DNA from: a virus
Lineage: Duplodnaviria; Caudoviricetes
Strand: one strand, 5' to 3'
Virus record (IMG/VR): IMGVR_UViG_3300016486_001578
DNA length: 64,000 nucleotides
Part shown: positions 1-64,000 of the stretch, one piece after another
Position numbering within the stretch: position 1 is the stretch's first letter
How the letters are laid out: every line of letters begins with the position of its first letter
The notes under the pieces: generated by a model
Database searches by the model: none
Told to the model about the DNA's origin: nothing
What the model saw: only the letters and a program-made list of their open reading frames with translations
Position numbers and translations under genes: made by a program

Positions 1-2
1 TA

Positions 3-137
3 TCTATGTCATTTATAAAAACAGATACGCCAATAATTGATTGTTTAAATTTTGCTGGAATAGGCACAAGAGAGCTAAGTGAGCTTGGTATGGATGCTAT
101 AATAAACGTATATAAAAAGACCTTTAATATTTCATAA
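3..137 (+). CDS. 3' end of a hypothetical protein running in from the left edge
   Basis: Open frame ...PIIDCLNFAGIGTRELSELGMDAIINVYKKTFNIS* from the window edge to TAA at 135-137. Confidence 0.5.
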   Translation, partial: SMSFIKTDTPIIDCLNFAGIGTRELSELGMDAIINVYKKTFNIS

Positions 138-153
138 TATCGATATTATTTAG

Positions 154-161
154 TATATTTG
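154..161 (+). promoter_or_regulatory. Bacteroidota-type -7 promoter box TATATTTG (representative copy)
   Basis: TAnnTTTG just upstream of ATG 167. Also at 3901, 30352, 59150, 60051 (+) and 30807, 31666, 35310, 41169, 54218 (-), each upstream of a gene start or leader. Confidence 0.65.
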
Positions 162-166
162 TATTC

Positions 167-802
167 ATGAGATACAGAAATTATAAGTATATTTATCCAC
201 CACGTCCAAAGAATGCTATTAGTCCTGATGATTTAGACTTTTGGGATGATGGTTCATTGATTGCTCAGCCAAAATTAAATGGCTCAAATTCTCTAATATT
301 CACAAATGGTGTTGATGCTTATAAAATGGGCCGACATAAACAAATTTTATCTAATTTTAAACTAGATAGTAACGAAATTAAAGATATTTATAGAGGTGAT
401 GGTTCTTGGATGGTTATAAATGGTGAATATATGAATAAATCAAAAAGTGATGAAAACCTAGAGATTTTCAATCATAAATTGGTGGTATTTGATATCCTAG
501 TATATAACGGAAACTATATGGTTGGTTCTAAATTTTCAGATAGAGTTGACTTAATGGATGATTTGTATGGTCAAGTAAAATCAGAAAAAGAATATCTTTT
601 CGGAATGACTGAAAACATTTATAGAGTAAAAACATATAGAAAAAACTTTAAAGGACTATTTGATAATTTTATTAAAATAGATATGTTAGAGGGTCTTGTT
701 ATGAAAAGAGCTAATGCTAGATTGGAGAGAGGAAATAGTGAAAATAATAACCACAAAACACAAATAAAATGCCGCAAGAAAACCAAGCTTTATAAATATT
801 AG
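167..802 (+). CDS. ATP-dependent DNA/RNA ligase-like nucleotidyltransferase (adenylation domain only)
   Basis: Ligase motifs I QPKLNG, III INGEY, IIIa VFDIL, IV EGLVMK, V KCRK; no OB domain. Confidence 0.7.
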   Translation: MRYRNYKYIYPPRPKNAISPDDLDFWDDGSLIAQPKLNGSNSLIFTNGVDAYKMGRHKQILSNFKLDSNEIKDIYRGDGSWMVINGEYMNKSKSDENLEIFNHKLVVFDILVYNGNYMVGSKFSDRVDLMDDLYGQVKSEKEYLFGMTENIYRVKTYRKNFKGLFDNFIKIDMLEGLVMKRANARLERGNSENNNHKTQIKCRKKTKLYKY

Positions 803-824
803 AAAAAACAGGGTTTTTTGTTTT

Positions 825-833
825 TAATATATA
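825..833 (+). promoter_or_regulatory. Putative phage late promoter motif TAATATATA (representative copy)
   Basis: Same 9-mer shortly upstream of starts at 6072, 11466, 14600, 31718, 41241, 44430, 55222, 60103, 61361, 62191 (+) and 5214, 25205, 30304, 51688 (-). Confidence 0.65.
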
Positions 834-876
834 ATAAAAAAGATAAAAGTATACTTAATAAAAATAAATTTACAAA

Positions 877-1092
877 ATGAAAAACCTAATGAAATTTGAA
901 AACTTTGGTAATAAAAAGCCAGATATTAATACTTCTAAAAAAATAGAAATATCAGAAGAACAAGCTAATCTTTTTTCCAGTGATGTAGTTTTAAGAAAAT
1001 TAGTATCAGATGATAAAGTATCATTAATGGGCACCGAAGTTTATTATGATGAAGATTCTGTTAAAACTATATTAGACCAATATTTTAATTAA
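877..1092 (+). CDS. Small hypothetical protein with MKxxxKFExF N-terminal motif
   Basis: ORF; starts MKNLMKFENF; late motif upstream. Confidence 0.65.
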   Translation: MKNLMKFENFGNKKPDINTSKKIEISEEQANLFSSDVVLRKLVSDDKVSLMGTEVYYDEDSVKTILDQYFN

Positions 1093-2389
1093 GGTACCGT
1101 TTGAGCATTGATTTTATCTCAACATTTAATGCCTTCGAATCCACATTTCCATAATCTCTAAAATATGGACTAAGTGAAATTAGATCCATTTCTTCTAGAT
1201 GATAATTTCTAAATACACCATCTATATCATCAAAATCACATAAATCATCATAATCCCATTCTTTTATCCAAGAATTATCAAATCCTATTTTATAATAAGT
1301 TTCTACTACATCATATTTTGATGTATGTTTTTTACCATCTGATCTTGTATATGTGATTTCTTTTTCTATGGTCTCTTCAAATTTTGTAAATTCAAAAATT
1401 TTACCAATCTCATCTTCAAATTCGGAAATAAGAGTATCATAGTTATCATCAACATGAGCACTCATTTCCCATTCAGCTATTGTTTGCTTTATATCTGTTG
1501 AAATCTCAGATTCATTACACATCAATTCTAGGGTTCTGTGAAACCTTTCTTTTGATACCAATTCTATAAACTTATCTTCATCTACTTCATCATTATATCC
1601 AATTATATCATTGTCTATTACAATATCTTCGCCCTTTATAGATTCCCATCCTCCTGATTCCTTTATCATAGCTCTTATTAGGTATTCTAAATTTTCTTTA
1701 TCTAGGCTATATAACATAGATTGTATGTCTGTTGGTATATAATAATGTGATTCATAACTATCCCACATAATATCTCTATTAATTATCATTTCTCTATATT
1801 GATCACTCTGTAACACCTCATTAGCTAGGTCTTCTTTTGATATCTTTAAGTAGATATTCCCATAGTTATCGGACATACTATATGACCATCCATAGTATTC
1901 AGCAACTTCTTCTTCTGTGAATTCATATAATTCTTTTTCACTAGCTATTATTGATATATAATCTCTTATTTCAAATGATTCGTCTTTAACAAAGATTCCT
2001 CCTTTAAATAATAAATTTTCTTTGTCTATGCCGTTTGGCCCATCACCATCCGCTATTTGCATCTTCCCTTCTAACTTAGATTCTATCATGTCATATATAA
2101 ATAGGAAAGAATCGGTTACATCAGCCCCTTTTGTTTCATTGTCTTCTGACCAAAATGATGTTTCATAAGCTACTGGGGTTTCTACGTTTGGTAATACCTT
2201 TTCTGTGAATTCATCATCATCATCTAAGAATCCAAAATTTATGCTTGTTTTCCATCCTTCATCCTTCATATCATATAATAGCTCACTTATGTCAATATGT
2301 TCTAATTTCCATATTTGTCCTATATCCCTTATCTCCTTTTTTGATTGTGTGGACTCTCTTATGAATTCGAGGTATTTAATTATTCTCAT
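1085..2389 (-). CDS. Acidic hypothetical protein, putative head-internal protein
   Basis: 434-aa D/E-rich ORF starting MRIIKYLEFIRES. Confidence 0.7.
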   Translation of the reverse strand: MRIIKYLEFIRESTQSKKEIRDIGQIWKLEHIDISELLYDMKDEGWKTSINFGFLDDDDEFTEKVLPNVETPVAYETSFWSEDNETKGADVTDSFLFIYDMIESKLEGKMQIADGDGPNGIDKENLLFKGGIFVKDESFEIRDYISIIASEKELYEFTEEEVAEYYGWSYSMSDNYGNIYLKISKEDLANEVLQSDQYREMIINRDIMWDSYESHYYIPTDIQSMLYSLDKENLEYLIRAMIKESGGWESIKGEDIVIDNDIIGYNDEVDEDKFIELVSKERFHRTLELMCNESEISTDIKQTIAEWEMSAHVDDNYDTLISEFEDEIGKIFEFTKFEETIEKEITYTRSDGKKHTSKYDVVETYYKIGFDNSWIKEWDYDDLCDFDDIDGVFRNYHLEEMDLISLSPYFRDYGNVDSKALNVEIKSMLKRYLN

Positions 2390-2403
2390 ACTAGTATATA
2401 TAA

Positions 2404-2434
2404 AAAAAGGGGGCTGATAATTCAGCCCCTTTTT
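2404..2434. terminator. Intrinsic terminator (bidirectional-type)
   Basis: AAAAAGGGGGCTGA-TAAT-TCAGCCCCTTTTT hairpin with A/T tails, right after the stop of the minus-strand ORF 2436-3302. Confidence 0.8.
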
Positions 2435-2435
2435 A

Positions 2436-3302
2436 TTAAATCATATTGAGTAATTGTGTTTTCTTTTCAGTAAACTCATCCTCGGTTAATATACCGGAAT
2501 CATATAGCTTTGATAGGCCCTCTATTGTTGATATTATATCTTCGACATTTTTATTTGGTGTTTTAGATAATTTTTTTGTATCTACTGGCATACTACTCTC
2601 CGGTAATATTTTTATAGTAGTTTTGGAAATTCTAAAATTCTCAAAATCCATATCCATAGTTTCGAATTTCTGTGATGATTTTTGACCACCTTCGACTCTT
2701 CCTGTTTCTACTTTATCCATGGATAAAGTTTTCTTAGATCTGGTAGATTTTGATTTAGTTTTACTAAGTGGGTTTGATAAATCAACATCGGTGTTCATGA
2801 TATTAGATGAATACATCGCATTTGTTGAGGTGGTATTTACCATATTACTTATGTTAGTATTGGTCCCATTCGTTTGATTATAATAAACTCCTTGTTCCCA
2901 CCAACCATTGTGATACGTTGGATATGTTTTTAGATTTATCCAATTTGTCCAATTTTCTTTTTCTATTATTTCTTCTTTATAGAATTCAACTTCTAACAGA
3001 CCATTTTTTTCTGTGGCACTAATAGAATCTTTCTCATTATCTACTTCATAAGTATTGAAAACGAATTTTTTATTACTTTCTATAAAACAATCTAAGTAGA
3101 ATCTTTGTCCTGGTCTTAATATTAATCCTGATTTGGAAATTAGTGACCCATTTAATTTTATGTTTGCTAAAACACAAGTTTTTAGTGGGTTAAAGAGTTC
3201 TATTTCAAAATACTCTTTGTCTTTTAGGAAAACTTTTCCTGATTTGATTGATTTTCTCCCTCTATCTTTAGATGAGACAATCCATGCTTTTGGTTCTTTC
3301 AT
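2436..3302 (-). CDS. Hypothetical protein with C-terminal SHOCT-like domain
   Basis: C-terminus LSKLYDSGILTEDEFTEKKTQLL fits the SHOCT pattern. Confidence 0.7.
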   Translation of the reverse strand: MKEPKAWIVSSKDRGRKSIKSGKVFLKDKEYFEIELFNPLKTCVLANIKLNGSLISKSGLILRPGQRFYLDCFIESNKKFVFNTYEVDNEKDSISATEKNGLLEVEFYKEEIIEKENWTNWINLKTYPTYHNGWWEQGVYYNQTNGTNTNISNMVNTTSTNAMYSSNIMNTDVDLSNPLSKTKSKSTRSKKTLSMDKVETGRVEGGQKSSQKFETMDMDFENFRISKTTIKILPESSMPVDTKKLSKTPNKNVEDIISTIEGLSKLYDSGILTEDEFTEKKTQLLNMI

Positions 3303-3409
3303 TATTTATTCTTTATTTTTTTGACCCATATCTTAATTCTTTAAAAATTTCAAAGGCACACTATTGATACCCGACATGAGTTATGAACAAATTTATATAT
3401 CACTTTCTA

Positions 3410-3862
3410 TCACTCCCCTTTTAAATTCTCTCCACATTTTGGACAAAACTTAAAATTATTATTCATATAACCACATTCTGTGCAAAACTCAGATAGAGTC
3501 GTTTCTTCTTTTTGGAATAATATAACATTTTTATTCGTCTTTTCGTTACTTGATATGGTATATGACCAACCATCTGGAGTAAGCGATGAGAATATCCTTG
3601 TTCTTTTTGCTCCTTGTACATGAGCTAATAATTTTTTTATACTTTTGTATTCTGTGAAAATTCTACAAACCTCTCTTATTGTTCTTATTATAGAAATGGC
3701 CTCATTTTTATTTGCTGAACCATCAATATTGTGAAATAAAAATGCCCATATTTCGTCCTTATTATTTATCTTCGTAAATCTAACTAAATATCTAGTATTT
3801 GATTCATTCGTTCTGAAGGAAAAGGCTCCTTCTGCTTTATTTATTTCTCTAATATTATACAT
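3410..3862 (-). CDS. Hypothetical protein with C-terminal zinc ribbon
   Basis: CTECG...FCPKCG. Confidence 0.7.
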   Translation of the reverse strand: MYNIREINKAEGAFSFRTNESNTRYLVRFTKINNKDEIWAFLFHNIDGSANKNEAISIIRTIREVCRIFTEYKSIKKLLAHVQGAKRTRIFSSLTPDGWSYTISSNEKTNKNVILFQKEETTLSEFCTECGYMNNNFKFCPKCGENLKGE

Positions 3863-3923
3863 GTTTCTCCTATATCCTTTTTATATCTATTATTTTTCCG
3901 TATATTTGTATTAAATATTATAT

Positions 3924-5000
3924 ATGAGCGTAAAAGATTTTGTATTCGAGACCTTTATAAGGTTAACATCTAGAACTTGTCCACATGGATTTGAGGACCA
4001 GTTGATTGAGGATGTTATGTCTAATTTATTACCAAATAATATAGAAAAAGATCAGTTTGGTAATTATTTCTATAAAATAGGAGACTCAAATACCATATTC
4101 GCATCACACCTTGATACAGTTTCAAAAGAATATAAGAAAGTAAATCACTTATTGGATGATAATCTAATAAAAACCGATGGTAAAACAACATTAGGTGCCG
4201 ATGATAAAGCAGGAATGACCATTATGTTATGGATGATTAAAAATGAGGTTCCTGGATTATATTACTTCTTCGTAGGAGAAGAAGTTGGTTGTATAGGATC
4301 TGGTCTTGCTTCTAAATATCTAAATTTAGGTGATAACTATGATAAAATTATATCATTTGATAGAAGAGGAACCGGATCTGTAATAACACACCAATCATAT
4401 AGTAGATCATGTTCTGATGGATTTGCTAACGACCTTTGTTCTGAATTAAATAAAAATGGATTATCCTATACAAAAGATGATGGTGGTGTTTATACTGACT
4501 CAGCAGAGTTTATGGATAGTATTTCTGAATGCACGAATATCTCTGTTGGATATTACAAAGAACACACAAATGGTGAATACCAAGATATTGACCACTTAAC
4601 TAAGTTAGCTGATGCTTGTTTACTTGTTGATTGGGAAAACTTATCAGTTATTAGAGACTTTAAAATAAGAGAGTCTAAGCCTTATAGTTATGGTGGTTGG
4701 GGTGACTGGGATGATTTCTATAGAGATGATCCTAAGCCAAAGAAGCGTAGAAAAAGAAGAAAAAATAAAAATAATTCTAAGCCAAGAGCCTTTATTGATG
4801 ATGGATCGGGTGGTCTAGAAGAAATATTTGATGAATTATTACAAAAACAAGATGATTATATCTGGATAATAAATAAATTCGACGGTGATGTTATCACCTG
4901 GAGTGATTTAGAAGTAATAAAAGATTGCTATTTACAGATGGATGATGAGGGTGATGTTATTTTTTATGAATTCTTAAAAAGTCAATTAGTAGACGTTTAA
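3924..5000 (+). CDS. M28/M20-family metallopeptidase
   Basis: SHLDTV, LGADDKAG, GEEVG and C-terminal EH metal ligands. Confidence 0.85.
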   Translation: MSVKDFVFETFIRLTSRTCPHGFEDQLIEDVMSNLLPNNIEKDQFGNYFYKIGDSNTIFASHLDTVSKEYKKVNHLLDDNLIKTDGKTTLGADDKAGMTIMLWMIKNEVPGLYYFFVGEEVGCIGSGLASKYLNLGDNYDKIISFDRRGTGSVITHQSYSRSCSDGFANDLCSELNKNGLSYTKDDGGVYTDSAEFMDSISECTNISVGYYKEHTNGEYQDIDHLTKLADACLLVDWENLSVIRDFKIRESKPYSYGGWGDWDDFYRDDPKPKKRRKRRKNKNNSKPRAFIDDGSGGLEEIFDELLQKQDDYIWIINKFDGDVITWSDLEVIKDCYLQMDDEGDVIFYEFLKSQLVDV

Positions 5001-5209
5001 CGGTAATTGTCTATTATTTTTGATGTTGTTATAACTTCCTCTGGAGCATTTTGTATTTCGGACTCTTCTATATCATGTGATATCCTCATAGACCTTTTTG
5101 ATATCTTTTCAACTATTTTAACTGGTGTTATCATAGAGTTGTACCAATACTCTATTAATACAATTTGCCCTTCTTCATAAAATGATTTATACTCTAGTAG
5201 AAATTTCAT
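4997..5209 (-). CDS. Small hypothetical protein
   Basis: ORF MKFLLEYKSF...; late motif at 5214-5222. Confidence 0.65.
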   Translation of the reverse strand: MKFLLEYKSFYEEGQIVLIEYWYNSMITPVKIVEKISKRSMRISHDIEESEIQNAPEEVITTSKIIDNYR

Positions 5210-5327
5210 AAGTTATATATTATAATAACAAAGTTATAAATATAAATTGTGGAATTTTTGATTTTTTAGAGCATCGGTAATATGGGTATGTTGTAAAAAA
5301 TAATATATTATAATAAAAAACGTTCAT

Positions 5328-6074
5328 ATGCGGAAAAAAAATAATTCAACCAAAAAAGAAGATTTCAAAGAAGATTTTAAACTAGTGCCGGAATTTAGCA
5401 TAAATTGTAAATTTAGAAATAAAAAACAAAAAGAATTATATAATACAATAATAGATAATCGAATAACATTTATAAGAGGAGCCGCAGGTACTGGTAAAAC
5501 ACTAGTCTCTTTGTTGACTGCATTAGGATGTTTGAAAAATAAAAGCATAAATATAGACCAGATAGTTTTAACTAAGCCCATTGTTGAAATAACATCTAGT
5601 CGAAATGGACTAGGTGCTCTACCTGGTGATGTTAATGAAAAAACACTGAGTTATTATACACACTTCTATGATAATCTAATAAAATTAATAGGCAATGAAA
5701 CAACAAAACATCTAAAAAGTAATGGATTTATTAAAGAAACGCTTTTAAATTACTTAAGAGGATCTACATTTGGTAAATGGGATTCCAATGGGAACCCAAT
5801 TGGCTCTTTCTGTATCTTTGATGAGGCACAAAATTGTTCAAGTGTTGAAATGAAAACATTTATATCCAGAATGGGTGAGGAATCTAAATTAGTTATAATG
5901 GGTGATTCTGACCAAATCGATTTAAAACTTGGTCGTAATGAGAAATGTGGATTAGATGATGCTTGGGATAGATTATCTGGAATAGATGGAATAGGTTTTT
6001 TTGAATTTACAGAAGATGATATAGTAAGAGACCCCTTCTTAATAGAAATAATGAAGAGATACAAAGAACAATAA
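5328..6074 (+). CDS. phoH: PhoH-family ATPase
   Basis: GAAGTGKT, LGALPG, YLRGSTF, DEAQN, GDSDQID, DIVR. Confidence 0.93.
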   Translation: MRKKNNSTKKEDFKEDFKLVPEFSINCKFRNKKQKELYNTIIDNRITFIRGAAGTGKTLVSLLTALGCLKNKSINIDQIVLTKPIVEITSSRNGLGALPGDVNEKTLSYYTHFYDNLIKLIGNETTKHLKSNGFIKETLLNYLRGSTFGKWDSNGNPIGSFCIFDEAQNCSSVEMKTFISRMGEESKLVIMGDSDQIDLKLGRNEKCGLDDAWDRLSGIDGIGFFEFTEDDIVRDPFLIEIMKRYKEQ

Positions 6075-6082
6075 TATATAGA

Positions 6083-6337
6083 TTGAAAATTATATTAAAT
6101 ATTTTGGAAAATCAAAAAATATCTGATAAAAAAAATAAATTGTTATATAAATTGATTTTCGCAGAGAGTGATGAATTTAATATAGATATTGCTGATTATG
6201 TGTCGGATATTTATGATTATGATGATTTTGTGTCGGATATCAAATCTATATTGAAAAAATCTAAGGTTGTTGTTATTAGTAGTGATGTTAAGCTTGATAG
6301 CAAAACAGCAATTTGGTATTTAAAAGTTAGGAAGTAA
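6083..6337 (+). CDS. Hypothetical protein
   Basis: 84-aa ORF (TTG start) after late motif. Confidence 0.6.
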   Translation: MKIILNILENQKISDKKNKLLYKLIFAESDEFNIDIADYVSDIYDYDDFVSDIKSILKKSKVVVISSDVKLDSKTAIWYLKVRK

Positions 6338-6341
6338 AATT

Positions 6342-9300
6342 ATGTGGGCATATAGTAGTGATTATAATAGGTGGGAGAAAAAAACTAATAATTTAAATTT
6401 AGATGAATTTCAATACTTTAAGCAAGAAATGGACTCATTTAGATTTTATTCTAAATGTTTAAGTGGTTCTTCTTATATACCAATTAATGATACTTCGGAT
6501 ATTTATGATATACTTACCGATCAAAAGCCAAAAAATTGGTATATTGGTAATACGTCCTCGCAATATTCTAGTTCTCAGATACCAAATGAGTATGCTGAAA
6601 ATATAATAGGAACATCATCTGAGTATTATAAAAAATACCTACCAGAATATGGATTAACTTTAAAGAATTTATTTACTCCTGAGAGAATAATAAAAGATTC
6701 TATAGATAATTTCATCTATGTTGACTTAGCTACAAATGAACAATTATCTGACTTATATGATGAGGTAATAAATAGAAAAATAGATGGTGTTAGGCTATTT
6801 GAGGGTAGCAGAGTACTTATTAAGAACCAAAAATCAAATGTTGTTATATCTAGTTCGGTTGATCCAGATGATTATTTTATTTCTGAATATACGGAAATAA
6901 ATACAGTTGGAACAAACACCGAATACGAGTACTACAATGAAGATAATGGAATATACATTTACTCTGATAATATATTAGTCAGAGAGAGTGACTTGGATAT
7001 TTATGAAAATTGTGTTAGGTTTAGTGTTTGTGTTAAGATGGGAACTAATAATGCAGGTAAACAATTCCATTTATCTAGATTATTAAATGGTTATTATCCA
7101 AATACATTAGAAAACAATCCTATTTTATTTAAGGAGAAAAAAAATTGGGTAATAAGAAATAAAGTTGATTATAATAATCTATTCGATATAAATTACTATG
7201 GTACACTAAAACACGGAACTCAATCTTATGAGTTGGGTGGTATAACCTACTCAATTCCAGAAAGGACAATTTCAATTGGTGAGTTTGGTGTAATTATAAA
7301 TAACCAATCATCATATTCTAATATTATTAGAAATAAGTATAAGGTTAATCTTAGAAGTATAGGCCAAACAGATGCTTATTATTGGATAGTTGGTGATGAT
7401 GGTACACTACTAAGGGTAAGAAAACATGATTTTAATATAGAAAATATAGAAGTTGATTGTAAGTGTCCTAGAAAAAATGTAACCACAAATTTAAGATCTG
7501 TTTCTTTTTTCAATAATCTAAATGGAGTAGTTGTTGGTGATCTAAATACTATATTAATAACAAATGATGGTGGTATAAAATGGGAAAGGCACTTAATAAG
7601 CGCCTTTGACGCTTTCTATTATAATAAAGTTTATTTTAATGATATTAATAATTTCTATATTGGTGGAAACAATGGCGTTTTTATACATTTTAAAAAAGAT
7701 ATAAATAATTGGACAGCATATAAAAGAAGAATATCTAAATTTATTGATGATGAGGATGAGTTTTTGTTGGTTGATAATATAAATGATATATTAAAAACTG
7801 ATGTTGATACTTGGTCACCCTATTATCAATTTTTTACACAATCTACATCGACTAACAAAGAGTTGTTATTTTTGGTAACTGATAATAATAATATCATTTT
7901 ACATGATATAGATAACTCAATTCCATTTCATACTGATTTTATGTATTTAGAAATGGATGATATAGATTATGGTGATATAAAGACAATCGAAAAAAGGTTT
8001 GGTGAAGATAAATTCTACTTTACTGGTTATGATAAGATCAATGAGGAATCTGGTATATTTTCTTTCCAGTTGTCTAATTTCGATAGTATAGGATTTGGTA
8101 ATTCATTTTCGAATAGGATATACTCGACATTCAGTGCTTATTTTGAGTCCGATAGTTATCCAAATGATATTTTTGATTATAAAGGTGATGAGCTAATTTT
8201 ATCTGGTAATAACTCAATGTTATTATCATCGACCTATAGTGCTACATTTAGCTTTTCTAATATAGATGATGAATTAGAATCTAGGTTAAGGTCAAAATTA
8301 TTATTTTTGGATTATGATGTAGCATCTAAATTAAACTTTTTTACAGATGAAGGAGAATATAGGCTACCAAGTTCTGTTGAATTTGGATTCACACAATCTA
8401 TAAATAATTACTTTGGTTTCGCCCCGATAGTACATCCGAGTGAATCTCCTAGTTTTTTGACACAATCGGAAATAAATTGGTGGGAATATTGGAGAGATTC
8501 TGAATCCACTTTTGAGTATTATTCTTATCCTCAACAAATGACAGATGCTACAAAGGTTTTAATATCTAGTTATTTTTCAACAACAGATTCTGATATTGAT
8601 GAGATGGTAATAAATACTATTTCAAAAAATTCATCTGATATATTAAATCTAGCACCGACTATATTGGATGCTGGACATAGTAGATTTAATGGATTACTTT
8701 CCTCCCCTATATCTTCTCCCATAATTGATTATGATATGTATTTATATGATTATTTGATGGTCATAAGAACCAATGCTACGAATAACTTAGTAGCTGAGGT
8801 TGGTGATATGATTAGATTAGAAAGTGATGAAGTTATGGATAACTTTTTAGTAAATAAAAAAATAACATTGGGTGCCAATTCATACATATATCTATTCTCT
8901 GAATTTAGCGATGGAGTAATTAATTCTTTGGTGAATTCTAGTAATATTGTAGTTAAGAATCTTAATAAATTCTCTGATATGATTGAACTAGAATATAGAT
9001 TTAATTTACACCCTATATCAAATGGTTATGATCTATATGTAGATGATCAAGATTTTGTTGAAATATCTGCAAAGTTTAATAATTTAACATCTTATTATAA
9101 CCTAGGAACACAAATATATGGCAACTTAGGAACACAATCAATGGTATATAAAGATAGATTTTTGAAATTCGGATATAAACCAACTTACAATTTATTGGAT
9201 TACCTAGAAGGAATAAATGATAGTTTAATAAATGCTAAATTCTCAAAAAATAAAGAATTTTTATCTATGCCTATTTATAATAATATTCCTGTTGGGTCTA

Positions 9301-11450
9301 ATCCGGGATATTGTTATATTGATTATAATTTAGATAATAATAATAAATTAATATTTGGCTCAGACTTAGAGTTTGAATGGAAGAGTATTTTTATAAACAC
9401 ATTTATTGATATTAAGATATATGATGGTATTGATATAATCGAAACGAATAAGCTATTGGTTATTAATAAATATTATGATGATGTTAATGATTTATTTGTT
9501 GTGGAGTTCCATAGGGAAATTAATTATACAAAAGGAGTTGTAATTAATTCAATTGATATAATATCAAGGAGAACATTATTGGAGATAAGTGATGATTTAA
9601 AATATTTAAATAATATACAAAGACCTTATTCACAAAATGAATATGTTGGCGGAACAACACAATCCGGTCAAATTTGGAATGTTTCATATTCTACTTTAGA
9701 GAAGGAATTGAATTTCAAAGTAAACACTGATTCTTACTCTAAGGTATTACTATCTGATAATGATATAGTTAGTTCTATAAGTGGTTTAATATATACAGAT
9801 TTCAGGGGAGACCTTTCGTTAAATATAACACAATTGGAGTCTGAAGTAAACATCGATATATCTAATACTAGTGATTATTTAGGAAAAGTATTGATATCTT
9901 GTTCTGAGGAACATAAATTAACAACCGGAGATGGTGTTGTTTTATCTTTTATTGGTGGAACTGGTTCTTCTGAAGAACTAAACAATCAATATTTTGGTTA
10001 CCAAATTGTAAATTATATAGACCCATATAGTTTTTATATTGATGTTCAATACGGATCCAATATATTTGTTGGTAATGATTATGGTTCAGTTACTTATATA
10101 AATAGGGATCCATTTTTAAACTATCAGCCAGTTGATATAATTGATGTTGGTGTTGATAAAAGAGGAAAAATATCTGTTGAGTTATCTCCAAAAAATACCA
10201 AATTATATGGTGATTTGTATAAGTTGATAGATGTTGATTATGAAAAATATAGATTTAGGCTAGTAGGGAATTTAGATATAGAGACATTGGCTAAAAATTA
10301 TCAATGGATATATGAAGCTGAGATATCAGAAGCTGTTATTGGCACTGATGAAAATGGTTTAATTTGGTATAAAGGAATATGGTCTTGTGGTAGATGGTTT
10401 GGTGGAACTTGGGTATCTGGTAGTTGGCTATCTGGTGATTGGTATGGTGGAACTTGGGATTCTAAGATGATAAAGGATAATTATATATCCGTTGAAGTAG
10501 ATGATAGATATTCAGATAATAAACAATCTATATGGTTTGATGGTAGATGGTTTGATGGTGATTGGAAAAATGGAACTTGGGTATCCGGTAGGTGGTATGA
10601 TGGAAATTGGTATGATGGTATATGGAATGATGGTATATGGAATGATGGTACTTGGAACAATGGTAACTTTACTGGTGGTATATGGGTAGATGGTGATTGG
10701 AAATCAGGTATATTTAGTGCCTTAAATGCTCCTGCTTATTGGTTGGATGGCAATTGGGAATCCGGTGATTTCGAAAATGGTATGTGGTTTAATGGTAATT
10801 TTGGATCCAAAGATAAAGAGTCTAAATTTGGAACAAAATCATATAATAGTAGGGCCGCTATATGGAAATCAGGTAAATGGATCAATGGATCTTTCCATTC
10901 TAGGTTAAATTTAACTGAAGATGGGGATTATGATGTTTCTAATATACATAAGTATTCGATTTGGTATAGTGGTGAGTGGTTTAATGGTGATTTTTATGGC
11001 GGTGTTGCTTATAATATGGACTTTAAATCAGGAACTTGGCATGGTGGTATTTTGGAAGAACTTAATATAATTGGAATGACTGGATCTTTGACGACTAGTG
11101 ATAATTATTTTGTTATAGATAAGATAGCCGAATTTAATACCGGTTATGATATATCTATTATAGATAATCAAATAGGTGGTACTTATTCATCTATGGGTAA
11201 TAATACAACACCTGGTGAGTACAAGGTTTTATATTCAACCGAGGATTTATCAACTAACACTACAAAAATATATGTTGATGAGATAATACCATTTGATGTG
11301 GTGACAGGTTCTTCTACTGGCCTTAAGCTGGTAAGTAAATTTCGAAATTGTAATTGGAAATCCGGTATATGGACTAATGGTATTTACTCCAAAGGAAAGT
11401 GGGAAGGTGGTATATGGTATAATGGGATATTTTCCGGTACTTGGATGTAA
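6342..11450 (+). CDS. Large putative virion (tail/baseplate) protein with BNR/beta-propeller-like segment and C-terminal G-x-W-x-x pentapeptide repeats
   Basis: 1702 aa; ITNDGGIKW Asp-box-like motif; long (W-x-x-G-x)n array from about 10360 to the end. Confidence 0.65.
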   Translation: MWAYSSDYNRWEKKTNNLNLDEFQYFKQEMDSFRFYSKCLSGSSYIPINDTSDIYDILTDQKPKNWYIGNTSSQYSSSQIPNEYAENIIGTSSEYYKKYLPEYGLTLKNLFTPERIIKDSIDNFIYVDLATNEQLSDLYDEVINRKIDGVRLFEGSRVLIKNQKSNVVISSSVDPDDYFISEYTEINTVGTNTEYEYYNEDNGIYIYSDNILVRESDLDIYENCVRFSVCVKMGTNNAGKQFHLSRLLNGYYPNTLENNPILFKEKKNWVIRNKVDYNNLFDINYYGTLKHGTQSYELGGITYSIPERTISIGEFGVIINNQSSYSNIIRNKYKVNLRSIGQTDAYYWIVGDDGTLLRVRKHDFNIENIEVDCKCPRKNVTTNLRSVSFFNNLNGVVVGDLNTILITNDGGIKWERHLISAFDAFYYNKVYFNDINNFYIGGNNGVFIHFKKDINNWTAYKRRISKFIDDEDEFLLVDNINDILKTDVDTWSPYYQFFTQSTSTNKELLFLVTDNNNIILHDIDNSIPFHTDFMYLEMDDIDYGDIKTIEKRFGEDKFYFTGYDKINEESGIFSFQLSNFDSIGFGNSFSNRIYSTFSAYFESDSYPNDIFDYKGDELILSGNNSMLLSSTYSATFSFSNIDDELESRLRSKLLFLDYDVASKLNFFTDEGEYRLPSSVEFGFTQSINNYFGFAPIVHPSESPSFLTQSEINWWEYWRDSESTFEYYSYPQQMTDATKVLISSYFSTTDSDIDEMVINTISKNSSDILNLAPTILDAGHSRFNGLLSSPISSPIIDYDMYLYDYLMVIRTNATNNLVAEVGDMIRLESDEVMDNFLVNKKITLGANSYIYLFSEFSDGVINSLVNSSNIVVKNLNKFSDMIELEYRFNLHPISNGYDLYVDDQDFVEISAKFNNLTSYYNLGTQIYGNLGTQSMVYKDRFLKFGYKPTYNLLDYLEGINDSLINAKFSKNKEFLSMPIYNNIPVGSNPGYCYIDYNLDNNNKLIFGSDLEFEWKSIFINTFIDIKIYDGIDIIETNKLLVINKYYDDVNDLFVVEFHREINYTKGVVINSIDIISRRTLLEISDDLKYLNNIQRPYSQNEYVGGTTQSGQIWNVSYSTLEKELNFKVNTDSYSKVLLSDNDIVSSISGLIYTDFRGDLSLNITQLESEVNIDISNTSDYLGKVLISCSEEHKLTTGDGVVLSFIGGTGSSEELNNQYFGYQIVNYIDPYSFYIDVQYGSNIFVGNDYGSVTYINRDPFLNYQPVDIIDVGVDKRGKISVELSPKNTKLYGDLYKLIDVDYEKYRFRLVGNLDIETLAKNYQWIYEAEISEAVIGTDENGLIWYKGIWSCGRWFGGTWVSGSWLSGDWYGGTWDSKMIKDNYISVEVDDRYSDNKQSIWFDGRWFDGDWKNGTWVSGRWYDGNWYDGIWNDGIWNDGTWNNGNFTGGIWVDGDWKSGIFSALNAPAYWLDGNWESGDFENGMWFNGNFGSKDKESKFGTKSYNSRAAIWKSGKWINGSFHSRLNLTEDGDYDVSNIHKYSIWYSGEWFNGDFYGGVAYNMDFKSGTWHGGILEELNIIGMTGSLTTSDNYFVIDKIAEFNTGYDISIIDNQIGGTYSSMGNNTTPGEYKVLYSTEDLSTNTTKIYVDEIIPFDVVTGSSTGLKLVSKFRNCNWKSGIWTNGIYSKGKWEGGIWYNGIFSGTWM

Positions 11451-11478
11451 TCCATTTCTATAAAATAATATATATTAT

Positions 11479-11838
11479 ATGATTAAGAAATTTAAGACAT
11501 TTAATGAATCAACAGACATAGTTACTGATAGTAAATATGAGCGGTTATCTAGTGATATAAAAGAAATGATAGAATCTACAATAGAGAATGTTGGGGGTGA
11601 TTATAAAACATTTTTAGATTCTTTCAAGAAGGATCCAGAGGATTATAAAATAGAAGGACTTATAAATGATTCTGATATTTATGATTTCTATCTAAAAAAT
11701 AGAAATGATATTGATGAGATTTTAAATGATATTAAATTTTTTGATGAGATACCAACCGAAAATAATTCATTTGGTTTATATGAATACGTCATAAAGGGAA
11801 CCGAGAGAGCCATACTAGAATTAGTAAATAATCTTTAA
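11479..11838 (+). CDS. Small acidic protein, MIKKFKTFNES N-terminal motif
   Basis: ORF, late motif upstream. Confidence 0.7.
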   Translation: MIKKFKTFNESTDIVTDSKYERLSSDIKEMIESTIENVGGDYKTFLDSFKKDPEDYKIEGLINDSDIYDFYLKNRNDIDEILNDIKFFDEIPTENNSFGLYEYVIKGTERAILELVNNL

Positions 11839-11901
11839 TTCTTATTATTTAGTGAGGTGTGTTTAATAAATATATATAGTATATCAAAATAAATAAACCA
11901 A

Positions 11902-14589
11902 ATGGCAAATACACCACTTTATAAATCTTTAAAAACAAACGGAACAACATTTTACGCTTTTCCTGGCGCGGCAGAGGATATAAGTGCGGCTTACCAAAAT
12001 GAAAACTATAAAATGTACTTTTCTAAGTATGTTTTATTAGATTTACCAACACAAAATACATCAACTGATCCTAAATATTTTGATTTCGATGAATCTTTTA
12101 ATAAATCTTCCAATGCTACTCCGGCTAGTAACTTTAATGAGTCATTAGTAGAATCACTTAGAAATTATATAGCAAACCAAGAGGTCGTTATAAGAGAGTC
12201 TAGATTAAATAATACAGAGTATTATTATAATACAAATGCTCTAGAAACAACAACTGAAAAAATATTTTGGAAATGGTGTAAAAAGCTTAATATAATAGAT
12301 TTCGAACCAGCTATTCCAAGTGATGAATATTTTGATAATTTAGTTGAGTTTGAATCAAAGGATATAAATGATGATGAGTATTTCCCGGAATATTTATGGA
12401 AAGAAAGAGAGGTGGTTGATTGGGCAACATCTTATTATTATCAATCCGGAGAATCTGGATTTTTAACTAATCTAGAGATAGAACTTAGTCAAAACTCAAA
12501 TTATAAAATAGGAGATGTTATTAATATTTATAATGTTGAGAACTCAACAATAATTGATAATGATAGTGGTGATGATATATCCGATATATCATCAGAAGAA
12601 GGAATACAAACAACTATTTTAAAGATAATTGAACAATCAGGCACACAGAACCAGAGAATAGTTGTTGATTTAGAGAGTTATTTAGGTAGAGAATTAGAGA
12701 CAACTGGTCAATCTAGATTAGTTTATAATAGATTAGTTAGATATATCGGTGAGGTAACTGGTATCTCAAATGTACAAGAGGCCAATAGATCATATACCGA
12801 GGTACATGCTCATATACCAGATCATACAGGAGAAACACCGGATATTTTATTTAGAACAATGACTGATGTTAACTATAAACCGAATCTAACATTTCCTATA
12901 ATACCCAGTCAATACCAACCAGAAATTCTTGGTGCTGAATTTTTTAATTCACCAATAGTTAATACACCACAAAATTACCCAGGTTCTTATTTTGGTCAAT
13001 TTGATACTTTAGATTTTACATATAAAACCTCAACCGGTGATCAATTAAGAAGAAGTGGAGATTATTACGGAATAAAGGGCGATACGAATAATATAGAAAT
13101 AGATGGTTCGACTTTAGATGGACTAGGTCTTAATTTTAATACAAGTCATTATGTTAAGATGAATATACCAAATAGGGTTGTTACAAATTTTGACCAATTT
13201 AATGCACTTGAAGTAAATAATGAACCACCAAAAGATTTTGAATTTAATGCAATATTGTGGTACTATACGGTAGAAGATAATAATGGAAATTCTACTAGTA
13301 ACTTATATGGAATATCATTTATCGATAATCCTAATAATAATCCAGTTGATGAAGAAATTGGACTTAGGTTTCCGCTTATTAAGAAATTAGTAACAAATGG
13401 TGAGCAAGATGGTACATCATATGCTTTTAATTTGAGTTTGAACTTTAATATAATAAATGAGAACCCAAATGAATCTTATAACCCAGAAGCTATAAATTCA
13501 CTATTCAGTATGAATTTATTTAATAAAGCTATGTCTAGTTTATCATCAACGAATGATAGTTTCTTAAATACCTTGGCCGAACAATCAACAATAAAAGAAG
13601 AAATAACCAACTTAAAGGGTCTTCTTTATTCACAAACAGACCTAAGTGTTATAAATGCTAAGATTATAAATTTAGAAAGGTTACTGAGGCTATATTCTAC
13701 TAATCAATTAATTGATAGTGGATCAATAAGGGTAAATCAAATAGCCGGTAATCCACCATCTATCTCACTTACTAGTATAGATACTGATTATTTTAGAGTA
13801 GATAACTTAAAAACTAGTGATTTGTATAATTCACAAGGAATAATTCCATTAAATTTAACGGTGCCTACTAATAAAAGTTTTTTAATAAATATATCAAACG
13901 ATGATAATATAGATTTAGAATTACAAGATGGAGATAAATTAACTATAATACTTGATAATGATTTGAGTATAAACCAATCAATGGATATAAACATAACGGG
14001 TAGTGTTGATTCTTCTGAAAATAAAAGATTAGATATATATATGGTTAGCGATGCAGGATCTTTGGATGAGACACAATCAGAGGTCTTATTACTGGGTAAT
14101 ATTGATCTTCCTGTTTTTTATAATACAAATACGCAATTACCAAATCCAGCATATCTATGGAAAGATTTCAAATTTGAAATAGATTTTGATGAGCAGATAT
14201 ATTTGGATTCATCTAATAAATTAAAAATACCACTTAGTGGAAATACTTATTTATTGAATAACTCATTAAATGATGGTGATGTCCTTTATTTGAATAACCT
14301 ATTCCTTGGTACATCATCTGTTTATGACTTTTCTGGACAATATACCATAGACTCTATTGAGGGTCTTACAAGCTCTTATATAACTCTTGATATATCAAAT
14401 AATTTAGATTTTGTTACTACATATGAAAATGAGACCTTTCCTTATGTTATACACGAATCATCATATACTATATTATCAAATAAACCATACTTTTCTTTAA
14501 ATAAAGGATTGAATGTGAAAGTTACAAGAGTATCGAATTCCGCTGAGCTAAAAGATAGATATAAACTAGATACGAATGAAATAACCTAA
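11902..14589 (+). CDS. Putative virion structural protein
   Basis: 895-aa N/S/T-rich ORF with central coiled coil, in the late-motif cluster; function inferred. Confidence 0.55.
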   Translation: MANTPLYKSLKTNGTTFYAFPGAAEDISAAYQNENYKMYFSKYVLLDLPTQNTSTDPKYFDFDESFNKSSNATPASNFNESLVESLRNYIANQEVVIRESRLNNTEYYYNTNALETTTEKIFWKWCKKLNIIDFEPAIPSDEYFDNLVEFESKDINDDEYFPEYLWKEREVVDWATSYYYQSGESGFLTNLEIELSQNSNYKIGDVINIYNVENSTIIDNDSGDDISDISSEEGIQTTILKIIEQSGTQNQRIVVDLESYLGRELETTGQSRLVYNRLVRYIGEVTGISNVQEANRSYTEVHAHIPDHTGETPDILFRTMTDVNYKPNLTFPIIPSQYQPEILGAEFFNSPIVNTPQNYPGSYFGQFDTLDFTYKTSTGDQLRRSGDYYGIKGDTNNIEIDGSTLDGLGLNFNTSHYVKMNIPNRVVTNFDQFNALEVNNEPPKDFEFNAILWYYTVEDNNGNSTSNLYGISFIDNPNNNPVDEEIGLRFPLIKKLVTNGEQDGTSYAFNLSLNFNIINENPNESYNPEAINSLFSMNLFNKAMSSLSSTNDSFLNTLAEQSTIKEEITNLKGLLYSQTDLSVINAKIINLERLLRLYSTNQLIDSGSIRVNQIAGNPPSISLTSIDTDYFRVDNLKTSDLYNSQGIIPLNLTVPTNKSFLINISNDDNIDLELQDGDKLTIILDNDLSINQSMDINITGSVDSSENKRLDIYMVSDAGSLDETQSEVLLLGNIDLPVFYNTNTQLPNPAYLWKDFKFEIDFDEQIYLDSSNKLKIPLSGNTYLLNNSLNDGDVLYLNNLFLGTSSVYDFSGQYTIDSIEGLTSSYITLDISNNLDFVTTYENETFPYVIHESSYTILSNKPYFSLNKGLNVKVTRVSNSAELKDRYKLDTNEIT

Positions 14590-14628
14590 TTTTATATTTT
14601 AATATATAATATAAATTAATCAGAATTT

Positions 14629-15456
14629 ATGGCTTGTGGAAATTCACTCTTTGGTGGTAATAATAATTATATAAAAGTTGGAAATGGTCAACTTATTGCT
14701 GTTGAGGGCGCTAATACAGCCGAAAAACTAATACTTTCGGATCTAAGAATACCATATACTCAGTTATTGAAAGGTAGGGTAATTTTAAAAGCTGGTCAAG
14801 AAGATTATTTAATGAATCACTTAGGTTTAGGTGATAATGTTACTTTTATAACAATAAAAGCTACATATAATGAGAAATCATTAGAGACTGATAATTATAT
14901 AATTTGGAAAAGATATGATGATTTATTTCACCCATCACAAATGGGTAAATTAATGATACTTACTGGTAATTCAACAAACAGAATACCACAACTTTATCTT
15001 ACCAACCCAAATCCTAACTATGATGTTAAGCTAGATATTATGGTCGCTATAATTGATGATGTGGAATCATTTTTTAATTATGATCCGGTTGTTTATTTTA
15101 CAGAATATGTAACACTTGAAAACACAGAATATAACGAACCATTTAATACTACTTTGGGTGATTCGTTTGGTGCTACTATTTCTTATGGTGCTCAACCAAT
15201 ATACAAGGACGAATTAACCTATTTATTTATAGATGAGGTTAGAGATTTAAATGGTATTACTATATCAACGACCAGTTCTAATTTTATTTTAAAGGATTAT
15301 TTTGGTTATGTAACACCGTCTGTTACTGGGGTAGGAACATATTCCTTAACATTTGATATAACTGATGATTATGGTAATTCTGTTCCTGATAATAAATCTT
15401 TGTATATCATAGTTAGTATAGGAAACACAGGTGGTACTGGTGGAACAGGATCATAA
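14629..15456 (+). CDS. Putative virion protein with Ig-like C-terminal domain
   Basis: GTYSLTFDITDDYGNS is Ig/HYR-like; late motif upstream. Confidence 0.55.
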   Translation: MACGNSLFGGNNNYIKVGNGQLIAVEGANTAEKLILSDLRIPYTQLLKGRVILKAGQEDYLMNHLGLGDNVTFITIKATYNEKSLETDNYIIWKRYDDLFHPSQMGKLMILTGNSTNRIPQLYLTNPNPNYDVKLDIMVAIIDDVESFFNYDPVVYFTEYVTLENTEYNEPFNTTLGDSFGATISYGAQPIYKDELTYLFIDEVRDLNGITISTTSSNFILKDYFGYVTPSVTGVGTYSLTFDITDDYGNSVPDNKSLYIIVSIGNTGGTGGTGS

Positions 15457-15471
15457 TAGATAAAGATAAAT

Positions 15472-16428
15472 ATGATAAAGAAGTATAAAGAATTTATAAA
15501 TGAAAATTTTAACTCTTTTGGAGAAGAAGTAGAATCAAAATATCAAGATGATTATATTAAAAATATAGTAAATAGATATATATCTACTGTTGATCCTGAT
15601 ATTAGGATATCTAATGCTATAAACTCTCTGGACGAAAAAACAATAAGGGAAATAAAATCACAAGTTGATAATTATTTAACCAATGGAATAGAAGAAAAAG
15701 AAGTTGAAGTAAATACATCTGTTGAATTAACCGAATCGGTTGATGTTTTGGAAAATGAAGTAGAGACCTCATATTCCGGTAAAGGAGTTTTTAAATCTTT
15801 TCTAAAATCTTTAACTGCTTTTGGTAAAAATGAAAATCAGATTAGACATGATATATGTCCTGATGATTTTTTGATTTATTACCAGTTGGATAATAACAAC
15901 AAATCCGATGTTGCTTCTGTTTTTTCTAGATTTAGGTCACTTAATTTAGATTTTGAATCTGTTGGTGATAATGTTATATTGTATTTTGGGATAAGAATGG
16001 ATTCGTATTTCGAATATGGTATGTCCGATGGTTCTAATAAAAAAATAATAGGTAAATTTAAAATAAACAAATCAACTATAAATTGGATATCAGGATTGAA
16101 TTTAAAGTCCGCTAAATCATTAAAATCAATTCTATCTAACTTGGATTATAAAAATATTAAAACATTATATAAAATAAAAAGTGATATAAAAAAATATGAA
16201 CCCGGTAAATATGAAAATAAATCACCCATTTATATAAATGATAGAGTTATTACATTTGGTTATTATGGTATTGGAAAATGGATAGATGGTAAAATGGATA
16301 ATGATGATTACCTTAATATGAAGAATAATATTAGCGAGTGGATAAATACAAAATCCTGGGGTGATAAGGTCACTTTTGGTGTTGTTGCTAAATCATTTTG
16401 GTTAAAAATTTACATTAAACTAAAGTAG
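15472..16428 (+). CDS. Hypothetical protein, MIKKYKEFINE N-terminal motif
   Basis: 318-aa ORF. Confidence 0.7.
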   Translation: MIKKYKEFINENFNSFGEEVESKYQDDYIKNIVNRYISTVDPDIRISNAINSLDEKTIREIKSQVDNYLTNGIEEKEVEVNTSVELTESVDVLENEVETSYSGKGVFKSFLKSLTAFGKNENQIRHDICPDDFLIYYQLDNNNKSDVASVFSRFRSLNLDFESVGDNVILYFGIRMDSYFEYGMSDGSNKKIIGKFKINKSTINWISGLNLKSAKSLKSILSNLDYKNIKTLYKIKSDIKKYEPGKYENKSPIYINDRVITFGYYGIGKWIDGKMDNDDYLNMKNNISEWINTKSWGDKVTFGVVAKSFWLKIYIKLK

Positions 16429-16463
16429 TAAAAACACATATAATAAATAAAATAAAATAAATT

Positions 16464-16727
16464 ATGTCAATTAAAGAATCATCAATAAGAGATTACATAT
16501 CAAATATTGATTTCCGAAACGAATGGAGTATGAAATCTATAAGAGAAGATATGAGAAAATTCCTCGGTGAAGAACCGGGAATAGATGTGCATTACAAAAA
16601 AGATGTAATGGTAAATGAGTTCAGTGGATCATCAGAAGAAATTTCAGGAGTTGATAAAATAGAAATAGTATTCTTTGATTTAGATGATAAGTTTAAGAAA
16701 TTAGAATTTTTAGTAGGTGGAGTCTAA
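16464..16727 (+). CDS. Hypothetical protein
   Basis: 87-aa ORF. Confidence 0.65.
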   Translation: MSIKESSIRDYISNIDFRNEWSMKSIREDMRKFLGEEPGIDVHYKKDVMVNEFSGSSEEISGVDKIEIVFFDLDDKFKKLEFLVGGV

Positions 16728-17040
16728 GGAAAATAAAATATCAGTTGATGTTTTGGATTATTTAGGAAAACATGAAGATGGTATTATATCTCTAATATCA
16801 CTTGGTTATCTTGATAGTTTCTATGAAGCTACTTTTTTCTATACAAACGATTTAATAGCATTGACACCGGATGATAAATTAGAAGATTTACTCGGTTGTA
16901 AGATTGAAGATTGGGTTGGTTATCAGGAATTAGTTTTTGATATTCTCAAAAGAGTTGTTCCATTTGATCAAATGATCAATATGGTTGATGATTTTTCTCC
17001 CGAAAAATATGGAATATTCTTAACACAATCTAATATTTAA
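16717..17040 (+). CDS. Hypothetical protein
   Basis: 107-aa ORF overlapping the previous stop. Confidence 0.6.
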   Translation: MESKENKISVDVLDYLGKHEDGIISLISLGYLDSFYEATFFYTNDLIALTPDDKLEDLLGCKIEDWVGYQELVFDILKRVVPFDQMINMVDDFSPEKYGIFLTQSNI

Positions 17041-17093
17041 AAAACCAAACATTTCTCATTTAATATTATATAATTAAAAAATAATATCAATGA

Positions 17094-17387
17094 ATGATTA
17101 TAAAAGAAATAGGAATAAGGGGATTTAAATCTTATGGTAATAATGAACAAAAAATAAAATTAAATATAAACAGTGGTGAATTAATACTACTTTCTGGAGC
17201 AAATGGTTCTGGTAAGTGTGTTGATGAGTCAACACTAATAGATGTACAAATAATTGATTTTGAGCCTAATTTAGAAAATTTAGAATTTTTAGACAAAACG
17301 GATGAGGGAAAGAGGATTTTTCTATATATAAAGAAATCTAATAAATCCTTGTATGAAAAAATTGAAAAATTTAGAAAAGGTCAATAA
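17094..17387 (+). CDS. SbcC/Rad50 (gp46-like) N-extein (41 aa) fused to split-intein N-fragment
   Basis: IRGFKSYGN and Walker A GANGSGK directly followed by intein block A CVDESTLI (Cys codon 17217), then a stop. Confidence 0.9.
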   Translation: MIIKEIGIRGFKSYGNNEQKIKLNINSGELILLSGANGSGKCVDESTLIDVQIIDFEPNLENLEFLDKTDEGKRIFLYIKKSNKSLYEKIEKFRKGQ

Positions 17388-18633
17388 AAAATCACTTAAT
17401 GATTATTTATTGGACTTCGAACCATCTATAATCGATGGTTACAAAAATATGTTCACAGATTCAGATTTTAAAAAGGGTAAAACCTCTTTTCTTTTGTATT
17501 TGAAGTCTAAGATAGGAATGCCTAAGATAGGCAGGAATAGCCTAAATTATTGGCTATCAAGGGGTTGGTCCATTGAAAGAGCAAAAGAATTTAGAGTTAG
17601 GATTAAGGGCGATCCAGAAAAATCACCAATGAATATAAATTTTTGGATAAAAAAGGGATATACCGAAGAAGAATCAAGATTTAAGATAAGATCCCAAAGA
17701 AAAATGAATATAGAGTATTGGTTATCAAGAGGATTTAATGAGAATGATTCTAAATTAAAGGTTAAATTGTTTCAATCAGAACAAAGTAAAAAAATAAATA
17801 AAAAGAGGTTACTTAATCCAGAAAAATATGATGATATAAGTAATAACCAAGTTAAATATTGGCAAAAAAAAGGTTATTCCGAAGAAGAATCAATTAAAAT
17901 GGTTAGTAAAAGACAATCTACCTTCTCTAAGAAAATATGTATAGAAAAATATGGAGAAAAGAAGGGAATAAAAATTTGGTCAAATCGACAAAAAAATTGG
18001 ATGAAGTCGATGAAAAGTTCAAAATATAATGGAGTTGATGGTAAATCAATCACAATAAACGAAAAGATAAAAAAATATGATATAGATAGATTGGTAGATA
18101 GTTTATCAATAAAAGATAGAGAATATTTTAAGAAAATATTTATAAAATCAAAAACCATAGAAGATTTTATATACAACTATAGTTCAAAATTTATCACAGA
18201 TGAAATATCACTATATAGAATACTATTACCCATTAAGCGAATGAAACTATTACAAGTGTATTATAATACAGATGAGAGTTATATAATGTCATTAATAATT
18301 CCAAAAATTGCTAGAGTTAAATCTAAGTATTCTTATATATCTTGGATAAATAATCATGTTTGTCGAAGTGATGGTGAATATATATTAGCCAGCTTCCTAA
18401 TAAAAAATAATTTAGAATATACATATGAAAAAACATATGAAGATAGTAAATATAGGTGTGATTTCTACTTAGAGGATTTTGGAATATATGTTGAATACTT
18501 AGGTATGAAACATGACACTTATAGTAGAAAAATTAATTTTTTAAATAAAAGAAAAATCAAACATATAGCCTCTAGTGATATAGAATATATTAAATCAAAG
18601 ATAAAAGAATATGTTAACATTAAAGATAGGTGA
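17353..18633 (+). mobile_element. Free-standing putative homing endonuclease between the split-intein halves
   Basis: Four [YF]W-x-x-[RK]G[WYF] repeats; C-terminal PD-(D/E)xK-like RSDGE...YEK...CDFYL...YVEYLG; overlaps both flanking ORFs. Confidence 0.75.
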
Positions 18634-20554
18634 TTTATATGAATTATCAAAAAATATAAATATTTTAGAATCAGACATCCGTGTATCTACCCCAGGTGGA
18701 TTGAAAAAGGTTTTTGCTGTTGATATAACAGCAAAAAATAGCGATGTGTTTTCTATAAAAGTTAATAAACATGAACTACTTTGCTCACCAGATCATCTAA
18801 TAAGATCAGAAGATATGTGGGTTAAATCTAAAGATTTAAAAATAAATTCCGTAATAGATACAAAATATGGCAAACTTACTGTTAAGGAGATATCAATTTT
18901 GGATATAAAGAGTGATTTGATGGATTTACATGTGGATGGTAGTGAATATTACACTAATGATATAATTAGTCACAACTCATCACTATTAGATTCTTTTGAC
19001 TTTACTCTATTTGGTAAAGTCAGGGGCAAAAAGAAAAAGTGGAGCACACTATCAACACTCGTTAATAGAATTAATGGAGAATTACTTAATTGTATAAGTT
19101 TCAACTCAAATGGAGTTGATGTTGAGGTAAAAAGAGGAATATCACCAAATAAACTGGAGCTTTGGGAAAATAATGTTCTAAATGAGAGAGCGGGCAAATC
19201 AAATATTGATGAAAAAATAGAAAAATATGTTGGTATGGATATTGAGACATTCAAATCATTCATTTCTATGTCTATAAATGATTTTAAGAACTTTATATCA
19301 TTAACAAACGAAGAGAAGAAAATATTACTCGATAAGTTATTTAACTTAGAGGTTATAAATATACTTAATAATATTCTGAAAGAAATAAACAAGGATAATA
19401 AAACAAGGATGGCTATACTAGACTCTGAGATTCGAACATTGGAAGAATCTATATCTTCTATGCAAATTTCTATAAAGAAATCTATTGAAAAGGAGAAACT
19501 AAATACAGAACAAGAGTTGGGAGAATTAGTTTCTTTGGTTGAGTCCAAGAAATCTGATTATATAACTATAAAAGAAAAGGTTGAAAAAGTAAAAGACAAA
19601 GAACAGATACTAAAAAAAGAAATTGATATAGAAAATAGGCAACTAATTAATATACAAAATGATGTTAAGAACTCAAATAGAGAAATATCATTATATGACT
19701 CTGGTAAATGCCCTACTTGTTCTACCGATTTTAATACAGACCATTTTCTAAACCTCAGAAGTTTGTTGGTCGAAAAAAGAGATGGTCATAATCTTCTTTT
19801 AGAAGAAGTTAAAACAAATATATCTAATATAAAGGCTAAGCAAGTTAAATTAAGGTCTATTGGTGATAAGATAAATTCATCATTTAGTGATATTAATTAT
19901 CTATTAAGAAGTTATAAATCAAAAATAGATGAATTAAAATCTAAAAGTAAAGATAAAAAAGATTCTGTTAATGTAGAAGAGTTTGAGAAGACAATTTCAG
20001 AAATGGATGAAAAAAAGAATAATTCACATACAAAAATTTCTGATTGTAAAGAAAAAGAATTATATTATAAAGAATTGAATAGAATTCTTAGTGAAGGCGG
20101 GGTTAAAAAATCCATAATATCTGGAATAATAAAGCCAATAAATCACTTTATTGATGAGAATGTTAAAAAAATGAGATTACCTTTTGTTGTTAAATTAAAT
20201 GAGACATTCACTGCTGAGATAAAATCATTAGGTTCTAAAATAGAACATGATACATTATCAACTGGTGAGACAAAAAAGATAAATATTGCTATTTTAATAG
20301 CTTATCTTAAGTTAATAAGAACTAAGAAACACATAAATATATTGTTTCTAGACGAGGTTTTCTCTTCAATTGACTTGGAGGGTATTGACTCTATACTAAC
20401 GCTCTTAAAATCGTTTGCAAACGACTACAACATAAATATATTCGTAGTACATCATGCCATTTTAAGCCAAGAAATGTTTGATAGAATAATAAGTATAAAT
20501 AAAGATGTTTTCTCTTCAATTGAAGAAATAAATTTAGATGAAAATTATGGATAA
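18611..20554 (+). CDS. sbcC: Split-intein C-fragment (122 aa) fused to SbcC/Rad50 C-extein
   Basis: Intein block B CSPDHLI, block F DLHV, block G ISHN/S (Asn ends at 18976); then SSLLDS, coiled coil, zinc hook CPTC, signature LSTGE, Walker B ILFLDE, VVHH. Confidence 0.92.
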   Translation: MLTLKIGDLYELSKNINILESDIRVSTPGGLKKVFAVDITAKNSDVFSIKVNKHELLCSPDHLIRSEDMWVKSKDLKINSVIDTKYGKLTVKEISILDIKSDLMDLHVDGSEYYTNDIISHNSSLLDSFDFTLFGKVRGKKKKWSTLSTLVNRINGELLNCISFNSNGVDVEVKRGISPNKLELWENNVLNERAGKSNIDEKIEKYVGMDIETFKSFISMSINDFKNFISLTNEEKKILLDKLFNLEVINILNNILKEINKDNKTRMAILDSEIRTLEESISSMQISIKKSIEKEKLNTEQELGELVSLVESKKSDYITIKEKVEKVKDKEQILKKEIDIENRQLINIQNDVKNSNREISLYDSGKCPTCSTDFNTDHFLNLRSLLVEKRDGHNLLLEEVKTNISNIKAKQVKLRSIGDKINSSFSDINYLLRSYKSKIDELKSKSKDKKDSVNVEEFEKTISEMDEKKNNSHTKISDCKEKELYYKELNRILSEGGVKKSIISGIIKPINHFIDENVKKMRLPFVVKLNETFTAEIKSLGSKIEHDTLSTGETKKINIAILIAYLKLIRTKKHINILFLDEVFSSIDLEGIDSILTLLKSFANDYNINIFVVHHAILSQEMFDRIISINKDVFSSIEEINLDENYG

Positions 20555-20921
20555 TATAAATGAACTTATAAGAGAGGTTTTTAGTATAGATTTTTATAAA
20601 AAATTGTATATGAAAGCAATGCCAAGACAAAAAAATATTGCTGCGGTTTTACAGAGATATGAAGATGCGGCTAGGTTTAGAGATAGAGAAAAAAATGCAG
20701 ATTCAGTGAATTCTGTTTTATATGACTTTGAAATACATAAAATGGATGTTAATAAAACAAATTATTACTTATCAACCCCAGATACAACAAATAAATATCT
20801 ATATTTAGAGAAGCTATTTATGGAAAAATTTACTATACAAATTAGAGGAATGTCTGAGCAATCTTTGATTAAAAAACTAAGAGGATATAATATATCAAGG
20901 ATATTTGATGAAAAAGAATAA
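20538..20921 (+). CDS. UVR (UvrB/C-motif) domain protein
   Basis: AAVLQRYEDAARFRDRE. Confidence 0.6.
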   Translation: MKIMDNINELIREVFSIDFYKKLYMKAMPRQKNIAAVLQRYEDAARFRDREKNADSVNSVLYDFEIHKMDVNKTNYYLSTPDTTNKYLYLEKLFMEKFTIQIRGMSEQSLIKKLRGYNISRIFDEKE

Positions 20922-21234
20922 TATGGAAAAAGGAATAGATATTATGATAATTGATAGGTTAGAAGCAACTAAGAATAAGAAAATAGCAGTTGATATTCAA
21001 AGATATGAAGATGCTACTAATCAAAGAGATAAGGAAAGATCAATCGACTTGGAGATATACTCAATCCTTAGTGGTGAAGTCGGTGAAGACAATGTAATTA
21101 ATCCCATTGATGTCATAGAATATATAAACGAATATTTATTAGAGAAGTATGGTTTAACTATGGCGAATAGTAGTGAATTATTACTTACACTGATTAGACA
21201 AATTAAGTTAGGAAAAATATTAGAAAATGAATAA
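20905..21234 (+). CDS. UVR-domain protein, paralog of the previous ORF
   Basis: AVDIQRYEDATNQRDKE. Confidence 0.6.
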   Translation: MMKKNNMEKGIDIMIIDRLEATKNKKIAVDIQRYEDATNQRDKERSIDLEIYSILSGEVGEDNVINPIDVIEYINEYLLEKYGLTMANSSELLLTLIRQIKLGKILENE

Positions 21235-21262
21235 ATAAATATATAAAATAAAAAAGAAATAA

Positions 21263-21451
21263 ATGTTAAAGATAATAGTAGGAAAAAACGAATCAATAGA
21301 TAAGGCAGTAAAAAGATATAAGAGAAAATATGATAGCACTAAGATGTCTAGAGAAATAAGAGACAGAAGGGAATTTAAAAAGAAATCTGTTAAGAAAAGA
21401 GAAGAAAAACAAAAAGCGATCTTCATAAGAAAGAAGTATGGTGAAGACTAA
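21263..21451 (+). CDS. rpsU: Ribosomal protein bS21
   Basis: IIVGKNESIDKAVKRYKRK...EIRDRREFKKKSVKKREE, Bacteroidota-like bS21. Confidence 0.9.
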   Translation: MLKIIVGKNESIDKAVKRYKRKYDSTKMSREIRDRREFKKKSVKKREEKQKAIFIRKKYGED

Positions 21452-22164
21452 TGGATAGAAATAAAGATTATTATAAAATATTAGATATCCCAAGAGATTC
21501 TGATAGTAATAAAATAAAAAAAACTTATTATAAGCTATCCTTCAAACACCACCCGGATCAAAATAAAGATGTTGATGTTGATCTATTTAATAAAATAACA
21601 GAGGCGTATAAAGTTTTATCTGACGAATCCAAAAGGGATGAGTATGATAAGAAATCTAAATGGGGCCAATATTATAATGAGTATTATGAGCTATTTGATA
21701 TTGATATCGAACTAGACCATGACTATAATAAACAAAAAGTAGAAGATTTTAGAAAAAACCAAGTCTATAATATTCAAATAGAAGTTGATCCTGATACTTT
21801 TGATGGTAACTTGGAATATGAAAGGTGGGTTAAGTGTAAGTCTTGTGACGGAGCTGGCAAAGACCTCTCCTCAAAGATTGTCATAAGAGATAATGATGGT
21901 AATGTAGTTAAAGTTTTTGATGGCGAGGATGGTTGTGATTTCTGTGATGGTACTGGAAAAGACTATAGGGATGAAGATTGTAATTTTTGTTTTGGTAAGG
22001 GAAAAGTTGGCTTAAATAATTGCAAAAGTTGTGATGGTGAAAAAAGAATACTTGGTAATCAAAAATTAAACAATATAAAACTAACCAGCGATAAAACGAG
22101 AATAGAGTCCATGGGTCATTTTTCGAGAGACGGTAAGGTTGGTTACTTATTAATCACCTATTAG
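21451..22164 (+). CDS. dnaJ: DnaJ-like co-chaperone
   Basis: DYYKIL, HPD motif, four CxxCxGx[GK] zinc-finger repeats; C-terminal domain truncated. Confidence 0.88.
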   Translation: MDRNKDYYKILDIPRDSDSNKIKKTYYKLSFKHHPDQNKDVDVDLFNKITEAYKVLSDESKRDEYDKKSKWGQYYNEYYELFDIDIELDHDYNKQKVEDFRKNQVYNIQIEVDPDTFDGNLEYERWVKCKSCDGAGKDLSSKIVIRDNDGNVVKVFDGEDGCDFCDGTGKDYRDEDCNFCFGKGKVGLNNCKSCDGEKRILGNQKLNNIKLTSDKTRIESMGHFSRDGKVGYLLITY

Positions 22165-25100
22165 ATTTTTACCCACCTCATTTAATACTTCATTTGTTAC
22201 TACTATATTAATAGAATCAAAGCCGATATTTGATTTATCAACAAAGATATAATCATTTTTTACAAAATTTATATATGGTGATGTTCCTTGTAGTGGGACT
22301 TGAACACTTGTATTTATATTTGTGCCATTGAAGTATTTAAAGAATGGTATCATGTCTACCTCATATAATTTTAAGTTATTTATTACAAAACTTGATTGAT
22401 TCTCTCCATAATAACCATTTCCTCTGAATACCATAGATAAATTTCTCTTATTAAAAAAATACTCTACCTTTTTGGTTTTTGGAGTTAATACATGGTGTAT
22501 ATTTTGATACACTGGTAGATGTGTTGATATAACATCATATAAACCTGTGCTAAATGTACCAATATCCGCAAATTCTCTTTTAGTATAATTTAAATTATTG
22601 AAATGTATTAATGGTTCGTTTCTTAGGTAATATTTATTTGTTTTTACATATACAAATGGATCAAATGGTGGGAATGCCGTCTCTTCTATATAACCAAACC
22701 CAGGTGATATTACTATATCACTGAAATAACTATCGATAATATCACTTTTAACTAAATCAAATTCAATAATACTATACCTACTTTTTGAAATATTGTCTAA
22801 ATTTCTATTTACTTCTATTGTTGGGTCTGATATATCTAGAACACCACCTCCAAGTTCGGCCTCTACTCTAAGCTCCTGTCCTAATATTGGATATTGTCCA
22901 TAGTTATTTGTTCTTGAGAATGTTATTGAGAATGCGCTTGATTTAGAATATGTCCACCCAAGATCTAAGAAGTCACTACTATTAACTCCAAAGTATTCCG
23001 TAAAATTAGAAGAATCTCCAATATAATCACTAAATATCTCATACTTGTTTCCTAAATTATATATTCTATTATTTAGTGAATATGAATCTCTAAATTTTGA
23101 CTTACTAGATAATACATCATTTGTTGGATATCCATATAAATTGTTTTCTGAATAAGTTCTCTTTGATACTCCATCGAGTATATTTTGTGGTTTTCCTATA
23201 TTAACAGCACTATCATCATCATATATAGTATCTATCCAAGAATTATATATAAAAACATCCGATGAAATTGTCGAATCTACTGATGTTATTGGTGATATAT
23301 TTTTGCTATCAAATGACATATTTTGTATTATACCATTTCTTATTTCTGTAAAAACACTACCATCTTCATTTGATTGAGGAGATCCGTATTGTTTTTCTAC
23401 CACTATTCGATGTTCATCTATTATTTTTATTACACTAGTTTCTCCATCATAACTAGAATTTACTGATATATTTGATTTTGATATATCAACAGAATCTCCT
23501 ACTTGTAGATTATGTTTTGATGAGAAAGATAACCCTAATTTACTTGGTAATATATCATCATATCTAAATGTTTGACTAAACGATCCAGATATATGTTTTT
23601 CCGAGTTAAAATGACCTCCATCAAATCTACCATCTATCCAATTTGTATTATACATCTCTGTTATTAGTGGATAACCTTTAAATAATCCATTATTCCAAAC
23701 ACCACTAAAATAACCATTTAAGAAAGCGCCAGACAACCAAATATTCTTTGTTACTCTTATCCTATGTAGATTTGAGTCTTTTTCTATTCTTCTCACCGGA
23801 AATTGAGTTTCTATCTCTACTTCTATAAATGATAGATTATCGTCAATTGTTCCTATATTTATTATTCTATATGAGTCTTTCAATAGCCTCCTTTTATTAT
23901 TTATATCTATTGATATTATATTACCAATAGATACGGAATCTCCTATATTAAACTCATCTACTAATTCCTTTCTACCACTTATATTGATCCTCCATCTTAT
24001 ATCAGAAAATACCTTTATGGATTTTATTATTTCATTAAATTCTTTTACTGATTCGTCTTCTCTCCAACCACTATTCCAAACTCCATTTTCCCATATTCCT
24101 GCTTCAAATCTACCATTTCCTATTTTACTTGTTACCTCAGAGGTTATAACATTACCATCATCTGAATTACCACTACCATATGATATAATAAATGAAGCAT
24201 CATTTAGTACCACATCATTAAATGATATATTTATTGGGGAAGCAGAGAATATTTGATTATTTGCTTCGTGATAACCACCTTCTATCTTTAGGTCGGATAT
24301 CTTTATATGTGTTAATAAAGGTGAATCCGGTGTATCAGCAACAATATATAAGTATTTGTTTCCTTTTAGACCATATGATAAGAAAGTCTCATTTTGTGTT
24401 ACGCTTTTTAAAAGAAAGCAATTATTTATAAAATTTTGGAATTCAACTATTGTATTTCCTATAAAAATAACATCCGATATATAGAAATTTACTCCAGCAT
24501 TTATATCATTATTGGGTAGTGCGAATTTAGTAAAAGTGAATTCGATATTAAATATTTGAAAATCTATAAATTTATATAAATAATTTAGATCATTATCAGA
24601 TGTTAGTTTACCATTAAATATGGATTGTGTTAGATTAAATGCTGGTGCTTTATCATCATACCAATAATATGAGTTATCACTTCCTCCATAAAACCAACCA
24701 CTGGATCTATTTGGTTTTTGTGTTGAAGATTGGTTTTGTACAGCATCGCCTATCCAAGAATATCCATTTACGCCCCAATCTATCTGGAATATATCTGATC
24801 TTAATATGTTATACCCACTTGGGTCTATGAATGATGATGTTGCTGTGTGTCTGCAATAATCTGTTGTTGATATATCTGATGGTGGTTTACTATATAAATA
24901 TAAATAACCGTCTGGGTTTGTAGCAAGTGGCCATAGACCTGCGTATTCACTTATATCAAAGCCATCATCAACACTAAAAAACATAGAATCACCCCAATCA
25001 GTAGAAGTTGATATATACTCAGTGGCTGCTCCAAAATTAGCAAGTCCATCTACTTTTAGCCTAAATACATAGTCCTTATCTGATCTGAATATTAATTCGG

Positions 25101-25200
25101 GACCAGAACTAAGTAAACTATTTTCATCCAATAGGTCATCTCTATATATTTCACTAGATGGTGCATCAATGTACCATCCTGATTCGTTAATCCAAGGCAT
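22150..25200 (-). CDS. Putative virion protein with G-x-W/F pentapeptide repeats
   Basis: 1016 aa; GIWENGVWNSGW, WLSGAFLNGYFSGVWNNGLF. Confidence 0.6.
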   Translation of the reverse strand: MPWINESGWYIDAPSSEIYRDDLLDENSLLSSGPELIFRSDKDYVFRLKVDGLANFGAATEYISTSTDWGDSMFFSVDDGFDISEYAGLWPLATNPDGYLYLYSKPPSDISTTDYCRHTATSSFIDPSGYNILRSDIFQIDWGVNGYSWIGDAVQNQSSTQKPNRSSGWFYGGSDNSYYWYDDKAPAFNLTQSIFNGKLTSDNDLNYLYKFIDFQIFNIEFTFTKFALPNNDINAGVNFYISDVIFIGNTIVEFQNFINNCFLLKSVTQNETFLSYGLKGNKYLYIVADTPDSPLLTHIKISDLKIEGGYHEANNQIFSASPINISFNDVVLNDASFIISYGSGNSDDGNVITSEVTSKIGNGRFEAGIWENGVWNSGWREDESVKEFNEIIKSIKVFSDIRWRINISGRKELVDEFNIGDSVSIGNIISIDINNKRRLLKDSYRIINIGTIDDNLSFIEVEIETQFPVRRIEKDSNLHRIRVTKNIWLSGAFLNGYFSGVWNNGLFKGYPLITEMYNTNWIDGRFDGGHFNSEKHISGSFSQTFRYDDILPSKLGLSFSSKHNLQVGDSVDISKSNISVNSSYDGETSVIKIIDEHRIVVEKQYGSPQSNEDGSVFTEIRNGIIQNMSFDSKNISPITSVDSTISSDVFIYNSWIDTIYDDDSAVNIGKPQNILDGVSKRTYSENNLYGYPTNDVLSSKSKFRDSYSLNNRIYNLGNKYEIFSDYIGDSSNFTEYFGVNSSDFLDLGWTYSKSSAFSITFSRTNNYGQYPILGQELRVEAELGGGVLDISDPTIEVNRNLDNISKSRYSIIEFDLVKSDIIDSYFSDIVISPGFGYIEETAFPPFDPFVYVKTNKYYLRNEPLIHFNNLNYTKREFADIGTFSTGLYDVISTHLPVYQNIHHVLTPKTKKVEYFFNKRNLSMVFRGNGYYGENQSSFVINNLKLYEVDMIPFFKYFNGTNINTSVQVPLQGTSPYINFVKNDYIFVDKSNIGFDSINIVVTNEVLNEVGKNLIGD

Positions 25201-25232
25201 AAACTATATATTAATTTATCATTTCTTAGTTA

Positions 25233-28200
25233 TCACGCACTCAATCCGGTTGAATTACCGCCAAAATAACTATATTGTGTTCCTGATTCCTGGAAAATAT
25301 TCCAAAGATGACAATTTGAATTTTCCGACCAAGACATTCCTCTAAAAATTAACTCCCTTTGGAAATCATCATCGACCATTCCATCATAACTAACATAAGA
25401 TCCATTCCAATTTCCATTTTTCCATATACCATTTTTCCAAAAAATATTAAAAGCATTCATATATTCGCATATACCGTTTTCCCATATCATCCCATATGAA
25501 CTACCTATGTCAAATACCCCGTTTCTCCAATGTGATATATAAAAATCGCTATTATTTAATTTTCCATTTTCCCAATAACAAGTTGAATCATCTAAATTAA
25601 AACTTGGGCTAAATGATCCATTTCTTAGAACATATGGATTAAAAGAACTTTCTATAAAATTACCTCTTTTAAATATACCATCTAACCAAACAGAGTTTCT
25701 GAAATAAGAGTTATCATGCTTAAAGTCGCCTGATAACCAAAGTGCATTTTCAAATATAGCTTCTTTTTTAGTTCTTTTTATTTTGTTTGACTTATCATCT
25801 ACATCACTTACTGATCCATCCCTCCATAAACCATAATATGATTGTGTGAATGAGTTAACAAATATCGATGCATTATCACTTGGTGATGAGCCTCCGTGTG
25901 CTGATGTTGTACCAGATCCATTAAAATATCCATATTTAAATTCTCCTCTATTCCATACTCTTCCTACAAATTTTCCTCCATTGAATGTTCCTTCGAACCA
26001 GGTAGAATTTGTTCCGGTTGACTCATTTCCAAATATACCATCATTGAATGTTCCATTTCTCCAAGAATAACTAGCTCCATCTGATATAGAATTACTATTT
26101 GTCCATCCATATCCTGATGTAAATTTACCACCATTGAATGTACCGTTTTCCCATTTTGCCATAGATATGAACTCACCACCATTAAAGGACCCATTATTCC
26201 ATGTTGCTTCATTTCCTGATTTTTTCTTTTTAAACTGAACATAACTTGATTGTTCATAAACTCCGCTATCATCTGCTATTGTAAAATTAGTCCCATCTAA
26301 AAAAATAGCTTGATTAATTGATATTGAACCACTTCCTCCATCAACTATGCTCCAAAAGTTTGCATTTCTTTTGAAATTACCAAACTTAATTGGCAAAGCA
26401 ATTGAATTATTAACAGTTGCACTTGTTGAAGTGTTATTGTTTAAATAAACATTTAAAGTATCTTTGTATGTATTTACAACATTAAAGGGGAATGTATTTA
26501 TTAAACTTCCATTTTCATATACTAAAAATTCTAAATCACCGCAAATAAATGGTAATGTAAGGTTTAATGTGGTCCCATTAATTTCACTTTCTATAAACCC
26601 ATAGGAGTTAATTATAGCATCTATTAACTCATTAACATTAGTCATTGGAGTATCAAGTTCAAATATATCTGTATATATTTTTAAGTAATACGATATGTTC
26701 CCTGTATTGTTAAATGTTCCAAAATTGAAATTTAAAGAATATTCATTTAATTTATCTAAGTTATTTGTATCATCTGAATACCAATTTATAAAATAAACAC
26801 CATAATTTGTACCAAAAACACCATCATTAAAAACACCATCATTCCAGAAAATTGTTGAACCAGATAATCCATATTCGCTCACATCTGATGCTAATATATT
26901 TGCATTTTCTACTGTTGTGTATTCTATATAAGCATTATAAATACTTGTATCTATTGATCTTATATTCTTATCACCTATTATACCACCATGTATTTCTCCA
27001 TTATAGAACTTAGAATAAGCAAATTTTCCTCCAACAAATGTCCCGTTTTCCCAATCTGATTTTAACATATTACCACCATTGAACCATCCATTTCTCCAAG
27101 AATATCTATTATTTGCTGATGTTGTTTCTCCACTTTTATAATAACTCTTTATTCTATCCATGTCATAATAACCATATTTGGTGTTTGGTAGACCATTGAA
27201 GCTTCTATTATCATAGAATATACCATCATCGAAGGTTCCATTAAACCAAGTGGATTCTCTGAATATACCATTTGAGAATGTTAGTCCTTTCCAAATGCTT
27301 CTGAATACCACTCCATTTTTAAACTCATCACTTCCGTTATTGAATGATGAGTGCAAATAGGTAGATTTTGACAAAATATTACCCGTGTCCTTAAATAATG
27401 AATCGGAAACTACCAATGATTTTATTGAATCAGAATTCATAGGTAGTGCTCTTGTTGTTATGAAATCATCATTCTCTATTAGAGAGTTTGTTATATAAGA
27501 TCTTCTGAATATACCTGATTTTATTTTAGATGAGTCTATTTTTGTACTATGAACATATCCATATCTAATATTCGTATCAGGTGAGCTGAATGTTCCTGAT
27601 GTATCTAGTAGTGTTGATATTATATTAGTTTTAATTTCTTTTATTGATAAAATCCCGGTTATTTTAAAATCATCATTATTTATCTTATATGTATCTCCTA
27701 ATTTGGTCATGTTTCCGGTATTATCTTCATAATATACATTATTTAGATATACTATATTTCCTTTTTTTAGAGAATCTGTTGTTGATTCAAAATTACCAGA
27801 AGAAAATCCAGAATTTGTTGTTATTTCTAATATCGAACTAGATGTTATTGGGGTTATGTTGTATTCACCATTTTGTGATAAACCATCCCACATAACTACA
27901 TCATTATTAAACTCTATATGATCACCACTTATCCAATCACTTGTTTCTATTTTACCACTTTCAAAATCCGCATTCACTATTGATGCATTTGAAATATCAA
28001 CTATGTTCCTTATTTTATTTGTTAGTGTATTACTAGATGTTGCTGAGAGGCTTATATCGTTATTTAATTCTAATCCATAATTTGATATTTCACTAGATGG
28101 TGAGTTTACACCCCCTGATATTGGATTGGAATCTATATCAACAATAGATACAAATATATCTATTGAATATTTTTTTTCTAAATTTTCCTCTATTACCTTT

Positions 28201-30284
28201 GTATAATATGTTGCTGTTGTATTATATGACCAATCATTGTCTAATGGTGTTGATACAAAAGCAGACATTTCAATTCCTCTTTTATAGAAACTATTTCCTA
28301 TTGACACATCTCCTTCATAAAAATCAACATACTCTGTCCAAGTTGATAATTTAAACCTTTTATTGAAAAAGTTAAGCGGGAATCTAGACTCATCATTTAG
28401 TTTTAATTTAAGATAAAAGTTATCACCGATTTTTAATTTATTATAGCTATCTTCAGATATATAAAATTTATATATTTTATGTGTTACTTTTGGTATTCCT
28501 GATATTAAATTTGCTGCTAATTCATCATATCCTAATATTTCTATATTCTCATCACTTAAATATTTAGAATCTTTTATTAATGACTCTCTATAGTTTGAAT
28601 TTATAGATTTTATATTATCAAATTTTGAATTATCTGATCTAGAATTTATTACATCAGTGTTTTTTATATAACCAGTTTCTAACAAACTATTTATTATAAC
28701 ACCACCATTTATATTAAATGTGTAATTGCTTTGTGTTCCTAATTCATGATTTTCTAATATAGAATATGTTACCCCGTTTCCTAATATAGAATTATATATC
28801 GTTCCATTATTAAATATTATATCATTTATATCAGAATCTATAACATAATTATAACCCCACCCATTATTGTTTGGTGCTCTTAATTTTTGATATGGTAAAT
28901 CATCTTTAAACTCTGATACATGACTATCAGGTAGAGTATAAATAGAATCCATGGTCCCGGATTCCCAATTCGCATTCATTAATGTTCCTAAGTTCCAGGT
29001 GGCTGGGTATCCTTCCCATTTTATTCTTTTGTCTTGTGTTCCAAAAATACCAGAGTTCCAATCTCCTTTGAAATTACCTTCTCTAAAGTTACTTTTAGAT
29101 ATAAAGGCCTCATCATATTCTTTGTTTATCACCCATTTTGATGATAATTCGTCATATTTATATACTTTTCCTTCTTTGAATTCAACTACCTCACCACTCA
29201 TTGAGTATGTTAAATTTCCGTTGTTTATTCTAAGGTTGCCATTTGTGATGTATGATGTGTTTAGAGCATCTGAATAAGATCCCACTATTAAGTCTGATGT
29301 TATATCCATCCAAACTTGCTCATCATCTTTTACAAAAAAACCATCAGATGGTATTCCACCATTTGCTCCCCATCCACCAATTGGGGCATAACTTGTGTTT
29401 GAATAAACTATATTATTGTGATTTTTATTAAATTTATAACTAAATGAAGCACCCCTTGTTGTTATTTGTTGGTTAAAATATTTATAATCATCTTCATTAT
29501 CAATTATATATAAGTTTATGAAATTATCGACCTCATCATACTTAAATGGTGACTCTCCGGTATAGTCTATATCTAGTGCTATTTTACACTTATCTATGAA
29601 TAAAACTTTGTAACCATCTCTTTTTGCTCTGTATTTATTCTCTTCAATTAAAGAACCACTATCATAATTTCCATTTAATATAAATACTCTATCACCTTCT
29701 TTTAATCCGGTATTAACTTCTGTGTAAAATAATGTCTTATCAAATCCTTTATATTTATAAGGCTCTACCCAATTTAATAATCTAGGACTACTTGATTTAT
29801 CATTTTCTATTTTTAGACCATCAAATGGGTCATTTATATTCTCTATTGTTTTATTTGGTGAAATGTCTTTTACACCAACTAAATTTATGTTATTTCCAAA
29901 TTTAAACATATCCAATGCACTTAATAGGCTTGGTTTCTTTAAAATTATTTCCCTTAGTGTCGGTTTTTTAAATGGTATATATGTTATGTTATTTATCTTG
30001 GTTTTACCTATGATTATACTTAGTGCGTCATCTTGGTATTTTAGGTTTTTCAAATCTAATCTAGTCTTGTCTAACCTATTTTTATCATCATTATAATTAA
30101 CCAGTTCATTTAGTGATAAGTTAAATATTTTTGATATCCTTCTTAGTAAGAAATTATTAGGTAATATTATACCCTTTTCTATTCTAACGTATCTTTTTTT
30201 GAACATTTTGAGACTATTGGACATCTCTTTTATAGAAATATTCTTACTCTCTCTTATTTTCTTAATATTTGAACCGATTGACAT
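25233..30284 (-). CDS. Large pentapeptide-repeat putative virion protein with N-terminal XRE-like HTH
   Basis: N-terminus IGSNIKKIRESKNISIKEMS...RIEKG...ISKIFNLSLNEL; many W-x-x-G-x-F repeats. Confidence 0.65.
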   Translation of the reverse strand: MSIGSNIKKIRESKNISIKEMSNSLKMFKKRYVRIEKGIILPNNFLLRRISKIFNLSLNELVNYNDDKNRLDKTRLDLKNLKYQDDALSIIIGKTKINNITYIPFKKPTLREIILKKPSLLSALDMFKFGNNINLVGVKDISPNKTIENINDPFDGLKIENDKSSSPRLLNWVEPYKYKGFDKTLFYTEVNTGLKEGDRVFILNGNYDSGSLIEENKYRAKRDGYKVLFIDKCKIALDIDYTGESPFKYDEVDNFINLYIIDNEDDYKYFNQQITTRGASFSYKFNKNHNNIVYSNTSYAPIGGWGANGGIPSDGFFVKDDEQVWMDITSDLIVGSYSDALNTSYITNGNLRINNGNLTYSMSGEVVEFKEGKVYKYDELSSKWVINKEYDEAFISKSNFREGNFKGDWNSGIFGTQDKRIKWEGYPATWNLGTLMNANWESGTMDSIYTLPDSHVSEFKDDLPYQKLRAPNNNGWGYNYVIDSDINDIIFNNGTIYNSILGNGVTYSILENHELGTQSNYTFNINGGVIINSLLETGYIKNTDVINSRSDNSKFDNIKSINSNYRESLIKDSKYLSDENIEILGYDELAANLISGIPKVTHKIYKFYISEDSYNKLKIGDNFYLKLKLNDESRFPLNFFNKRFKLSTWTEYVDFYEGDVSIGNSFYKRGIEMSAFVSTPLDNDWSYNTTATYYTKVIEENLEKKYSIDIFVSIVDIDSNPISGGVNSPSSEISNYGLELNNDISLSATSSNTLTNKIRNIVDISNASIVNADFESGKIETSDWISGDHIEFNNDVVMWDGLSQNGEYNITPITSSSILEITTNSGFSSGNFESTTDSLKKGNIVYLNNVYYEDNTGNMTKLGDTYKINNDDFKITGILSIKEIKTNIISTLLDTSGTFSSPDTNIRYGYVHSTKIDSSKIKSGIFRRSYITNSLIENDDFITTRALPMNSDSIKSLVVSDSLFKDTGNILSKSTYLHSSFNNGSDEFKNGVVFRSIWKGLTFSNGIFRESTWFNGTFDDGIFYDNRSFNGLPNTKYGYYDMDRIKSYYKSGETTSANNRYSWRNGWFNGGNMLKSDWENGTFVGGKFAYSKFYNGEIHGGIIGDKNIRSIDTSIYNAYIEYTTVENANILASDVSEYGLSGSTIFWNDGVFNDGVFGTNYGVYFINWYSDDTNNLDKLNEYSLNFNFGTFNNTGNISYYLKIYTDIFELDTPMTNVNELIDAIINSYGFIESEINGTTLNLTLPFICGDLEFLVYENGSLINTFPFNVVNTYKDTLNVYLNNNTSTSATVNNSIALPIKFGNFKRNANFWSIVDGGSGSISINQAIFLDGTNFTIADDSGVYEQSSYVQFKKKKSGNEATWNNGSFNGGEFISMAKWENGTFNGGKFTSGYGWTNSNSISDGASYSWRNGTFNDGIFGNESTGTNSTWFEGTFNGGKFVGRVWNRGEFKYGYFNGSGTTSAHGGSSPSDNASIFVNSFTQSYYGLWRDGSVSDVDDKSNKIKRTKKEAIFENALWLSGDFKHDNSYFRNSVWLDGIFKRGNFIESSFNPYVLRNGSFSPSFNLDDSTCYWENGKLNNSDFYISHWRNGVFDIGSSYGMIWENGICEYMNAFNIFWKNGIWKNGNWNGSYVSYDGMVDDDFQRELIFRGMSWSENSNCHLWNIFQESGTQYSYFGGNSTGLSA

Positions 30285-30369
30285 TTATGAAGGAACTTTT
30301 TGTTATATATTATATTTCAATTAGTTTCTATGAAACATAAACAATTTGTAGTATATTTGTATAAAAATT

Positions 30370-30501
30370 ATGGACTTTAAAAAATTATTAAATAAGTGGA
30401 ATATAAATTGTGATATCAATTTAATCCTATCTATGTGGAATGAGCCAAATAGACACTATCATAATTTAACACACCTCTATGAGTGCATCATTATAAATTG
30501 A
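30370..30501 (+). pseudogene. 5' fragment of an HD-domain phosphohydrolase, broken at an inversion breakpoint
   Basis: MDFKKLLNKW...MWNEPNRHYHNLTH with its own TATATTTG box; continues in frame into 58484-57912 (-) if the intervening segment is inverted. Confidence 0.85.
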
Positions 30502-30792
30502 TTTTTCATCTTTTATAATATCATCATATAATTTTTTTGCTGATTTTAAAACCTCCTCTCCTCTTTTGTAGGGATCTGGTCCAAGATCAAATTTGAATTT
30601 TTCTTGGACTTCAGACCACTTAGTTCGTTTATTGGTGTTATTATCAATAAAGTCATACATATCGACACAATGTATGTCAACCTTGAGTCCTTTTGTGCTT
30701 GTGACGTAGTTATCTTCATCATCTAGATATGAGTATGCTCCATCATAATATCCTGGCTTAGGCTCTACCGAAATAGGTATTCCACCGTGCAT
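30466..30792 (-). pseudogene. 5' part of a hypothetical gene, broken at the inversion breakpoint
   Basis: ...KSIYNDALIE joins in frame to MLKKVELGW... at 58485 (+) after inversion. Confidence 0.7.
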
Positions 30793-30851
30793 TCTTTATT
30801 AGAATACAAATATATATATATTTATATTGAGTATTCCTAATTTTGTTCAAT

Positions 30852-31256
30852 TTATTTTAATAATTCTGAAACTAATCTATTAACAAGTCCTCTATCCGCA
30901 GGTAAATTTGCAAATTCTTTCATGAATTGACCCATATTTTTAGCACCAGATTCGTGTAATGAGTTAACTTTTTCACGAATTTCATCTTCTGTCATTTGTT
31001 TTGGTAAATAACTTTCGATTATACTAAGCTCTAAAATTGACTTTTCATCATTAGAAATGGAAATGGTTTCTTTTAGAGATTTTCCCAATTTATTTAAAAT
31101 TTTAGTAACTTCTCTATCAGATAGTCCCTCAGATCTCTTATTTTTCTCAATAGTTTGTATTTCTGCTTTAACAACAGAAAGTAAACTCTTCTTAACCATT
31201 TCTCTGCTCTTAAAAGCAACTATGAAATCTTTGTTAATTTTTTCTTTTAAAGTCAT
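30852..31256 (-). CDS. GatB/YqeY domain protein
   Basis: LKEKINKDFIVAFKSRE...IIESYLPKQMTEDEI...MGQFMK. Confidence 0.88.
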   Translation of the reverse strand: MTLKEKINKDFIVAFKSREMVKKSLLSVVKAEIQTIEKNKRSEGLSDREVTKILNKLGKSLKETISISNDEKSILELSIIESYLPKQMTEDEIREKVNSLHESGAKNMGQFMKEFANLPADRGLVNRLVSELLK

Positions 31257-31731
31257 TTTATTTTATTTTATTTGTTTATTAATTAAAAAATATAAAAGTT
31301 TGGAACTTCTAATAAGGTTGGTCGGAATCCTAGAACCTTCTAATTAATGTATAATTAGAATTTAATCCTTATTTTTTAGTGAACTAATCACTTGGAATTA
31401 CCTTTTAATGGCTTTCGCCTTCTTTAAGTAGTGTTACCATTCTACTAATCTTTAACTTTTATACGTTGGAATTATTTCTATATTATATCATTATTATACT
31501 CAAACACCAACATATCTGAGCACCACACCTTTCTATCTTATCTTTCCACGGGAAATGGCACTCCTGAATGTAGGAATCCAAAAACCCGCCAAGGTAGTTC
31601 ATTGTTTTTTATTAAAGTGTGTTAATTTATTTACCAACTACTTACTACCATTTCGTATTCTTATACAAAGATACACCAAAAGTTTCTAATAAAAAATAAA
31701 AAAGGATTTATTTTTCTTAATATATAATAAT

Positions 31732-33330
31732 ATGAAATTTTTATCAGTATATGAGGCATTTAAATCGAATACGCTATCTAAAGTACAGAAATTTATTAAA
31801 AAAAATCTAGACAAAAGAGCTGGTGATTTGTTCCTTGATCAAATAAAATCAATGGGACATAAACTAGATTTACCAATTAGTGAGATTGAAGAAAATGATA
31901 TAACTTATTTAAATTCTAGCTTAGCAAAAAAGGTAAAAATACCCGAGGGGTGGGTTGGCTCGGGTGATGATGCTATCTATGCTATTAAATTTTGGTTTTC
32001 CTTAAAGGATGGATACTTAGGAAAAACAGGAATAGGAAATAAAAAAATTAGATTCGAAAGAGGAAATCCTTCAGAAAAATTCACAGAAATAGATTTTGAT
32101 TACATAAAAAGAACATTGGGAATAAAAACTGGAAAATTAGTTCCTGTTAATAATAACACATTTCATGATTTAGAAACAGGAGACAAAATAATTGCCTTTT
32201 ATGGTGATGGAAGATCACATAGAAGATTGGGTCCTGGAGTTATATTTATTGACACAAGCAGTGGACAAAAGCATGTGTATGCAATACAGGAGTTATCAGG
32301 AGGTGGGGAGCCAAGTATATCAGGCTGGAAACAATTTGGTGAAATGAGTTGGAATATAGGAAATTACAATGGAAAAAGTTCTGACAACGCATGTCTCCAT
32401 AGGTATATAGAGAATGATGATCCGATAGAAAACTCATATAATGAAGAAAAAAATGAGAATATTCTAGATTTTAATCTACCAATCAGAAGCCATAGCCGTT
32501 GGGATAATCATCGGTGGGAATTATATAATTGGCATAATTTACACGAAGGAGGTCACAAAATAATAAAAAATTCAGATTATTGCGTAATTCTAAATTTAGA
32601 TAATATATTAGAAAGGACAGAAAAGGTATCAGAAATAGGTAAAAAAAGAAATGATTCCAGAAAAGGAGCCACATTTTTGATGAGTGATGAAGAATTGAAA
32701 AATATCAACATAGTTAAATTTTTAACAAAAATACTTAACTCAATGGGTATAAATAAAGATTTAGATAAAAGTAATAATTTAAAAAATCTTAAAAAGATAA
32801 TAAAAAGGTCTGTGTGTGTTGAATTTCCAGTAATATCAATAATAACAAGAGCAGATGATGTAATTTCTACATTTATATCAAGACTTCGTGAATTATTGAG
32901 AACAGAAACCAAAGAAATAAAGAAGCAACATTTAAATAGGATGATGTCTGATTATAGAGAACAATCAATAATAGTTACAAAAATGTCTACTCAATATAAG
33001 TTGGTATATGATGCTCTATCAAAAAATGAAAACGAAAATATAAAAACTTTTATTGGTATAATAAAGGATATAGATGAATTGATAATAAATTACTTAGAAA
33101 AATCCGATGTTAATACCATAATGGAATTTAAATCTATTCAATATAAATTCAATTATATTAAAAGTTTTTTAAATGATGGTTATTTTGATTTAAAAATAGT
33201 AAATATACTATCTAAAATAACCAGTAGCAATGGCTCAGCAGTAATAGGTTATATAAACGACCATGGAGTATCCGATGAGGAGATAGAAAAATTAGAAAAA
33301 ATAAAATTACACATAAAATCAATATTATAA
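31732..33330 (+). CDS. Hypothetical protein (tandem paralog A)
   Basis: 532 aa; shares YEAFKS, YAIKFWFSL-x-DGYLGKT, LGIKTG, KGA-x-x-x-MSD-x-E with the next ORF. Confidence 0.8.
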   Translation: MKFLSVYEAFKSNTLSKVQKFIKKNLDKRAGDLFLDQIKSMGHKLDLPISEIEENDITYLNSSLAKKVKIPEGWVGSGDDAIYAIKFWFSLKDGYLGKTGIGNKKIRFERGNPSEKFTEIDFDYIKRTLGIKTGKLVPVNNNTFHDLETGDKIIAFYGDGRSHRRLGPGVIFIDTSSGQKHVYAIQELSGGGEPSISGWKQFGEMSWNIGNYNGKSSDNACLHRYIENDDPIENSYNEEKNENILDFNLPIRSHSRWDNHRWELYNWHNLHEGGHKIIKNSDYCVILNLDNILERTEKVSEIGKKRNDSRKGATFLMSDEELKNINIVKFLTKILNSMGINKDLDKSNNLKNLKKIIKRSVCVEFPVISIITRADDVISTFISRLRELLRTETKEIKKQHLNRMMSDYREQSIIVTKMSTQYKLVYDALSKNENENIKTFIGIIKDIDELIINYLEKSDVNTIMEFKSIQYKFNYIKSFLNDGYFDLKIVNILSKITSSNGSAVIGYINDHGVSDEEIEKLEKIKLHIKSIL

Positions 33331-33334
33331 TATA

Positions 33335-34870
33335 ATGAGACACTTACTTATATACGAAGCATTTAAATCAAAGACCATATCAGCTATTACTAAATTTCTT
33401 AGTAAGAATATGAAGAAGGATGATATTGATTCTTTTTTATCAGAAATGGTAAAGATAGGTAACTCATATGATTTAACAATAAGTGAAGTTTCGGACGAAG
33501 ATATATCATATCTAAATTATAAAAAAGCAATAGAAATAAAAAAACCAGAAGATTGGAAAGGGACCGAAGGAGAAGTATATGCTATAAAATTTTGGTTCTC
33601 ATTAGAAGATGGGTATTTAGGAAAAACAGCGATTGGTAATCCAACTTCTATAAGATCATCAAGAAATCAATATGGGGAAAATGAAATTTTTACACAAGAA
33701 GAAATAGGCCACATAAAGGAAGGACTTGGTATTAAAACCGGTAGTATATCACTAGTAACTGATTATGAATCATTAAGAACTGGTGATGTTGTTTTAGTTA
33801 GCTTAACAGATAGTCACCGTGGGCAATCCATAATGGAAAACATAACAAAAGGCACTATTTTTTTATATAGTGGGGTAATTTATATAATACAAAATAGCCA
33901 TGATGGTAATAGACCAGGAGGCGATTGGCAACAATATGGATATGGACATCAAGCTTGGAAAGTCGGTAGTGATCATAGAAAATTACACTATTATAGAGAA
34001 AGTACTAGTGAATTAGGATATGATGAAGGTGATGATCCAAAAAATTGGAATTTACCAATGTCTGGTTCATCAATAAAAGGTGGATATCCGAGTGATAGTA
34101 TGTTAAATAAATCCAATTTTTGTGTTGTTTTTAATTTATATGAATTCATGAACAAGCCAAACAAAAAAAGATATGAAATAAAAAATAAAAGAAAGGAAGA
34201 GAAAAGGGGCGCTTCTATATTTATGAGTGATGATGAAATAAAAGACATAAGGGTAAATGATTACTTAACAAAGATATTAAATAATATGGGAATAACTATT
34301 GATCCCAGTGTTAGTGAAATGAAAAACCTAAATAGCGTTATAAAAAAAGCCATATGTTTTAAATATCCAACATACTCTATAATATCTGGTAGATATTCGT
34401 TTAGCTCAGTAACCTTCTTGAAAGAGTTTTCGGAATATCTATCACATTTTTTAAAAAATAAAGATGATGATAGATTTTTTAAGGATTTTATTTCTAAATA
34501 TAAAGAATTATCATTATCATCCATACAATTCTCCAAAAATATTAAAGGTCTTAATGAAAAAGTTTCAAAATTAGAAAAAGGTAGTTATGCATATAAGGCT
34601 TTCCAAATAATTGGTGAGATTGATGAAATGATAATTAAATATCTAGAAACCGAAATAAATACCATAAATGATTTTAAATCGGTGTATCATAAATTTATAT
34701 ACATAAAATCTATATTCAGTGATGAAGATATAAGGCCAGACTTTTATTATATAATTAATGACATAAGATCATCAGGATCATTTAACCCAATAGATAACCA
34801 CCCATTTAGCCAAAATGATGTAGATAAAATGGAAAAGATTAAAAAATATATAGAATCAGTTATCTATTAG
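33335..34870 (+). CDS. Hypothetical protein (tandem paralog B)
   Basis: 511 aa; same conserved blocks. Confidence 0.8.
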   Translation: MRHLLIYEAFKSKTISAITKFLSKNMKKDDIDSFLSEMVKIGNSYDLTISEVSDEDISYLNYKKAIEIKKPEDWKGTEGEVYAIKFWFSLEDGYLGKTAIGNPTSIRSSRNQYGENEIFTQEEIGHIKEGLGIKTGSISLVTDYESLRTGDVVLVSLTDSHRGQSIMENITKGTIFLYSGVIYIIQNSHDGNRPGGDWQQYGYGHQAWKVGSDHRKLHYYRESTSELGYDEGDDPKNWNLPMSGSSIKGGYPSDSMLNKSNFCVVFNLYEFMNKPNKKRYEIKNKRKEEKRGASIFMSDDEIKDIRVNDYLTKILNNMGITIDPSVSEMKNLNSVIKKAICFKYPTYSIISGRYSFSSVTFLKEFSEYLSHFLKNKDDDRFFKDFISKYKELSLSSIQFSKNIKGLNEKVSKLEKGSYAYKAFQIIGEIDEMIIKYLETEINTINDFKSVYHKFIYIKSIFSDEDIRPDFYYIINDIRSSGSFNPIDNHPFSQNDVDKMEKIKKYIESVIY

Positions 34871-35305
34871 ATAGCTCTCTATTCATTTCCCTTTTAATAT
34901 CTTTCTCTTTTATTGTATTTTTCTTATCCCAAAGTTTTTACCCTTAACTATTGCAATTTTTACTTTTATTCTATTTCTAGAAGTGAATAAACTAACAGGA
35001 ACACAAGTTATGCCCTTTGTTATAAGTGACTTATGAATCTTTGAGATTTGTTTCTTTGTAAGTAATAGTTTTTTATCTCTATTTTCTTCATGTTTTTCGC
35101 TAGCATGTGAGTGTTTATATCTAGTTATTTTCATATTCTTTATCCAAGCTGAGTTTCCATCAATGTGAACAAATGAATCTATAATAGAAACGTCTCCTTT
35201 TCTAATACTTTTAACCTCAGCACCAGTTAATACAATACCCGCATCATATTCATCTAAGATGAAATATTCATATCTAACTTTTCTATTTAATGATATATTA
35301 CCCAT
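34860..35305 (-). CDS. smpB: SsrA-binding protein SmpB (one-base frameshift near 34937)
   Basis: NRKVRYEY, AGIVLTGAEVKSIR, RDKKLLL; adding one A restores the canonical tail KGKKLWDKKNTIKEKDIKREMNR. Confidence 0.9.
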
Positions 35306-35347
35306 TCTTCAAATTTAACAATAAATTAGTAATTTACCAAAATATTA

Positions 35348-35584
35348 CTAGAATAAATTAGTAATTGATGATAATATTCTATCTTTTAAAGATTTTTTTG
35401 GAGTCTCAATATAACTTGGTGGTGTATATGATCTCTTTGTAGTGCCATCTATTATCATAATACCACTATCATTGATATATGATAATTCATACCCAAAGTG
35501 TTTTATTATTTCAGTAACTTTCCTTTTGGTTATTAACTTATTTTTCCATAAGTACCAAACATTTTGTAGTATTGCGCTTGCCAT
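35348..35584 (-). CDS. Hypothetical protein
   Basis: 78-aa ORF in the trx-smpB gene run. Confidence 0.55.
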   Translation of the reverse strand: MASAILQNVWYLWKNKLITKRKVTEIIKHFGYELSYINDSGIMIIDGTTKRSYTPPSYIETPKKSLKDRILSSITNLF

Positions 35585-35587
35585 TTT

Positions 35588-35908
35588 TTATAAATTTTTA
35601 TCGATTAATTCTGCTATTTTTTGCTTAGTTGTTGATCCTACTATTCTATCAATTAACTCACCATCTTTATAAATTAATAAAGTTGGTATACTTCTAATTC
35701 CTAAGTCTGTTGTTGTTCCTCCATTATTATCTGCGTTTAATTTACCCACAGAAACTTGTCCTTTATATTCTACTGACAATTCATCAACAAAGGGACCAAT
35801 TACTTTACAAGGCCCACACCAAGGTGCGAATATATCAATCAAAACTACACCTTCTTTGGTGAATTCGGTAAAATTATCATCAGTTAATTCTGTTATATAT
35901 GCTATCAT
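35588..35908 (-). CDS. trxA: Thioredoxin
   Basis: WCGPC, IRSIPTL. Confidence 0.95.
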   Translation of the reverse strand: MIAYITELTDDNFTEFTKEGVVLIDIFAPWCGPCKVIGPFVDELSVEYKGQVSVGKLNADNNGGTTTDLGIRSIPTLLIYKDGELIDRIVGSTTKQKIAELIDKNL

Positions 35909-35950
35909 ATTGTATATTTTCTTTTTTATATTAATTTTTGAATAAGAAGT

Positions 35951-37225
35951 TTAGAACATAGTATAATTATGTCTAGTTCGGTTTCTTTTCTGACTAGTTG
36001 GATATAGTATATTCGAAGCCTTACTTTCGTTTCTTGGGTGTGTGCTTTCTACCCTAACTGCTAATTCCATTAATAATTTATCTGTTTCGCCTATCTCTGA
36101 GTCTTTATCTAATTTTAGTTTCTCTAAAATAGAAATTGCTATTTTTGGATCTTCATATAAAGATAATACTTTCCTAACCAACCTAACTTGTTCCTTAAAA
36201 TTATACCCCTTTAAATTTCTTATAGAAGCAGGAGCATATTCTATTAACCTACTCATTAGTCCTATATCCTCTTTATTACCCATCATATCATCAGACATAT
36301 AATCTGATTCACTAAATATAGGTCCAAGTGATTTATATACTTCTGATAATTCCTTATTACCATAAATATTCCTCATAAAAAATAGAAATTGTCTACTATC
36401 ACTCATACGATTAAATACAGATGCACCTAGTAATTCTTCCAGGACATCTTCGGTTTTATCTGAATATAATTCATATATGGTATCAGGACAATTGTATAAA
36501 TTCCTCGCCATATTGGTCTTATCTTTGTTTTCTCTTATTAAAAAGTGTTGACCAAGTATATTATGATATTTTATAAATAAATCTTTATACTTATCCTTAA
36601 AACCATGTCTAACTGTATCCTTGAACTTAACACTTAATGCCTTAGAACACATCATTAACTCAAATTTTTCTAAATTAGTATTTAATTCTTTAGACTTTTT
36701 AGCAATTCGTATTGCTGTATGAGCGGGAGTAGTCATTGTAGAAACTTTTAAGTTACCAGAATTTAAAAAATCTTCGAAATCTTTCTCCCAATAAATTTTA
36801 TCTTCATCAATAGAATAACCAACCCTTGTCGCATTTATATCAAATGCTTTAATAACAACACCTGGGTCTTTGGTATTTGACTCATAGCTTATGTTATTAA
36901 ACACACCATCATTTTCTGCTTCTAATATTCTATAATATTCTTTAGTTTCATATATAGTATGAATACCACTATATTCATTATACTCATAATCAACATTGGT
37001 ATCAATATATTCGAAGATTTTTTTATCTATTGTCTCCTTTTCAAATTCTTTAATTTCTGTTAAATTAAAAATATCAATGTCATTTACAACGGCTTTGTTT
37101 CCACTGACAAGTTCCCAAATAATGTTAGCTAATGAGCCACCAGCTAGTAATCCACTATCTGGTAGTCCATATTTTTCTTTTATTATAGAAACTGCTTCTC
37201 TTCCTAATTTTTCTACATCTATCAC
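35951..37225 (-). CDS. Nucleotidyltransferase-superfamily protein (poly(A) polymerase/CCA-like head)
   Basis: LLAGGSLAN...NDIDIF and FDINATRVG motifs. Confidence 0.55.
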   Translation of the reverse strand: MIDVEKLGREAVSIIKEKYGLPDSGLLAGGSLANIIWELVSGNKAVVNDIDIFNLTEIKEFEKETIDKKIFEYIDTNVDYEYNEYSGIHTIYETKEYYRILEAENDGVFNNISYESNTKDPGVVIKAFDINATRVGYSIDEDKIYWEKDFEDFLNSGNLKVSTMTTPAHTAIRIAKKSKELNTNLEKFELMMCSKALSVKFKDTVRHGFKDKYKDLFIKYHNILGQHFLIRENKDKTNMARNLYNCPDTIYELYSDKTEDVLEELLGASVFNRMSDSRQFLFFMRNIYGNKELSEVYKSLGPIFSESDYMSDDMMGNKEDIGLMSRLIEYAPASIRNLKGYNFKEQVRLVRKVLSLYEDPKIAISILEKLKLDKDSEIGETDKLLMELAVRVESTHPRNESKASNILYPTSQKRNRTRHNYTMF

Positions 37226-37828
37226 TTATAGATACATTTCGTCTAGTTTATTAAATTCTTTTTCGGTCTTAGCCATCAAGATATGTCTACCATTTCTTAT
37301 TTGACTTTTTATTGTTGATAAGTTCTTACCCAATTGTTCGGCTATATCTTTATATGCCATTTTTTGGATTTCTCTCATTTCTATAACAGTTCTATATGGT
37401 TCTTTTAAATCTTCCATATACTTTTTCATTATATTGGCTTTTCTAAGTGTTACATCATGTTCTATCTCTAGATCATCTTCACCATCTGTTATAAAGTCCT
37501 TCATTGTGGTTCCCTCATTGTCGTATTCAACATCCAGAGATATGGACCTTTTGCTTATTTTTAATTCTTGTAGGGATAAATTCTTAGCGATAGTGAATAA
37601 CCATGTTGAAAATTGTGCCTTTTCTCGGTTATATTTTTCTATTTTTTCTAATGCTATTATGAATGCTTCTGCTGAAATATCCTCTGCTTTTTGTGTATCA
37701 TTTAAGATTCTTGACGTAAAATATACCAACTTTGGGTAGTATTTGTCGTATTGTGAGGTAAAAGTTTTACCTGTTTGTTCTATGAACATTTTTTCCTTTT
37801 CGGAAAACATTTGTACGTTTGATTCCAT
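37226..37828 (-). CDS. ECF-type sigma-70 factor
   Basis: Region 2 AEDISAEAF...FSTWLFTIAKN; region 4 YKDIAEQLGKNLSTIKSQIRNGR. Confidence 0.92.
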   Translation of the reverse strand: MESNVQMFSEKEKMFIEQTGKTFTSQYDKYYPKLVYFTSRILNDTQKAEDISAEAFIIALEKIEKYNREKAQFSTWLFTIAKNLSLQELKISKRSISLDVEYDNEGTTMKDFITDGEDDLEIEHDVTLRKANIMKKYMEDLKEPYRTVIEMREIQKMAYKDIAEQLGKNLSTIKSQIRNGRHILMAKTEKEFNKLDEMYL

Positions 37829-37872
37829 TTATTGCCTTTAATTTTTATTTATTGCCTTTAATTTTTATTTAT
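37828..37872. repeat. 20-bp tandem duplication directly upstream of the sigma start codon
   Basis: TTTATTGCCTTTAATTTTTA x2 plus a partial third copy. Confidence 0.85.
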
Positions 37873-37995
37873 AAATAGATTCATTATCTATTTATTTTGT
37901 TTTAATTTACTTTATATTGCCGTCTAATTTATAGTAATATATATTAAAAAGTTTGCTTTTCTTAGGCTATATTTTTTGTAAATTTTATGAAATAA

Positions 37996-38408
37996 TTAAG
38001 TTAGAATTGAATCTATTTTGTCATTCCTTTTTGCTCTAGTTGTAACCAACCAAGATATTTCATCTGAATTTATCCAAGAGTTATTTATCATATCATGAAA
38101 TTTTAATTTATATCCTGGTGTGTTGTAGGCCCACTTATACATGATATGATCTCAATCTTTGACATATCATCAGTGGATTCTAATTCACCAATTTCATATT
38201 GAACTTTAACTGATTCGGGTCTACCGCCAACCTTAGAACTAGCTATCGAAAAATCTCTATTCAATAAACCCCTTCTAGTATATCTATCTCGGATAGACAA
38301 TTCCTCTTTTTCTTTCTTTTCTTGTTTTTTATACCCAATAAAAGAAATTAGAAATGGGATAAATCCTATTACAAATCCAGCAATTAACCCAATTATAAAT
38401 TGTATCAT
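37996..38408 (-). CDS. Membrane-anchored hypothetical protein (probable one-base frameshift near 38128)
   Basis: N-terminal TM helix; alternative frame continues PGYKLKFHDMINNSW...RNDKIDSILT*. Confidence 0.6.
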
Positions 38409-38413
38409 GTTTT

Positions 38414-39306
38414 TTATTTTAATTTTAGTATTTTTTCTAATTTTTTATACATAATATCTACCTCATTATATTTAATTCTTATCAAATTTATAGAATTTTC
38501 TTGGCAGAATTTATTCTTTATATTATCTTTCTTTATAGTATCATTTAATTTATCTATGCCAAATTCTATTTCTTCAAAATGGTGTATTCCATCAAATTCT
38601 ATACAAATATTATAATTCGGTAAATAAAAATCAAATTTTAATTTTCTTTTATCTAAACATCCATCAAATGTTTTTTGTGTCTCAAAATGAATATCTTTTT
38701 ATCCAAAAACCACGATATAAGGCTTTCTCCTTTTGAATTTCTACACTTAGGACATCCATGATTTCTCAAATGTGTATCTACGACTTGTTTAAATATACCA
38801 TGTGATTTACAAATAATTTTAACTTTTTCCCTACTCCCATTAACTTTAACTAATGAATAATCATATCTTTTTTTATGTATTTCATTGGCTCTTTTAATAA
38901 AATCTTTGTTTGTTATTTTTTTATTACCCACACAAACAGGGCACCTTTGTCCTACTAAGTGATTTCTTGGTTCTTGATAAAAGATTCCATGTTTTTTACA
39001 TAATATTTTAACCTTTTTCTTACTGTTTAAATAACAAACTAATGAGTAATCATATTTATTTCCGTGTATTTTTATACATTTTTTTATAAATTCACCCGAA
39101 TTAGAATTCAAAGAATCAAAGTAACACTTTTGACAACCTCTTGAGAAGTGACCATTTGGTGTTTGGCTAAACATACCATGATTTGGACAAATAATTTTCA
39201 CTTTTGTTGAAGTATTAATATAATCAACAAATGAATAATCATATTTATTGTTATGTTTTTCATTAAATCTTTTTATTACCTCACTTTGTATTAATTTCCT
39301 TCCCAT
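38414..39306 (-). mobile_element. Putative homing endonuclease (zinc-binding repeats plus PD-(D/E)xK/Vsr-like domain), frameshifted near 38698
   Basis: Three H-x-x-[KR]YDYS...IIC-x-x-HG-x-F-x-Q...H...[GR]C-x-x-C repeats; shifted frame gives QKTFDGC...FDFYLP...IEFDGIHH...IRIKY; sits directly after the ligase. Confidence 0.8.
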
Positions 39307-41143
39307 TAGTAAACTTTTTTGATTTATATATTAAATCAATCAAGTCTTCCATTTCTAATAATTCAATTCCTAATTCAATGGCTCTAACTGCTTTACTAGA
39401 TGTTGATGATTTATCCTTCAATATAAGGTGTGTGACTTTATTTGATACGGATGATTTTATAACACCTCCTAATTTTTTTATCTCAACTTCTATTTCCTTA
39501 TCTCTTATTCCACTAAAAACAAATGTCTTGTCTTCCAACTCATTAGAAGTTCTAACTTCAGCATCCTTTTTTATAGTTATTGGTAGATCCTTAATAAAAT
39601 CAAAGAATTCATCATAAGAGTCAACATAAGATTTAGCCGATATTTCAGCAAATCCTTCTATCTTCTGAATCTCCCCAATAGTCGGTTTTTCATCAAAGTG
39701 ATCTAATAATTTTAATTTCTTTGAACCAAGTCCTTTAAATAAACCGGTTGCGTGTTGTAATTTACTCAAACTAACATCAGTTATTGATTTATTGATTGAA
39801 TTGAATACAATCTCAGCTTTTCTTTTACCAAATCTATCAATTGATTCTAAATCTGATTTCGTTAGACTCAAAATATCTTTTATTGTTTTGTATCCAGCAT
39901 CCCATAATTGTGTTATAACTCCCTCAGAAACATTATCCGCTTCGAGTATTTCAAAAAATGCGATGTTCTTCTTTAATTTTTGATCATCTGTTTCGTTTAG
40001 CGTAACAAGTTCTACACCATTTTCGTTCCATTCAATATCAGGAACATTAGGCATAACAAAATCAACAGTTTCAATAACATCAGCAATTATTGGAATAACC
40101 ATACCACTTCTTTTTACTAAAACTTTTGCTCCTACTCCTATACCCATATCCTTAACGAACCTAGCATTATTACCAGTAACATTTGATATAGTAACACCAT
40201 CCAATCTAACCGGATCGATGTGTAAAATTGGCTTAAGATATCCTTGCTTACTTATATTCCAAGATATACCAATTATTTTGGTCTCTGCTGATTGTTCGAA
40301 TGATGAATGTTTGAATGCTCTCGCCCAGACTGGGTTATTCGAAGAGGTTTCTCTTCCTAATTCATCTTGTTTAGATAAATCGTTTATTTCTATTATAAGT
40401 CCATCAATTTCATAATCAACCGAGTATTCATGAAATAACGATATAAGCAATTCCTCAGTTAACTCGGATATTTTACAAATGTGATATGGTACTTTAATTT
40501 TTTGACCGATGTTTAGTTCATCTATAACATCTTTTTTATATTTAAATTCACCATCTACAAATACTGCTCCATATTTGATATAATCACAGTCGGATAATGG
40601 TGATTTTATTGTTTTTGAATTTAAAAGACCACCAACAAAATTACGTGGATTGGCATAATCCATTGAATATTTATCTAGAAAGGTCTTTTTGTGCATCATA
40701 ACTTCACCATAAGTATATGTAAATTTTTTACAAGCTGGACTAAGATGGTTATTAATCAATTCGTAGTGTTTATCTGATTCTTGACCAAATTCACCATCAC
40801 CTCTTGTCCATGATTTATCTACTTCTTCTTCTACACACAATGAAAGACCATCATACTTTGGTGTAGTTATAACAATCTCTGATTTTTTTATAGATCTTAA
40901 TCTACACCAATCATCAATTTCTTCCATTGTTTTCATTTTGTTCATAGAAGCCATTTCAATAGGTAATTTTGATTTTCTATCGCCAGTAATTTCATGACCT
41001 ACCGTACTCAGTAGATCATCATCAGGAGACATCAAGGATAATTCCTCGATTAATCTATCATATTCAACATCAGACATTATAGGGTTTCCTAGTCTATATG
41101 CCTCATTTGCCTCTATTATTTTTTCTCTTAATTGTTCTATCAT
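39281..41143 (-). CDS. ligA: NAD-dependent DNA ligase
   Basis: ANEAY, SDVEYD, KYDG, GEV, NPRN, DGLI, SGMVIP, HhH and BRCT; likely start MIEQLREK at 41143 after a TATATTTG box. Confidence 0.93.
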   Translation of the reverse strand: MIEQLREKIIEANEAYRLGNPIMSDVEYDRLIEELSLMSPDDDLLSTVGHEITGDRKSKLPIEMASMNKMKTMEEIDDWCRLRSIKKSEIVITTPKYDGLSLCVEEEVDKSWTRGDGEFGQESDKHYELINNHLSPACKKFTYTYGEVMMHKKTFLDKYSMDYANPRNFVGGLLNSKTIKSPLSDCDYIKYGAVFVDGEFKYKKDVIDELNIGQKIKVPYHICKISELTEELLISLFHEYSVDYEIDGLIIEINDLSKQDELGRETSSNNPVWARAFKHSSFEQSAETKIIGISWNISKQGYLKPILHIDPVRLDGVTISNVTGNNARFVKDMGIGVGAKVLVKRSGMVIPIIADVIETVDFVMPNVPDIEWNENGVELVTLNETDDQKLKKNIAFFEILEADNVSEGVITQLWDAGYKTIKDILSLTKSDLESIDRFGKRKAEIVFNSINKSITDVSLSKLQHATGLFKGLGSKKLKLLDHFDEKPTIGEIQKIEGFAEISAKSYVDSYDEFFDFIKDLPITIKKDAEVRTSNELEDKTFVFSGIRDKEIEVEIKKLGGVIKSSVSNKVTHLILKDKSSTSSKAVRAIELGIELLEMEDLIDLIYKSKKFTNGKEINTK

Positions 41144-41272
41144 GTATTTTTTTCTATTTTTAGTGATACAAATATACGAATTATATATGTAATAATATAA
41201 TATCCTTCTATTTAATTCCATCAAGTAAAGAAATGATATTTAATATATAAAAACAAATATAATAAAATCAAT

Positions 41273-44200
41273 ATGCCTATAAATAGTTCATTTCCAAAAG
41301 TTGCGGATCAAGTTATATCATTTAATAAAAATTTAGTAGATATTTTATCTAAATTGAATAATCTAACAACAACGACTGATTCGACAGTTAATGTACAAAT
41401 ATACGATGAAGAAGGCATATTAAGAAATTTTTCACTACCTTCTTTCTCTTCATTAAAGTCAGAAATAGATAGACTCAATAATAATATTAACTCTTTATAC
41501 TCAATAGATGCAACAGGATCGCTAATACAAACATCAAGTACTAATAAATTTAAGAAGATAATAACAGTTGATTTAAACAGAGATCCTAATCCAGTATCGA
41601 CACTCGGTAATATAGATTCATTTAAATCAAAGACAAATTGGTTCTTTGATTCAATGATAGATCCTATGTTACAAGTTGATATAGACTTATCCGGTAAGAT
41701 AGAAAACAATGTTAGTAAATGTTTAGTTAGGAGGTATATAGTTAATTTTGAACAAGATGAGAATGGATTAACAAATAATGGACAATCTGCTATAAACGCC
41801 TTTAATGGGTTATTTAGAGGAAACTCAAATATAGTGTTTTCTGAATTTGAAGAGTGGCACAAAAAAACACCTGGTGTTCTAAACCCACAAAATCCAAGGT
41901 ACGATGAAGATAATTATAACTTAGAACCAAATAGCACATTATATGATGGTGAATTTAGTGTTTTGAGAATACAAGAAGATAGACTAAACAGAAAATTGTG
42001 GTATGTTTTAAATACTCTCGATTATGTTATATCAGGAACATCAGAATCAAAACAACTATCAATTGGTGATGAGGTTATAGTAAATAGCCCAAAAACATCA
42101 ACAAGATATAAGATAATTGAAATATCAACAGTAGAATCTAGCCCAAGAGTTAGGGTAGAGATAATAGAAGGAATAGAGCCTATATCAGTTGGAATAGGAA
42201 CACTTAAAATATACTCACCTATTGTTTATAGTAAGAATATAAGAATAAACATTGGTTATTCTGAAAGGAATATAATTTTCCTAAAACCAATAAACACAGA
42301 AAATAATTTAGTTGCAAAAAAATGGAGCTTAGGATCTGGTTTCTACACAAATGACCTTAGATTAGAATCATCAACAGAAGATAATGGATTAACAATGGAA
42401 CAATTTTATACAGAATATGTATATGATTATGGTTCTGTGTTGAAAGATTTGGTTTCCAAAAATATACCATCTAGGTTATCAGGTGTACCTGATGCGCCAT
42501 CATTAGATATCAGTAATTTTAAAGTTGTGCAAATAAATAAACATTTAACAGACACACCAAATAGCGCCTTGATAAAACAAAAACACAATTATCAAAATAG
42601 TCTAAAGTCAGAAATAAATCAAATACAAGAATCTATATTAGATAGAAACAAAAAACTTAAAGTAACCAGATTCAAATCAGAGTCTTCAAAGAAACAATCT
42701 TTTCTGGAAGTTAAAGAATTGACCTCAAAGAAAGAAAGTAGAAACAAGTTATTAAGTACGGTAACAAGAGAAATAATTGATATCTCTAAAAATCCGATAA
42801 CAAAAGCCGAACCTAAATATAGACTTAGGGGATTTTGGGAATTCCCAGAAGCGGTAGTATCGAAAGGAACTCTACCACAAGAGATAATACAATTTAGAGT
42901 AGAATATAGATATGTTGGAGTAGATGGGACAGAAACATCAATTGATCAATATAAAGTTAATGATTCCGAAAAAGCTAGTTTTTCTAACTGGAAATCATAT
43001 AAGTCTGATATAAGAAAAAGAATATATGATTCAGAGTCTGATGAGTATTATTGGGAAATAGAAGACTTAGAAGATCCTGATATACCCAATATAAATCAAT
43101 TGGATTTAGGAATACAAGCAGGAGAGAGAATTGAATTTAGAGTAAAGTCTATATCCGAAGTTGGGTGGCCAGATTCGCCAATAGAATCAGATTGGTCTAG
43201 TATAATGTCAATTGATTTTCCGGACGATTTGAATAATATCTTAAATGAAAATGAGTTCATATTACAAGAAGCCAATAAAGAAGATATTAGATTAACATTA
43301 AATAATGAATTAGATTCCAAGGGACTCGATGAGCACCTTTCTGATACCATAGTTGATAATGGAAAAGTTATACATCATGATGCCTCTAAGATATTATCCG
43401 GCTTTAAAGATGAAAATGGATCCTCATTGGATTTGTTTGAATATTTAAAAAAATTAGAATCTAAAATAAAAACATTAGAGGAGAAAATAAGTAGATCTAG
43501 AGGAATACTAGAAATAACAATGCTTAGAAATAATGAAGAATTTAAAATAAGCAATGGGTCAGAAACATCATTCAAAATAGAATGTGAGGATTATTTAGAT
43601 GATGCAACAGGTTCTAATATACCAACTGGTAGAGTATATGAAAATAACGTATATGTAATAAGAGATTTTGTGCTTAGGGTTAGAAACTCAGCAACAGAAT
43701 CCCCACTTGGTTTATTATCTGATAAGAATTATCTACAAAATTCAAACATATTTAACGATGATGCACCACAGACTTTCTGGGTAAATGAACAAGACGAATT
43801 ACTTAGATCAGACTTAACATCACAAACAAGAACACAATTAAATAATCAATTTATTTGGATGGTAAATTATGATGGAGTTTCCGACACTAGTATAAAGAGC
43901 CTTTCAAGAGACATAGGAAATTCATTTGTATCTAAAAACGAAATAACAAATGTATTATCATCATCTGAATATAATGTAGGATATGGTGAGAATTCAATAT
44001 TATCATTTGTTGGAAATAACAATTCATTAACCGATTTAGATAAATGGGTAGAAGATTCAGCAACAGATACTTTTAAATTATTAACATCAGTACATCCAGT
44101 TGTAAAAGATTTGGAATCTATTGTAGAAAACAACTCAAGTAGAGTAAAAAGTATAGAGTCAGGAGATAATAATGATATAATTATACCGATAAATATATAT

Positions 44201-44416
44201 TTCAAAATGAATTCACTTGATCCAAATCAAGCTGGTGGTGGTTATGAGTATATAAATATGAATAGATTCAAGAATACAAAAAATCATATAAAGAAATTGA
44301 AATTTTTATTAGAAGATGAAGCGGAGAATAGACCATTCACATTTTCTTTAAAATTCACAATAAATAGTGGTAAAAATAATAATGCTAGAACAAGAATTGG
44401 CAAAGTATTTAATTAA
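41273..44416 (+). CDS. Large putative virion structural protein
   Basis: 1047 aa; coiled coils and FN3-like RVKSISEVGWP...SDWS; late motif upstream. Confidence 0.6.
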   Translation: MPINSSFPKVADQVISFNKNLVDILSKLNNLTTTTDSTVNVQIYDEEGILRNFSLPSFSSLKSEIDRLNNNINSLYSIDATGSLIQTSSTNKFKKIITVDLNRDPNPVSTLGNIDSFKSKTNWFFDSMIDPMLQVDIDLSGKIENNVSKCLVRRYIVNFEQDENGLTNNGQSAINAFNGLFRGNSNIVFSEFEEWHKKTPGVLNPQNPRYDEDNYNLEPNSTLYDGEFSVLRIQEDRLNRKLWYVLNTLDYVISGTSESKQLSIGDEVIVNSPKTSTRYKIIEISTVESSPRVRVEIIEGIEPISVGIGTLKIYSPIVYSKNIRINIGYSERNIIFLKPINTENNLVAKKWSLGSGFYTNDLRLESSTEDNGLTMEQFYTEYVYDYGSVLKDLVSKNIPSRLSGVPDAPSLDISNFKVVQINKHLTDTPNSALIKQKHNYQNSLKSEINQIQESILDRNKKLKVTRFKSESSKKQSFLEVKELTSKKESRNKLLSTVTREIIDISKNPITKAEPKYRLRGFWEFPEAVVSKGTLPQEIIQFRVEYRYVGVDGTETSIDQYKVNDSEKASFSNWKSYKSDIRKRIYDSESDEYYWEIEDLEDPDIPNINQLDLGIQAGERIEFRVKSISEVGWPDSPIESDWSSIMSIDFPDDLNNILNENEFILQEANKEDIRLTLNNELDSKGLDEHLSDTIVDNGKVIHHDASKILSGFKDENGSSLDLFEYLKKLESKIKTLEEKISRSRGILEITMLRNNEEFKISNGSETSFKIECEDYLDDATGSNIPTGRVYENNVYVIRDFVLRVRNSATESPLGLLSDKNYLQNSNIFNDDAPQTFWVNEQDELLRSDLTSQTRTQLNNQFIWMVNYDGVSDTSIKSLSRDIGNSFVSKNEITNVLSSSEYNVGYGENSILSFVGNNNSLTDLDKWVEDSATDTFKLLTSVHPVVKDLESIVENNSSRVKSIESGDNNDIIIPINIYFKMNSLDPNQAGGGYEYINMNRFKNTKNHIKKLKFLLEDEAENRPFTFSLKFTINSGKNNNARTRIGKVFN

Positions 44417-44443
44417 GAATTGACTTAATTAATATATAAGTTT

Positions 44444-47400
44444 ATGAAAAGTTTTTCTATATTAAGAACCAATGTTGGTTTAACCACAAATGTAAAAATA
44501 ATGATAGAATCGGATTATAATCTAAGCCTGGATAGCATAGATTCTAATTATATATTATCATCTGATAGATTTAAGAAATTTAAATTTAACAAAAGTCAGT
44601 ATTATGATGAAATTTTACCAAAATTCTATAAAGATTTACCAACAGAAAATTCATATCAAATAAAATATAGTAATGATGTTGATAGCATGAGTGATGATTT
44701 TGCTTACCAGTATGACGAGATATATAATTACGGAGCTAGAAATATAATAAACAATAAGAATTATAAAGAGGAGTATGAATATTTCGCACCTCTTTATATA
44801 AACCCAAATTCATTACCATCAAATTTTGTAATTTTTAGAGTGGATGATCCCGGAATAGAGACATTAACTAAGGAGAATTTTAAATCATCTATATTAAATA
44901 GGTTCAAAACCGTTAAGTTATTTGATATGGGAATAGAAAATAATATAGGTGAGTGGTTAGATATTAATTTTGTATCTAATGACTATTTTCCACCAACTCC
45001 ATTAGAAATTGATTTTAGGACAATAGAATTTAGTAAGTGGAATGGAATAGACTATGAAAATGGTGGATATGTTTCAAAATCTTCATTTATGGAAGAAATA
45101 TTTGAGAATGAAAGAGAAATATTCGAGCTAGAAAAATTAATATTCAATAATTATAGAAACAATAAAGTTATATTCCCTAACATATTGAACTTTTCATTTC
45201 TTTTTGATGATAGCCCATCCACCCCAGACATAAAAAGGAAATGGTCGCTGAATAGGTATTTTGGCTTCTATCTAGACTCTATGGATTTATCAACAACGAT
45301 ATCACCATATAAAACAATTGAGTTGAGAGAGGATGTGGTAATAGAAAGTGGTAATATATTATCATCACCATCAAGTATAAACCCATTCAAAGAAGAGTGG
45401 ACAGAAGATAAACCATTTTATGTTGAGTATTTAGGTGATTATTTCTTAGTAAGCAGATATTCAGAAAATCGTGGAGAAGGAATAGGGCAATCACAAGGAG
45501 ATGGATATATTTTAGAAGAATATAAAAATATAACATTTTTTAATTATAAGATAATATCCGAAATAGACCTAGAAGGAAAGCAATCATATTTGAATTTAAA
45601 TTATGGATTTATAGATGATAATAATATTCTAAAATCGAGTAATGATGCTTATTTTGATATAAGTGATTTTGATAGCGCAGATGTTTGGTTAATAAAAATA
45701 GATGAAATATACCACAATATAATAAAAGTAGATGATGGTTATTTAAAAATTAATTCTGATTACTCATTTGAATTTAAATTAAACCACTTTGAGTATAAAG
45801 TCGCTTCAGTGATAACAAAGGTAAGTTTCTTGGTTGATTATGATAATCCCCCAAAAAGGTTTGAAATATTTAAATTGAAATTTACAGAAATAAAAGATTT
45901 TGATAATAATATAATAGATACAAAGTACTCTAGATATGAATATGAGAAATCAGATGAGACAACAGATACAGATGAACCAAAGATTTATATGGAAAACACA
46001 TTGAGTGAATCTAGTCCAAAAGAATTAGATGAATTTATATATAATGATGAGTTAATAAATATACCCGTATCATCTGAGTATACCGCTAATTATGAAACAT
46101 TTAAAATAGATAATGGAGACTTGTCTGATATTTGGAGGATAAATCCAGTATATTGTAGGTGGGGGTATCAAAAATCGATATCATTTCAAGATCACCCATA
46201 TTTATTAAACAACTCTTTACTTTTTGAAAAATACAACAAGTCATCAAACACAAGTATAGAATCCGTTAATAGGAGTGAGCGAAACTTAGATTATTTTTAT
46301 ACAATAAACTCAGATTCTAGCTCTTATATAAACCACTCACTGCATATTGAGAAGATAAACTCAAATAGCGATTCGATAGATTCATCGTTGAAATTTGATT
46401 TGAACAAATATTTCAATGCTACTTATTCAAATGATTATTTTTCTTATTTTTTCGAAGATGGTGCTTACTTTGATAATTTAAATATAAAGAGAAATGTTAA
46501 AAAATACTCATACTTTAATAAAGGAGATTCTTCTATACCTAATATATCATCATTTAAAGGATTGGAATTTAAAGTTTATAATGTTAATAGCATCTCAATG
46601 GATTCAGATAATATAGATAAAATAAATGTAAATGTTAAAAACGAATTTGATGATTATAAATTTTCTATATTACTAACCGAGGATGATAGTGAAATGGTAT
46701 GGAATATATCAAAAGATTATGAAATAGGAAAAGAATATAATATTGGTGATTTAGTATCACTAGATGATATTCTATACATAGCTGATTCTGATAACACACC
46801 TAACTCACCAACAACGACAGTGGGTAGTTGGGGAAATTTAAGATCAACTCCATATAACAACCCAGCATGGAGTGTTTATTCTGGAGGAAGTTATTCTATA
46901 TTATGGAATCCAGAAACAACAACTTATATAGACAATCTAAGTAATATGGGTCCAAGTTTAGTTTACAATAGTAAAAATTATTATTATTGCTATGATGAGA
47001 ACTCTGTCAGAGATTTTTGGAACCCAATAAAATCAACCACCGCTCCCTATATAATAGATGATATTGTTTTATATAATAATCAGTATTATATCTCTATGAT
47101 AGATGATAATTTTTATTGCCCAAATAAAAATAATTATGATAAATTCAAACCAATAGATTCATTATACAAATATTGGAAACCAATCGAAGAACCAACTACC
47201 ACAAAGTGGAAGAAAATAGAAATTTGGAATCCAAGTAATCAATATATTGGTGGATTATCAAGTAATGATAAATCAATAGTTGTTCATAACGATATAGTTT
47301 ATACATCAAGTGATTCTATTGATTATATATCAATAGAAGAGGAACCGGGTGTTTCTAATGTCTGGACAAGGTTATATAGCCTTTATCCGGATACTGATAT

Positions 47401-48397
47401 AGTTTATGGCCCTGAAAACCCATTACTTTTTATGAACAATAGATATTATTTATTAGAAAGTAATGCTGGTGATGAAACACTAGAAAATGGTATAACCATT
47501 TATATAAACAAAAAATGGAAAAATATACTAGTAAACATCTATATAAATGATAATACACTACCAGATATATCCGGAAAAAATAGAGATGATATATATACGG
47601 ATTTACATAGTAATTTAACAGCTTTTAATTTCATAACATCCATAAATGATTTATCTAATAAGTATGGATTTTCGGATTATATAAAATATACAATAATAGA
47701 TGAAGATTATAACAGACAAACATATAGTTATGATGATGGACTAGGGAACTTACCCTATATAATATCCTGTGAACCAGCAGGTGGTCTATTGGTAAAAAAA
47801 GACTCACTAATAATTAAGCCAATGGATGATAGAGTGTCAGTTAAGGTAAAATTATCAAATAATAAAATAGATGATATATCAAAAATAGATTGGTACAATG
47901 GATCACCAATTTCATATAATATAATAGAGAATATAGAAAGGCCTAAAATTTTTAAAAATTATAGCTCCAATAAAAATATAGAATATATACAAATACAAAG
48001 ACTTGGTGGTTATTATATGCCAATATTTGAAGAGGTGCCTATATTTAATAAAAATTCATATGAAAAAGATTCAGGTAATTATCTATTTGATACAGAATTG
48101 AGTGACTTTGGAATAATAAAGGAAAGAAAGATAAGAAAGGTAAATAGAAGTGGTTCTATACTAAAAAATAGAGACTCAAAAAATGATAAATCTATATATC
48201 CAATGGTTGGTGAATTTGGATACTCATATACTGATTTTATGATATTTAAATCAACATGGGATAAAGAATACCACATAGAAGATGTTCTAATTAAGAATAA
48301 GAGAATAAGAGAAGACATAAACAAAATACAAATACCAAAAACAATAGGACAACCAGCTCAAATTAAGGTTGATAATAATAAAAAATATATATTATAA
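44444..48397 (+). CDS. Large putative virion protein with short carbohydrate-binding-like repeats
   Basis: 1317 aa; repeated W-x-P-x-x-x-Y...D-x-V-x-Y motifs; late motif upstream. Confidence 0.55.
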   Translation: MKSFSILRTNVGLTTNVKIMIESDYNLSLDSIDSNYILSSDRFKKFKFNKSQYYDEILPKFYKDLPTENSYQIKYSNDVDSMSDDFAYQYDEIYNYGARNIINNKNYKEEYEYFAPLYINPNSLPSNFVIFRVDDPGIETLTKENFKSSILNRFKTVKLFDMGIENNIGEWLDINFVSNDYFPPTPLEIDFRTIEFSKWNGIDYENGGYVSKSSFMEEIFENEREIFELEKLIFNNYRNNKVIFPNILNFSFLFDDSPSTPDIKRKWSLNRYFGFYLDSMDLSTTISPYKTIELREDVVIESGNILSSPSSINPFKEEWTEDKPFYVEYLGDYFLVSRYSENRGEGIGQSQGDGYILEEYKNITFFNYKIISEIDLEGKQSYLNLNYGFIDDNNILKSSNDAYFDISDFDSADVWLIKIDEIYHNIIKVDDGYLKINSDYSFEFKLNHFEYKVASVITKVSFLVDYDNPPKRFEIFKLKFTEIKDFDNNIIDTKYSRYEYEKSDETTDTDEPKIYMENTLSESSPKELDEFIYNDELINIPVSSEYTANYETFKIDNGDLSDIWRINPVYCRWGYQKSISFQDHPYLLNNSLLFEKYNKSSNTSIESVNRSERNLDYFYTINSDSSSYINHSLHIEKINSNSDSIDSSLKFDLNKYFNATYSNDYFSYFFEDGAYFDNLNIKRNVKKYSYFNKGDSSIPNISSFKGLEFKVYNVNSISMDSDNIDKINVNVKNEFDDYKFSILLTEDDSEMVWNISKDYEIGKEYNIGDLVSLDDILYIADSDNTPNSPTTTVGSWGNLRSTPYNNPAWSVYSGGSYSILWNPETTTYIDNLSNMGPSLVYNSKNYYYCYDENSVRDFWNPIKSTTAPYIIDDIVLYNNQYYISMIDDNFYCPNKNNYDKFKPIDSLYKYWKPIEEPTTTKWKKIEIWNPSNQYIGGLSSNDKSIVVHNDIVYTSSDSIDYISIEEEPGVSNVWTRLYSLYPDTDIVYGPENPLLFMNNRYYLLESNAGDETLENGITIYINKKWKNILVNIYINDNTLPDISGKNRDDIYTDLHSNLTAFNFITSINDLSNKYGFSDYIKYTIIDEDYNRQTYSYDDGLGNLPYIISCEPAGGLLVKKDSLIIKPMDDRVSVKVKLSNNKIDDISKIDWYNGSPISYNIIENIERPKIFKNYSSNKNIEYIQIQRLGGYYMPIFEEVPIFNKNSYEKDSGNYLFDTELSDFGIIKERKIRKVNRSGSILKNRDSKNDKSIYPMVGEFGYSYTDFMIFKSTWDKEYHIEDVLIKNKRIREDINKIQIPKTIGQPAQIKVDNNKKYIL

Positions 48398-49071
48398 TGA
48401 GGAGGACTTATATATCACCAGAGTTTAGTAAAAACATAATAAACGGAACCTTTAATATATTAGAAGAGAGTAATTTTTTTTCATCAAAGATGTTGGAATT
48501 AGAAGATTCAATATTAATTGATAACATAGATATACTATGGTACCAAACACTAACTGGTGAGCAACTGGATATATCGATTGAAACCACGTCAAATCCACTA
48601 TCTTATTCACCATCAGCAGATAAACTAAAAAATTCCTCACTAAGAATAGATCAAACAAAAAAGAGTGATATAGATACAAAATGGATATTGAATATAAAAT
48701 TAAAAGATATACTATCAAACTATTTATTCTCAACACTAAAAAGATATAGAACTTTTGAGGGAGTAAAAAGTAAATATACTCTATATGGAGATGTTAATGT
48801 ATCAATAAATAATTATATAACAAGTAACATATTAAATAGATATAAATTTGATAAAGTATATCTCTATATGCAAGAAAGGGACATAAACGAAGAAGGACAA
48901 ATAAAATATAAAAATAATTGGAATTTAAATCTAAAAGAGGAAACTATATTTACTAAATATAATAGAGTATTAAATAGTGATGAGTCCGAGATAAATTTAT
49001 CATTCACACAAAGAAGTAGTGATAAATATATTTTTGATTATTATTACAACATTCAATTCACAAGGATATAA
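48397..49071 (+). CDS. Hypothetical protein
   Basis: 224-aa ORF coupled to the previous stop. Confidence 0.7.
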   Translation: MRRTYISPEFSKNIINGTFNILEESNFFSSKMLELEDSILIDNIDILWYQTLTGEQLDISIETTSNPLSYSPSADKLKNSSLRIDQTKKSDIDTKWILNIKLKDILSNYLFSTLKRYRTFEGVKSKYTLYGDVNVSINNYITSNILNRYKFDKVYLYMQERDINEEGQIKYKNNWNLNLKEETIFTKYNRVLNSDESEINLSFTQRSSDKYIFDYYYNIQFTRI

Positions 49072-49078
49072 AACAAAC

Positions 49079-49453
49079 ATGGATAAAAATAGTGAAATTT
49101 ATAAAAAACTAATAACACTACTAAAACTATTTAAGAATAGACCACACCACTTGGCAAAATATTTAATAGATAATGATGCCTTGAATAGTGAATTTACAAA
49201 TAGCCTAATAAACTCAAACAAAATAAGTAAGATATCAAAAGATAAGATTGATAAATATAATAATTTTTCAGATATATCACAAATGGAAGATTTTTATGAA
49301 TCTCTATTAAATAATATAGATGATAAGTCAGAAAAAGAAATAATCATAGAAATTAATAAAAAATTAGATGATTTAATAAAATCAGAAAATTATGAGGAAG
49401 CAACAAAGGTTCGTGATTATATGAAAAGAAAAGGAATTAAAAGGATTAATTAA
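49079..49453 (+). CDS. Hypothetical protein with C-terminal UVR motif
   Basis: Likely start MDKNSE at 49079; LIKSENYEEATKVRD. Confidence 0.65.
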   Translation: MDKNSEIYKKLITLLKLFKNRPHHLAKYLIDNDALNSEFTNSLINSNKISKISKDKIDKYNNFSDISQMEDFYESLLNNIDDKSEKEIIIEINKKLDDLIKSENYEEATKVRDYMKRKGIKRIN

Positions 49454-49497
49454 TTTAAACTTTTCAAAACAAAAAATATAAAACAGATATAATTTAA

Positions 49498-50610
49498 ATG
49501 AATATGATACAAGAAGAAATAACAAAAGAAGAAGAAGATTTTATCTTCGAGTCCCAAGAAATAAATAGGGGCGAAGATTACGAAGCGCTATTAGCGCTTT
49601 ATGAGGAATATCCTATTATAATTCCTGAAGAAGGAGATGTGTTGACCGCAATATACCAAGGTATATCATCAGATCAATTTATATTCTCAGTAATAGGCCT
49701 AAAAGATGATATTAGAGTGGAGACTAAATCATCAGAATCTAAATATATCTCTAATTTAGAAATAGGTGATGGGATTGATGTTTTAATAACAAACATAAAC
49801 GAAGATGTTTATTTAATAAACGGTAGTATATGTGATCTATATGAATCAAGAGCACACGAATCATTGAGATCAATGGATAAAGATGAGGCGGTGATGGCGA
49901 CTGTTAAATCTATTAATCCAGCAGGATATGAAGTTGAGGTCTTCTATAATGGTGTTGTTTTAGCTGGGTTTATGCCTAATACATTAGCCGGAATAAACAA
50001 GCTACATGATGCAGAATCTATAATAGATGAAACATTTGATGTGATGATTGAATCATTCTCACAGAGAGAAGGAACTTATATCGTTAGTAGAAAGAGATAT
50101 CTACAAACATTAATACCGGAACAAGTAGAATTATTAGAATATAATGAAGTTTATTCTGGTTATGTTACTGGTACTACAAAATTTGGAGTATTTGTAGAGT
50201 TTAGTGCAACACAAGATGTTCCTAATTGCTTAACTGGTATGGTACATAAAGCGAACCTTAACACAGATTGGAAAGACAGGATGGATGAAATCCAACCAGG
50301 ATTTGAAATAGATTTTTATATAAAGGAAGTTATTAAAAATAATAATTATAATAATTATAAAATTATATTAACACAGATCCTAAGAGAAACTCTTTGGGAC
50401 ACTATAAAAGGTGGCCAAGTTATGAGTGGTAAGATAAGAGATATTAAAAAGTTTGGAGCATTAGTTAATCTAGATGAAGAAACAGTTGGACTTGTTCACA
50501 TTTCTGAAATAGAAAAATCTGGAAAATCATTTGAACCAGGTGATGATATTGATGTAAAAGTTATATCCACTGATAGGAGCACTCGAAAGATATTCCTAGC
50601 CGTGGCTTAG
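49498..50610 (+). CDS. Ribosomal protein S1-like multi-S1-domain protein
   Basis: S1 repeats GFMP, TKFGVFVEF...GMVH, KKFGALVNL...GLVHISEI...VKVIS-x-D...KIFL. Confidence 0.85.
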   Translation: MNMIQEEITKEEEDFIFESQEINRGEDYEALLALYEEYPIIIPEEGDVLTAIYQGISSDQFIFSVIGLKDDIRVETKSSESKYISNLEIGDGIDVLITNINEDVYLINGSICDLYESRAHESLRSMDKDEAVMATVKSINPAGYEVEVFYNGVVLAGFMPNTLAGINKLHDAESIIDETFDVMIESFSQREGTYIVSRKRYLQTLIPEQVELLEYNEVYSGYVTGTTKFGVFVEFSATQDVPNCLTGMVHKANLNTDWKDRMDEIQPGFEIDFYIKEVIKNNNYNNYKIILTQILRETLWDTIKGGQVMSGKIRDIKKFGALVNLDEETVGLVHISEIEKSGKSFEPGDDIDVKVISTDRSTRKIFLAVA

Positions 50611-50618
50611 TTAGACGT

Positions 50619-50652
50619 AAAAAAACCTTGATATTTAAATCAAGGTTTTTTT
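50619..50652 (+). terminator. Intrinsic terminator
   Basis: AAAAAAACCTTGAT...ATCAAGGTTTTTTT. Confidence 0.8.
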
Positions 50653-50672
50653 ATGCTCTTAAATAAAAATAT

Positions 50673-51266
50673 ATGAAGAAATTAAATGTATCAATTTTTG
50701 TATCCGGAAGAGGAACTAATGCTTTGTCTATAATAGATAATCAAGACAAAATGCAATATTTAGTTAAATTGGTTATTGTATCAAACAATAAATCACCAAT
50801 CATTGATATTTGTAAAAGTAGAAATATACCATTTATTATACTCGATAAAAAGGAATTTAATAACACCAATAATATAATAGGTGATTTAGATAAATATAAA
50901 ATAGATATTATTTGTTTAGCTGGGTTTATGTGGAAAGTACCAGATTATTTGATAAACAGATTTGATAATAAAATATTAAATATACACCCTTCTTTGTTAC
51001 CAAAATATGGAGGCAAAGTTATGTATGGTATGAATATACACAAGTCAGTTATTGAAAATAATGAAAAAGAAAGTGGTTTAACAATCCATTTAGTGAATGA
51101 TAAATATGATGAAGGTGATATTATTTTTCAAAAAAAGATAAAGATAAGTGGTGATTCATCACAAGAATTGAGTGATAGAATTATAAAACTTGAGCATAAA
51201 TATTACCCAATAACCCTAAATATGTTTTGTCTAAATCTTATTACGATCAAAGACAACGCCTCTTGA
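50673..51266 (+). CDS. purN: Phosphoribosylglycinamide formyltransferase
   Basis: SGRGTN, LAGFM, NIHPSLLPKYGG, SGLTIHLV...YDEG, EH. Confidence 0.92.
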   Translation: MKKLNVSIFVSGRGTNALSIIDNQDKMQYLVKLVIVSNNKSPIIDICKSRNIPFIILDKKEFNNTNNIIGDLDKYKIDIICLAGFMWKVPDYLINRFDNKILNIHPSLLPKYGGKVMYGMNIHKSVIENNEKESGLTIHLVNDKYDEGDIIFQKKIKISGDSSQELSDRIIKLEHKYYPITLNMFCLNLITIKDNAS

Positions 51267-51683
51267 ATTTAGGTCGAAGGTGTCAATATCTTTATTCCAC
51301 ATTTTAAAATAACTACTAGGTCTACCATTTAGTATAGAATATCCATAATACTCTTTCAATAGACCGTATCTAATACTATCTCTATAATCAACATATTCAG
51401 GAGCCCTTTCTATATCAATAATTTTAATACTAATATCGTATTTAATAATTCCATAATAAGCTGGATATTTTATTCCTTTTGTTGTTCTTGTGGTCTCACC
51501 TAGTCTATAAATTTTAACAATATCAATAACCTCAATAACATCATTATCAATCAAATCCGAAAACATATGTATTATATCAATTTTATCTAATGGTCTAGCC
51601 GATATATCTAACATTCTCTTAACCTCATTCCAATTTTCTGTAAGCTCTATTCGGCCACTATTATATTGATCATATATTTTCAT
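51231..51683 (-). CDS. Hypothetical protein
   Basis: 150-aa ORF, late motif upstream. Confidence 0.6.
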   Translation of the reverse strand: MKIYDQYNSGRIELTENWNEVKRMLDISARPLDKIDIIHMFSDLIDNDVIEVIDIVKIYRLGETTRTTKGIKYPAYYGIIKYDISIKIIDIERAPEYVDYRDSIRYGLLKEYYGYSILNGRPSSYFKMWNKDIDTFDLNSRGVVFDRNKI

Positions 51684-51693
51684 TGGTTATATA

Positions 51694-52458
51694 TTAAACT
51701 ATTTTAAGTAGCACTTTATCAACAAAATTCTTCATATCAACAATATCAATATTATCTATTGTATCTTCTTTACCATGACATCTATATAATATTTTATAGT
51801 CTAAAAATTCCCCCCTATAAGATATATTTGACTTACCCTCTAAAACAGGAGGCAATGGGTTTATTACAACAGAGTCTATTCCATTTTTTCTAAAAGTAAC
51901 AGAATCATTATATGGTGTAGAAGAAACCGGACAATCAAAAATAGATAATATATGTTCTGATAATTTACCAGGGTAATCACCTATGAAAAAATACTCTCCA
52001 CCCTTTCCTGATAATTCTAGGTTCAGTACCCAATCTATATCGCCAAAATAACCATCATTTATTTGATCCGAGACCCTTTGTGAGCCTAGTCCACCAACTT
52101 CTTCGCCGTCTAATATAACCACGTTTATATCTGGTCTAATCATCTTCAGTGATATAGCATTTATAACAGATGCTGAGTTATCATTGGCATTATCTATATT
52201 TGGATTTACTATATCATGATGAGCAACGACCATCTTATCGGAGTCACCTTTCATTATTATATTATAGCAATTATTTTCTCCACCAAGAAAAGATTTTCCC
52301 GAAAAAACATCCAACTCATAATTAATTCCATTTTTATCCAATAAATCGGTTATAAAGTTTACCCTTGGTGTTGGTACATCACCATTCATAAAAACATTAC
52401 CGATGTTTCTAACTTTGCAAAAATTATATATTTCTGAATAAATATTATACAATGTCAA
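51694..52458 (-). CDS. M28-family metallopeptidase
   Basis: AHHD, ANDNSAS, DGEEVG, LNLE, CH...D. Confidence 0.85.
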   Translation of the reverse strand: MTLYNIYSEIYNFCKVRNIGNVFMNGDVPTPRVNFITDLLDKNGINYELDVFSGKSFLGGENNCYNIIMKGDSDKMVVAHHDIVNPNIDNANDNSASVINAISLKMIRPDINVVILDGEEVGGLGSQRVSDQINDGYFGDIDWVLNLELSGKGGEYFFIGDYPGKLSEHILSIFDCPVSSTPYNDSVTFRKNGIDSVVINPLPPVLEGKSNISYRGEFLDYKILYRCHGKEDTIDNIDIVDMKNFVDKVLLKIV

Positions 52459-53179
52459 TTAATTTTAATATATCTTTTAATTTCATATCCAACAATGGCT
52501 CAAAATCTTCTTTTTTAGTCCTTAGTTTATCACCATGCATTCTAATACCCCAATCTAAAATGGAGATGGCGTGTCTGTGTCTATCTAATATCGATTTAGA
52601 TAAAACTACCATTAGTTCTCTTTCTTTATTTTCTACTAGATCTATTTTTCTTATTTTCGAAGTTTTTATAAACTCTGGATCTTTATTCTCTAAAATACCA
52701 GCTAGTTGAATTTCTCTTGACTCTTCTTGATTTAACTTACGAAATCTCCAACCACCATAATATCTATATTTTCTAGGTATACCAACAAATCTTATATAAT
52801 TTTCCCTACGGACATAACCACTAGATGATGTTGTTTCTTTTAACATTACCTCCTCGATAACATATCTACCGTTTTTTGCTAATGTTTTAAATGTGTCTGC
52901 TTGACAAACAATAATATCTCCTTCTTTTACTGAAACATATTCAGTACCATACCTTCGACCAGGTGGTTGAGTATTACCAAGAATATTAGTTTTTGGTAAT
53001 TCCTTACCAAAATAGTCAACAAAATTTATGGCCTTAAAACTACCATAAGACTCACTAATCTCTAAAGTTCCCTCTACTATTTTATTATTAGTGCCATCAT
53101 TTCTTAGTTTTGTCAAATTATAAGCGACACCATTTAATAATTTTTTACTATTATTTTTTCTGTAAAATACTTTCATCAA
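52445..53179 (-). CDS. Hypothetical protein
   Basis: 244-aa ORF. Confidence 0.7.
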   Translation of the reverse strand: MMKVFYRKNNSKKLLNGVAYNLTKLRNDGTNNKIVEGTLEISESYGSFKAINFVDYFGKELPKTNILGNTQPPGRRYGTEYVSVKEGDIIVCQADTFKTLAKNGRYVIEEVMLKETTSSSGYVRRENYIRFVGIPRKYRYYGGWRFRKLNQEESREIQLAGILENKDPEFIKTSKIRKIDLVENKERELMVVLSKSILDRHRHAISILDWGIRMHGDKLRTKKEDFEPLLDMKLKDILKLIDIV

Positions 53180-53606
53180 AATTTTTTATTAATTCAATTA
53201 ATTCTTCTTTATCTAATTTATTTAATATGTCCTCTAAAACAACCTTTAATTTAAAGTTTATTATTTTATTTGACATATAATCTACATATTCTTCTGTTTC
53301 GCCTAATCCTAATCTAAGTAAATTAACATCACGGGTATTTAAATCCAATATACAAACATTTCCCTCATATGCTTCTTTTCCAAATTCATTAATTAGGTAT
53401 GATACCCCATCCATTTCTATTTTTAAATTACCACTATCTCCAATAAATGACAAAACATCAATATCCATTGGTGTTCCAATGGTAACTGATAGGTGGTCTA
53501 TTATATCCTTGGCGGCTTTCAAACCCAAACCAGTAGCTATCTTTATTGCTTTTACTGCTAATAATTTACTTGATAATTTTTTTCTAAGAAATATTCTAGC
53601 TTTCAT
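53151..53606 (-). CDS. Protein with ribosomal bL12 C-terminal-like domain
   Basis: KLLAVKAIKIATGLGLKAAKDIID matches the bL12 CTD motif. Confidence 0.75.
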   Translation of the reverse strand: MKARIFLRKKLSSKLLAVKAIKIATGLGLKAAKDIIDHLSVTIGTPMDIDVLSFIGDSGNLKIEMDGVSYLINEFGKEAYEGNVCILDLNTRDVNLLRLGLGETEEYVDYMSNKIINFKLKVVLEDILNKLDKEELIELIKNFDESILQKK

Positions 53607-53609
53607 TTT

Positions 53610-54218
53610 TTATATTAAAATTTCATTAATTATACCAACTTGTCTAATTAGACCATGGTCTTTGTAATTGTGTATCACATTATCAGCAAGTGAATTTTTA
53701 TCAAGTTCACTCATTTCTTTTCCTAATATATGATTTGCGGTTGTTCTATTAAAATTCTCATTTTTAGATTTTTTAGATCTTTCTACCCTGTCTATAAATG
53801 GCGCATAAACGCTTATGTTTCTGTCCATTCTTTTGTGCCAACCGGCCTCAAATAAAATACTAGAATTAAAAATAGTGTACCTAGCGCCTTTTTGTTTTTT
53901 TATAAATCTATTATATGCTTTGAATAAATCTTTTTCAACTATTTTAAGCAAATCTAAGAATTTTTTATCCTCATTTACTTTATTTAGCTTTATCATAGAA
54001 TAATCATCAGATATATAATCTACTCCAATTCTTTCTAAAATAGTAGAATTCATCGATAAGTCAGATAAAGCCGCATGATTTAAAATAAACTTTAATACAA
54101 TATCAGCATCAAAAATAGGAATATCAAAGCTATCAAAGAATACTTTAGCAACTTTATTTTTTCCTGAAAACCTATTTCCCGATAAACCAACTCTAATCAT
54201 AATATATAATTTATACAC
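53610..54218 (-). CDS. coaE: Dephospho-CoA kinase-like protein
   Basis: VGLSGNRFSGK, FDAD, ILFEAGW, ADNVIHN. Confidence 0.8.
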   Translation of the reverse strand: MYKLYIMIRVGLSGNRFSGKNKVAKVFFDSFDIPIFDADIVLKFILNHAALSDLSMNSTILERIGVDYISDDYSMIKLNKVNEDKKFLDLLKIVEKDLFKAYNRFIKKQKGARYTIFNSSILFEAGWHKRMDRNISVYAPFIDRVERSKKSKNENFNRTTANHILGKEMSELDKNSLADNVIHNYKDHGLIRQVGIINEILI

Positions 54219-54243
54219 AAATATAAGAAAAAAGAATTAAATA

Positions 54244-55218
54244 ATGGAATTAACTAAGAAAGAACTTGGATTTATATTATACAATAATAGATCAACTGAT
54301 GTTGTGAAGAATTTTTTACCAATTGATATAAACCCAATAAGGTTAATTAATATAGAGAATAAATTTGAAAAATCAAAATTAAAATATAGAAATATTAATA
54401 AAAATGTAGAAGTTAACTTAAAGGAAATAAACTTAGAAGCCGGAGATATAATAGTAGATAGAGATTTACTATTAAGCACCAATAATACCTTTGTAGATAA
54501 TATAGGAAAGTTCAGTGACCGGGAATTATCATTTATGAAAAATAGAAAGATACCAGATTCGGTAATAAAAAAATGGAAATTATTGGGTCTTTCTAATTTT
54601 AGCTCCGAAGAACTTGATATAATAGGAGCAACAGTTCATCCAACAATGTCAAGAGTGTTATCTAGCGAAATAGATGGGGGTGGTATAGTTTTCCCACTTT
54701 ATGATAATGGTGAATTGAAAAATTGTGCTATTAGGAGAATATCCATTGAAAATAACGAAAAGTCTTCTTTAAAGTACTCATTGGCTTGTCCTGATGTATC
54801 CATATGGAAATCAAAAGATATACAACCAGGTGATGAGATATGGTTAACTGAGGGCCTTTTTGATATGTTTGCACTAGATGAGTTGGGATATAAATCAGTT
54901 TCTTGTTCGAGTGCTATGTGGAGCGGAATACAACTATATGAGTTGGTTCTATTAAGACCGTCAGTTATTAACATATTCTCAGATAATGATGAAGTTGGAC
55001 TTAGAGTATCAGCCATATTATTTGATTTTTTTACCAATTATGGGGTAAATTCTAATATTTACAAAAGTAATAATTATAAAGATGCTTCTGAACATTTTTT
55101 TGAAAATGAACAAAAAATAGAATCATTAGAAGTTATAAAGGACATAGAAAAATTATTATTAAATACAAATGATGAATCTTTTGACTTTATAAATTACATT
55201 AAAAATAGAAAATTTTAA
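54244..55218 (+). CDS. Toprim-domain (primase-like) protein
   Basis: IVFPLY, LTEGLFD, FSDNDEVG, KDASE. Confidence 0.75.
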   Translation: MELTKKELGFILYNNRSTDVVKNFLPIDINPIRLINIENKFEKSKLKYRNINKNVEVNLKEINLEAGDIIVDRDLLLSTNNTFVDNIGKFSDRELSFMKNRKIPDSVIKKWKLLGLSNFSSEELDIIGATVHPTMSRVLSSEIDGGGIVFPLYDNGELKNCAIRRISIENNEKSSLKYSLACPDVSIWKSKDIQPGDEIWLTEGLFDMFALDELGYKSVSCSSAMWSGIQLYELVLLRPSVINIFSDNDEVGLRVSAILFDFFTNYGVNSNIYKSNNYKDASEHFFENEQKIESLEVIKDIEKLLLNTNDESFDFINYIKNRKF

Positions 55219-55250
55219 TTTTAATATATATAAAAAATACAGGCAATTAG

Positions 55251-56078
55251 ATGATAAAAAAATATACACAATTTATAAAGGAGGGGTTTAGCCCAATTAT
55301 GATACCAACATTGGAGGAAGAAATAGATGAATATGGTTCAGATAATGGAGTTAGCTTTTCGACTTTATACCGAAGAGATGTAGATAGCTATCTAGATGAT
55401 ATGCATAAATACCTCGAAGATAAAGGTTGGTCATTAGAATCTATTAGAAAAAATCACACCAATGATGAATTGGTAGGAATGTATGATAGAATAGATTATA
55501 AAAATGGACTGATTGATGTATATTTTTATGATTTATTTAAAAAATTAGAAATAAAAAAAGAGGTATTTCTAGGAGGAGAAGGTTGGTGTGATTATCATGT
55601 AAATGAGGATGAAGCTTTCATAAGATATCAATATGGAATGCACGAAACAAAATATGGGAAAATATGTATCGAACAAGGAGGCGATTTGGAAGATTTTGTA
55701 ACAACATCAAGGGGTTATTTCAGAGAACACATAGACTCCGACTTAATGGGTAATATAACAACAATATATTATAACCAAGCGAATAGTACTTGGTTTAGAA
55801 AGCTAATAAAAGATGATGAGAAAATAAAGAAAATGAGTGAATTCTCTGTAGTAGAAGAAGATAGATATATAATATTCACAAGTGAGATAGCTAAATATTT
55901 AAATAACTTGGAGCTAGAAAATGGTGGGTTATTATCTAGTATATTAGAGGTAAATGAGGAAATGATATCATCAAAAATATCAAATTTCTTAGAGGGGTTA
56001 AAATTAGAGGTAGGTTTCACAGGAAACGAATATATAATTTATAGCAATGATATGTTTGGTGATGACTTCTTAAAATAA
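55251..56078 (+). CDS. Acidic hypothetical protein, MIKKYTQFIKE N-terminal motif
   Basis: ORF with late motif upstream. Confidence 0.7.
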   Translation: MIKKYTQFIKEGFSPIMIPTLEEEIDEYGSDNGVSFSTLYRRDVDSYLDDMHKYLEDKGWSLESIRKNHTNDELVGMYDRIDYKNGLIDVYFYDLFKKLEIKKEVFLGGEGWCDYHVNEDEAFIRYQYGMHETKYGKICIEQGGDLEDFVTTSRGYFREHIDSDLMGNITTIYYNQANSTWFRKLIKDDEKIKKMSEFSVVEEDRYIIFTSEIAKYLNNLELENGGLLSSILEVNEEMISSKISNFLEGLKLEVGFTGNEYIIYSNDMFGDDFLK

Positions 56079-56086
56079 TAAAAAAT

Positions 56087-57193
56087 ATGATAATAAATTT
56101 AGAATCAAAAACAGGACTTGCTGGTTTTTATGTGGTCTACGAAGGATCCACCAACTTAGAAAAGCCAGGATGGTATGGAATATCACACCTAATGGAGCAC
56201 CTTATGTGTAAAAATTTTGATCACCTACAAGAAGACTTCGATAAAGATGGAATAGACTGGAATGCTTATACCTCATCAAATGAGATAGTTTTCTATATAA
56301 CTGGATTAGAAGAAAAGGTAGAAAAATGGAAATATGAATTTATTAAATTATTGAGTGGGTTTGATGTAACCAAAGAAGAATTCGAAAATGAAAGAAAAAT
56401 TGTTTTAGAAGAATACATGGACGCCTTTAATGACCAAACACCAACACACGAAATGAATTTATTAAGAAGTAAATTTAATGATTTTAGTCCAATTGGGTCA
56501 AAAAAAGACTTAAAAAATTTAAAATTTATGGATTGTTTGAACTTTTTTGAACTTCAATATAGCCAACCAACTAAAATTATAAATGTTTCTAACAAAAAAT
56601 ATAAAAACAATATAATAAACTTCAACACAAATGAAGTTACTAAAAAGATTGAATTTGGAGAATATGATAATGAGCTAGAGCTTGGTAATAAATTTGATGA
56701 CAAATCATCACTTATTATGATATCACCTGTGATTGATGAAGATTTTGGTTATATTCATTTTATAAATTCAATGTTAGCACTTGGGCTAAAATCACCATTA
56801 TATCAAGAAGTAAGAGAAAAGCGTGGATTAGTTTATTACATACATTGTTATTTATCTAGAATGAATAAAGAGGGTATAATACAATTAGCTACACAAACAT
56901 CTAATAAAAATATTGACGAGGTCATAAGTTCAATTGAGTTAGTTCTAAGAAACCCGGATAAATATTTAACAAAAAGTAGATTCGATATAGTAAAGGAATA
57001 CTATAGTGTTAGATTAAAAAAGAGTGATATATTAAGACACAATAGTGTGGGGAGATGGATAAATCCGGATGGGTTCTCTGTTTATGATATATTAGAAGAT
57101 GTTACCATGGAAAAGATAAGAGAAGTATATGACAAATACTATAACTTTGATAGCTTCTATTTATCCAATGATAAAACAGAGTTTACAAAATGA
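56087..57193 (+). CDS. M16 (insulinase) family peptidase
   Basis: GISHLMEHL, NAYTS, ERKIVLEE, LYQEVREKRGLVY. Confidence 0.92.
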   Translation: MIINLESKTGLAGFYVVYEGSTNLEKPGWYGISHLMEHLMCKNFDHLQEDFDKDGIDWNAYTSSNEIVFYITGLEEKVEKWKYEFIKLLSGFDVTKEEFENERKIVLEEYMDAFNDQTPTHEMNLLRSKFNDFSPIGSKKDLKNLKFMDCLNFFELQYSQPTKIINVSNKKYKNNIINFNTNEVTKKIEFGEYDNELELGNKFDDKSSLIMISPVIDEDFGYIHFINSMLALGLKSPLYQEVREKRGLVYYIHCYLSRMNKEGIIQLATQTSNKNIDEVISSIELVLRNPDKYLTKSRFDIVKEYYSVRLKKSDILRHNSVGRWINPDGFSVYDILEDVTMEKIREVYDKYYNFDSFYLSNDKTEFTK

Positions 57194-57915
57194 TATTACC
57201 TTATTTAGGTGAGAAGTCCAAATTTTCAAATTTTATAATACCACACATACCAAGTGATATGAAGACTTATGTAGAACCATTTGGTGGACTTATGGGTATT
57301 TTCTTATCAATGGACTTAGATGATTTTTCATTTGATAAATTTATTTATAATGATATTAATTTTTTAAACTACAATTTATTCAATCACTTAAAAAAACAAG
57401 AATTCATAAAAAGGTTATCAAAAATAGATTTAGATGAGGAAATATATCGAGTGTGTGTTGATAGTATATTGGATAATAAAATGACTAATTTAGAAATGGC
57501 AATAAATTGGGTAATTGTGTTAAGTTGCTCAGATCCAACAAGAGTAGGAGAATACTCTTGGAGAGGCCCAAGTGAATTTCAGATATTTAGATTAAAGTAT
57601 TTAGATTATAAGCCAAATTTAGATTCCTTATCAGAAGTAAAAAATTTAGATTATAAAGATATAATAGAATTATATGATTCAAAAGAAACTTTCTTTTATC
57701 TAGACCCACCATATAAAGGAAAAGAAGACTATTATATAAATCATGATTTCAAAGGAAATAAGCACAAAGAATTATCAGGTATATTAGAAAATATAGATGG
57801 TAAATTTCTATTGAGTTATTATAACTTTGAGGGAATAAAAGAAATGTATAGTAATTGTAGGTTTGAATCTAAATCAACAATAATGGGAACTGAGTTATTA
57901 ATAATGAATTATTAA
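57190..57915 (+). CDS. Dam-like DNA adenine methyltransferase
   Basis: YVEPFGG, YNDIN, YLDPPY. Confidence 0.85.
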   Translation: MILPYLGEKSKFSNFIIPHIPSDMKTYVEPFGGLMGIFLSMDLDDFSFDKFIYNDINFLNYNLFNHLKKQEFIKRLSKIDLDEEIYRVCVDSILDNKMTNLEMAINWVIVLSCSDPTRVGEYSWRGPSEFQIFRLKYLDYKPNLDSLSEVKNLDYKDIIELYDSKETFFYLDPPYKGKEDYYINHDFKGNKHKELSGILENIDGKFLLSYYNFEGIKEMYSNCRFESKSTIMGTELLIMNY

Positions 57916-58484
57916 TCTTTCTTATTCTTAAGGTCTTTCTGCATTGACCTAGCACGATCGATTTGTTCTTTTGATAAGTTTTTCATCCTTTCTAATCGAC
58001 CTTCCATTAAAGCAGGATCTGTTTCGGAATTATAATTTTCTTTGGCACACTCTATCAATTTTGATAAATTTTCAAAATTTTCAGGATATATATCCAAAAG
58101 CGATTCTAAAAATTTAAGCCTATGTTCTTTGTAAATTTCGTTACCAAATATTTGGAACTCTCCATAAATTCCATTTTCCCACTCCAATAAAGCACTAAAA
58201 TCTCTTTCCACGATATTCATATCATAATTAATGAAGTCATTTGATAGGCTATTATTGGATTTATGTGATTTTGTATCTAATATCATTTTATACACATCAA
58301 TTATATTAACATCATCTTTATTTAGGCAACAATTTAAGAAAAATTCTGCTGATTTTTCTTCATTATCCCGATTAGTAACATCATATATACAATCATGAAA
58401 CAAGGCTGTTAGTATTAATTTTTCATAATCTATTTGTGAATAGTCATTCTTATTACTATCAATTTGTTTTATAACATCATCTAT
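57912..58484 (-). pseudogene. 3' part of the HD-domain phosphohydrolase (no own start)
   Basis: IDDVIKQI...LILTALFHDCIYD...NEEKSA; no ATG between the upstream TAG and the HD motif. Confidence 0.85.
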
Positions 58485-58703
58485 ATGCTTAAAAAAGTAG
58501 AACTAGGTTGGCGATGGTTTCAGAATATGGAAGTAGACAAAAAAACCGAAGGATTTAATGAACATAAATTTTACTCTTGGAAAGTAATCAACAAAGATGG
58601 TAAAAATATGGGAAGTAGCATACATAACACTGAATCAATACAAGATTCTGGATTATGGGAAAAAAATCAGATGAAATGCCTGGATATTACGAATGGAAAA
58701 TAA
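58485..58703 (+). pseudogene. 3' part of the hypothetical gene begun at 30792 (-)
   Basis: MLKKVELGWRWFQN...; in-frame junction after inversion; probable homopolymer frameshift near 58663. Confidence 0.65.
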
Positions 58704-59106
58704 AAAAAATAAAATAAAGATGGAAAACAAAGAAAAAATTAAAAGCGAAGTATTAAATTACTTAAATAGATCAACTAATCATTTATATAAAATTGACGAC
58801 AAAGAAAATAAGATTCTAGTAAGTGGTGATTTTATAATAAGAATAACCGGTAATAACATAAGTATAATTGATATAGATCAAATGATAACTTATTATGGTA
58901 ATAATTCAAGATGTGTTATTAAACATATGTTATTCTTGAATCCTAGATTCAATTATGATGATTTTGATAAAATAGAAGGCATCCCATATTATAAAGATGC
59001 TCGCAAGAAATATAATAAGATTTTAAATGAAATATCTGGTCTTAAAAATAAAGAAGAGATAAAAACAAAGATTAAAGAAATGTCTAGATTCTATTCTGTT
59101 GCATAA
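58693..59106 (+). CDS. Hypothetical protein
   Basis: ORF; start may be the second Met at 58720. Confidence 0.6.
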   Translation: MENKKNKIKMENKEKIKSEVLNYLNRSTNHLYKIDDKENKILVSGDFIIRITGNNISIIDIDQMITYYGNNSRCVIKHMLFLNPRFNYDDFDKIEGIPYYKDARKKYNKILNEISGLKNKEEIKTKIKEMSRFYSVA

Positions 59107-59109
59107 AAA

Positions 59110-59137
59110 ATAAAGGGGTAATTAATCCCCTTTTTTT
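59110..59137 (+). terminator. Intrinsic terminator
   Basis: AAAGGGG...CCCCTTTTTTT. Confidence 0.6.
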
Positions 59138-59161
59138 ATAAAAAAGTAGTATATTTGTGAT

Positions 59162-59611
59162 ATGGAAAAATTACAAATGATAATAATCAGCGCACTTGTT
59201 GTTAGTGCAATAAGTTTTAATGTTTCAATGAGTTGGATCTTTCTTAATTTCAGAGAATGGATATCAAGTAAGAGTAAATTTTTGGAGAAACTGATACATT
59301 GTCCTTGGTGTTTTGCACACTATGTTACTTTTGTGATGTTGTTGGTTATACCAAGTCTTATCATTGATGTAGTTCCTAAACAATCAATTAGTGATATAAT
59401 CTTTCACTTCTCTTTATTAAAAGATATTACGCAAGTTTTTATTAACTTTTTAGTATTATCAATTAATTTCTTATTTACATCATTTTCAATAGTTGGCTTA
59501 ACTGGATTAATCCATTATATTCTTCTTATAGCATATGACCCAGCTAAAAAGGCTGAAAAGTTAAGAGAAATAGAAAAAAGAAAATTATCGAAAAAAGAAG
59601 AAAATAAATAA
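59162..59611 (+). CDS. Membrane protein with CPWC motif (DUF1360-like)
   Basis: Hydrophobic helices, LIHCPWCFAHY. Confidence 0.65.
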   Translation: MEKLQMIIISALVVSAISFNVSMSWIFLNFREWISSKSKFLEKLIHCPWCFAHYVTFVMLLVIPSLIIDVVPKQSISDIIFHFSLLKDITQVFINFLVLSINFLFTSFSIVGLTGLIHYILLIAYDPAKKAEKLREIEKRKLSKKEENK

Positions 59612-59683
59612 TTACCCTTCTTTTTATATATAGTATGGTAGAACTTTTTTTAAATATATATTAAAAAATTAAAAGAATATAAT

Positions 59684-59893
59684 ATGAAACTTAGAAATAA
59701 CGGAATAATAGAAAAAAGAGAATATGTTGGAAAAACATTAGAAAAAGCCAATGAATATGCTGAGGCTGGTGGATTTATTACTAGAATTGTTGAGAAAGAT
59801 GGTAATGCATTTGTTCTAACAATGGATGTTAAAACAAATAGACTCAATTTTAGAATAAAAAACGATAAAGTTATTGATGTATTTGGTGGTTAA
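59684..59893 (+). CDS. Potato-I/I78-like protease inhibitor fold protein
   Basis: YVGKT...LTMDVKTNRLNFRIKNDKVIDVFGG. Confidence 0.6.
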   Translation: MKLRNNGIIEKREYVGKTLEKANEYAEAGGFITRIVEKDGNAFVLTMDVKTNRLNFRIKNDKVIDVFGG

Positions 59894-59919
59894 TAAAAAC
59901 TTCCTTATATTTACATTAC

Positions 59920-60005
59920 AATAGTAGGTAAGTCCTGTTAAAGTGTGGTTGTGAGACATCTACCATAAATATATTTTGAATATATCACTCATAGGATCTA
60001 CTATT
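59920..60005 (+). ncRNA. Candidate structured small RNA
   Basis: AATAGTAGGT/ATCTACTATT, CCTGT/ATAGG and AGTG/CACT nested stems enclosing two hairpins. Confidence 0.4.
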
Positions 60006-60118
60006 TTTAAAATAAATTGAATTAAATTTTGATAATACAAAAACTTATATTACATTTGTAGTATAATAATAACAAAAAAGACAAAAAGAAAGAATTAACT
60101 TTTAATATATAAGAAACA

Positions 60119-60232
60119 ATGAGAGCAATTAACAAACATAAGCATTTTAGTAAGAAGTCATTTTTCTGGTTTAGAAACCAGGGTTCGGCAACAGATGCGT
60201 ATTGCTCTAATTTAAGTAAAACAGGAATGTAA
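60119..60232 (+). CDS. Leader peptide 1 (K/H/F/W-rich), MRAINKHKHFSKKSFFWFRNQGSATDAYCSNLSKTGM
   Basis: 37-aa ORF between promoter motifs and terminator; 11 of codons 6-18 are K/H/F/W. Confidence 0.85.
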   Translation: MRAINKHKHFSKKSFFWFRNQGSATDAYCSNLSKTGM

Positions 60233-60256
60233 ATATTTAAAATAGATATACAAATT

Positions 60257-60294
60257 AAACCCGGACAAATAAAATTGTCCGGGTTTTTTATTTT
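60257..60294 (+). terminator. Attenuator terminator before tRNA array 1
   Basis: AAACCCGGACAA-ATAAAA-TTGTCCGGGTTT plus T-tract. Confidence 0.9.
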
Positions 60295-60299
60295 AACTT

Positions 60300-60372
60300 A
60301 GACCCGTAGCTCAATCGGCAGAGCACCTGACTTTTAATCAGGGGGTAGTGGGATCGTAACCCACCGGGTCTA
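60300..60372 (+). tRNA. tRNA-Lys(TTT)
   Basis: Full cloverleaf; anticodon arm CCTGA-CTTTTAA-TCAGG; T-loop ATCGTAA. Confidence 0.92.
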
Positions 60373-60388
60373 CAAAAAAAAACACAAT

Positions 60389-60507
60389 GGTTGTGTAGCT
60401 CAGTTGGTAAATTGGCTTATCTTTCTTTTTAAAACCCTTTTATCATGAAGAGAGCGGGGGTGTGAAGTACCCTGACATTTGCTCCGGTTCGATTCCGGAC
60501 ATGACCA
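60389..60507 (+). tRNA. Atypical tRNA-Phe(GAA)-like gene with 42-nt insertion in the D-loop
   Basis: Acceptor GGTTGTG/CATGACC, D-stem GCTC/GAGC, anticodon arm GGGGT-GTGAAGT-ACCCT, T-arm TCCGG-TTCGATT-CCGGA. Confidence 0.65.
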
Positions 60508-60518
60508 CAAAAATATAC

Positions 60519-60591
60519 ACGGGCGTAGCTCAGCTGGTAGAGCAGTGGTCTCCAAAACCAAAGGTCGTAGGTTCGATCCCTACCGTTCGTG
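60519..60591 (+). tRNA. tRNA-Trp(CCA)
   Basis: Cloverleaf, loop CTCCAAA. Confidence 0.9.
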
Positions 60592-60601
60592 CAAAATATA
60601 T

Positions 60602-60675
60602 GGTGATTGTAGCTCAATTGGTAGAGCGCTCGATTGTGATTCGAGAGGCAGCGGGATCGTAACCCGTCTTTCACC
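60602..60675 (+). tRNA. tRNA-His(GTG)
   Basis: G-1, C discriminator, loop TTGTGAT; two T-T mismatches in the acceptor stem. Confidence 0.85.
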
Positions 60676-60682
60676 CAAATAT

Positions 60683-60755
60683 GGAACCTTGGCAGATTAG
60701 GTAATTGCGCCGGATTGAAGATCCGGATGACTCGGATCGTTACCGGGAGGTTCCA
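60683..60755 (+). tRNA. tRNA-Phe(GAA)
   Basis: Cloverleaf, CCGGA-TTGAAGA-TCCGG. Confidence 0.9.
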
Positions 60756-60765
60756 CAAAAAAAAT

Positions 60766-60837
60766 ACGTCTGTGGTGTAGTTGGTAACATTTTAGTCTCC
60801 AAAACTAAAGTCTTCGGTTCGAGCCCGAACAGGCGTG
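60766..60837 (+). tRNA. tRNA-Trp(CCA)
   Basis: Cloverleaf, TTAGT-CTCCAAA-ACTAA. Confidence 0.9.
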
Positions 60838-60859
60838 CTATTTAATAATAATAAAAAAT

Positions 60860-60905
60860 ACGTGAGTGAGCGTAGGTTAAGTCGGCAGGATTCCAACCCC
60901 TCGCC
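60860..60905 (+). pseudogene. Possible 5' fragment of a tRNA (Trp-like, loop TTCCAAC)
   Basis: Starts ACGTG like the neighbouring Trp tRNAs; no T-arm or 3' acceptor strand. Confidence 0.3.
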
Positions 60906-60910
60906 GTTAG

Positions 60911-61108
60911 AGTTTTGAAAATAATAAACACTCTATTGATACCAAAAATAAAATGAGCGAAAAGGCCAAATTAAGAATTGGTGAAAAAAATTCATCATTT
61001 GGAACTTGTTGGATAACTAAAAATGGTGTTAATAAGAAAATAAAAAAAGAATTAATTCAAACATACAAAAAGGATGGTTGGATAAAAGGTAGAATAATAA
61101 ATAAATAA
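60911..61108 (+). pseudogene. Remnant of a Seg-like homing endonuclease (NUMOD3 plus C-terminal DNA-binding part)
   Basis: KHSIDTKNKMSEK...GEKNSSFGTCWIT...GWIKGR*; no catalytic N-terminus. Confidence 0.7.
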
Positions 61109-61114
61109 ATAATT

Positions 61115-61188
61115 GCGCTTGTAACTCAGTTGGTAGAGTACCTGGCTTTTAACCAGGGAGTCGTCGGGTTCGAGTCCCACCGGGCGCA
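61115..61188 (+). tRNA. tRNA-Lys(TTT)
   Basis: Cloverleaf CCTGG-CTTTTAA-CCAGG; one bulged C in the T-stem. Confidence 0.88.
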
Positions 61189-61261
61189 CAAAAATTATGT
61201 GTTTGAACTTACAGTTTGAGATTTACACAGTACCTAAAATCTAAGTAAACTGGAGAAATAT

Positions 61262-61340
61262 ACGGGTATCGTCTAAGCAAAGACACTTCGTACAAGCGAA
61301 GAAATAGGATGCATTTTAGGTTCAAGTCCCCTCGCCCGTG
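61262..61340 (+). other. Degenerate tRNA-like element
   Basis: ACGGGT/GCCCGT ends, GTCT/AGAC stem, CTTCG/CGAAG stem with 6-nt loop, GGTTCAAGTCC. Confidence 0.4.
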
Positions 61341-61373
61341 CTAAAAACAAAATTAACTTTTAATATATAGTAT

Positions 61374-61628
61374 ATGAAACATTTAGAAAAATTTAAAATG
61401 ATAAAGGAAAGTAAGCTATCGGTGTATAAAGATGTTTGGGCTATTATAAAATATGATGATTTTGAAATACATGAAGTATATCTTAAAAAAGAAGAAGCAG
61501 AACTCGATTGTATAAAAAAGAATGAAGAACTAGAAAAACTTAGTCATATTAAACATAGATATGAAGTTAAGTCATTAGATGATGCAATAGATATCATAAA
61601 AGATAGTGTCAGGGGTGATGTTTATTAA
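61374..61628 (+). CDS. Small protein, MKHLEKF...ES N-terminal motif
   Basis: ORF after late motif. Confidence 0.7.
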   Translation: MKHLEKFKMIKESKLSVYKDVWAIIKYDDFEIHEVYLKKEEAELDCIKKNEELEKLSHIKHRYEVKSLDDAIDIIKDSVRGDVY

Positions 61629-61641
61629 AAAATAAAATTAT

Positions 61642-61836
61642 ATGAAACATATAGAAAAATTTAATGAGAATTCCTCTATGAAAACTGAGGAAGAAATAAG
61701 AGAAGAAATAGCCAATTCTATTGGATATGACCTTAAATATTGGTTGGAAAATTGCACAGCACTTGGTAGAGACGCCTATGGCGCATATATCGATAAGGCA
61801 ATTAAATCTATTCAGAATAAAATAATAAAAGGATAA
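61642..61836 (+). CDS. Small protein, MKHIEKFNEN N-terminal motif
   Basis: ORF. Confidence 0.65.
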   Translation: MKHIEKFNENSSMKTEEEIREEIANSIGYDLKYWLENCTALGRDAYGAYIDKAIKSIQNKIIKG

Positions 61837-61839
61837 AAT

Positions 61840-62151
61840 TTGAAACATCTAAAACCATTCAATGAATCAAAATATAATGATATCGTAGATGATATTTTTT
61901 AGAATTAAAAGACTCTGGTTTTGAAATATGGCACTTAGATGATAAGCATGGACATGAAGTAGTAATAAGAAGAAATTAAAATTATATCTAGTGATGGTGA
62001 AGTGATGATTGATTTGTTTGATTATTTAAGAAACAAAGATTTTGAAAAAATAAAAGTTCTTACTACTACACACCTACATACAAAGAAAGAAGGAAAAAGA
62101 GGAATTATTGATTTGGAAAATTTAAAATATGTAATTATTCAATTTAAATAG
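61840..62151 (+). pseudogene. Small protein (MKHLKPFNES, TTG start) with two apparent frameshifts
   Basis: Continuous protein-like reading is restored by shifts near 61897 and 61968. Confidence 0.5.
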
Positions 62152-62223
62152 AAAAAAATTAGGAAATAACAAAAACAAGTATTACATTTATAATATATAT
62201 AGTAACAATAAGAAAATAAAACA

Positions 62224-62301
62224 ATGAATAACATAAACAACATATCGAATAGTTCTAGTCGTAGTTCGCTAAAAATTAGTGAGGGTTGTTCGTATTTGTA
62301 A
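62224..62301 (+). CDS. Leader peptide 2 (Ser/Arg), MNNINNISNSSSRSSLKISEGCSYL
   Basis: 25-aa ORF; control stretch TCG AAT AGT TCT AGT CGT AGT TCG. Confidence 0.85.
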   Translation: MNNINNISNSSSRSSLKISEGCSYL

Positions 62302-62325
62302 TATTCGTATAAAAAAGATATTTAT

Positions 62326-62357
62326 AAAGACCCTCTAATTTATTAGAGGGTTTTTTT
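62326..62357 (+). terminator. Attenuator terminator before tRNA array 2
   Basis: AAAGACCCTCTAA-TTTA-TTAGAGGGTTTTTTT. Confidence 0.9.
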
Positions 62358-62365
62358 GTTTTTAT

Positions 62366-62442
62366 GCCTTAGTATCAGCACCGAATACGAATCGGTAGTC
62401 TTGTAATGGATGAAAATGTGGGTTCGACTCCTACCTAAGGTT
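62366..62442 (+). tRNA. D-armless tRNA-Arg(ACG)-like RNA
   Basis: Acceptor GCCTTAG/CTAAGGT, 7-nt linker in place of the D-arm, ACCGA-ATACGAA-TCGGT, 21-nt variable region, T-arm GTGGG-TTCGACT-CCTAC. Confidence 0.65.
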
Positions 62443-62449
62443 CAAGTTA

Positions 62450-62641
62450 GTTAAACGTAAGGATAACTCTAAAATATGTAACGATTGTAGGTCGATTAAT
62501 AATAGGAAAGTTAAAAGACCATCATATGAAGAATTAAAAGAAGAAATTAAAATATCAAATTATACAAAGATGGGTAAAAAATATGGAGTTAGTGATGTCT
62601 CTATAAAAAAATGGATTAAAAATTATGAAAAAATGAAATAA
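62450..62641 (+). pseudogene. Remnant of an HNH-type homing endonuclease C-terminus (CxxC plus HTH)
   Basis: CNDC...RKVKRPSYEEL...GKKYGVSDVSIKKW; no start codon. Confidence 0.6.
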
Positions 62642-62660
62642 AATTAGTCACAAAAAAATT

Positions 62661-62748
62661 GGAAATGAAAGCAGTGCCATGGAGGTGCGACTAGTCTTGA
62701 AAACTAGGTCTCGTTAAATCGGGTGGGGGTCGGTTCCTCTCATTTCCG
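62661..62748 (+). tRNA. tRNA-Ser(TGA), 8/4 type
   Basis: GGAAATGA/TCATTTCC, CTAGT-CTTGAAA-ACTAG, long variable arm. Confidence 0.8.
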
Positions 62749-62759
62749 CAAATAAATAA

Positions 62760-62843
62760 GGAAGAGTAATTAAACAGGTGTTTGACCTCGTTTTGAAAAC
62801 GAGTGGTACTTTACGGTATGGGGATCGGGACCTCACTCTTCCG
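62760..62843 (+). tRNA. tRNA-Ser(TGA), 8/4-compatible
   Basis: GGAAGAGT/ACTCTTCC, D-arm TTAAAC-AGGT-GTTTGA, CTCGT-TTTGAAA-ACGAG. Confidence 0.82.
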
Positions 62844-62848
62844 CACAT

Positions 62849-62932
62849 AGAGAGTAATCTAGTCTGGTGACTAGGGCCGCCTGCTAAGCGTGTCGCACCT
62901 TCGGGTGTGGGGTTCAATTCCTCTACTCTCTG
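62849..62932 (+). tRNA. tRNA-Ser(GCT), 8/4 type
   Basis: AGAGAGTA/TACTCTCT, D-arm CTAGTC-TGGT-GACTAG, loop CTGCTAA, TTCG-capped variable arm. Confidence 0.82.
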
Positions 62933-62936
62933 CTAT

Positions 62937-63027
62937 GGAAGTTATGGTGTATTAGGTAATACTTCTTGTTTGGAAAACAAGAACCCGTGTAATGGCGGGC
63001 CCGTTTCGACTACGGTGACTTCCTCCA
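62937..63027 (+). tRNA. tRNA-Ser(GGA), 8/4 type, CCA encoded
   Basis: GGAAGTTA/TGACTTCC, T-stem CCGT/ACGG, CTTGT-TTGGAAA-ACAAG. Confidence 0.82.
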
Positions 63028-63109
63028 AATTAGAGGCTCATGAGGGCTTGTTTTCATTTCTATTTATGGGACAATATCAGATATAAAAAGAAAAAGAAAA
63101 TAAATACAT

Positions 63110-63199
63110 AGAAGTGTACTCAAATTGGTAAAGAGGGCAGTTTGCTAAACTGTTAGGCCGGTTAATAACTGGTGCGGGGTTCGAACCCCTCCATTTCTG
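63110..63199 (+). tRNA. tRNA-Ser(GCT), canonical type
   Basis: AGAAGTG/CATTTCT, GCAGT-TTGCTAA-ACTGT, long variable arm. Confidence 0.88.
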
Positions 63200-63234
63200 C
63201 TTATTTTTAAATATTTTTCCTTATCTTTAATGAT

Positions 63235-63462
63235 ATGAAGAGAGTTAAATGTATAAAGAACTTTTATAAAAGTACTTACGGAGATAAAATATTATTTGAA
63301 GATGGTAAAGAATATTACCAATTAACTGATTTTGTATCAGATGGATTAAAGTTTGTTTGTATAAAATCACCTCATATGTTGGGTAAGGGCATTGTTGAAT
63401 TTGCTTTGGTTGAAAAAACTGATACATATTTATTATTTAAAGATTACTTTGTAAGTATCTAA
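63235..63462 (+). CDS. Hypothetical protein
   Basis: 75-aa ORF. Confidence 0.6.
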   Translation: MKRVKCIKNFYKSTYGDKILFEDGKEYYQLTDFVSDGLKFVCIKSPHMLGKGIVEFALVEKTDTYLLFKDYFVSI

Positions 63463-63848
63463 TTAAGTGACTCATATATTATACTATCATCATAATCAAC
63501 AGAATAATCATCGAACCAAGATACATATTCACTTAGTGTTCCTTTTGAAAATTCAAGAATTTCACCATTTAATGTTACCCAATGATGTGTGAATTCCTTA
63601 CCATCATATTCTTCATCTTTACCACAATTTTGTTCAATTCTTATATTTCCGAATTGTTTTTTAATACCCTTTATTCCCAATCTCATAATAGATGATACTA
63701 TTGATTGACAATCACCAATTTCTTGGTTATCTATTAATCTATCCCAACCACAATCAGCATCATTCATAAGATGAATTTTTATTTCATTTATTATGAATTT
63801 TTTGTAAATATCATCACCATGATTCTCAAATAATTTAATATATTTCAT
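63459..63848 (-). CDS. Hypothetical protein, MKYIKLFEN motif; possible Cys-His (transglutaminase-like) fold
   Basis: GDCQ...HHWV...ILEF pattern. Confidence 0.6.
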   Translation of the reverse strand: MKYIKLFENHGDDIYKKFIINEIKIHLMNDADCGWDRLIDNQEIGDCQSIVSSIMRLGIKGIKKQFGNIRIEQNCGKDEEYDGKEFTHHWVTLNGEILEFSKGTLSEYVSWFDDYSVDYDDSIIYESLN

Positions 63849-63851
63849 TTC

Positions 63852-64000
63852 TTAATACATTTCATTTGCTGATATAGTGCTTATAAAATCACTTATTTGT
63901 TCGGGTTGAAAGCCGTAATCACTTGGTCCTAATTCAGAGCCAAATCCAATATTCATCATATCATAAAAACTATCATATCCCCAGGCCGGGTAATTTAAAT
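63852..64000 (-). CDS. 3' end of a gene running in from the right edge
   Basis: Open frame ...YPAWGYDSFYDMMNIGFGSELG...NEMY*. Confidence 0.6.
   Translation of the reverse strand, partial: LNYPAWGYDSFYDMMNIGFGSELGPSDYGFQPEQISDFISTISANEMY

Follow-up and report, generated by a model that had tools for sequence, protein, structure and literature searches.

The window, meaning the whole 64,000-nucleotide stretch of DNA analysed here (IMG/VR record IMGVR_UViG_3300016486_001578), comes from an uncultured huge phage of Bacteroidota type, with a genome of about 550–560 kb related to the 634–642-kb genomes LR745206 and LR756502. Like the Lak and Mahaphage megaphages, this phage is AT-rich and carries many translation genes and tRNA arrays. 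The Mahaphage clade has published genomes of 634 and 642 kb, lengths that agree with those of the two relatives, and these genomes are predicted to infect Bacteroidetes. Two genes of the window lie in pieces, one part of each at either end of a 28-kb block: a gene for an HD phosphohydrolase and a gene from a family with no assigned function, referred to below as gene 2.

Two genes in four fragments

The N-terminal fragment of the HD gene occupies 30370–30501 on the plus strand. It contains 35 authentic codons (30370–30474, MDFKK...RHYHNLTH), possibly extended by a leucine codon at 30475–30477, and then continues through eight out-of-context codons to a stop at 30501. This fragment aligns to residues 1–35 of intact homologues of 185–186 aa. 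The C-terminal fragment is found at 57912–58484 on the minus strand. It comprises 190 start-less codons, opens with IDDVIKQI..., includes the HD motif LFHDCIYD and ends in a 39-aa tail that is absent from the homologues. Aligned to 112 intact homologues, and equally to 11 in a smaller set, the two pieces (35 + 190 codons) meet with neither a gap nor an overlap, and zero codons have been lost or gained at the junction. Re-inversion in silico yields a 225-aa HD protein with either candidate breakpoint, as foreseen in an earlier sequence-only reading, in which a gene broken between 30370(+) and 58484(-) was expected to encode about 225 aa on rejoining. The rejoined protein has approximately 60% identity to more than 100 intact 185–186-aa homologues from related phage contigs. 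The motifs HYHNLTH and LFHDCIYD, which make up an H...H...HD...D pattern, are conserved in the 112 homologues. By this pattern the rejoined protein resembles the HD-superfamily metal-dependent phosphohydrolases (PF01966); the window gene is unlike them in its split state and in its C-terminal tail. The homologues carry the JGI label 'predicted metal-dependent HD superfamily phosphohydrolase'. The C-terminal fragment by itself scores 15.9 bits against PF01966, below the 22-bit cut-off, and a search of solved structures with an HD-family profile gave no sequence match. With neither a start nor a promoter side on the C-terminal fragment, the enzyme is almost certainly inactive; the split separates the first histidine cluster, HYHNLTH, from the HD motif.

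Gene 2 is divided in the same manner. Its N-terminal fragment (30466–30792, minus strand) retains 106 authentic codons (30792–30475) ending in ...KSIYNDALIE, after which the far side of the junction contributes V-C-stop. The C-terminal fragment (58485–58703, plus strand) has 72 codons and begins MLKKVELGW, with its first ATG exactly at the junction. Joined by in-silico re-inversion, the fragments encode 178 aa with either candidate breakpoint, and the junction is in frame. Single BLASTP HSPs cross this junction in alignments with 41 homologues of about 200 aa (best E = 7e-45); homologue P0130, for example, matches query residues 1–166 with E = 9e-45. The N-terminal fragment has 125 homologues by phmmer and aligns to residues 23 to approximately 137 of the ~200-aa proteins, and the C-terminal fragment aligns to their C-terminal domain via a conserved LGWxWFQ...SGLWEK. 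That the two halves were once one protein is settled by these alignments, and the proposed joining of ...KSIYNDALIE (30792-) to MLKKVELGW... (58485+) is confirmed. Full-length alignment of the joined proteins to homologues had been named beforehand as the test of an inversion, and both the HD protein and the gene 2 protein align in this way. Taken with the reversal of the whole block relative to LR745206 and LR756502, the fit of both gene pairs lies well outside what chance would give.

In the AF2 model of P0130 (pLDDT 94.6), the break falls at about residue 137, inside a helix (102–143) that lies between two domains. It is thus placed near the end of the long inter-domain helix and close to the ends of natural short family members. 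The N-terminal fragment has retained its start, and its product may still be made. Gene 2 matches no Pfam or PHROG family. A Foldseek search against the PDB returned nothing at E <= 0.001, and VIA-align gave generic long-helix matches only (Z <= 5.7). The genomic context of the homologues is not conserved, and by tblastn neither fragment has a match in the phage collection. A word-indexed protein search recovered only the window's own 108-aa ORF; the homologues were reached only via exhaustive phmmer.

A reversed block between collinear flanks

Synteny established by tblastn places the inverted block at 30475–58484 (28,010 bp), or at 30483–58476 if the crossover took place in ATGA/TCAT. When the ORFs of the window are compared with LR745206 and LR756502, the two closest complete phage genomes, the block is reversed. 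The flanks at 22150–30284 and 58693–60758 keep their strand and are collinear with both genomes. The 20-odd genes of positions 30852–58403 are reversed in order and strand on LR745206 (308.7–336.5 kb), and likewise on LR756502. The block includes genes for YqeY, SmpB, a thioredoxin, a sigma factor, an NAD-ligase, S1, a formyltransferase, M28 and M16 peptidases, CoaE, a Toprim protein and a Dam-like methyltransferase, together with two giant ORFs. According to the ORF lists of the two relatives, an intact 186-aa HD gene stands at the locus of the left breakpoint, with the methyltransferase and then the M16 peptidase after it; gene 2 is absent from the corresponding locus in both. Before the inversion, the genes ran in the order 1683-aa gene, HD gene, Dam methyltransferase ... 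YqeY, gene 2, 137-aa gene. Comparison of synteny with relatives, one of the checks suggested at the outset, reveals one clean inversion, and the proposed flip of ~30475–58484 is borne out.

The left breakpoint zone (30472–30482) reads CA(30472–73)-CCTCT-ATGA(30479–82). The right zone (58477–58487) is its reverse-complement counterpart and reads TCAT(58477–80)-CTATA-TG(58486–87). The microhomology originally described, CA or else ATGA a few nucleotides inward, is as stated: the ends share only these 2–4 bp (CA/TG or ATGA/TCAT), and no repeat at them exceeds 4 bp. Compared in register, the two sites agree at 23/61 positions, against a background of 11–23 at other offsets. The sites had also been called loosely palindromic, which is true but insignificant, as they score 7/11 and 8/11, and about 31% of positions picked at random in this AT-rich window score at least 8/11. 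On sequence grounds a crossover in ATGA/TCAT, giving H-L-Y-D, is more likely than one in CA/TG, because L36 is invariant in 112/112 HD homologues.

The inversion appears to be recent, since the 403 codons of the four fragments have acquired zero stops or frameshifts. With a stop-mutation target of 76 site-equivalents, this puts d below about 0.04 on the assumption that the fragments are neutral. A decay test by family-conserved columns, in which 18 of 103 were 'lost', is uninformative: the homologues form one tight clade and the window sequence is an outlier.

A single reciprocal exchange produced this arrangement, joining a point within HD codons 35–38 to about codon 106 of gene 2 and flipping the intervening DNA. 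The exchange was probably illegitimate (non-homologous), as the sites share only CA-N5-ATGA, and the crossover most likely lay in the 4-bp ATGA/TCAT. Subunit exchange by type II topoisomerases (gyrase or T4 topoisomerase) and microhomology-mediated end joining are textbook mechanisms of illegitimate recombination. A conservative exchange with a 4-bp stagger would fit topoisomerase subunit exchange; microhomology-guided rejoining of two breaks would be an alternative fit. The window event is like these mechanisms in its conservative, reciprocal character, in the ~4 bp shared and in the lack of loss. The likeness is an analogy of mechanism and does not establish membership, and topoisomerase involvement is suggested by one result, the presence of a GyrA/ParC-type protein in both LR745206 and LR756502. 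Random double-strand-break repair less often yields perfect reciprocity without loss, which leaves room for an enzyme-mediated exchange.

Alternative origins of the inversion

Both junctions are found in further assemblies, with contigs drawn from about 10 sample/assembly accessions and four sources (NCBI, JGI, ENA and Logan). These are the NCBI assembly GCA_900162855.1, five JGI projects, three ENA MEGAHIT-style (k141_) assemblies and Logan. A literature search for the sample and assembly accessions gave no result. Ten contigs share an identical left junction: the exact left 60-mer is present in 10/10, and a 331-mer across the junction has 100% identity in 9/10, the remaining contig having 99.7%. 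Five contigs carry the right junction, identical except for one SNP 20 nt away, and contig Ga0302071_100040 (34,645 bp) contains both junctions. Two SNP variants occur, and the inversion is common to both. All junction contigs represent one strain, with at least 99.9% identity apart from indel noise, and the truly independent observations are fewer than the contigs because related samples may have been re-assembled under some of the accessions. This single-strain origin, with overlapping read sets possible for some contigs, would suit an inversion that exists in the assembled contig and not in the phage DNA. Huge-phage metagenome assemblies do contain artefacts, and PMC7162821 identifies one published 630-kb phage 'genome' as such. 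Against an artefact, however, the identical junctions come from different assemblers and archives, and some are carried on indel-noisy contigs that evidently derive from another sequencing chemistry. Ga0302071_100040 spans both ends, no repeat above 4 bp is available there to cause a graph mis-join, and two exactly reciprocal junctions are not expected from an artefact. An assembly origin is therefore extremely unlikely, and mis-assembly, which the sequence-only reading had kept as an option, is effectively excluded.

A fixed inversion might instead have arisen by homologous recombination between inverted repeats that have since decayed, or by exchange between replication forks around an origin at ~44.5 kb. 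In bacteria, inversions symmetric about an origin are common. The midpoint of the block (~44,480) lies in a short intergenic gap between the giant ORFs 41273–44416 and 44444–48397, and bidirectional-replication GC skew is reported for about 30% of huge phage genomes (PMC7162821). These points are opposed by the window itself, which has no GC-skew origin signal at 44.5 kb and whose divergent-transcription point, at 41.25 kb, lies away from the midpoint. The junctions consist of coding sequence that aligns residue for residue with homologues; they show no decay and were never a repeat. Homologous or fork-associated recombination is accordingly improbable. The GC/AT skew check that had been proposed for the breakpoints is uninformative on the inversion: GC skew in the window follows the coding strand and changes sign at about 3, 22, 31, 35, 42, 51 and 54 kb, both inside and outside the block. 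The remaining alternative is a programmed, reversible inversion, in which an unrecognised site-specific recombinase would flip the 28 kb, so that the HD gene and gene 2 would be alternately restored and disrupted, and assemblies would show only the majority orientation. In its favour, both junctions keep the reading frame after an exactly reciprocal exchange, the spaced motif CA-N5-ATGA is common to both sites, and repeated flipping back would maintain the four fragments undamaged. Known invertible phage segments, however, measure a few kb and have clear repeats. The G segment of Mu (Gin), the C segment of P1 (Cin) and the Salmonella Hin segment span ~1–4 kb between inverted sites of ~26–34 bp; each has a serine invertase gene beside it and is found in both orientations. 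The window block is like them in being a block of phage DNA with two possible orientations and altered reading frames at its ends. It is unlike them in its 28-kb length and in that no inverted sites, invertase or second orientation were found: there are no inverted-repeat recombination sites, and the similarity and palindromes of the ends are at background. Pfam searches, including precomputed ones, detected no serine or tyrosine recombinase (Resolvase, Phage_integrase) in window ORFs of at least 90 aa, which upholds the earlier observation that no recombinase gene is visible in the window; LR745206 and LR756502 likewise have no Resolvase or Phage_integrase match. With their intact HD gene and no gene 2 at the locus, the relatives provide no conserved switch architecture. 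The evidence on orientation consists of assembled contigs and proteins. No contig or protein in the databases has the ancestral orientation, whereas the present one is carried by 10 + 5 contigs, and a 5.8-billion-cluster protein set that includes this phage holds neither an intact HD protein above 62% identity nor a joined gene 2. Junction-pattern scans of metagenome_contigs and viral_contigs gave 0 for the ancestral junctions and also 0 for a left-flank control, so these negatives carry no weight. A switch is very unlikely on this evidence. It is highly improbable that a programmed switch of this great size exists here, with an unrecognised kind of recombinase inverting the block at minimal CA-N5-ATGA sites that lack flanking repeats and co-toggling the HD gene and gene 2. 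If it did, the undamaged fragments would signify ongoing selection rather than recency. A new biological question would arise only if both orientations coexist.

The arrangement is very probably a real, fixed, evolutionarily recent, one-off 28-kb inversion by illegitimate recombination, neither a switch nor an assembly error. Of the three origins first offered, a recent natural inversion is supported by synteny, by the formerly whole genes and by fragments free of stops and frameshifts; the recombinase-driven switch has no support and mis-assembly falls away. The phage evidently tolerates the loss of both genes, the present arrangement being the only one seen in every phage-containing sample.

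Comparison with published rearrangements

Megaphage genomes are already known from the literature to differ by large rearrangements. Devoto et al. 2019 (PMC6784885) report 'six large rearrangements' between Lak megaphage lineages. The main texts of that paper and of Al-Shayeb et al. 2020 (PMC7162821) do not include breakpoint anatomy. Unlike the Lak and Mahaphage rearrangements as presented there, the event in the window is resolved to the nucleotide, reciprocal and apparently recent, with two genes broken and 2–4 bp of microhomology. It constitutes a cleanly resolved case of huge-phage genome rearrangement, in which a single conservative, probably non-homologous exchange turned 28 kb around and destroyed an HD gene that is otherwise conserved in more than 100 related phage contigs. 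Its nucleotide-level breakpoints are of use for studies of illegitimate recombination or gene loss in megaphages. The locus is also a warning for annotation: four apparent 'genes' of 43, 108, 163 and 72 aa are halves of two accessory genes.

Gene order in the source phage and its relatives

The window DNA has a GC content of about 28%. At the nucleotide level, the phage collection contains only two relatives, the uncultured phage genomes LR745206 (634,780 bp) and LR756502 (642,428 bp). The same sequence lies on contigs of up to 548,945 and 560,843 bp. Complete phage genomes of 634 and 642 kb were reported by Al-Shayeb et al. (2020; PMC7162821), who assign their largest genomes, along with the Lak megaphages, to the 'Mahaphage' clade; Bacteroidetes are the predicted replication hosts for genomes of such size (PMC7162821). 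LR745206 and LR756502 agree in length with those 634- and 642-kb genomes, for which the paper's text gives no accessions. The gene content of the window is typical of huge phages: NAD-ligase, a sigma factor, SmpB, ribosomal S21, S1, an L7/L12-like protein, YqeY, a formyltransferase, PhoH, M16 and M28 peptidases, a Dam-like methyltransferase and tRNA arrays. ARAGORN places eight tRNA genes (Lys, Trp, His, Phe, Trp, Lys, Ser, Ser) at 60300–63200, just right of the inversion.

For synteny, all window ORFs were compared by tblastn with a 50-kb stretch of LR745206 and a 40-kb stretch of LR756502. Both flanks, with the 1016-aa and 1683-aa genes on the left and the 137-aa gene and beyond on the right, keep their strand in the relatives. 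All genes of 30852–58403, with no exception, run there in the opposite order and on the other strand. In both relatives the flank is followed by an intact 186-aa predicted HD phosphohydrolase gene, one or two small ORFs and then, on the opposite strand, the methyltransferase and the M16 peptidase, which is precisely the order expected once the window is un-flipped. At the far end in LR745206, the homologue of window 58693–59106 follows the YqeY homologue on the same strand, with 3.3 kb of intervening genes. Since the block is reversed and the flanks are unchanged, a single clean inversion separates the window from both relatives, which bears out the rearrangement that the sequence-only reading had proposed to check by synteny. 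The window lineage is the derived one, because the HD gene is intact in both relatives.

Where the window has the second broken gene (gene 2), LR745206 carries a different 3.3-kb insert at about 336.6–339.8 kb (36581–39755 of L003, the LR745206 stretch). Its ORFs encode 454 aa, by eye resembling a class II aminoacyl-tRNA synthetase (Asp/Asn-type), and 73, 219 and 183 aa, the last with an HD motif; the locus is a variable accessory-gene spot. The adjacent ORFs at 31732–33330(+) and 33335–34870(+), of 532 and 511 aa, both match one and the same region, L003 33768–35429. Neither has a Pfam domain, and the pair has the appearance of a tandem duplication confined to the window lineage. The 1683-aa protein (25233–30284(-)), conserved in part in both relatives, has an XRE-type HTH domain (HTH_3/HTH_19) at its N-terminus, followed by about 1600 residues of repetitive N/G/W/F-rich motifs with no further domain match.

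The two broken genes

All four gene fragments claimed earlier are present in the window sequence. The HD N-fragment (30370–30474(+)) runs for 35 codons to RHYHNLTH, after which eight unrelated codons lead to a stop. The HD C-fragment (58484–57912(-)) comprises 190 start-less codons, including LFHDCIYD. The two abut with zero gap and zero overlap against 11 intact homologues, and likewise in a larger set of 112. Leu follows the conserved His in all 112, which favours a crossover at the ATGA microhomology (H-L-Y-D-V) over one at CA (H-I-D-D-V). The break separates the first His cluster from the HD motif and leaves the larger part of the enzyme without a start; the gene is here almost certainly a fresh pseudogene. 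The HD protein also has a 39-aa C-terminal tail (57912–58031(-); NSETDPALMEGRLERMKNLSKEQ...) absent from the 112 intact homologues, which end after ...ENY in every sequence shown, one ending EIYK. The end of the tail overlaps the 3' end of the convergent Dam-like methyltransferase gene. Both relatives have one or two extra ORFs at this position, so a deletion may have fused sequences.

The gene 2 N-fragment (30792–30475(-)) extends for 106 codons to ALIE, then V-C-stop, and the C-fragment (58485–58703(+)) for 72 codons from MLKKVELGW. Word-indexed and tblastn searches returned no homologue. Exhaustive phmmer against 1.8 billion representatives found 125 (at 50% clustering; homologues P0126–P0249), which fall into a class of about 125 aa and one of about 200 aa. 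The 72-aa C-fragment aligns to the C-terminal half of the longer class via the conserved LGWxWFQ...SGLWEK. In-silico un-flipping yields a 178-aa product with single junction-spanning BLASTP alignments to 41 homologues (for example P0126 at 7e-45 and P0130 at 9e-45). Full-length alignment to homologues, on which the inversion had been staked, thus holds across the junction for both HD and gene 2. In the AlphaFold model of P0130 (pLDDT 94.6), a long helix (residues 102–143) connects two domains; by homologue alignment, the break falls at about residue 137, near the helix end.

The N-fragment still has its upstream region and start; its end, two codons beyond the junction, lies roughly where short members of the family naturally stop. 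This fragment may be functional still. By chance, the first codon of the C-fragment is an ATG at the junction; because this fragment and the HD C-fragment stand back to back, it lacks its own promoter region. The family is widespread, and the contigs of two homologues place them by translation genes (ribosomal S21, tRNA synthetase). It has no Pfam or PHROG match, and its very confident AF2 model has no convincing PDB fold match.

Assembly artefact, switch or natural inversion

Mis-assembly, one option raised from the sequence, is effectively excluded. The exact 108-aa broken ORF is present on 12 contigs. The 10 that were fetched come from NCBI GCA_900162855.1, five JGI metagenomes, three ENA assemblies and one Logan assembly. 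Across the left junction, 331 bp are 100% identical in nine of these and 99.7% in the tenth. The right junction lies on seven contigs; the five fetched are identical except for one SNP 20 nt away. All these junction contigs are one strain, so some of the samples may be related. One JGI contig, Ga0302071_100040 (34,645 bp), spans both junctions. Several junction contigs are indel-noisy and thus evidently derive from other sequencing chemistry. No contig examined ends at a junction, and the block ends have no repeat able to mislead an assembler. A second option, a recombinase-driven switch that reversibly flips the 28-kb block, is very improbable. The loose palindromes noted at the two sites exist, at 7/11 and 8/11, but are at chance level, as scores of at least 8 are reached at about 31% of random window positions. 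In register, the breakpoint sites match at 23/61 positions, against 11–23 at other offsets, and share only CA...ATGA. As first remarked, no recombinase is visible: Pfam finds none in essentially all window ORFs of at least 90 aa, nor Resolvase or Phage_integrase in the complete relatives. Neither an intact HD protein above 62% identity nor a joined gene 2 product occurs in a protein database that contains this phage from many samples. DNA scans for the ancestral junctions came back empty, but their positive control did too, which deprives them of weight. The block does not show the defining features of Gin/Cin/Hin-type invertible segments. The remaining option, a recent natural inversion, is supported by synteny, junction-spanning homologue alignments and intact fragment codons.

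Separately, contigs assembled independently from different samples repeatedly end at window 29177, 30077–30080, 31549 and 34168. Two of these ends fall inside the N-terminal part of the 1683-aa gene and none at an inversion junction; they may be strain-variable or low-coverage spots.

Mechanism and age

The exchange was reciprocal and conservative: the HD junction is gap-free, and the gene 2 junction is in frame with the spacing of homologue P0128. The exchange sites have 4 bp in common. Such features suggest illegitimate recombination through a joint that was short and either staggered or microhomologous. Textbook candidates are subunit exchange by a type II topoisomerase and the rejoining of two breaks guided by microhomology; LR745206 and LR756502 both encode a GyrA/ParC-type topoisomerase subunit. 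The four fragments have no stop and no frameshift in 403 codons. Together they offer 76 site-equivalents at which a substitution would create a stop, which puts neutral divergence since the inversion below about 0.04 per site at 95%. Protein identity to the nearest relatives is only about 60%, and on that scale the inversion is recent. It is common to two SNP variants. Six large rearrangements between Lak megaphage lineages have been reported (PMC6784885). The event is another large megaphage rearrangement of the published kind, now resolved to the base.

An A-to-C SNP at window 58505, in contigs of JGI 3300028228 and 3300028222, is synonymous in the gene 2 C-fragment. It abolishes an opposite-strand stop and yields a 237-aa chimeric ORF (P0252) in which antisense sequence is fused to the HD C-fragment.

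Follow-up and report, generated by a model that had tools for sequence, protein, structure and literature searches.

Organization of the Two tRNA Cassettes

The window, the whole 64,000-nucleotide stretch of DNA that was analysed, comes from a giant Bacteroidota phage and contains two tRNA cassettes. In each, a promoter motif is followed by a short ORF, then by a strong intrinsic terminator and last by the tRNA genes, so that the original prediction of one layout occurring twice is confirmed, with both copies located at the positions it gave. The short ORF, complete with a start codon, lies between promoter and terminator in both cassettes (translation has not been observed), the stop codon is separated from the terminator stem by 24 nt in each, and the first tRNA begins 5-13 nt past the T-tract. 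Both arrays are interrupted by short inserted ORFs. Eight small ORFs within or next to the arrays gave no Pfam match. The parts of cassette 1 are the following.

60028..60058, + strand: promoter 1, composed of TTTG, a 19-nt spacer and TAnnTTTG (Bacteroidetes sigma-A type, -33/-7), assigned by pattern match, with the same motif ahead of most homologous leaders
60101..60111, + strand: second upstream motif TTTAATATATA, 8 nt 5' of the leader start codon
60119..60232, + strand: leader ORF 1 (37 codons), kept as an ORF in LR756502.1, LR745206.1 and 20 IMG/VR loci
60134-60172, + strand: leader 1 control run, codons 6-18, with 11 of 13 specifying Lys, His, Phe or Trp
60164..60183, + strand: leader 1 hairpin 1:2, 60164-60171 with 60176-60183 (predicted, -7.3 kcal/mol)
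60178..60188, + strand: leader 1 region 2, the 5' strand of the antiterminator, pairing with 60258-60266 in the terminator 5' arm (-8.8 kcal/mol)
60257..60294, + strand: intrinsic terminator 1 and T-tract, 12-pair stem at 60257-60286 (-18.3 kcal/mol)
60300..61189, + strand: tRNA array 1, from tRNA searches
60300-60373, + strand: tRNA-Lys(UUU), first of the array
60389-60508, + strand: tRNA with an insertion (Rfam, 37 bits)
60519-60592, + strand: tRNA-Trp(CCA)
60603-60676, + strand: tRNA-His(GUG)
60683-60756, + strand: tRNA-Phe(GAA)
60766-60838, + strand: second tRNA-Trp(CCA)
60953-61108, + strand: inserted 51-codon ORF
61115-61189, + strand: second tRNA-Lys(UUU)
61262..61341, + strand: degenerate tRNA-like element closing the array, found by ARAGORN at relaxed threshold only

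The tRNAs behind leader 1 are exclusively those for Lys, His, Phe and Trp, as had been proposed, but the accompanying claim of a single degenerate element does not hold because the array has more, including that at 61262-61341. Cassette 2 is built from the following parts.

62183..62190, + strand: -7 element of promoter 2, TACATTTA, one mismatch against TAnnTTTG
62224..62301, + strand: leader ORF 2 (25 codons), with homologous leaders at L001, L002, L012 and L035
62245-62268, + strand: leader 2 control run of eight codons, six for Ser (TCG, AGT, TCT) and one CGT for Arg
62265..62283, + strand: leader 2 hairpin 1:2, 62265-62272 with 62276-62283 (predicted, -5.6 kcal/mol)
62273..62288, + strand: leader 2 region 2, whose core 62281-62287 pairs with 62329-62335 in the terminator 5' arm (-11.7 kcal/mol)
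62326..62365, + strand: intrinsic terminator 2 and T-tract, 13-pair stem at 62326-62355 (-15.3 kcal/mol)
62366..62442, + strand: Arg(ACG)-like RNA, an aberrant tRNA (Rfam, 24.4 bits, under the cut-off of 29)
62661..63200, + strand: five Ser tRNAs (ARAGORN, Rfam)
62661-62749, + strand: tRNA-Ser(UGA)
62760-62844, + strand: second tRNA-Ser(UGA)
62848-62933, + strand: tRNA-Ser(GCU)
62937-63027, + strand: tRNA-Ser(GGA)
63110-63200, + strand: second tRNA-Ser(GCU)

ARAGORN finds two of the Ser tRNAs at its default setting and two more at a relaxed threshold, the fifth being identified with the Rfam tRNA-Sec model and an anticodon loop read by eye. The Ser-rich leader with one CGT codon is thus located ahead of five Ser tRNAs and an Arg(ACG)-like RNA, as the prediction described, and in relatives the position of this RNA is filled by intact Arg(ACG) tRNAs.

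The -7 element of promoter 2 reads TACATTTG or TATATTTG in homologues. In cassette 2 the sequence AAACAATG lies 3' of the near-consensus -7 motif, as in cassette 1, where it precedes leader ORF 1. The TTTAATATATA motif is found ahead of leaders in relatives and ahead of other genes of the window, and could represent a promoter or start-site element specific to the phage. Across the window the full -33/-7 pattern shows no enrichment (6 matches, with 3.3 expected), and the promoter assignment is therefore based on where the motifs lie and on their conservation ahead of the leaders. Promoters serving the tRNAs from downstream of the terminators would refute leader control of the arrays; a motif search reveals no promoter-like sequence between the terminators and the tRNAs, such motifs occurring only upstream of the leaders.

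Leader Codons Match the Downstream tRNAs

The codons of each leader correspond to the tRNAs of its own array. In leader 1, 11 of 13 consecutive codons are decoded by the cargo (next-best ORF, 8), and in leader 2 the figure is 7 of 9 consecutive codons (Ser or CGT-Arg; next-best ORF, 5), the comparison covering the window's 396 mechanically called ORFs with lengths of 15-60 codons. At each of the six Arg positions in the three Ser/Arg leaders the codon belongs to the CGN class, which Arg(ACG) or Arg(UCG) of the cargo decodes, and this class accounts for only 7% of the Arg codons in long ORFs of the window and of two relatives' loci.

Two related genomes of 634-642 kb, LR756502.1 and LR745206.1, carry seven cassettes each (Lys/His/Phe/Trp; Ser/Arg; Glu/Tyr; Ile/Gly/Ala; Asn/Leu/Val/Thr/Ile; Pro/Asp; and Gln), jointly covering 19 amino acids. 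In neither genome does any other of the 5040 permutations score as well as the true pairing of leaders with cargo. Homologous cassettes in related phages are non-independent observations. The cultured Cellulophaga phage phi4:1, which belongs to a different lineage, has three cassettes with other amino-acid groupings, each leader being matched to its own cargo (0.42-0.54, compared with no more than 0.29 for other cargo). True homologues of leader 1 in IMG/VR stand ahead of Lys/His/Phe/Trp tRNAs in 20 of 20 cases. The expectation that leader codon enrichment would co-vary with anticodon content is therefore met across homologous and non-homologous cassettes by the permutations, by phi4:1 and by the IMG/VR loci.

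Predicted Competing RNA Pairings in the Leaders

Each window leader contains four regions whose predicted 1:2, 2:3 and 3:4 pairings are mutually exclusive, with the control codons overlapping region 1. When the 3' arm of the terminator is withheld, its 5' arm finds a pairing partner towards the 3' end of the leader ORF in almost all units, and the cognate pairing of region 2 with the terminator arm beats the non-cognate ones, 203 and 13 of 5040 permutations being as good. Among 14 non-redundant Lys/His/Phe/Trp leaders, region 2 is placed 4-12 nt past the Trp-Phe codons and co-varies with the terminator arm, with none of 20000 reassignments as good. This covariation was measured by comparing cognate with non-cognate duplex energies, since the MAFFT alignment of leader-1 homologues leaves the terminator arms one column out of register in several rows; RNAalifold applied to the 14 homologues recovers nothing beyond the core of the terminator and a single local hairpin.

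The 5' strand of hairpin 1:2 covers the Phe-Trp-Phe codons in leader 1 and contains the last Ser control codon in leader 2. In the alignment the TGGTT...AACCA pairing of the leader 1 hairpin is present in most, but not all, homologues. Several features count against the switch: the predicted 1:2 hairpins are weak in both leaders, and the cognate 2:3 pairing of leader 1 is also weak, at -8.8 kcal/mol being no better than non-cognate arms (mean -9.9 kcal/mol). In leader 1, moreover, more than 15 nt separate the first Lys/His codons from region 1 on their 3' side, so that a ribosome stalled there may not open 1:2, and the stop codon lies 46 nt beyond region 2, so that a terminating ribosome would not mask it. 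In leader 2, the distance from the last base of region 2 to the end of the stop codon is 13 nt.

Proposed Attenuation Mechanism

The sequence itself shows the ORFs and their codon match, the terminators, the competing pairings with their covariation and the absence of a downstream promoter motif. The codon match, the co-varying antiterminator and the lack of downstream promoter motifs support the central proposal of the original prediction, leader-peptide attenuation with cargo-matched codons, and both loci are very probably ribosome-mediated transcription attenuators controlling tRNA genes, although no expression data exist. The classical ribosome-stalling form is well supported by the DNA and has had no experimental test.

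In the proposed scheme transcription would begin at the host-type promoter 5' of the leader, and a ribosome would translate the leader, the central codons of which are those read by the downstream tRNAs. With charged tRNA plentiful, the ribosome would advance and hairpin 1:2 would re-form behind it, and in leader 2 a ribosome at the stop codon would additionally cover region 2 at its 3' end; the 3:4 terminator would then form and the transcript would stop a few bases short of the first tRNA. If any control codon were decoded slowly, the ribosome would be held on region 1, leaving region 2 free to pair with the terminator 5' arm, and RNA polymerase would enter the tRNA array in the absence of a terminator. 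A codon-matched leader combined with a switchable stop suggests that production of the tRNA block is probably restricted to times of slow decoding at those codons. The tRNA products would relieve the stall, which would place each array under negative feedback. Translation of the leader, read-through on stalling, termination, a response to starvation and the natural trigger are all inferred. To our knowledge there is no evidence for tight transcription-translation coupling in Bacteroidota.

Alternative Explanations

One rival, which we regard as very unlikely, inverts the logic: a ribosome close behind RNA polymerase would suppress the terminator, so that fast decoding gives read-through and slow decoding termination, which would amount to positive feedback or to a test of whether translation is still functioning. 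The leader stop codons lie a fairly constant 17-33 nt 5' of the terminator stems in the cassette set, consistent with this idea, and published work describes repression of a terminator placed just 3' of a translated gene (PMC4824070). However, the 24-nt spacing in the window exceeds the ribosome footprint, and the inverse reading leaves unexplained both the conserved, co-varying complement to the terminator 5' arm inside the leader and the overlap of the control codons with region 1.

It is very unlikely that the hairpins are constitutive partial terminators or processing/stability elements, with ORFs that sense nothing and merely protect the 5' leader (e.g. from Rho). tRNA operons do need protection against premature termination and switching has no experimental evidence, but the recurrence of the cargo amino acids in leader codons across ten independent cassette types, the rare CGN codons and the tracking of the terminator sequence by region 2 would all be unaccounted for. 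That the short ORFs encode functional micro-proteins, the codon match being incidental, has still less to recommend it. The ORFs are conserved and have an N-terminal motif in common (Met, Lys/Arg/Thr, Thr, Ile, Asn), yet conservation at the peptide level is confined to the control run, the amino acids of the 3' part vary freely while terminator complementarity is kept, and leader composition tracks cargo across classes. Chance co-occurrence of small ORFs and terminators, conceivable in AT-rich phage DNA where short ORFs are abundant (396 in the window), is rejected as far as sequence statistics allow, as both leaders are unique outliers among those ORFs and the true assignment is the best of 5040 in two genomes.

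Comparison with Known Systems

Ribosome-stalling attenuation, the preferred reading, is familiar from the amino-acid operons of enterobacteria (trpL, hisL and leuL), including multivalent attenuators such as the ilvGMEDA leader with Ile/Leu/Val codons and the thr leader with Thr/Ile codons. They have what is proposed for the phage cassettes: a short, translated leader rich in control codons, alternative pairings (1:2, 2:3 and 3:4), an intrinsic terminator immediately 5' of the regulated genes, and one leader that senses several amino acids. They differ in that the phage cassettes regulate tRNAs rather than enzymes, so that the products themselves would relieve the stall. The phage leaders moreover list two to seven biosynthetically unrelated amino acids, identical to the cargo, and the elements occur in phage genomes as several paralogous cassettes per genome. 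The Escherichia coli pheST attenuator (pheM leader) has, as proposed for the phage, a leader peptide that senses charged tRNA, and what it governs is part of the decoding machinery and not of biosynthesis; its target is a synthetase protein, it responds to one amino acid and it belongs to a host gene.

T-box riboswitches also sense tRNA charging and choose between antiterminator and terminator, but they bind uncharged tRNA directly without translation, whereas the putative phage sensor is a multi-codon ORF. A cmscan search of 59500-64000 at E <=1 gives only tRNA-type matches and weak chance matches; no T-box is among them, nor any curated Rfam leader family (His, Trp, Thr, Leu, Phe leaders etc.), and both identities are rejected.

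A literature search yielded no published account of leader-peptide attenuation of tRNA genes, of phage or otherwise, and neither "leader" nor "attenuat" occurs in the text of the paper that described the 634-735 kb relatives. It has been proposed that phage tRNA sets stand in for host tRNAs cleaved by defence nucleases (eLife 2023, PMC10264068). Such arrays are similarly able to offset the loss of host tRNAs, including tRNA-Lys, and the present cassettes differ in that every array has its own codon-matched putative switch.

Biological Significance

The biological purpose of the cassettes is not shown, and a counter-defence role is an inference. Since the seven cassettes of the relatives jointly cover 19 amino acids, a general tRNA supply controlled by demand is no worse an explanation than a specific answer to tRNA-Lys nucleases (such as PrrC or PARIS). 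A wider proposal, offered tentatively and with more doubt than belief, is that large phages run their whole tRNA supply as closed-loop, codon-specific homeostats, each block being on only when its own codons stall ribosomes. Loss of host tRNAs through anticodon nucleases, host shut-off or starvation would then be sensed and compensated block by block, giving an inducible counter-defence built from an attenuator.

The presence of the design in the cultured Cellulophaga phage phi4:1 makes it testable. The cassettes may serve synthetic biology as compact, modular sensors of decoding speed at chosen codons, and the leaders provide a sequence-only read-out of which tRNAs share one regulatory unit. 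In the usual view, control of tRNA genes is exerted chiefly at their promoters, via growth rate and the stringent response. Translation-coupled, codon-specific feedback on tRNA genes would, if true, be a new regulatory logic, and it would bear on the long-standing question of what phage tRNAs are for, pointing to supply on demand rather than constant supplementation.

Leader-tRNA Cassettes in the Window

The tRNA genes of the window are confined to its 3' end and form two arrays with one common order of elements. In both, a promoter-like motif comes first, then AAACAATG and a short ORF; next is a strong, T-tract-bearing hairpin, and the first tRNA starts 5-13 nt beyond it. This identical order bears out the original prediction that one layout occurs twice.

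Leader ORFs
60119-60232, + strand, leader 1, 37 codons
62224-62301, + strand, leader 2, 25 codons

Lys, His, Phe, or Trp accounts for 11 of the 13 codons from 6 to 18 of leader 1, and the array behind it has the gene order Lys, an insertion-bearing tRNA, Trp, His, Phe, Trp, Lys. Leader 2 has nine Ser/Arg codons, every type of which (TCG, TCT, AGT, CGT) is readable by its cargo, an Arg(ACG)-like RNA followed by five Ser tRNAs (anticodons UGA, UGA, GCU, GGA, and GCU). Among 396 mechanically defined short ORFs in the window, leaders 1 and 2 stand apart from all others in their number of cargo-read codons (11 in leader 1 compared with 8 for the runner-up, and 7 in leader 2 compared with 5), upholding the predicted match between leader codons and the tRNAs that follow.

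A TTTG/TAnnTTTG motif or near match lies ahead of most leaders, and a TTTAATATATA motif is placed 8-10 nt 5' of the start codon in many; in both window cassettes neither motif occurs between the terminator and its tRNAs. The window contains 11 exact copies of TTTAATATATA (823, 9785, 14598, 37938(-), 39325(-), 41239, 51688(-), 55220, 59655(-), 60101, and 61359) and 49 with up to one mismatch, compared with an expectation of 32. Three of the exact copies, at 51688(-), 55220, and 61359, are immediately 5' of ORF starts, and a role of the motif as a phage-specific promoter or start-site element is possible.

Several window tRNA elements have aberrant forms. The tRNA-like gene at 60389-60508 carries an insertion. 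Its ARAGORN model includes a 26-nt intron plus a long extra arm, the Rfam score is 37 bits, and the anticodon is ambiguous (Phe or His). Short ORFs within both arrays (60953-61108 and 62450-62641) have no Pfam match and by eye look like the C-terminal portions of longer Cys/His-rich inter-tRNA ORFs in relatives (e.g. L012 6625-7251); they are possibly relics of homing endonucleases.

Cassettes in Other Phages

Matches to this region occur in uncultured phage genomes 634, 642, and 735 kb in size; the paper that described genomes of such sizes assigns them to the Mahaphage clade, with Bacteroidetes as predicted hosts (PMC7162821). In LR756502.1 and LR745206.1, homologues of leaders 1 and 2 each precede the same tRNA set as in the window, and the other arrays add five similarly arranged cassette types (Glu/Tyr, Ile/Gly/Ala, Asn/Leu/Val/Thr/Ile, Pro/Asp, and Gln), the seven types combined covering 19 amino acids. 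With leaders scored by the fraction of codons decodable by each array under wobble rules, no other of the 5040 permutations scores as high as the true leader-array assignment in either genome, so the check proposed with the original prediction, leader codons against anticodon content in relatives, is passed. The match also holds at the synonymous-codon level. The three Ser/Arg leaders contain six Arg codons, and all of them belong to the CGN class, which the cargo Arg(ACG) or Arg(UCG) decodes; just 7% of the Arg codons are of this class in long ORFs of the window and of loci from two relatives. A near-identical leader at locus L008 has Arg as the rare CGC codon. An IMG/VR pattern scan gave 20 further true leader-1 homologues, all followed by Lys/His/Phe/Trp tRNAs; in contig L050 the Ser/Arg tRNAs have no separate leader and come after the Lys/His/Phe/Trp tRNAs. 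These related genomes are non-independent samples.

Cellulophaga phage phi4:1 is a cultured phage of a Bacteroidota host and of an independent lineage, and its tRNAs are grouped differently from the relatives' cassettes.

tRNA groups of phi4:1
Pro/Glu/Gln/His/Leu/Arg
Ala/Lys/Ile/Gly/Met/Asp/Thr/Val/Arg
Tyr/Ser/Asn/Trp/Phe and a Cys-like tRNA

Every group is preceded by a terminator and a short ORF listing the amino acids of its own group, with a leader match of 0.42-0.54 to the cognate cargo compared with ≤0.29 to other groups. Leader content thus tracks cargo and not shared ancestry.

Leaders of different classes (60119 and 62224 in the window; loci L001-L005 of relatives) have a common N-terminal pattern of Met, Lys/Arg/Thr/Asn, Thr/Asn, Ile/Leu, Asn, which suggests that the cassettes are paralogues with control codons (those read by the cargo) rewritten for each cargo. 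One relative (L009 4590-5320) has interleaved Gln, Pro, and Asp tRNAs downstream of a single Pro/Gln/Asp leader; LR745206.1 (L004 34203-35630) has a separate Gln array with its own Gln-rich leader, and its Pro/Asp leader retains Gln codons.

In LR756502.1 a gene between the Lys/His/Phe/Trp and Ser/Arg arrays (L001 5385-6105) by eye resembles a class I tRNA synthetase (HIGN-type and KMSKS-like motifs), possibly of Trp specificity; the equivalent place in the window holds small unknown ORFs. Another huge phage (L056 8669-8740; IMG/VR contig, 507910 bases) has within its Lys/His/Phe/Trp array an ARAGORN-called tRNA whose UUA anticodon would decode the TAA stop codon. A lone tRNA-Met(CAU) without its own leader ORF or terminator lies just upstream of the Glu/Tyr cassette (L005 16871-16943 and L003 2338-2410), in L005 directly 3' of a TTTAATATATA motif and beginning CGCGGGG. 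If an initiator, it would be the sole tRNA for which elongation stalling could not report a shortage.

Competing RNA Pairings

With the 3' arm left out, the terminator 5' arm base-pairs to a stretch within the leader ORF's 3' portion. In nearly all units this stretch is located past the control codons. Cognate 5'-arm pairings are stronger than non-cognate ones; of 5040 permutations, 203 are as good in one genome, and 13 of 5040 in the second. Across 14 non-redundant homologues of leader 1 the stretch (region 2) is positioned 4-12 nt past the Trp-Phe codons and co-varies with the terminator arm (e.g. GTTCGG/CCGAAC, ATTCGA/TCGAAT, and GAACTTGG/CCAAGTTC), with none of 20000 random reassignments as good; at the peptide level it is unconserved. 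Leaders 1 and 2 alike have four regions.

Predicted pairings (+ strand)
60164-60171 with 60176-60183, leader 1, 1:2 hairpin over control codons, -7.3 kcal/mol
60178-60185 with 60258-60264, leader 1, 2:3 antiterminator, -8.8 kcal/mol
60257-60286, leader 1, 3:4 terminator, -18.3 kcal/mol
62265-62272 with 62276-62283, leader 2, 1:2 hairpin over control codons, -5.6 kcal/mol
62281-62287 with 62329-62335, leader 2, 2:3 antiterminator, -11.7 kcal/mol
62326-62355, leader 2, 3:4 terminator, -15.3 kcal/mol

Region 1 spans the last control codons in both. In window leader 1 the 2:3 pairing is weak and a long distance separates region 2 and the stop codon.

Discussion

The cassette anatomy and covariation can be read directly from the sequence, and classical ribosome-stalling attenuation is their best reading; leader translation, stalling, and regulated read-through are inferred in the absence of expression data. 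Slow decoding of any control codon would hold the ribosome on region 1, permitting the 2:3 pairing in place of the terminator and transcription of the array, whereas with rapid decoding 1:2 and 3:4 would form and transcription would end ahead of the first tRNA. Each array would be under negative feedback, because its products are the tRNAs reading the control codons. In its working the design resembles the multivalent attenuators of amino-acid operons and the pheST attenuator. The window cassette region has no match to Rfam leader families or T-box, and a literature search found no published description of this design.

In nature any such switch could be triggered by starvation, by heavy phage translation, or by defence nucleases that deplete host tRNAs. 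As the cassettes span almost all amino acids, a general demand-controlled tRNA supply is no less likely than a dedicated response to tRNA-Lys nucleases.

Follow-up and report, generated by a model that had tools for sequence, protein, structure and literature searches.

Within the window, that is the entire 64-kb stretch of phage DNA analysed here, the region from position 60028 onward reads as a single transcription unit made up of a promoter, an A-rich leader, an open reading frame (ORF) and a terminator. This unit is likely to be a transcription attenuator of the ribosome-mediated, leader-peptide type by which a phage tRNA operon is gated, as judged from its sequence and from those of its relatives. 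A reading of this kind had been put forward in the first-pass annotation of the region and is borne out by the present analysis: of the parts of attenuators of the trp/his type, the leader with its in-frame control codons, the antiterminator pairing and the terminator are conserved in 36 homologs, together with a predicted protector. The phage probably restricts transcription of its Lys, His, Phe and Trp tRNA genes to conditions under which ribosomes are slow at the corresponding codons.

The leader ORF (60119-60232), on the plus strand like the other features of this unit, extends over 37 codons (MRAINKHKHFSKKSFFWFRNQGS...) from an ATG at 60119 to a TAA at 60230-60232. Its control codons 6-18 (60134-60172) read AAA CAT AAG CAT TTT AGT AAG AAG TCA TTT TTC TGG TTT and specify four Lys, two His, four Phe, one Trp and two Ser residues; on re-reading, the earlier count of 11 Lys, His, Phe or Trp (K/H/F/W) codons out of 13 was confirmed, and all the coordinates reported with it were found to be correct. 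Among the 127,918 thirteen-codon windows in the six frames of the 64-kb window, at least 10 such codons without an intervening stop occur at this locus only, and the ORF at 60119-60232 thus contains the cluster of regulatory codons that characterises a leader-peptide attenuator. Pattern scans of viral and metagenome contigs extended the set to 36 distinct homologous leader ORFs from huge-phage contigs, which share its start and control block and keep the ATG and the frame; the block H-K-H-F-S-K-x-x-K/F-W-F is present in all 36. The best DNA matches to the window were obtained with two uncultured huge phages, LR756502.1 (642 kb) and LR745206.1 (635 kb), both of which carry a homologous leader, a terminator of a different sequence and a His/Phe/Trp/Lys tRNA array. 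Pfam searches with ten large ORFs of the window identified few domains (HTH, SbcC-like, S1 domain, M16 peptidase), a sparseness that fits an uncharacterised huge phage and carries no information on its host. The S1 RNA-binding domain (Pfam E = 5e-24) is at the C-terminus of a 370-residue product encoded at 49498-50610; this nearby phage gene is related to translation.

The predicted promoter (60028-60058) is of the Bacteroidota type, with a -33 element TTTG at 60028-60031, a 19-nt spacer and a -7 element TACATTTG at 60051-60058; the two-element consensus TTTG/TAnnTTTG is one which we take to be that of the Bacteroidota. A sigma-70 scan also marks 60029-60056. The TAnnTTTG motif is found upstream of 18 of the 24 leader units, as against 13% of random 130-nt segments. 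Within the A-rich 5' leader, near the start of the ORF, lies the motif AACTTTTAATATATA (60097-60111), of which the window has a second exact copy at 61355-61369. Each copy is located 7-10 nt upstream of an ATG, that of the leader ORF and that of an ORF at 61374-61628, respectively, and variants of the motif precede nearly all leaders in the related phages, including those of units devoid of the host-type promoter. It may represent a phage-specific or second promoter, or a translation-initiation context.

The genes behind the terminator begin with tRNA-Lys(UUU) at 60300-60373 (ARAGORN; Rfam, 64.1 bits) and a 119-nt tRNA-like gene at 60389-60507 (37.2 bits with the Rfam tRNA model, without an ARAGORN call), which are followed by tRNA-Trp(CCA) at 60519-60592, tRNA-His(GUG) at 60603-60676, tRNA-Phe(GAA) at 60683-60756, tRNA-Trp(CCA) at 60766-60838 and, as the last cargo gene detected in the unit, tRNA-Lys(UUU) at 61115-61189, these five being identified by both ARAGORN and Rfam. 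Visual inspection of the 119-nt gene revealed an intact acceptor, T arm and GAA (Phe) anticodon arm, with about 40 extra nucleotides inside the D-loop, which is an unusual place for an insertion; the gene could be a pseudogene or the carrier of an unrecognised intervening sequence. The tRNAs encoded behind the terminator (Lys, Phe-like, Trp, His, Phe, Trp, Lys) correspond in identity exactly to the leader's four amino acids, a link absent from the first-pass annotation of the element, and each K/H/F/W codon of the leader is readable by some anticodon of this cargo. In the 15 homologs examined, all the tRNAs detected between the K/H/F/W leader and the next leader were likewise Lys, His, Phe or Trp, their order and copy number being shuffled. 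The regulatory codons thus correspond to what the operon supplies and, since the sensor amino acids are the identities of the cargo tRNAs, the sensor would read the decoding capacity for its own cargo and not a biosynthetic need.

A search for sister units, defined by a strong terminator with tRNAs after it and a small ORF before it, was performed on the whole of LR756502.1, on a 385-kb IMG/VR contig and on parts of two others, and gave about seven leader-terminator-tRNA units per genome searched. Besides the K/H/F/W leader with its Lys, His, Phe and Trp cargo, these comprise a leader with SKSSSSRSSR ahead of Arg(ACG), Ser(UGA) and Arg(UCG); one with ISIAIIAGGAG ahead of Ile(UAU), Gly and Ala; one with NLNMNMNTLTVVNNTL (N/L/T/V/I/M) ahead of Asn, Leu, Val, Ile(GAU), Thr, Met and Arg(UCU); one with PQPQDQD ahead of Pro, Gln and Asp; one with QQQQQQQ ahead of Gln; and one with YYYEAYEE ahead of Tyr and Glu. 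When the match between leader and operon was scored as the fraction of leader codons readable by the anticodons of the operon, the true assignment outscored every alternative in each of three genomes (5040, 5040 and 720 permutations). The correspondence extends to the choice among synonymous codons: Ile codons are mostly ATA where tRNA-Ile(UAU) was detected and mostly ATT/ATC with tRNA-Ile(GAU), and for Arg the codons used are mainly CGN alongside Arg(ACG/UCG) and AGA in the N/L/T/V class, where Arg(UCU) is present in two of the four units.

The window itself contains a further unit, of the S/R class, at 62166-63200. It has a promoter-like site (62166-62194), an ORF (MNNINNISNSSSRSSLKISEGCSYL; 62224-62301) homologous to the S/R-class leaders of related phages, a terminator (62326-62355), a sub-threshold tRNA with the anticodon ACG as read by eye (62366-62442) and Ser-type tRNAs at about 62661-62747, 62760-62846, 62848-62932, 62937-63027 and 63110-63200. 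Other elements are interspersed among the tRNA genes. Two tRNA-like remnants, neither of them called by any tool, lie at 60850-60925, which matches an intact tRNA-like gene in LR745206.1 and is broken off before the T arm, and at 61195-61340, which terminates in GGTTCAAGTCC, a sequence resembling a T arm. Also present are a small ORF and a partial ORF, at 60953-61108 and 62456-62641, the second of which ends in ...KYGVSDVSIKKWIKNYEKMK; Pfam searches with both pieces gave nothing significant, with matches at chance level only (HTH_28, E = 0.03). The KYGVSDVSIKKWIKNYEKMK tail recalls, to our eye, the helix-turn-helix tails of homing endonucleases, and the two pieces may be homing-endonuclease remnants. 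Inside the K/H/F/W cargo of two related phages (L098 and L108), ARAGORN calls tRNAs with a four-base anticodon, GGAA, which are perhaps miscalls, or else Phe-like tRNAs whose anticodon loop is enlarged.

An intrinsic terminator (60257-60294) separates the leader ORF from the regulated genes. It has a 12-bp stem with six GC pairs, a 6-nt loop (ATAAAA) and a T-rich tail, with an energy of -18.3 to -18.8 kcal/mol; it lies 24 nt after the leader stop codon, and only 5 nt separate the end of its tail from the first tRNA gene (60300). A terminator is present at the same place in every homolog, the stem sequences being different, and in the first 19 homologs, for which the gap was measured, a strong terminator follows the stop codon by 19-33 nt. 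The homolog terminators were judged by per-sequence folds, differences in loop length shifting the arms out of register in MAFFT alignments. The whole element folds with a z-score of -4.25 relative to shuffled sequences.

Upstream of the terminator, the 5' half of the leader is predicted to pair with its 3' half in an extended protector (1:2 pairing, 60122-60211), which would sequester segment 2; the minimum free energy (MFE) of the leader alone in this fold is -24.2 kcal/mol. The hairpin CTGGTT-TAGA-AACCAG (60166-60181), earlier proposed to be the 1:2 structure, is real (-7.2 kcal/mol with flanking pairs) and nested in the protector, but is not universal: its core, TGGTT-N4-AACCA, is found in many homologs and is missing in the clade with ACTTGG at segment 2. 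Better conserved is a longer predicted helix between the H-F-S-K-S codons and segment 2. RNAalifold predicted two protector helices that join these codons to segment 2 and the bases beyond it, 92.4% paired as against 37-50% in slid controls; their covariation is weak, with 7 to 74 of 500 shuffles reaching the observed values. Pairing within the protector would explain the conservation in the control block of two Ser codons, for which the cargo has no Ser tRNA.

The 5' strand of the putative antiterminator, segment 2 (60178-60188), offers two overlapping registers, CC(A)GGGTT at 60178-60185 and GTTCGG at 60183-60188, and its alternative partner, segment 3, is the 5' arm of the terminator (60257-60268), with AACCCGG at 60258-60264 and CCGGAC at 60261-60266. 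The complementarity of CC(A)GGGTT with AACCCGG, on which the first-pass annotation had based the 2:3 pairing, is present in the window (-8.8 kcal/mol), but the register shared by homologs is that of GTTCGG with CCGGAC, which overlaps the former and lies 3-5 nt downstream (-8.7 versus -8.8 kcal/mol). The 2:3 duplex of the window is short (-8.8 kcal/mol as compared to -18.3 for the terminator) and its complementarity alone is not significant against shuffled leaders (p = 0.14); support for the pairing comes from the homologs. In each of the 36 sequences, the most stable pairing of the leader with the terminator 5' arm is located 10-18 nt past the TGG codon, while the arms vary: most have CCGAAC, one clade CCAAGT, LR756502.1 CTCGAA, L108 GCTCGAAC and the window CCCGGAC. 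RNAalifold, applied to an alignment cut before segment 4, predicted a six-pair 2:3 helix (alignment columns 69-74 and 158-163) which is 96.8% paired over the 36 sequences; controls in which the partner was slid by 1-3 columns were 2-60% paired. The helix has 36 compensatory cells in three of its six pairs, and none of 500 shuffles reached the observed pairing or covariation, which was first computed on 15 homologs and then on the 36-sequence alignment. The independent compensatory events are few, consisting of the ACTTGG/CCAAGT clade, which contributes most of the cells, the leaders L001, L108 and L230, and the U-G pair of the window. Taken unit by unit, complementarity between leader and arm reached p <= 0.05 against shuffles in 9 of the 24 units. 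Conservation of the 2:3 pairing, on which the earlier proposal had been made to depend, was thus found, its place being constant and its sequence covarying with the terminator stem; an antiterminator that uses the terminator 5' arm is accompanied by compensatory change, albeit in few independent events.

The pattern of conservation in the leader also bears on whether its peptide matters for its own sake. At the peptide level the first 20 residues show good conservation, and a weak sigma-70-like match (60247-60275) overlaps the terminator; both would be accommodated if the ORF were a conserved small protein followed by an ordinary terminator, with the tRNAs arising from leaky readthrough or from another promoter and the match in composition being incidental. 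We regard this explanation as very improbable. The leader C-termini are conserved neither in length (28-39 residues) nor in sequence, and Pfam has nothing to match such peptides. Segment 2 is nevertheless conserved at third codon positions, a combination that fits selection acting at the level of the RNA rather than the protein. A small-protein gene would, moreover, leave unexplained the covariation of segment 2 with a terminator about 80 nt away, the mere 5 nt between the terminator tail and the first tRNA, and the fit of each of seven leader classes to its cargo, the true assignment ranking first among 5040 permutations.

The leader RNA might alternatively act without translation, as a riboswitch to which a tRNA or a protein binds directly in the manner of a T-box; T-box leaders, as is generally known, also couple the status of a tRNA to the choice between an antiterminator and a terminator. 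The control triplets, however, share a single frame behind the conserved ATG, with no stop until past segment 2 in the 36 homologs, and are of several codon types instead of one specifier. Rfam searches at the gathering score and at E <= 1 returned tRNAs and chance-level matches only, with no His, Trp, Thr, Leu or Phe leader family, and no T-box match (E <= 1) was present in 59950-63300. A translation-independent switch is accordingly the least probable of the alternatives considered, and a distant one. The element was likewise not assignable to the T-box riboswitches, matching no T-box leader architecture, or to a classical amino-acid operon leader family, as it has no covariance-model match and the genes downstream are tRNAs and not biosynthetic genes.

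The effect of a translating ribosome on the leader fold, for which constrained folding had been suggested as a check, was modelled with a 27-nt ribosome footprint on a transcript cut just after segment 3. With the A site on any of codons 6-18, the MFE structure pairs segment 3 with segment 2, in a register that varies with the position of the stall; a ribosome placed on segment 2 or at the stop codon leaves segment 3 unpaired, the leader then adopting the protector fold. The 2:3 pairing is thus predicted for stalls over the entire control block in the cut transcript, but the MFE structure of the full-length transcript keeps the terminator under every mask. Since the terminator wins at full length whichever mask is applied, any antitermination must be under kinetic control, like that of classical attenuators. 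In the cut transcript without a ribosome, the antiterminator is slightly favoured (-28.4 versus -25.6), and a ribosome in transit at codon 30 likewise leaves segment 2 free. The outcome of the predicted switch is dependent on folding kinetics that lie beyond these models.

The following sequence of events would account for these features. Transcription would start at the host-type promoter near 60028-60058, and the 37-codon leader would be translated during synthesis, coupling being assumed. With fast decoding of the Lys, His, Phe and Trp codons, the ribosome would cross segment 2 to the stop codon; once it has gone past, the protector would refold, the terminator at 60257-60294 would form and the RNA would end 5 nt before the first tRNA gene. 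If any control codon is read slowly, the charged tRNA being scarce, we infer that the ribosome would stall within 60134-60175 and hold the protector open, such that segment 2 (60178-60188) could pair with the terminator 5' arm as it emerges. With the terminator blocked, RNA polymerase would read into the Lys, Phe, Trp and His tRNA genes, and RNase P and other nucleases would free the tRNAs. As the products are the very tRNAs that read the control codons, the circuit would amount to a negative feedback on decoding capacity.

The physiological signal perceived by such a circuit is a matter of interpretation, as a stalled ribosome is blind to whether a tRNA is missing or uncharged and the present data fit either signal. 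Classical attenuators (trp, his) all respond to tRNA charging. The RNA switch could accordingly be the same while its signal is amino-acid limitation, general translational stress or timing, with tRNA transcription delayed or boosted as translation slows late in infection and with no true feedback. We consider this unlikely, though less so than the other alternatives. It counts against the feedback reading that extra tRNA would not help if the stall reflects amino-acid starvation. Against the rival signal, the strict match of leader and cargo at the level of codons is difficult to account for if the stall is not relieved by the product, and a general sensor needs neither seven codon sets nor ATA-specific Ile codons in combination with tRNA-Ile(UAU).

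In its layout the element resembles the trpL, hisL, pheL and leuL leaders of E. coli, with a short translated leader, a run of regulatory codons and the 1-2-3-4 arrangement of a predicted protector, an antiterminator and a terminator, the expected stall site being immediately 5' of segment 2 and the terminator preceding the genes under control. It differs from these in being a phage element that controls tRNA genes instead of biosynthetic enzymes, in having its leader stop codon 40-odd nt beyond segment 2, where theirs is before or within it, and in bearing no sequence relation to the leader families in Rfam. Like the thr (Thr/Ile) and ilvGMEDA (Ile/Leu/Val) leaders, it would be multivalent, a shortage of any one amino acid giving readthrough; however, the amino acid sets of those leaders follow a shared pathway, whereas Lys, His, Phe and Trp have no metabolic link and are set only by the downstream tRNA genes. 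The regulation of a translation component by the state of its cognate tRNA is shared with the pheST attenuator (pheM leader) and with T-box control of synthetases, the targets of which are synthetase proteins, and the T-box acts without ribosomes by binding the tRNA directly. The tRNA clusters of phages T4 and T5 are comparable in being phage-borne arrays with intervening small ORFs and homing-endonuclease genes, the latter represented here by putative remnants. Phage T5, considered as a possible precedent, has no such units: the small ORFs near its tRNAs are ordinary small proteins without a codon match, and annotated promoters, not terminators, precede its tRNA genes. No published description of leader-peptide attenuation of tRNA genes was found in the full-text literature, most subscription journals being outside this scope and an older report being possible. 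The mechanism itself is already known, including its multivalent form in thr and ilv; what differs here is the tRNA target, the phage owner and the use of a set of units to cover the greater part of a tRNA complement.

The present findings bear on the open question of what purpose tRNA genes serve in phages and how their expression is controlled. With a sensor whose codons are those of its tRNA cargo, the speed of decoding would feed back directly on tRNA transcription, which provides a testable model for a demand-driven supply of tRNAs in infection; the modular leaders could also be of use as natural sensors for the availability of individual tRNA species. The findings suggest how huge phages might cope with tRNA depletion. 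It is conceivable, although we advance it tentatively, that the huge phages of this clade possess a tRNA homeostat with codon resolution, in which nearly the whole tRNA complement is distributed over about seven operons, each induced only by slowing on its own codons. If that is true, the phage could replace exactly those tRNAs which are limiting, for instance after host shut-off or after cleavage by a host anticodon nuclease.

Follow-up and report, generated by a model that had tools for sequence, protein, structure and literature searches.

Organization of the Locus

Near the end of the analysed stretch of 64,000 nucleotides (hereafter the window; IMG/VR record IMGVR_UViG_3300016486_001578, a virus of the Caudoviricetes, Duplodnaviria), the forward strand carries a unit in which a promoter-like site, a short leader open reading frame (ORF), an intrinsic terminator, and a series of tRNA genes follow one another in that order. 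The promoter-like block, TTAGGAAATAACAAAAACAA...TTACATTTATAATATATA (62158-62196), lies upstream of the leader, where a sigma-70-like match (ATAACA-17-TATAAT, 62166-62194) reaches a score of 10/12 and represents a predicted promoter only. Most of the homologous Ser/Arg leaders observed are preceded by a conserved copy of this block, whereas at three loci (L016, L019, and L220) the Ser/Arg leader directly follows a tRNA. A Bacteroidota-type -7 motif (TTAnATTTGTA, at most one mismatch) is not enriched in the window, with 36 occurrences found against 36.8 expected.

The leader ORF (62224-62301) begins with an ATG at 62224, ends with a TAA at 62299-62301, and comprises 25 codons. It is followed by an intrinsic terminator (62326-62355) of 13 bp and a 4-nt loop, consisting of a 5' arm (62326-62338), the loop (62339-62342), and a 3' arm (62343-62355), with a folding energy of -15.3 kcal/mol. 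The adjoining T-tract, T7-G-T5 (62351-62364), ends 1 nt ahead of the first tRNA-like gene, so that an intrinsic terminator, which in attenuators of the leader-peptide class separates the leader from the regulated genes, occupies exactly that place here (62326-62364, with the cargo starting at 62366).

The cargo begins with a non-canonical element resembling tRNA-Arg(ACG) (62366-62442), which scores 24.4 bits with the Rfam tRNA model against a cut-off of 29, receives no ARAGORN call, and has an anticodon loop, ATACGAA, in which the ACG anticodon was read by eye; in most of the relatives that are readable at this position, a tRNA-Arg(ACG) is called. Five tRNA-Ser genes, all on the forward strand and detected by ARAGORN with a relaxed threshold, complete the block, namely tRNA-Ser(TGA) at 62661-62749 (ARAGORN -ps90; a sub-threshold 31.6 bits with the Rfam tRNA-Sec model), a second tRNA-Ser(TGA) at 62760-62844, tRNA-Ser(GCT) at 62848-62933 (ARAGORN -ps80; Rfam clan match of 48.8 bits), tRNA-Ser(GGA) at 62937-63027, and a second tRNA-Ser(GCT) at 63110-63200 (Rfam 41.7 bits). 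A weak terminator-like hairpin of 6 bp (63034-63049), with no leader ORF, is located between tRNA-Ser(GGA) and the last tRNA-Ser(GCT). At the gathering threshold, Rfam returned tRNAs only across the whole window, and a cmscan search of 59900-63300 at E <= 1 returned tRNA-clan matches together with weak matches to four unrelated families, with no amino-acid-operon leader among them.

A sister unit of the same layout lies farther upstream, where a leader ORF rich in Lys, His, Phe, and Trp codons (60119-60232) and a terminator with a 12-bp stem (60257-60286) together span 60119-60286 on the forward strand and precede tRNAs for Lys, Phe, Trp, His, Phe, Trp, and Lys, in that order. Within this block, a 119-nt tRNA-Phe(GAA)-like gene (60389-60507) scores 37.2 bits in Rfam and is called by ARAGORN only when an intron-like insert is allowed. 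The region between the two tRNA blocks (61374-62151) contains a tandem family of small ORFs, all starting with MKH(L/I)EKF or MKHLKPF, the third copy of which (from 61840) ends early, after 20 codons; Pfam has no match in the first member of the family. Small ORFs located between tRNAs (60953-61108 and 62453-62641) were also considered as remnants of homing endonucleases, an identification that is unsupported, as Pfam finds no match in them.

The window has a G+C content of 28%, and most of its large ORFs belong to no Pfam family, the exceptions being an SbcC-like ATPase, an NAD-dependent ligase, and an S1-domain protein. Among GenBank phages, its relatives at the DNA level are confined to the tRNA regions of huge, uncultured phages 630-735 kb in size (LR756502.1 and LR745206.1); in both records the two tRNA blocks recur, together with leaders and terminators homologous to those of the window. 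DNA nearly identical to the window is present in several salt-lake metagenomes; four salt-lake or other metagenome contig sets are so similar that the attenuator region differs solely by a T-tract length variant in one metagenome strain, and they therefore provide no covariation at the population level.

Control Codons of the Leader ORF

The distinguishing characteristic of the leader is a run of regulatory codons at codons 8-15, TCG AAT AGT TCT AGT CGT AGT TCG (62245-62268). The window contains 1323 ORFs of 10 or more codons, and a ranking of these by Ser/Arg density placed this leader alone at the top, with seven Ser/Arg codons among eight consecutive ones against six for the runner-up. A short ORF with a conserved cluster of regulatory codons, which is the first hallmark of leader-peptide attenuators, is thus present at this locus. 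The Ser and Arg codons of the run can each be read by a downstream anticodon (UGA, GCU, GGA, or ACG) under the standard wobble rules.

The choice among synonymous codons departs from the usage of the phage. In its long ORFs, CGT accounts for 2% of Arg codons and all CGN codons together for 5%, and TCG accounts for 4.3% of Ser codons, compared with three of the eight Ser codons of the leader (P = 0.004), while TCA, the commonest Ser codon of the phage (37%), is missing from the leader. A preliminary description of this locus, made from the nucleotide letters, had proposed a Ser/Arg sensor covering the codon types served by the downstream tRNAs and had listed the control codons as TCG, AGT, TCT, AGT, CGT, AGT, and TCG. 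The list is exact, with every coordinate right, and the proposed correspondence between codons and cargo is borne out by the density ranking and by the readability of all of these codons. Of the anticodons that it named downstream (TGA twice, GCT twice, GGA, and ACG), the five serine anticodons are recovered by ARAGORN, and the ACG anticodon belongs to the sub-threshold element read by eye.

Terminator, Antiterminator, and Ribosome Position

Studies of the leader RNA can be organized around four regions, of which regions 3 and 4 are the two arms of the terminator. Region 2, the putative 5' strand of the antiterminator, has the sequence AATTAG-TG-AGGGTTG (62274-62288) and lies within the ORF, 11 nt before the stop codon. 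Its core, GAGGGTT (62281-62287), can pair with GACCCTC (62329-62335) in the 5' arm of the terminator, and this 2:3 pairing is extended by AATTAG/CTAATT across a 2-nt bulge, reaching 62341. The core duplex between the leader and the terminator 5' arm has an energy of -11.7 kcal/mol, lower than expected from shuffled leaders (z = -2.3, p = 0.023), and the full 2:3 structure in the window reaches -13.4 kcal/mol.

The 13 relatives with Ser/Arg leaders use a different register, in which an 8-bp antiterminator helix is formed between AG(G/A)TTCGA in the leader and TCGAA(C/T)(C/T)T, the latter covering the upper end of the 5' arm together with the loop. In these relatives the helix is 92.9% paired, and four of its eight pairs have changed on both sides, for example from G-C to A-U and from U-A to C-G; none of 500 shuffles reaches four compensatory pairs out of eight, and pairing is at most 53% when the partner columns are slid. 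In the window, the upper stem reads CTCTAA/TTAGAG instead of CTCGAA/TTTGAG, a change that has abolished this 8-bp register. The shifted 2:3 pairing of the window looks like a rebuilt antiterminator, as judged by pairing energy and shuffled controls in a single sequence without covariation. An antiterminator that is mutually exclusive with the terminator through its 5' arm, a further hallmark of the class, can consequently be recognized here, with the support from covariation coming from the register of the relatives only.

The covarying helix also bears on a different role for the leader, in which it is translated but the position of the ribosome governs the processing or stability of the precursor, or access by Rho, and the hairpin mainly marks an RNA end. 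Such a role would suit the end of the T-tract 1 nt before the first tRNA-like gene, since processing by RNase P is needed there. The hairpin and its T-tract nevertheless form a canonical intrinsic terminator, and a covarying helix that competes for the 5' arm is expected under attenuation and needless for a pure processing signal, so that this role is regarded as improbable.

A candidate 1:2 hairpin (anti-antiterminator), TTCGCTAA-AAA-TTAGTGAG (62265-62283), is part of the minimum-energy fold. It is weak, at -5.6 kcal/mol, and the homologous hairpin is 88% paired in the relatives, without covariation.

The influence of the ribosome on these alternatives was modelled by constrained folding of a nascent transcript ending at the terminator loop, in which the ribosome masked 28 nt. 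In the model of the window, placing the A-site at codons 8-15 leaves 10-13 of the 13 bases of the terminator 5' arm paired upstream, while with the A-site at codon 18 through the stop codon only 0-4 of these bases are predicted to be paired, and the full transcript then folds the terminator. The same behavior is predicted for all six homologs modelled (the window and five relatives), in which 8-13 nt of the 5' arm are sequestered when the ribosome stalls at codons 8-15, the switch falls at about codons 16-18, just past the Ser/Arg run, and later positions free most or all of the 5' arm. In the model, therefore, the leader behaves as expected of the attenuator class, in which the antiterminator strand is exposed when the ribosome stalls at the control codons and covered once the ribosome has come to the end of the ORF. 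Equilibrium folds without a ribosome favor the 2:3 (read-through) structure in five of the six homologs, and since models without a ribosome mostly give the antiterminator, termination seems to require fast translation of the leader.

These results refine the structural part of the preliminary description. The segment ATTAG-TG-AGGGTT, which it had placed at 62275-62287 as a near copy of the terminator 3' arm, is located exactly there, and the corresponding 3'-arm segment is ATTAGAGGGTT (62342-62352). Its suggestion that this segment sequesters the 5' arm agrees with the pairing energy (p about 0.02), with the qualification that the pairing is lineage-specific and that the relatives use another, 8-bp register. 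The 1:2 hairpin that it had drawn is present at 62265-62283 but is weak and does not covary. The classical 1:2/2:3/3:4 geometry is accordingly supported for the competition between 2:3 and the terminator, and its superattenuated state, with the 1:2 hairpin formed, is a putative one, as the untranslated leader is predicted to form 2:3 and read through. Covariation among homologous leaders, named there as a check, was found for the relatives' 8-bp 2:3 helix and for neither the window register nor the 1:2 hairpin.

Conservation of the Ser/Arg Leader

Pattern scans of IMG/VR and JGI metagenomes yielded 13 further distinct Ser/Arg leaders from huge phages and metagenomes; one 15-nt scan pattern was too generic, and nearly all of its 113 loci are chance matches. 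The ORF is intact in all 14 leaders, whose members are mutually related, so that the counts do not represent independent events. Loss of the ORF among relatives, which the earlier proposal had named as an observation that would contradict it, is thus not the case. The ORFs have 24, 25, or 34 codons, with length differences of 3 and 30 nt, and the terminator and the run of Ser and CGN-Arg codons are kept throughout. AGT is combined with TCN Ser codons in each of the 14 leaders, and CGN codons constitute 29 of their 34 Arg codons, compared with 5% in phage genes. The retention of Ser across the TCN and AGY codon boxes argues for selection on decoding.

The pattern of conservation also helps in assessing whether the leader RNA might remain untranslated, with its codon run binding tRNA anticodons directly in the manner of a T-box with many specifiers. 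Such binding would account for the match between leader codons and downstream anticodons. Several observations point instead to translation: the control codons all lie in one frame running from ATG to stop, the distance between the stop codon and region 2 is constant, the lengths of insertions and deletions are divisible by three, and Ser persists across its two codon boxes. Moreover, no T-box riboswitch or other cis-regulatory family is matched in Rfam, either at the gathering threshold or at E <= 1, and direct binding of this kind is considered very improbable.

In one of the relatives (L001, LR756502.1), a 239-aa fragment of a class I tRNA synthetase of the Trp/Tyr type (11384-12103; PF00579, E = 4e-38) separates the His/Phe/Trp/Lys tRNA block from the Ser/Arg attenuator.

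Leader Classes and Their tRNA Cargo

The Ser/Arg leader is one of several types. The leader ORF of the sister unit (60119-60232) has the top density of Lys, His, Phe, and Trp codons among the 1323 ORFs of the window (11 of 13 codons, with a runner-up of 8), and its antiterminator candidate, ACCAGGGTTC x AAACCCGGA, is weaker (z = -1.0, p = 0.15). A survey of the tRNA regions of five related phage records and of other contigs, in which a unit was defined by a strong terminator with a tRNA within 60 nt, identified 29 units, each of which has a small ATG-initiated ORF ending 15-40 nt ahead of the stem, with a composition that mirrors the cargo. For example, a leader containing ...THKHFSKSSKWF... 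precedes tRNAs for Phe, His, Phe, Trp, and Lys; ...YYYEAYEE... precedes Glu and Tyr; ...ISIAVIGNGAGA... precedes Ile(tat), Gly, and Ala; ...NPQPQDQD... precedes Gln, Pro, and Asp; ...FQQQQQQQ... precedes three or four Gln tRNAs; and ...NLNMTMNLTLNVVNITLCNIR... precedes Asn, Arg(tct), Leu, Val, Ile(gat), Thr, and Met. The classes of leader are therefore K/H/F/W, S/R, E/Y, I/G/A, P/D/Q, Q, and N/L/M/T/V/I/R, to which the locus L206 and the phage phi4:1, described below, add two.

The correspondence was quantified by scoring the 150 upstream nt of each unit, read in all three frames, for every set of cargo. Over the 29 units, which fall into about seven homologous classes and hence provide an independent count nearer to seven than to 29, the leader-cargo match sums to 128, compared with 55 +/- 8 after permutation, and none of 20000 permutations reaches 128. 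Synonymous codons follow the anticodons as well: for Ile, ATA is used before Ile(tat) and ATT before Ile(gat), and for Arg, AGA is used before Arg(tct) and CGN before Arg(acg). Pairing between the leader and the terminator 5' arm is better than that of shuffled leaders in 21 of the 29 units (p <= 0.05; median z = -2.6).

As an outside comparison, 185 unrelated IMG/VR loci with 664 tRNAs contain only six units in which a terminator is followed by a tRNA, and the two best-scoring of these are further examples of the design, one being another Ser/Arg leader and the other a new class with the leader FLHQPQRLHL. The latter (L206, 1091-1217; IMGVR_UViG_3300013102_000007) precedes tRNAs for Pro, Gln, His, Arg(acg), and Leu(tag); its codons are reported as C-starting only (CAT CAG CCG CAA CGT CTG CAC TTG), which together with the cargo indicates a module organized by codon box.

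These surveys also bear on a further account of the locus, namely, a chance small ORF beside the ordinary terminator of an upstream transcription unit. AT-rich DNA is rich in small ORFs, as the 1323 in the window illustrate, and a terminator in front of tRNA genes is in itself nothing unusual. Such an account is effectively refuted by the first rank of both leader ORFs among 1323, by the permutation result, by the persistence of the ORF and its Ser/Arg run in 14 homologs from different environments, and by the rarity of terminator-then-tRNA units in the unrelated loci, where the two top scorers are of the same kind.

Nested arrangements were also observed. In L008 (3959-5046) and L012 (3704-4753), a Pro/Asp/Gln leader gates Pro and Asp tRNAs, and a second, poly-Gln leader with its own terminator, placed inside the same array, gates the Gln tRNAs.

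The same design occurs in a cultured phage, phi4:1 of Cellulophaga baltica (L221, NC_021788.1; regions 2442-2563 and 3366-3546). An unannotated leader, MKIQRLHLQELEQP..., is followed there by a terminator and tRNAs for Pro, Glu, Gln, His, Leu, Leu, and Arg(acg). The product gp075, annotated as a "hypothetical protein", resembles a leader for the following tRNA block, which comprises Ala, Lys, Ile, Gly, Met, Asp, Thr, Val, Arg, and Tyr tRNAs.

Proposed Mechanism and the Nature of the Signal

On the basis of its sequence and of the folding models, the locus is probably a transcription attenuator of the ribosome-mediated (leader-peptide) type, controlling the expression of a block of phage tRNA genes. 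In the proposed mechanism, transcription would begin about 25 nt upstream of the 25-codon leader, and translation would accompany the moving RNA polymerase. Quick decoding of the Ser codons (TCG, AGT, and TCT) and of CGT, a rare Arg codon, would bring the ribosome to codon 17 or later, or to the stop codon. In these positions it would cover region 2 (62274-62288), the terminator (62326-62355) would fold, and transcription would stop just before the tRNA genes. Slow decoding of any of the control codons would stall the ribosome at codons 8-15, leaving region 2 free to pair with the 5' arm of the terminator, and once this antiterminator had formed, the polymerase would continue past the terminator site and transcribe the Arg(ACG)-like gene together with the five genes for tRNA-Ser. 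The tRNA products would read the very codons that are sensed, which would place decoding capacity under negative feedback. We infer from the features of the nucleotide sequence both that translation of the leader takes place and that the element actually switches between termination and read-through.

Two signals could operate the same attenuator hardware. The preliminary description favored Ser/Arg amino-acid starvation, sensed through tRNA charging. An uncharged and an absent tRNA are indistinguishable to the mechanism, as both stall the ribosome, and the structural evidence is common to the two signals. Extra tRNA, however, would presumably not relieve a shortage of amino acids, and the preference of the leaders for rare, isoacceptor-specific codons (CGN versus AGA, ATA versus ATT) fits the sensing of tRNA species better, which makes starvation the unlikely signal. 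Decoding capacity, that is, the supply of tRNA, is the more plausible signal, because the regulated genes are themselves tRNAs and because the codon choice is specific to isoacceptors.

Comparison with Known Attenuation Systems

The leaders of enterobacterial amino-acid operons are leader-peptide transcription attenuators, among which those of ilvGMEDA and thr are multivalent. The phage element resembles such leaders (trpL, hisL, pheL, leuL, and thrL) in combining a short leader, a run of regulatory codons, and an intrinsic terminator, in placing within the 3' part of the ORF an antiterminator strand able to compete for the 5' arm of the terminator, and in linking, here according to the folding model, a stalled ribosome to read-through and a ribosome at the stop codon to termination. 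The attenuation mechanism of pheL has been summarized (PMC3082878). Similar to the multivalent ilvGMEDA and thr leaders, the phage leader would sense several amino acids together.

The differences are equally clear. The phage element regulates tRNAs rather than biosynthetic enzymes, so that its product would directly relieve the stall; it is a phage-encoded modular cassette, repeated before each tRNA block; and its codons follow anticodons, not amino acids alone. In contrast to trp and his, its 1:2 hairpin is weak, and the untranslated leader is predicted to read through. Furthermore, it has no sequence or Rfam relationship to the enterobacterial leaders, the His, Trp, Thr, Leu, and Phe leader models being unmatched.

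In E. coli, attenuation of the phenylalanyl-tRNA synthetase operon pheST through the pheM leader represents a chromosomal sensor of a single amino acid. It is comparable to the phage element as a leader-peptide attenuator on a gene of the translation apparatus serving the sensed codon, with the difference that pheST encodes a synthetase and not tRNAs. The T-box riboswitches of Gram-positive bacteria need no translation and bind uncharged tRNA directly by means of a single specifier codon and the conserved T-box sequence. They share with the phage element a terminator/antiterminator switch that reports the state of specific tRNAs and controls the same decoding pathway, whereas the phage leader has no T-box match and has ORF features that suggest translation.

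The E. coli tRNA-Phe genes pheV and pheU were considered as a possible precedent, as their dosage affects pheA attenuation (PMC3082878). They were set aside, because in MG1655 a promoter lies directly upstream of both genes, with no Phe-rich ORF and no terminator. A full-text literature search, with most subscription journals outside its reach, found no account of leader-peptide attenuation of tRNA genes. What appears to be new here is a classical mechanism applied to a new class of regulated genes, the tRNAs, with a new feedback logic and in a phage setting.

Implications for Phage Biology

The reasons why phages carry tRNA genes, and the timing of their use, have been debated for decades, and the current hypotheses have been reviewed (PMC10264068). 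If the proposed mechanism is correct, these tRNAs would be made on demand when their own codons are decoded slowly, and the phage would carry a codon-resolved sensor of the translation capacity of its host. Ribosome-mediated attenuation would then extend from genes for amino-acid biosynthesis and synthetases to tRNA genes, with direct negative feedback.

A bolder interpretation, entertained here as a minority possibility, is that the cassettes form an on-demand circuit for counter-defence or host takeover, sensing the loss of host tRNAs codon by codon and inducing the exact replacements. Host anticodon nucleases or a shutdown of the host by the phage could cause such loss, as could a poor match of the host tRNA pool. 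Under this interpretation, the grouping of tRNAs into modules would reflect those that are lost together, and phage tRNA expression would be inducible rather than constitutive. Compensation by phage tRNAs for host tRNAs depleted by nucleases is a published hypothesis (PMC10264068), while a sensor coupled to the compensating phage tRNAs is unpublished as far as the literature search found.

In practical terms, the order of a mini-ORF, a terminator, and a tRNA array provides a signature for genome annotation, and the leaders yield testable predictions of the codons that limit translation during infection. The presence of the design in a cultured phage-host pair, Cellulophaga baltica and its phage phi4:1, makes the corresponding experiments possible.

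What the first reader, a model, noticed from the sequence alone, without database searches (positions are those of the whole stretch)
62366..62442. D-armless tRNA-Arg(ACG)-like RNA with a D-loop-like sequence in the variable region
Acceptor, anticodon and T arms are intact, the D-arm is replaced by TATCAGC, and the 21-nt variable region holds a small hairpin containing GTAATGGAT, reminiscent of a D-loop. It is the first gene after attenuator 2, whose only Arg codon is CGT (the codon ACG reads, although AGA appears dominant in this genome). That match argues for a functional rearranged tRNA or a decoy rather than debris.
Basis: partly seen in the sequence, partly recalled or inferred. Interest (0 to 1): 0.7.

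Follow-up and report, generated by a model that had tools for sequence, protein, structure and literature searches.

The report
Rewired phage arginine tRNA gene
This 77-base gene is very probably a working arginine tRNA of a giant AT-rich phage whose D-arm pieces lie in a different order from the textbook cloverleaf; it belongs to a widespread phage family that gene finders miss and that I could not find described in print.

Summary
The element at 62366-62442 (+) is real and is not debris. ARAGORN misses it, and Rfam's tRNA model scores it below threshold (24.4 against 29 bits). A covariance model built from 46 relatives, with the window left out, scores it 82.4 bits (E 3.5e-21), and all 20 modelled pairs are standard.

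I found 72 members in phage contigs, a few bacterial assemblies and cultured phages of Streptomyces, Microbacterium, Pseudomonas and Xanthomonas. Nearly all are unannotated. Of the 72, 68 carry arginine anticodons, three carry isoleucine and one UCA. Two weaker hits also read as isoleucine.

Instead, connector bases 62376-62378 pair with 62401-62403, and this pairing covaries across the family. A D-loop-like motif follows, with GG and then A (the main bacterial ArgRS determinant). So the D-stem 5' strand and the D-loop appear to sit after the anticodon arm.

In related huge phages the same operon slot, first after a Ser/Arg-rich leader ORF and its terminator, holds an ordinary tRNA-Arg(ACG).

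This scan has already reported the family on other DNA.

The parts
62366..62372 (+). Acceptor stem, 5' strand (pairs with 62435-62441)
   Evidence: All 7 pairs are standard in the window. In the family 98.8% of cells are paired, and every pair shows changes on both sides.
62373..62375 (+). U8 A9 plus one variable base (possible 22-like position)
   Evidence: UA is present in all 67 CM-aligned members. This is biased: filtered for UA and the CM expects it.
62376..62378 (+). Helix P, 5' strand (D-stem 3'-strand analogue); pairs with 62401-62403 as C-G, A-U, G.U
   Evidence: Alignment columns 12-40 give CG 28, UA 14, AU 2, GC 2, with 1 unpaired. Columns 13-39 give GC 23, CG 20, AU 2, GU 1, with 1 unpaired. 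Columns 14-38 pair in only 20 of 47. Mutual information ranks the first two among the true helices.
62379..62379 (+). Single unpaired base before the anticodon stem (position-26 analogue)
   Evidence: C in 37 of 47 members. The role is inferred.
62380..62396 (+). Anticodon arm: 5-bp stem and 7-nt loop, U33, anticodon ACG (62387-62389), A37
   Evidence: The stem is 96.6% paired in the family and all five pairs covary.
62397..62400 (+). Four unpaired bases between the anticodon stem and helix P (the first, A, is a position-44 analogue)
   Evidence: The first base is A in 45 of 47 members and the rest vary.
62401..62403 (+). Helix P, 3' strand (D-stem 5'-strand analogue)
   Evidence: Same evidence as for 62376-62378.
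62404..62411 (+). D-loop-like motif UAAUGGAU: A14/A15 analogues at 62405-62406, G18 G19 at 62408-62409, A20 at 62410
   Evidence: Same core as the D-loop of ordinary tRNA-Arg genes in L001 and L077. GG-A is found in nearly all Arg members and GG-U in all five Ile hits. The 15-48 pair reads A-U 63, G-C 3, G-U 1; Fisher p 8e-5.
62412..62417 (+). GAAAAU, variable-loop analogue; U62417 is the position-48 analogue
   Evidence: Conserved in the seed partly because the search patterns required it. It varies in second-tier CM hits, but the last base follows position 15.
62418..62434 (+). T arm: 5-bp stem and 7-nt TTCGA-type loop
   Evidence: The stem is 97.9% paired in the family.
62435..62442 (+). 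Acceptor stem 3' strand and discriminator U; no encoded CCA
   Evidence: CCA is encoded in 24 of 47 unique relatives.
62166..62355 (+). Upstream control region of the operon: promoter-like site (62166-62194), 25-codon Ser-rich leader ORF (62224-62301, single Arg codon CGT at 62260-62262) and intrinsic terminator (62326-62355)
   Evidence: The same layout, with Ser/Arg leaders, occurs in L001, L040, L127 and L077.
62414..62641 (+). Startless 75-codon frame that overlaps the tRNA's last 29 nt: C-terminal remnant of an HNH endonuclease gene. It is context, not part of the tRNA.
   Evidence: PHROG 15471 (HNH endonuclease), profile positions 115-174 of 183, E 6.4e-8. Pfam gives only weak HTH hits.

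Best explanation
The element is a gene for an arginine tRNA (anticodon ACG) with a non-cloverleaf layout shared by a large phage-borne family.

Layout: the acceptor, anticodon and T arms are ordinary. After U8 A9 the chain runs straight into a short strand that corresponds to the 3' half of the D-stem, and then into the anticodon arm. The matching 5' half of the D-stem and the D-loop (A14, A15, G18, G19, A20) come only after the anticodon arm. A 6-nt variable-loop analogue and the T arm follow.

Inferred fold: the three new chain junctions (9 to 22, 44 to 10, 21 to 45) join residues that are neighbours in the canonical L-shape. The molecule could therefore keep the usual core: a D-stem stacked on the anticodon stem, GG touching the T loop, and a 15-48 pair.

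Inferred biology: it is transcribed when the terminator after the Ser/Arg-rich leader ORF is read through, and it is the first gene of a Ser/Arg tRNA operon. RNase P and 3' trimming would process it and a CCA-adding enzyme would complete it. Host TadA would deaminate A34, and host ArgRS would charge it through the A20 analogue, C35 and G36. It would then read the rare CGU/CGC/CGA codons.

Shown: the sequence layout, conservation, covariation, the restriction to arginine (and a few isoleucine) anticodons, and the operon position.

Inferred: the three-dimensional fold, processing, editing, charging and decoding.
For: 1. Family membership without circularity. Model R2, built from 46 relatives without the window, gives 82.4 bits and E 3.5e-21. 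No modelled pair is non-standard. The next hit in the 64-kb window scores 15 bits.

2. Selection on structure. In 47 unique members the acceptor, anticodon and T stems are 98.8, 96.6 and 97.9% paired. Overall, 338 cells are changed on both sides against 97 in shuffles, and pairing falls to about 47% when partners are slid by one column.

3. New helix. Connector positions pair with the bases just 5' of the D-loop motif in 46 of 47 members at each of two positions, and each position shows four pair types. Their MI ranks with the real helices. These positions were not part of any search pattern.

4. Anticodons.
- Pattern-found set: UCU 20, UCG 14, ACG 10, CCU 2, GCG 1. All are arginine.
- CM hits add CCG and more GCG and CCU.
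- The non-arginine cases are GAU/UAU (Ile) and one UCA, each one base change from an Arg anticodon.

5. Identity elements follow the anticodon. GG-A accompanies Arg anticodons. GG-U plus discriminator A is found in all 5 Ile hits. This matches the bacterial identity sets: Arg A20, C35, U/G36; Ile A73, U20 (PMC9976931).

6. The 15-48 analogue covaries: A-U 63, G-C 3, G-U 1; p 8e-5.

7. tRNA-gene hallmarks. CCA is encoded in 24 of 47. Of 48 member loci, 41 hold at least 3 ordinary tRNAs. In several large arrays (L085 with 26 tRNAs, L064, L036, L037, L080) the rewired genes are the only Arg tRNAs seen.

8. Positional equivalence.
- In L001 the first gene after the homologous leader ORF and terminator is an ordinary tRNA-Arg(ACG); in L127 one sits second, after a Ser-like element.
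- In L040 a rewired Arg(UCG) sits there, beside what looks by eye like the 3' remnant of an ordinary tRNA.
- All five leaders mix Ser codons with CGY Arg codons.

9. Breadth. Confirmed members occur in cultured phages of Streptomyces, Microbacterium, Pseudomonas and Xanthomonas at 68-83 bits; none of these was in the seed.

10. No dedicated synthetase appears to be needed. Only 1 of 5 member genomes encodes an ArgRS-like protein.
Against: - No RNA-level evidence of any kind was obtained. Expression, end maturation, CCA addition, I34 and aminoacylation are all untested.
- Helix P has only two reliably paired positions. The third pairs in 20 of 47 members.
- RNAalifold does not predict helix P on its own.
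- The canonical-core reading rests on sequence logic, not on a structure.
- The window copy lacks an encoded CCA.
- CGN codons are rare in the window: 43 of 609 Arg codons in crude ORFs. The demand for this isoacceptor is therefore not obvious.
- Rewired genes do not avoid the anticodons of ordinary Arg tRNAs in the same locus more than chance: 6 of 29 duplicate one, 8.1 expected, p 0.21.
- Conservation of the GGAU and GAAAAU motifs in the seed is inflated, because the search patterns required them.
- A later check of the same claim made on other DNA in this scan reported that part of it fell.
Confidence: 0.75

Rival explanations
1. It is a working tRNA-Arg, but truly D-armless in three dimensions. 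On this view it is a flexible, mitochondrial-style molecule. The short connector-to-V pairing merely lengthens the anticodon helix, and the conserved V-region motif serves only as a protein recognition site (ArgRS), not as a D-loop that docks on the T loop.
For: Only two positions of helix P pair reliably. RNAalifold sees three arms only. D-armless tRNAs are known to work in mitochondria by being flexible (PMC7609411).
Against: The GG is invariant in the seed and nearly so in second-tier hits. The 15-48 analogue covaries. The motif equals the D-loop of ordinary tRNA-Arg genes in the same genomes. The T loop keeps the canonical partners. All of this fits a retained elbow, but none of it is structural proof.
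Confidence: 0.13
2. It is a tRNA mimic or decoy that is not used in decoding. For example, it could be a sponge for a host nuclease or toxin aimed at arginine tRNAs, or a competitor for ArgRS or TadA, kept in tRNA operons for co-expression.
For: The layout departs from every tRNA known to work on bacterial ribosomes. Phage tRNAs are known to counter tRNA-targeting defences (PMC12409363, abstract seen). Members sometimes duplicate the anticodon of an ordinary Arg tRNA in the same locus (6 of 29).
Against: Several large arrays have no other Arg tRNA. The family spans the arginine anticodons ACG, GCG, UCG, CCG, UCU and CCU. Anticodon switches to Ile come with matching identity-element changes. 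CCA is often encoded. The EF-Tu-binding acceptor/T domain is fully conserved. A decoy for a single enzyme would not need all of this.
Confidence: 0.09
3. It is debris: a decayed or recombined tRNA pseudogene left by homing-endonuclease traffic in the tRNA cluster.
For: A truncated HNH endonuclease frame abuts and overlaps its 3' end. Standard finders reject it. Its folding energy is unremarkable.
Against: All 20 family pairs are intact, and it scores 82.4 bits with a model that excludes it. There are 72 homologs with compensatory changes across unrelated phages and hosts.
Confidence: 0.02

Closest known systems
Canonical bacterial and phage tRNA-Arg(ACG), class I cloverleaf (Rfam RF00005). Examples: the ordinary gene at L001:4056-4128 in uncultured huge phage LR745206.1, and E. 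coli tRNA-Arg(ICG).
   Same: 7-bp acceptor stem. Anticodon arm with U33, ACG and A37. 5-bp T stem with a TTCGA-type loop. D-loop sequence core with G18 G19 A20. In relatives, the same operon slot after the Ser/Arg leader.
   Different: The D-stem 5' strand and the D-loop lie after the anticodon arm instead of before it. No D hairpin exists. The 'variable region' is 21 nt. Rfam scores it below the gathering threshold and ARAGORN does not call it.
D-armless mitochondrial tRNA-Ser(AGY/UCU), e.g. mammalian and Ascaris suum mt-tRNA-Ser
   Same: No D hairpin between the acceptor and anticodon stems; a short connector stands in its place.
   Different: The mitochondrial forms have a short variable region, degenerate T loops and no GG motif, and they rely on flexibility. 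They serve mitochondrial ribosomes and serine. This family keeps a canonical T arm, a D-loop motif and a D-stem-like pairing. It is phage-borne and specifies arginine.
Class II tRNAs and allo-tRNAs (long variable arm; Ser, Leu, Tyr, Sec-like folds)
   Same: Extra nucleotides between the anticodon and T arms.
   Different: Class II variable arms are self-contained, covarying hairpins and the D arm is present. Here the candidate V hairpin does not covary, and the extra nucleotides pair with the 5' connector.
Circularly permuted tRNA genes of Cyanidioschyzon merolae and split tRNAs of archaea
   Same: The gene order of tRNA parts differs from the mature cloverleaf order.
   Different: Those are gene-level rearrangements that processing undoes, giving a normal cloverleaf. 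Here the 5' and 3' acceptor strands are collinear and nothing suggests reordering, so the mature RNA itself would be permuted internally.

Membership tests
Canonical tRNA (Rfam RF00005 / cloverleaf) | Score at or above the curated gathering threshold (29 bits) | tested here: not met
   24.4 bits, E 0.019 over 1.1 kb. Not listed at gathering.
Canonical tRNA (Rfam RF00005 / cloverleaf) | D-arm hairpin between positions 9 and 26 | tested here: not met
   15 model positions are replaced by 4 nt. Only a 7-nt connector at 62373-62379 is present.
Canonical tRNA (Rfam RF00005 / cloverleaf) | 7-bp acceptor stem, 5-bp anticodon stem with a 7-nt loop (U33, purine 37), 5-bp T stem with a TTCRA loop | tested here: met
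Canonical tRNA (Rfam RF00005 / cloverleaf) | Called by a standard tRNA finder | tested here: not met
   ARAGORN finds 8 other tRNAs in the window but not this one. It also misses nearly all relatives. tRNAscan-SE was not available.
Rewired phage tRNA-Arg family (defined here by models R1/R2) | High score with a family covariance model that does not contain the sequence | tested here: met
   R2: 82.4 bits, E 3.5e-21, full length 1-77, no non-standard pair.
Rewired phage tRNA-Arg family (defined here by models R1/R2) | Connector-to-V-region pairing (helix P) immediately 5' of the D-loop-like motif | tested here: met
   62376-62378 pair with 62401-62403 as C-G, A-U, G.U.
Rewired phage tRNA-Arg family (defined here by models R1/R2) | UAA(N)GGA motif followed by a short A-rich linker ending in U before the T stem | tested here: met
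   62404-62417.
Rewired phage tRNA-Arg family (defined here by models R1/R2) | Arginine anticodon and a location in a phage tRNA array | tested here: met
   ACG at 62387-62389. It is the first gene of a Ser/Arg tRNA operon.
Bacterial tRNA-Arg identity set (PMC9976931) | A20 in the D-loop, C35, U/G36, discriminator A/G (U tolerated) | tested here: inconclusive
   An A follows GG at 62410. C35 is at 62388, G36 at 62389 and U73 at 62442. All are present in sequence, but whether the relocated A occupies the position-20 pocket of ArgRS cannot be tested here. Charging was not tested.
Functional tRNA (any) | Mature RNA with CCA end, aminoacylated, active on ribosomes | not testable with these tools
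No whole genome is held.
D-armless mitochondrial-type tRNA | No D-stem equivalent, short variable region, relaxed T loop | tested here: not met
   A covarying D-stem-like pairing exists. The variable region is 21 nt and the T loop is canonical.
Class II tRNA (long variable arm) | Self-contained, covarying variable-arm hairpin | tested here: not met
   The candidate hairpin is paired in 44% of cells and has no pair changed on both sides. RNAalifold does not predict it.

The most novel reading that the evidence does not exclude
The rewired layout is a second, non-cloverleaf solution for a translationally active tRNA on bacterial ribosomes. Phages of many phyla keep it because its altered core escapes a host tRNA-directed nuclease or toxin, or the phage's own host-tRNA-depleting activity, that recognises ordinary arginine (and isoleucine) tRNAs. 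In this phage it has displaced the ordinary tRNA-Arg(ACG), and a leader peptide that senses Ser and Arg tRNA supply gates its synthesis.
Probability: 0.2. Interest if true: 0.92.

Novelty: new variant of a known kind. Interest (0 to 1): 0.8.

Why it matters
If these RNAs decode, the cloverleaf order of parts is not obligatory for tRNAs used by bacterial ribosomes, ArgRS, EF-Tu, RNase P and modification enzymes. That would be a surprise for tRNA biology.

It would also be a natural experiment in permuting the tRNA core, and a possible scaffold for engineered or orthogonal tRNAs.

In practice, phage tRNA inventories are undercounted. Members in cultured Streptomyces, Microbacterium, Pseudomonas and Xanthomonas phages are unannotated or labelled 'tRNA-OTHER'. 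Codon-usage and host-range arguments that lean on tRNA complements are affected.

The window adds a specific point. A rewired ACG isoacceptor sits in the slot that relatives fill with an ordinary tRNA-Arg(ACG). It lies under a Ser/Arg leader ORF that contains a CGY codon. This links the family to a candidate leader-peptide control of tRNA operons.

Tried and rejected
It is present in the single-sequence fold. I rejected it as a family feature: 44% paired, no compensatory change.
- **Class II, serine-derived tRNA.** This was my first idea, because a neighbouring tRNA-Ser(GGA) has a similar loop in its variable arm. I dropped it. The motif is the tRNA-Arg D-loop, every pattern-found member has an Arg anticodon, and no V hairpin covaries.
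- **Exact anticodon-arm pattern scan of viral contigs.** 0 hits.
- **Own genome.** None is held, so I cannot say whether this phage also has an ordinary tRNA-Arg(ACG) elsewhere. None lies in the 64-kb window.
- **RNAalifold.** It recovers the three arms but not helix P. Helix P rests on pair counts and mutual information only.
- **Complementarity test.** I asked whether rewired genes avoid the anticodons of ordinary Arg tRNAs in the same locus. The result was not significant: 6 of 29 against 8.1 expected, p 0.21.
- **Dedicated phage ArgRS.** Found in only 1 of 5 member genomes.
- **Pfam on the downstream startless frame.** Only weak HTH and Gin hits. PHROGs identified it as an HNH remnant.
- **Small ORF after the L001 member.** No PHROG hit. 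My reading of it as HNH-like is unverified.
- **Possible chimera.** The window's anticodon arm might come from a local ordinary tRNA-Arg(ACG). The only support is a 9-nt identity with the L040 remnant, which is too thin to claim.
- **Literature.** Eight full-text searches and two reviews gave no description of this layout. That is absence in the searchable library, not proof.
- **A 22-nt 'intron' reported in a Nostoc tRNA-Arg(ACG) (PMC5733544).** Its stated position does not fit this family, and I could not check the sequence.

Full report
**Source and context.** The window is about 28% G+C and no cellular genome is held for it. Its tRNA region matches uncultured huge-phage genomes of 635-735 kb best. 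I therefore treat it as part of a large AT-rich phage.

**The observation.**
- At 62366-62442 the plus strand has a 7-bp acceptor stem and a 7-nt connector where a D-arm should be.
- It has a regular anticodon arm with ACG, a 21-nt stretch before the T arm, a canonical T arm and a U discriminator without CCA.
- Rfam's tRNA model aligns precisely this stretch. It deletes the D-arm, inserts 17 nt, and reaches only 24.4 bits against a threshold of 29.
- ARAGORN does not report it.
- The context claims are correct: a 25-codon leader ORF whose only Arg codon is CGT, a 13-bp terminator ending 11 nt upstream, and AGA-dominated Arg codon usage.

**First homolog.** The syntenic region of huge phage LR745206.1 (locus L001) has the same two leader-plus-terminator units and the same tRNA cargo. 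After its second leader comes an ordinary tRNA-Arg(ACG). At the end of its Ser cluster, at L001:4499-4579, lies an element with the window's layout but anticodon UCG. Its acceptor and anticodon stems differ from the window's by compensatory changes.

**The family.**
- Two pattern scans of viral contigs gave 14 and at least 120 stretches. About half of the second set were chance matches in coding DNA.
- One scan of 185,579 species' genomes gave 16 stretches, of which five hold CM-confirmed members (L127, L128, L129, L131, L135).
- After filtering I had 47 unique sequences. Every one has an arginine anticodon (UCU 20, UCG 14, ACG 10, CCU 2, GCG 1), and 24 encode CCA.
- On their alignment the three classical stems are 97-99% paired with abundant double changes.
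- A covariance model separates members (42-90 bits) from ordinary tRNAs (34 bits or less). It brings the total to 67 in the loci held.
- Five more occur in cultured phages of Streptomyces, Microbacterium, Pseudomonas and Xanthomonas. These are unannotated, or 'tRNA-OTHER' in Mildred21.
- A second model built without the window scores the window element at 82.4 bits.

**Structure.**
- Instead, positions 4 and 5 of the connector pair with the two bases just before the conserved motif in 46 of 47 sequences each, and each position shows four pair types. A third pair forms in 20 of 47.
- Mutual information places the two pairs among the true helices. In the window they are 62376-62378 with 62401-62403.
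- What follows that helix's 3' strand is the D-loop of tRNA-Arg. The same core sequence sits in the D-loop of the ordinary tRNA-Arg genes of L001 and L077.
- The base equivalent to position 15 covaries with the last base before the T stem: A-U 63, G-C 3, G-U 1. This is the pattern of the Levitt pair.
- The simplest description is that the segment 10-21 of a normal tRNA has moved to the 3' side of the anticodon arm.
- My inference, from general knowledge of the L-shape, is that the new junctions connect residues that are already neighbours there, so the core could be kept. No tool here can test that. RNAalifold does not find the short helix unaided.

**Identity.**
- Bacterial ArgRS depends chiefly on A20 and C35, with U/G36 (PMC9976931).
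- Arg members keep GG followed by A, and all their anticodons have C35.
- Five weaker CM hits have isoleucine anticodons (GAU, UAU). All five have GG followed by U and an A discriminator, as bacterial tRNA-Ile identity requires. Three of them (43-57 bits) are in the 67-member alignment; the other two score only 33.7 and 33.9 bits, inside the range of ordinary tRNAs, and I counted them on their layout.
- One member has UCA.
- These coordinated changes argue that the RNAs are charged and that the motif acts as a D-loop.
- Only one of five member genomes encodes an ArgRS-like protein, so host enzymes presumably suffice.

**Operon position.** Five related loci carry a short leader ORF rich in Ser codons, with one to three CGY Arg codons, and then a terminator and a Ser plus Arg tRNA operon. 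They are the window, L001, L040, L127 and L077.
- The CGY-reading tRNA is ordinary in L001, L127 and L077.
- It is rewired in the window.
- In L040 a rewired Arg(UCG) sits first, next to what looks by eye like the 3' remnant of an ordinary tRNA.
- In the window a truncated HNH endonuclease frame abuts the gene, which fits replacement by recombination.
- This positional substitution is the window's own contribution to the case for function.

**Limits.**
- The motif conservation in the seed is partly imposed by my search patterns.
- The complementarity test was not significant.
- CGN codons are rare in the window.

**Earlier notes in this scan.** After I had formed my reading (note), I found that agents of this scan had reported the same family on other DNA. 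One note says that a later check of that claim partly fell, without saying how. I have therefore kept shown and inferred steps apart.

**Literature.** Eight searches and two reviews did not turn up this layout.

**Verdict.** This is a genuine, conserved gene of a non-cloverleaf arginine tRNA family. It is most likely a working tRNA-Arg(ACG). It is a new variant of a known kind, of high interest, and testable in cultured phages.

Noticed in passing
window 60120-60292 and 62166-62355; L001:2669-2830 and 3918-4046; L040:5261-5130 (-); L127:2510-2615; L077:1486-1612: Two promoter, short leader ORF and terminator units precede tRNA operons whose cargo matches the leader's codons: Lys/His/Phe/Trp for the first, Ser plus CGY-Arg for the second. 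L001 has both units; L040, L127 and L077 have the second. In the window, a segment inside the end of leader 2 (about 62276-62287) resembles the terminator's 3' arm and could form an antiterminator. This looks like leader-peptide attenuation of tRNA operons. A first-reader note on it already exists for this window (e1-5656280).
   Followed up: partly
window 62414-62641 (+): Startless 75-codon frame that matches only the C-terminal third of a phage HNH endonuclease family (PHROG 15471, E 6e-8). It overlaps the last 29 nt of the rewired tRNA. This is a footprint of homing-endonuclease traffic and probable gene replacement.
   Followed up: partly
window 62661-62747, 62761-62846, 62848-62932: Serine tRNAs with unusual folds. 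Two match Rfam's selenocysteine tRNA model (31.6 and 48.8 bits) with a 9-bp acceptor, a 4-bp T stem and a 6-bp D stem, yet carry Ser anticodons (UGA, GCU). The middle one (UGA by eye) is found by no tool. L001 has counterparts.
   Followed up: no
window 60389-60507 (+): Rfam tRNA match of 37.2 bits spread over 119 nt: a tRNA with an insertion of roughly 45 nt between the D region and an anticodon arm that reads GAA (Phe) by eye. ARAGORN does not call it.
   Followed up: no
window about 61255-61343 (+): Another tRNA-like stretch, with a good T arm and acceptor-like ends but an irregular anticodon loop. No tool calls it.
   Followed up: no
L040:5043-5009 (-): Directly after the rewired tRNA-Arg(UCG) lies what looks, by eye only, like the 3' half of an ordinary tRNA (anticodon-stem 3' strand, 4-nt variable loop, T arm, acceptor 3' strand). 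It appears to be a leftover of the gene that was displaced.
   Followed up: partly
L011:7163-7243, L121:6091-6167 (GAU); L079:33-112, L015:9678-9754, L006:1337-1412 (UAU); L010:440-527 (UCA): The same rewired layout occurs with isoleucine anticodons (GG-U instead of GG-A, discriminator A) and once with an opal-suppressor-like UCA anticodon. L121 and L006 score only 33.9 and 33.7 bits, within the range of ordinary tRNAs. The family is therefore not strictly arginine-specific.
   Followed up: partly
L135 (Armatimonadota MAG, 1.36-Mb contig) 1860-1936, 3397-3475, 6394-6470; L131 (Hoeflea MAG, 1-Mb contig) 2929-3005: Members also sit on long bacterial contigs, within tRNA arrays. They are probably prophages or mobile tRNA arrays, but I did not examine this.
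   Followed up: no
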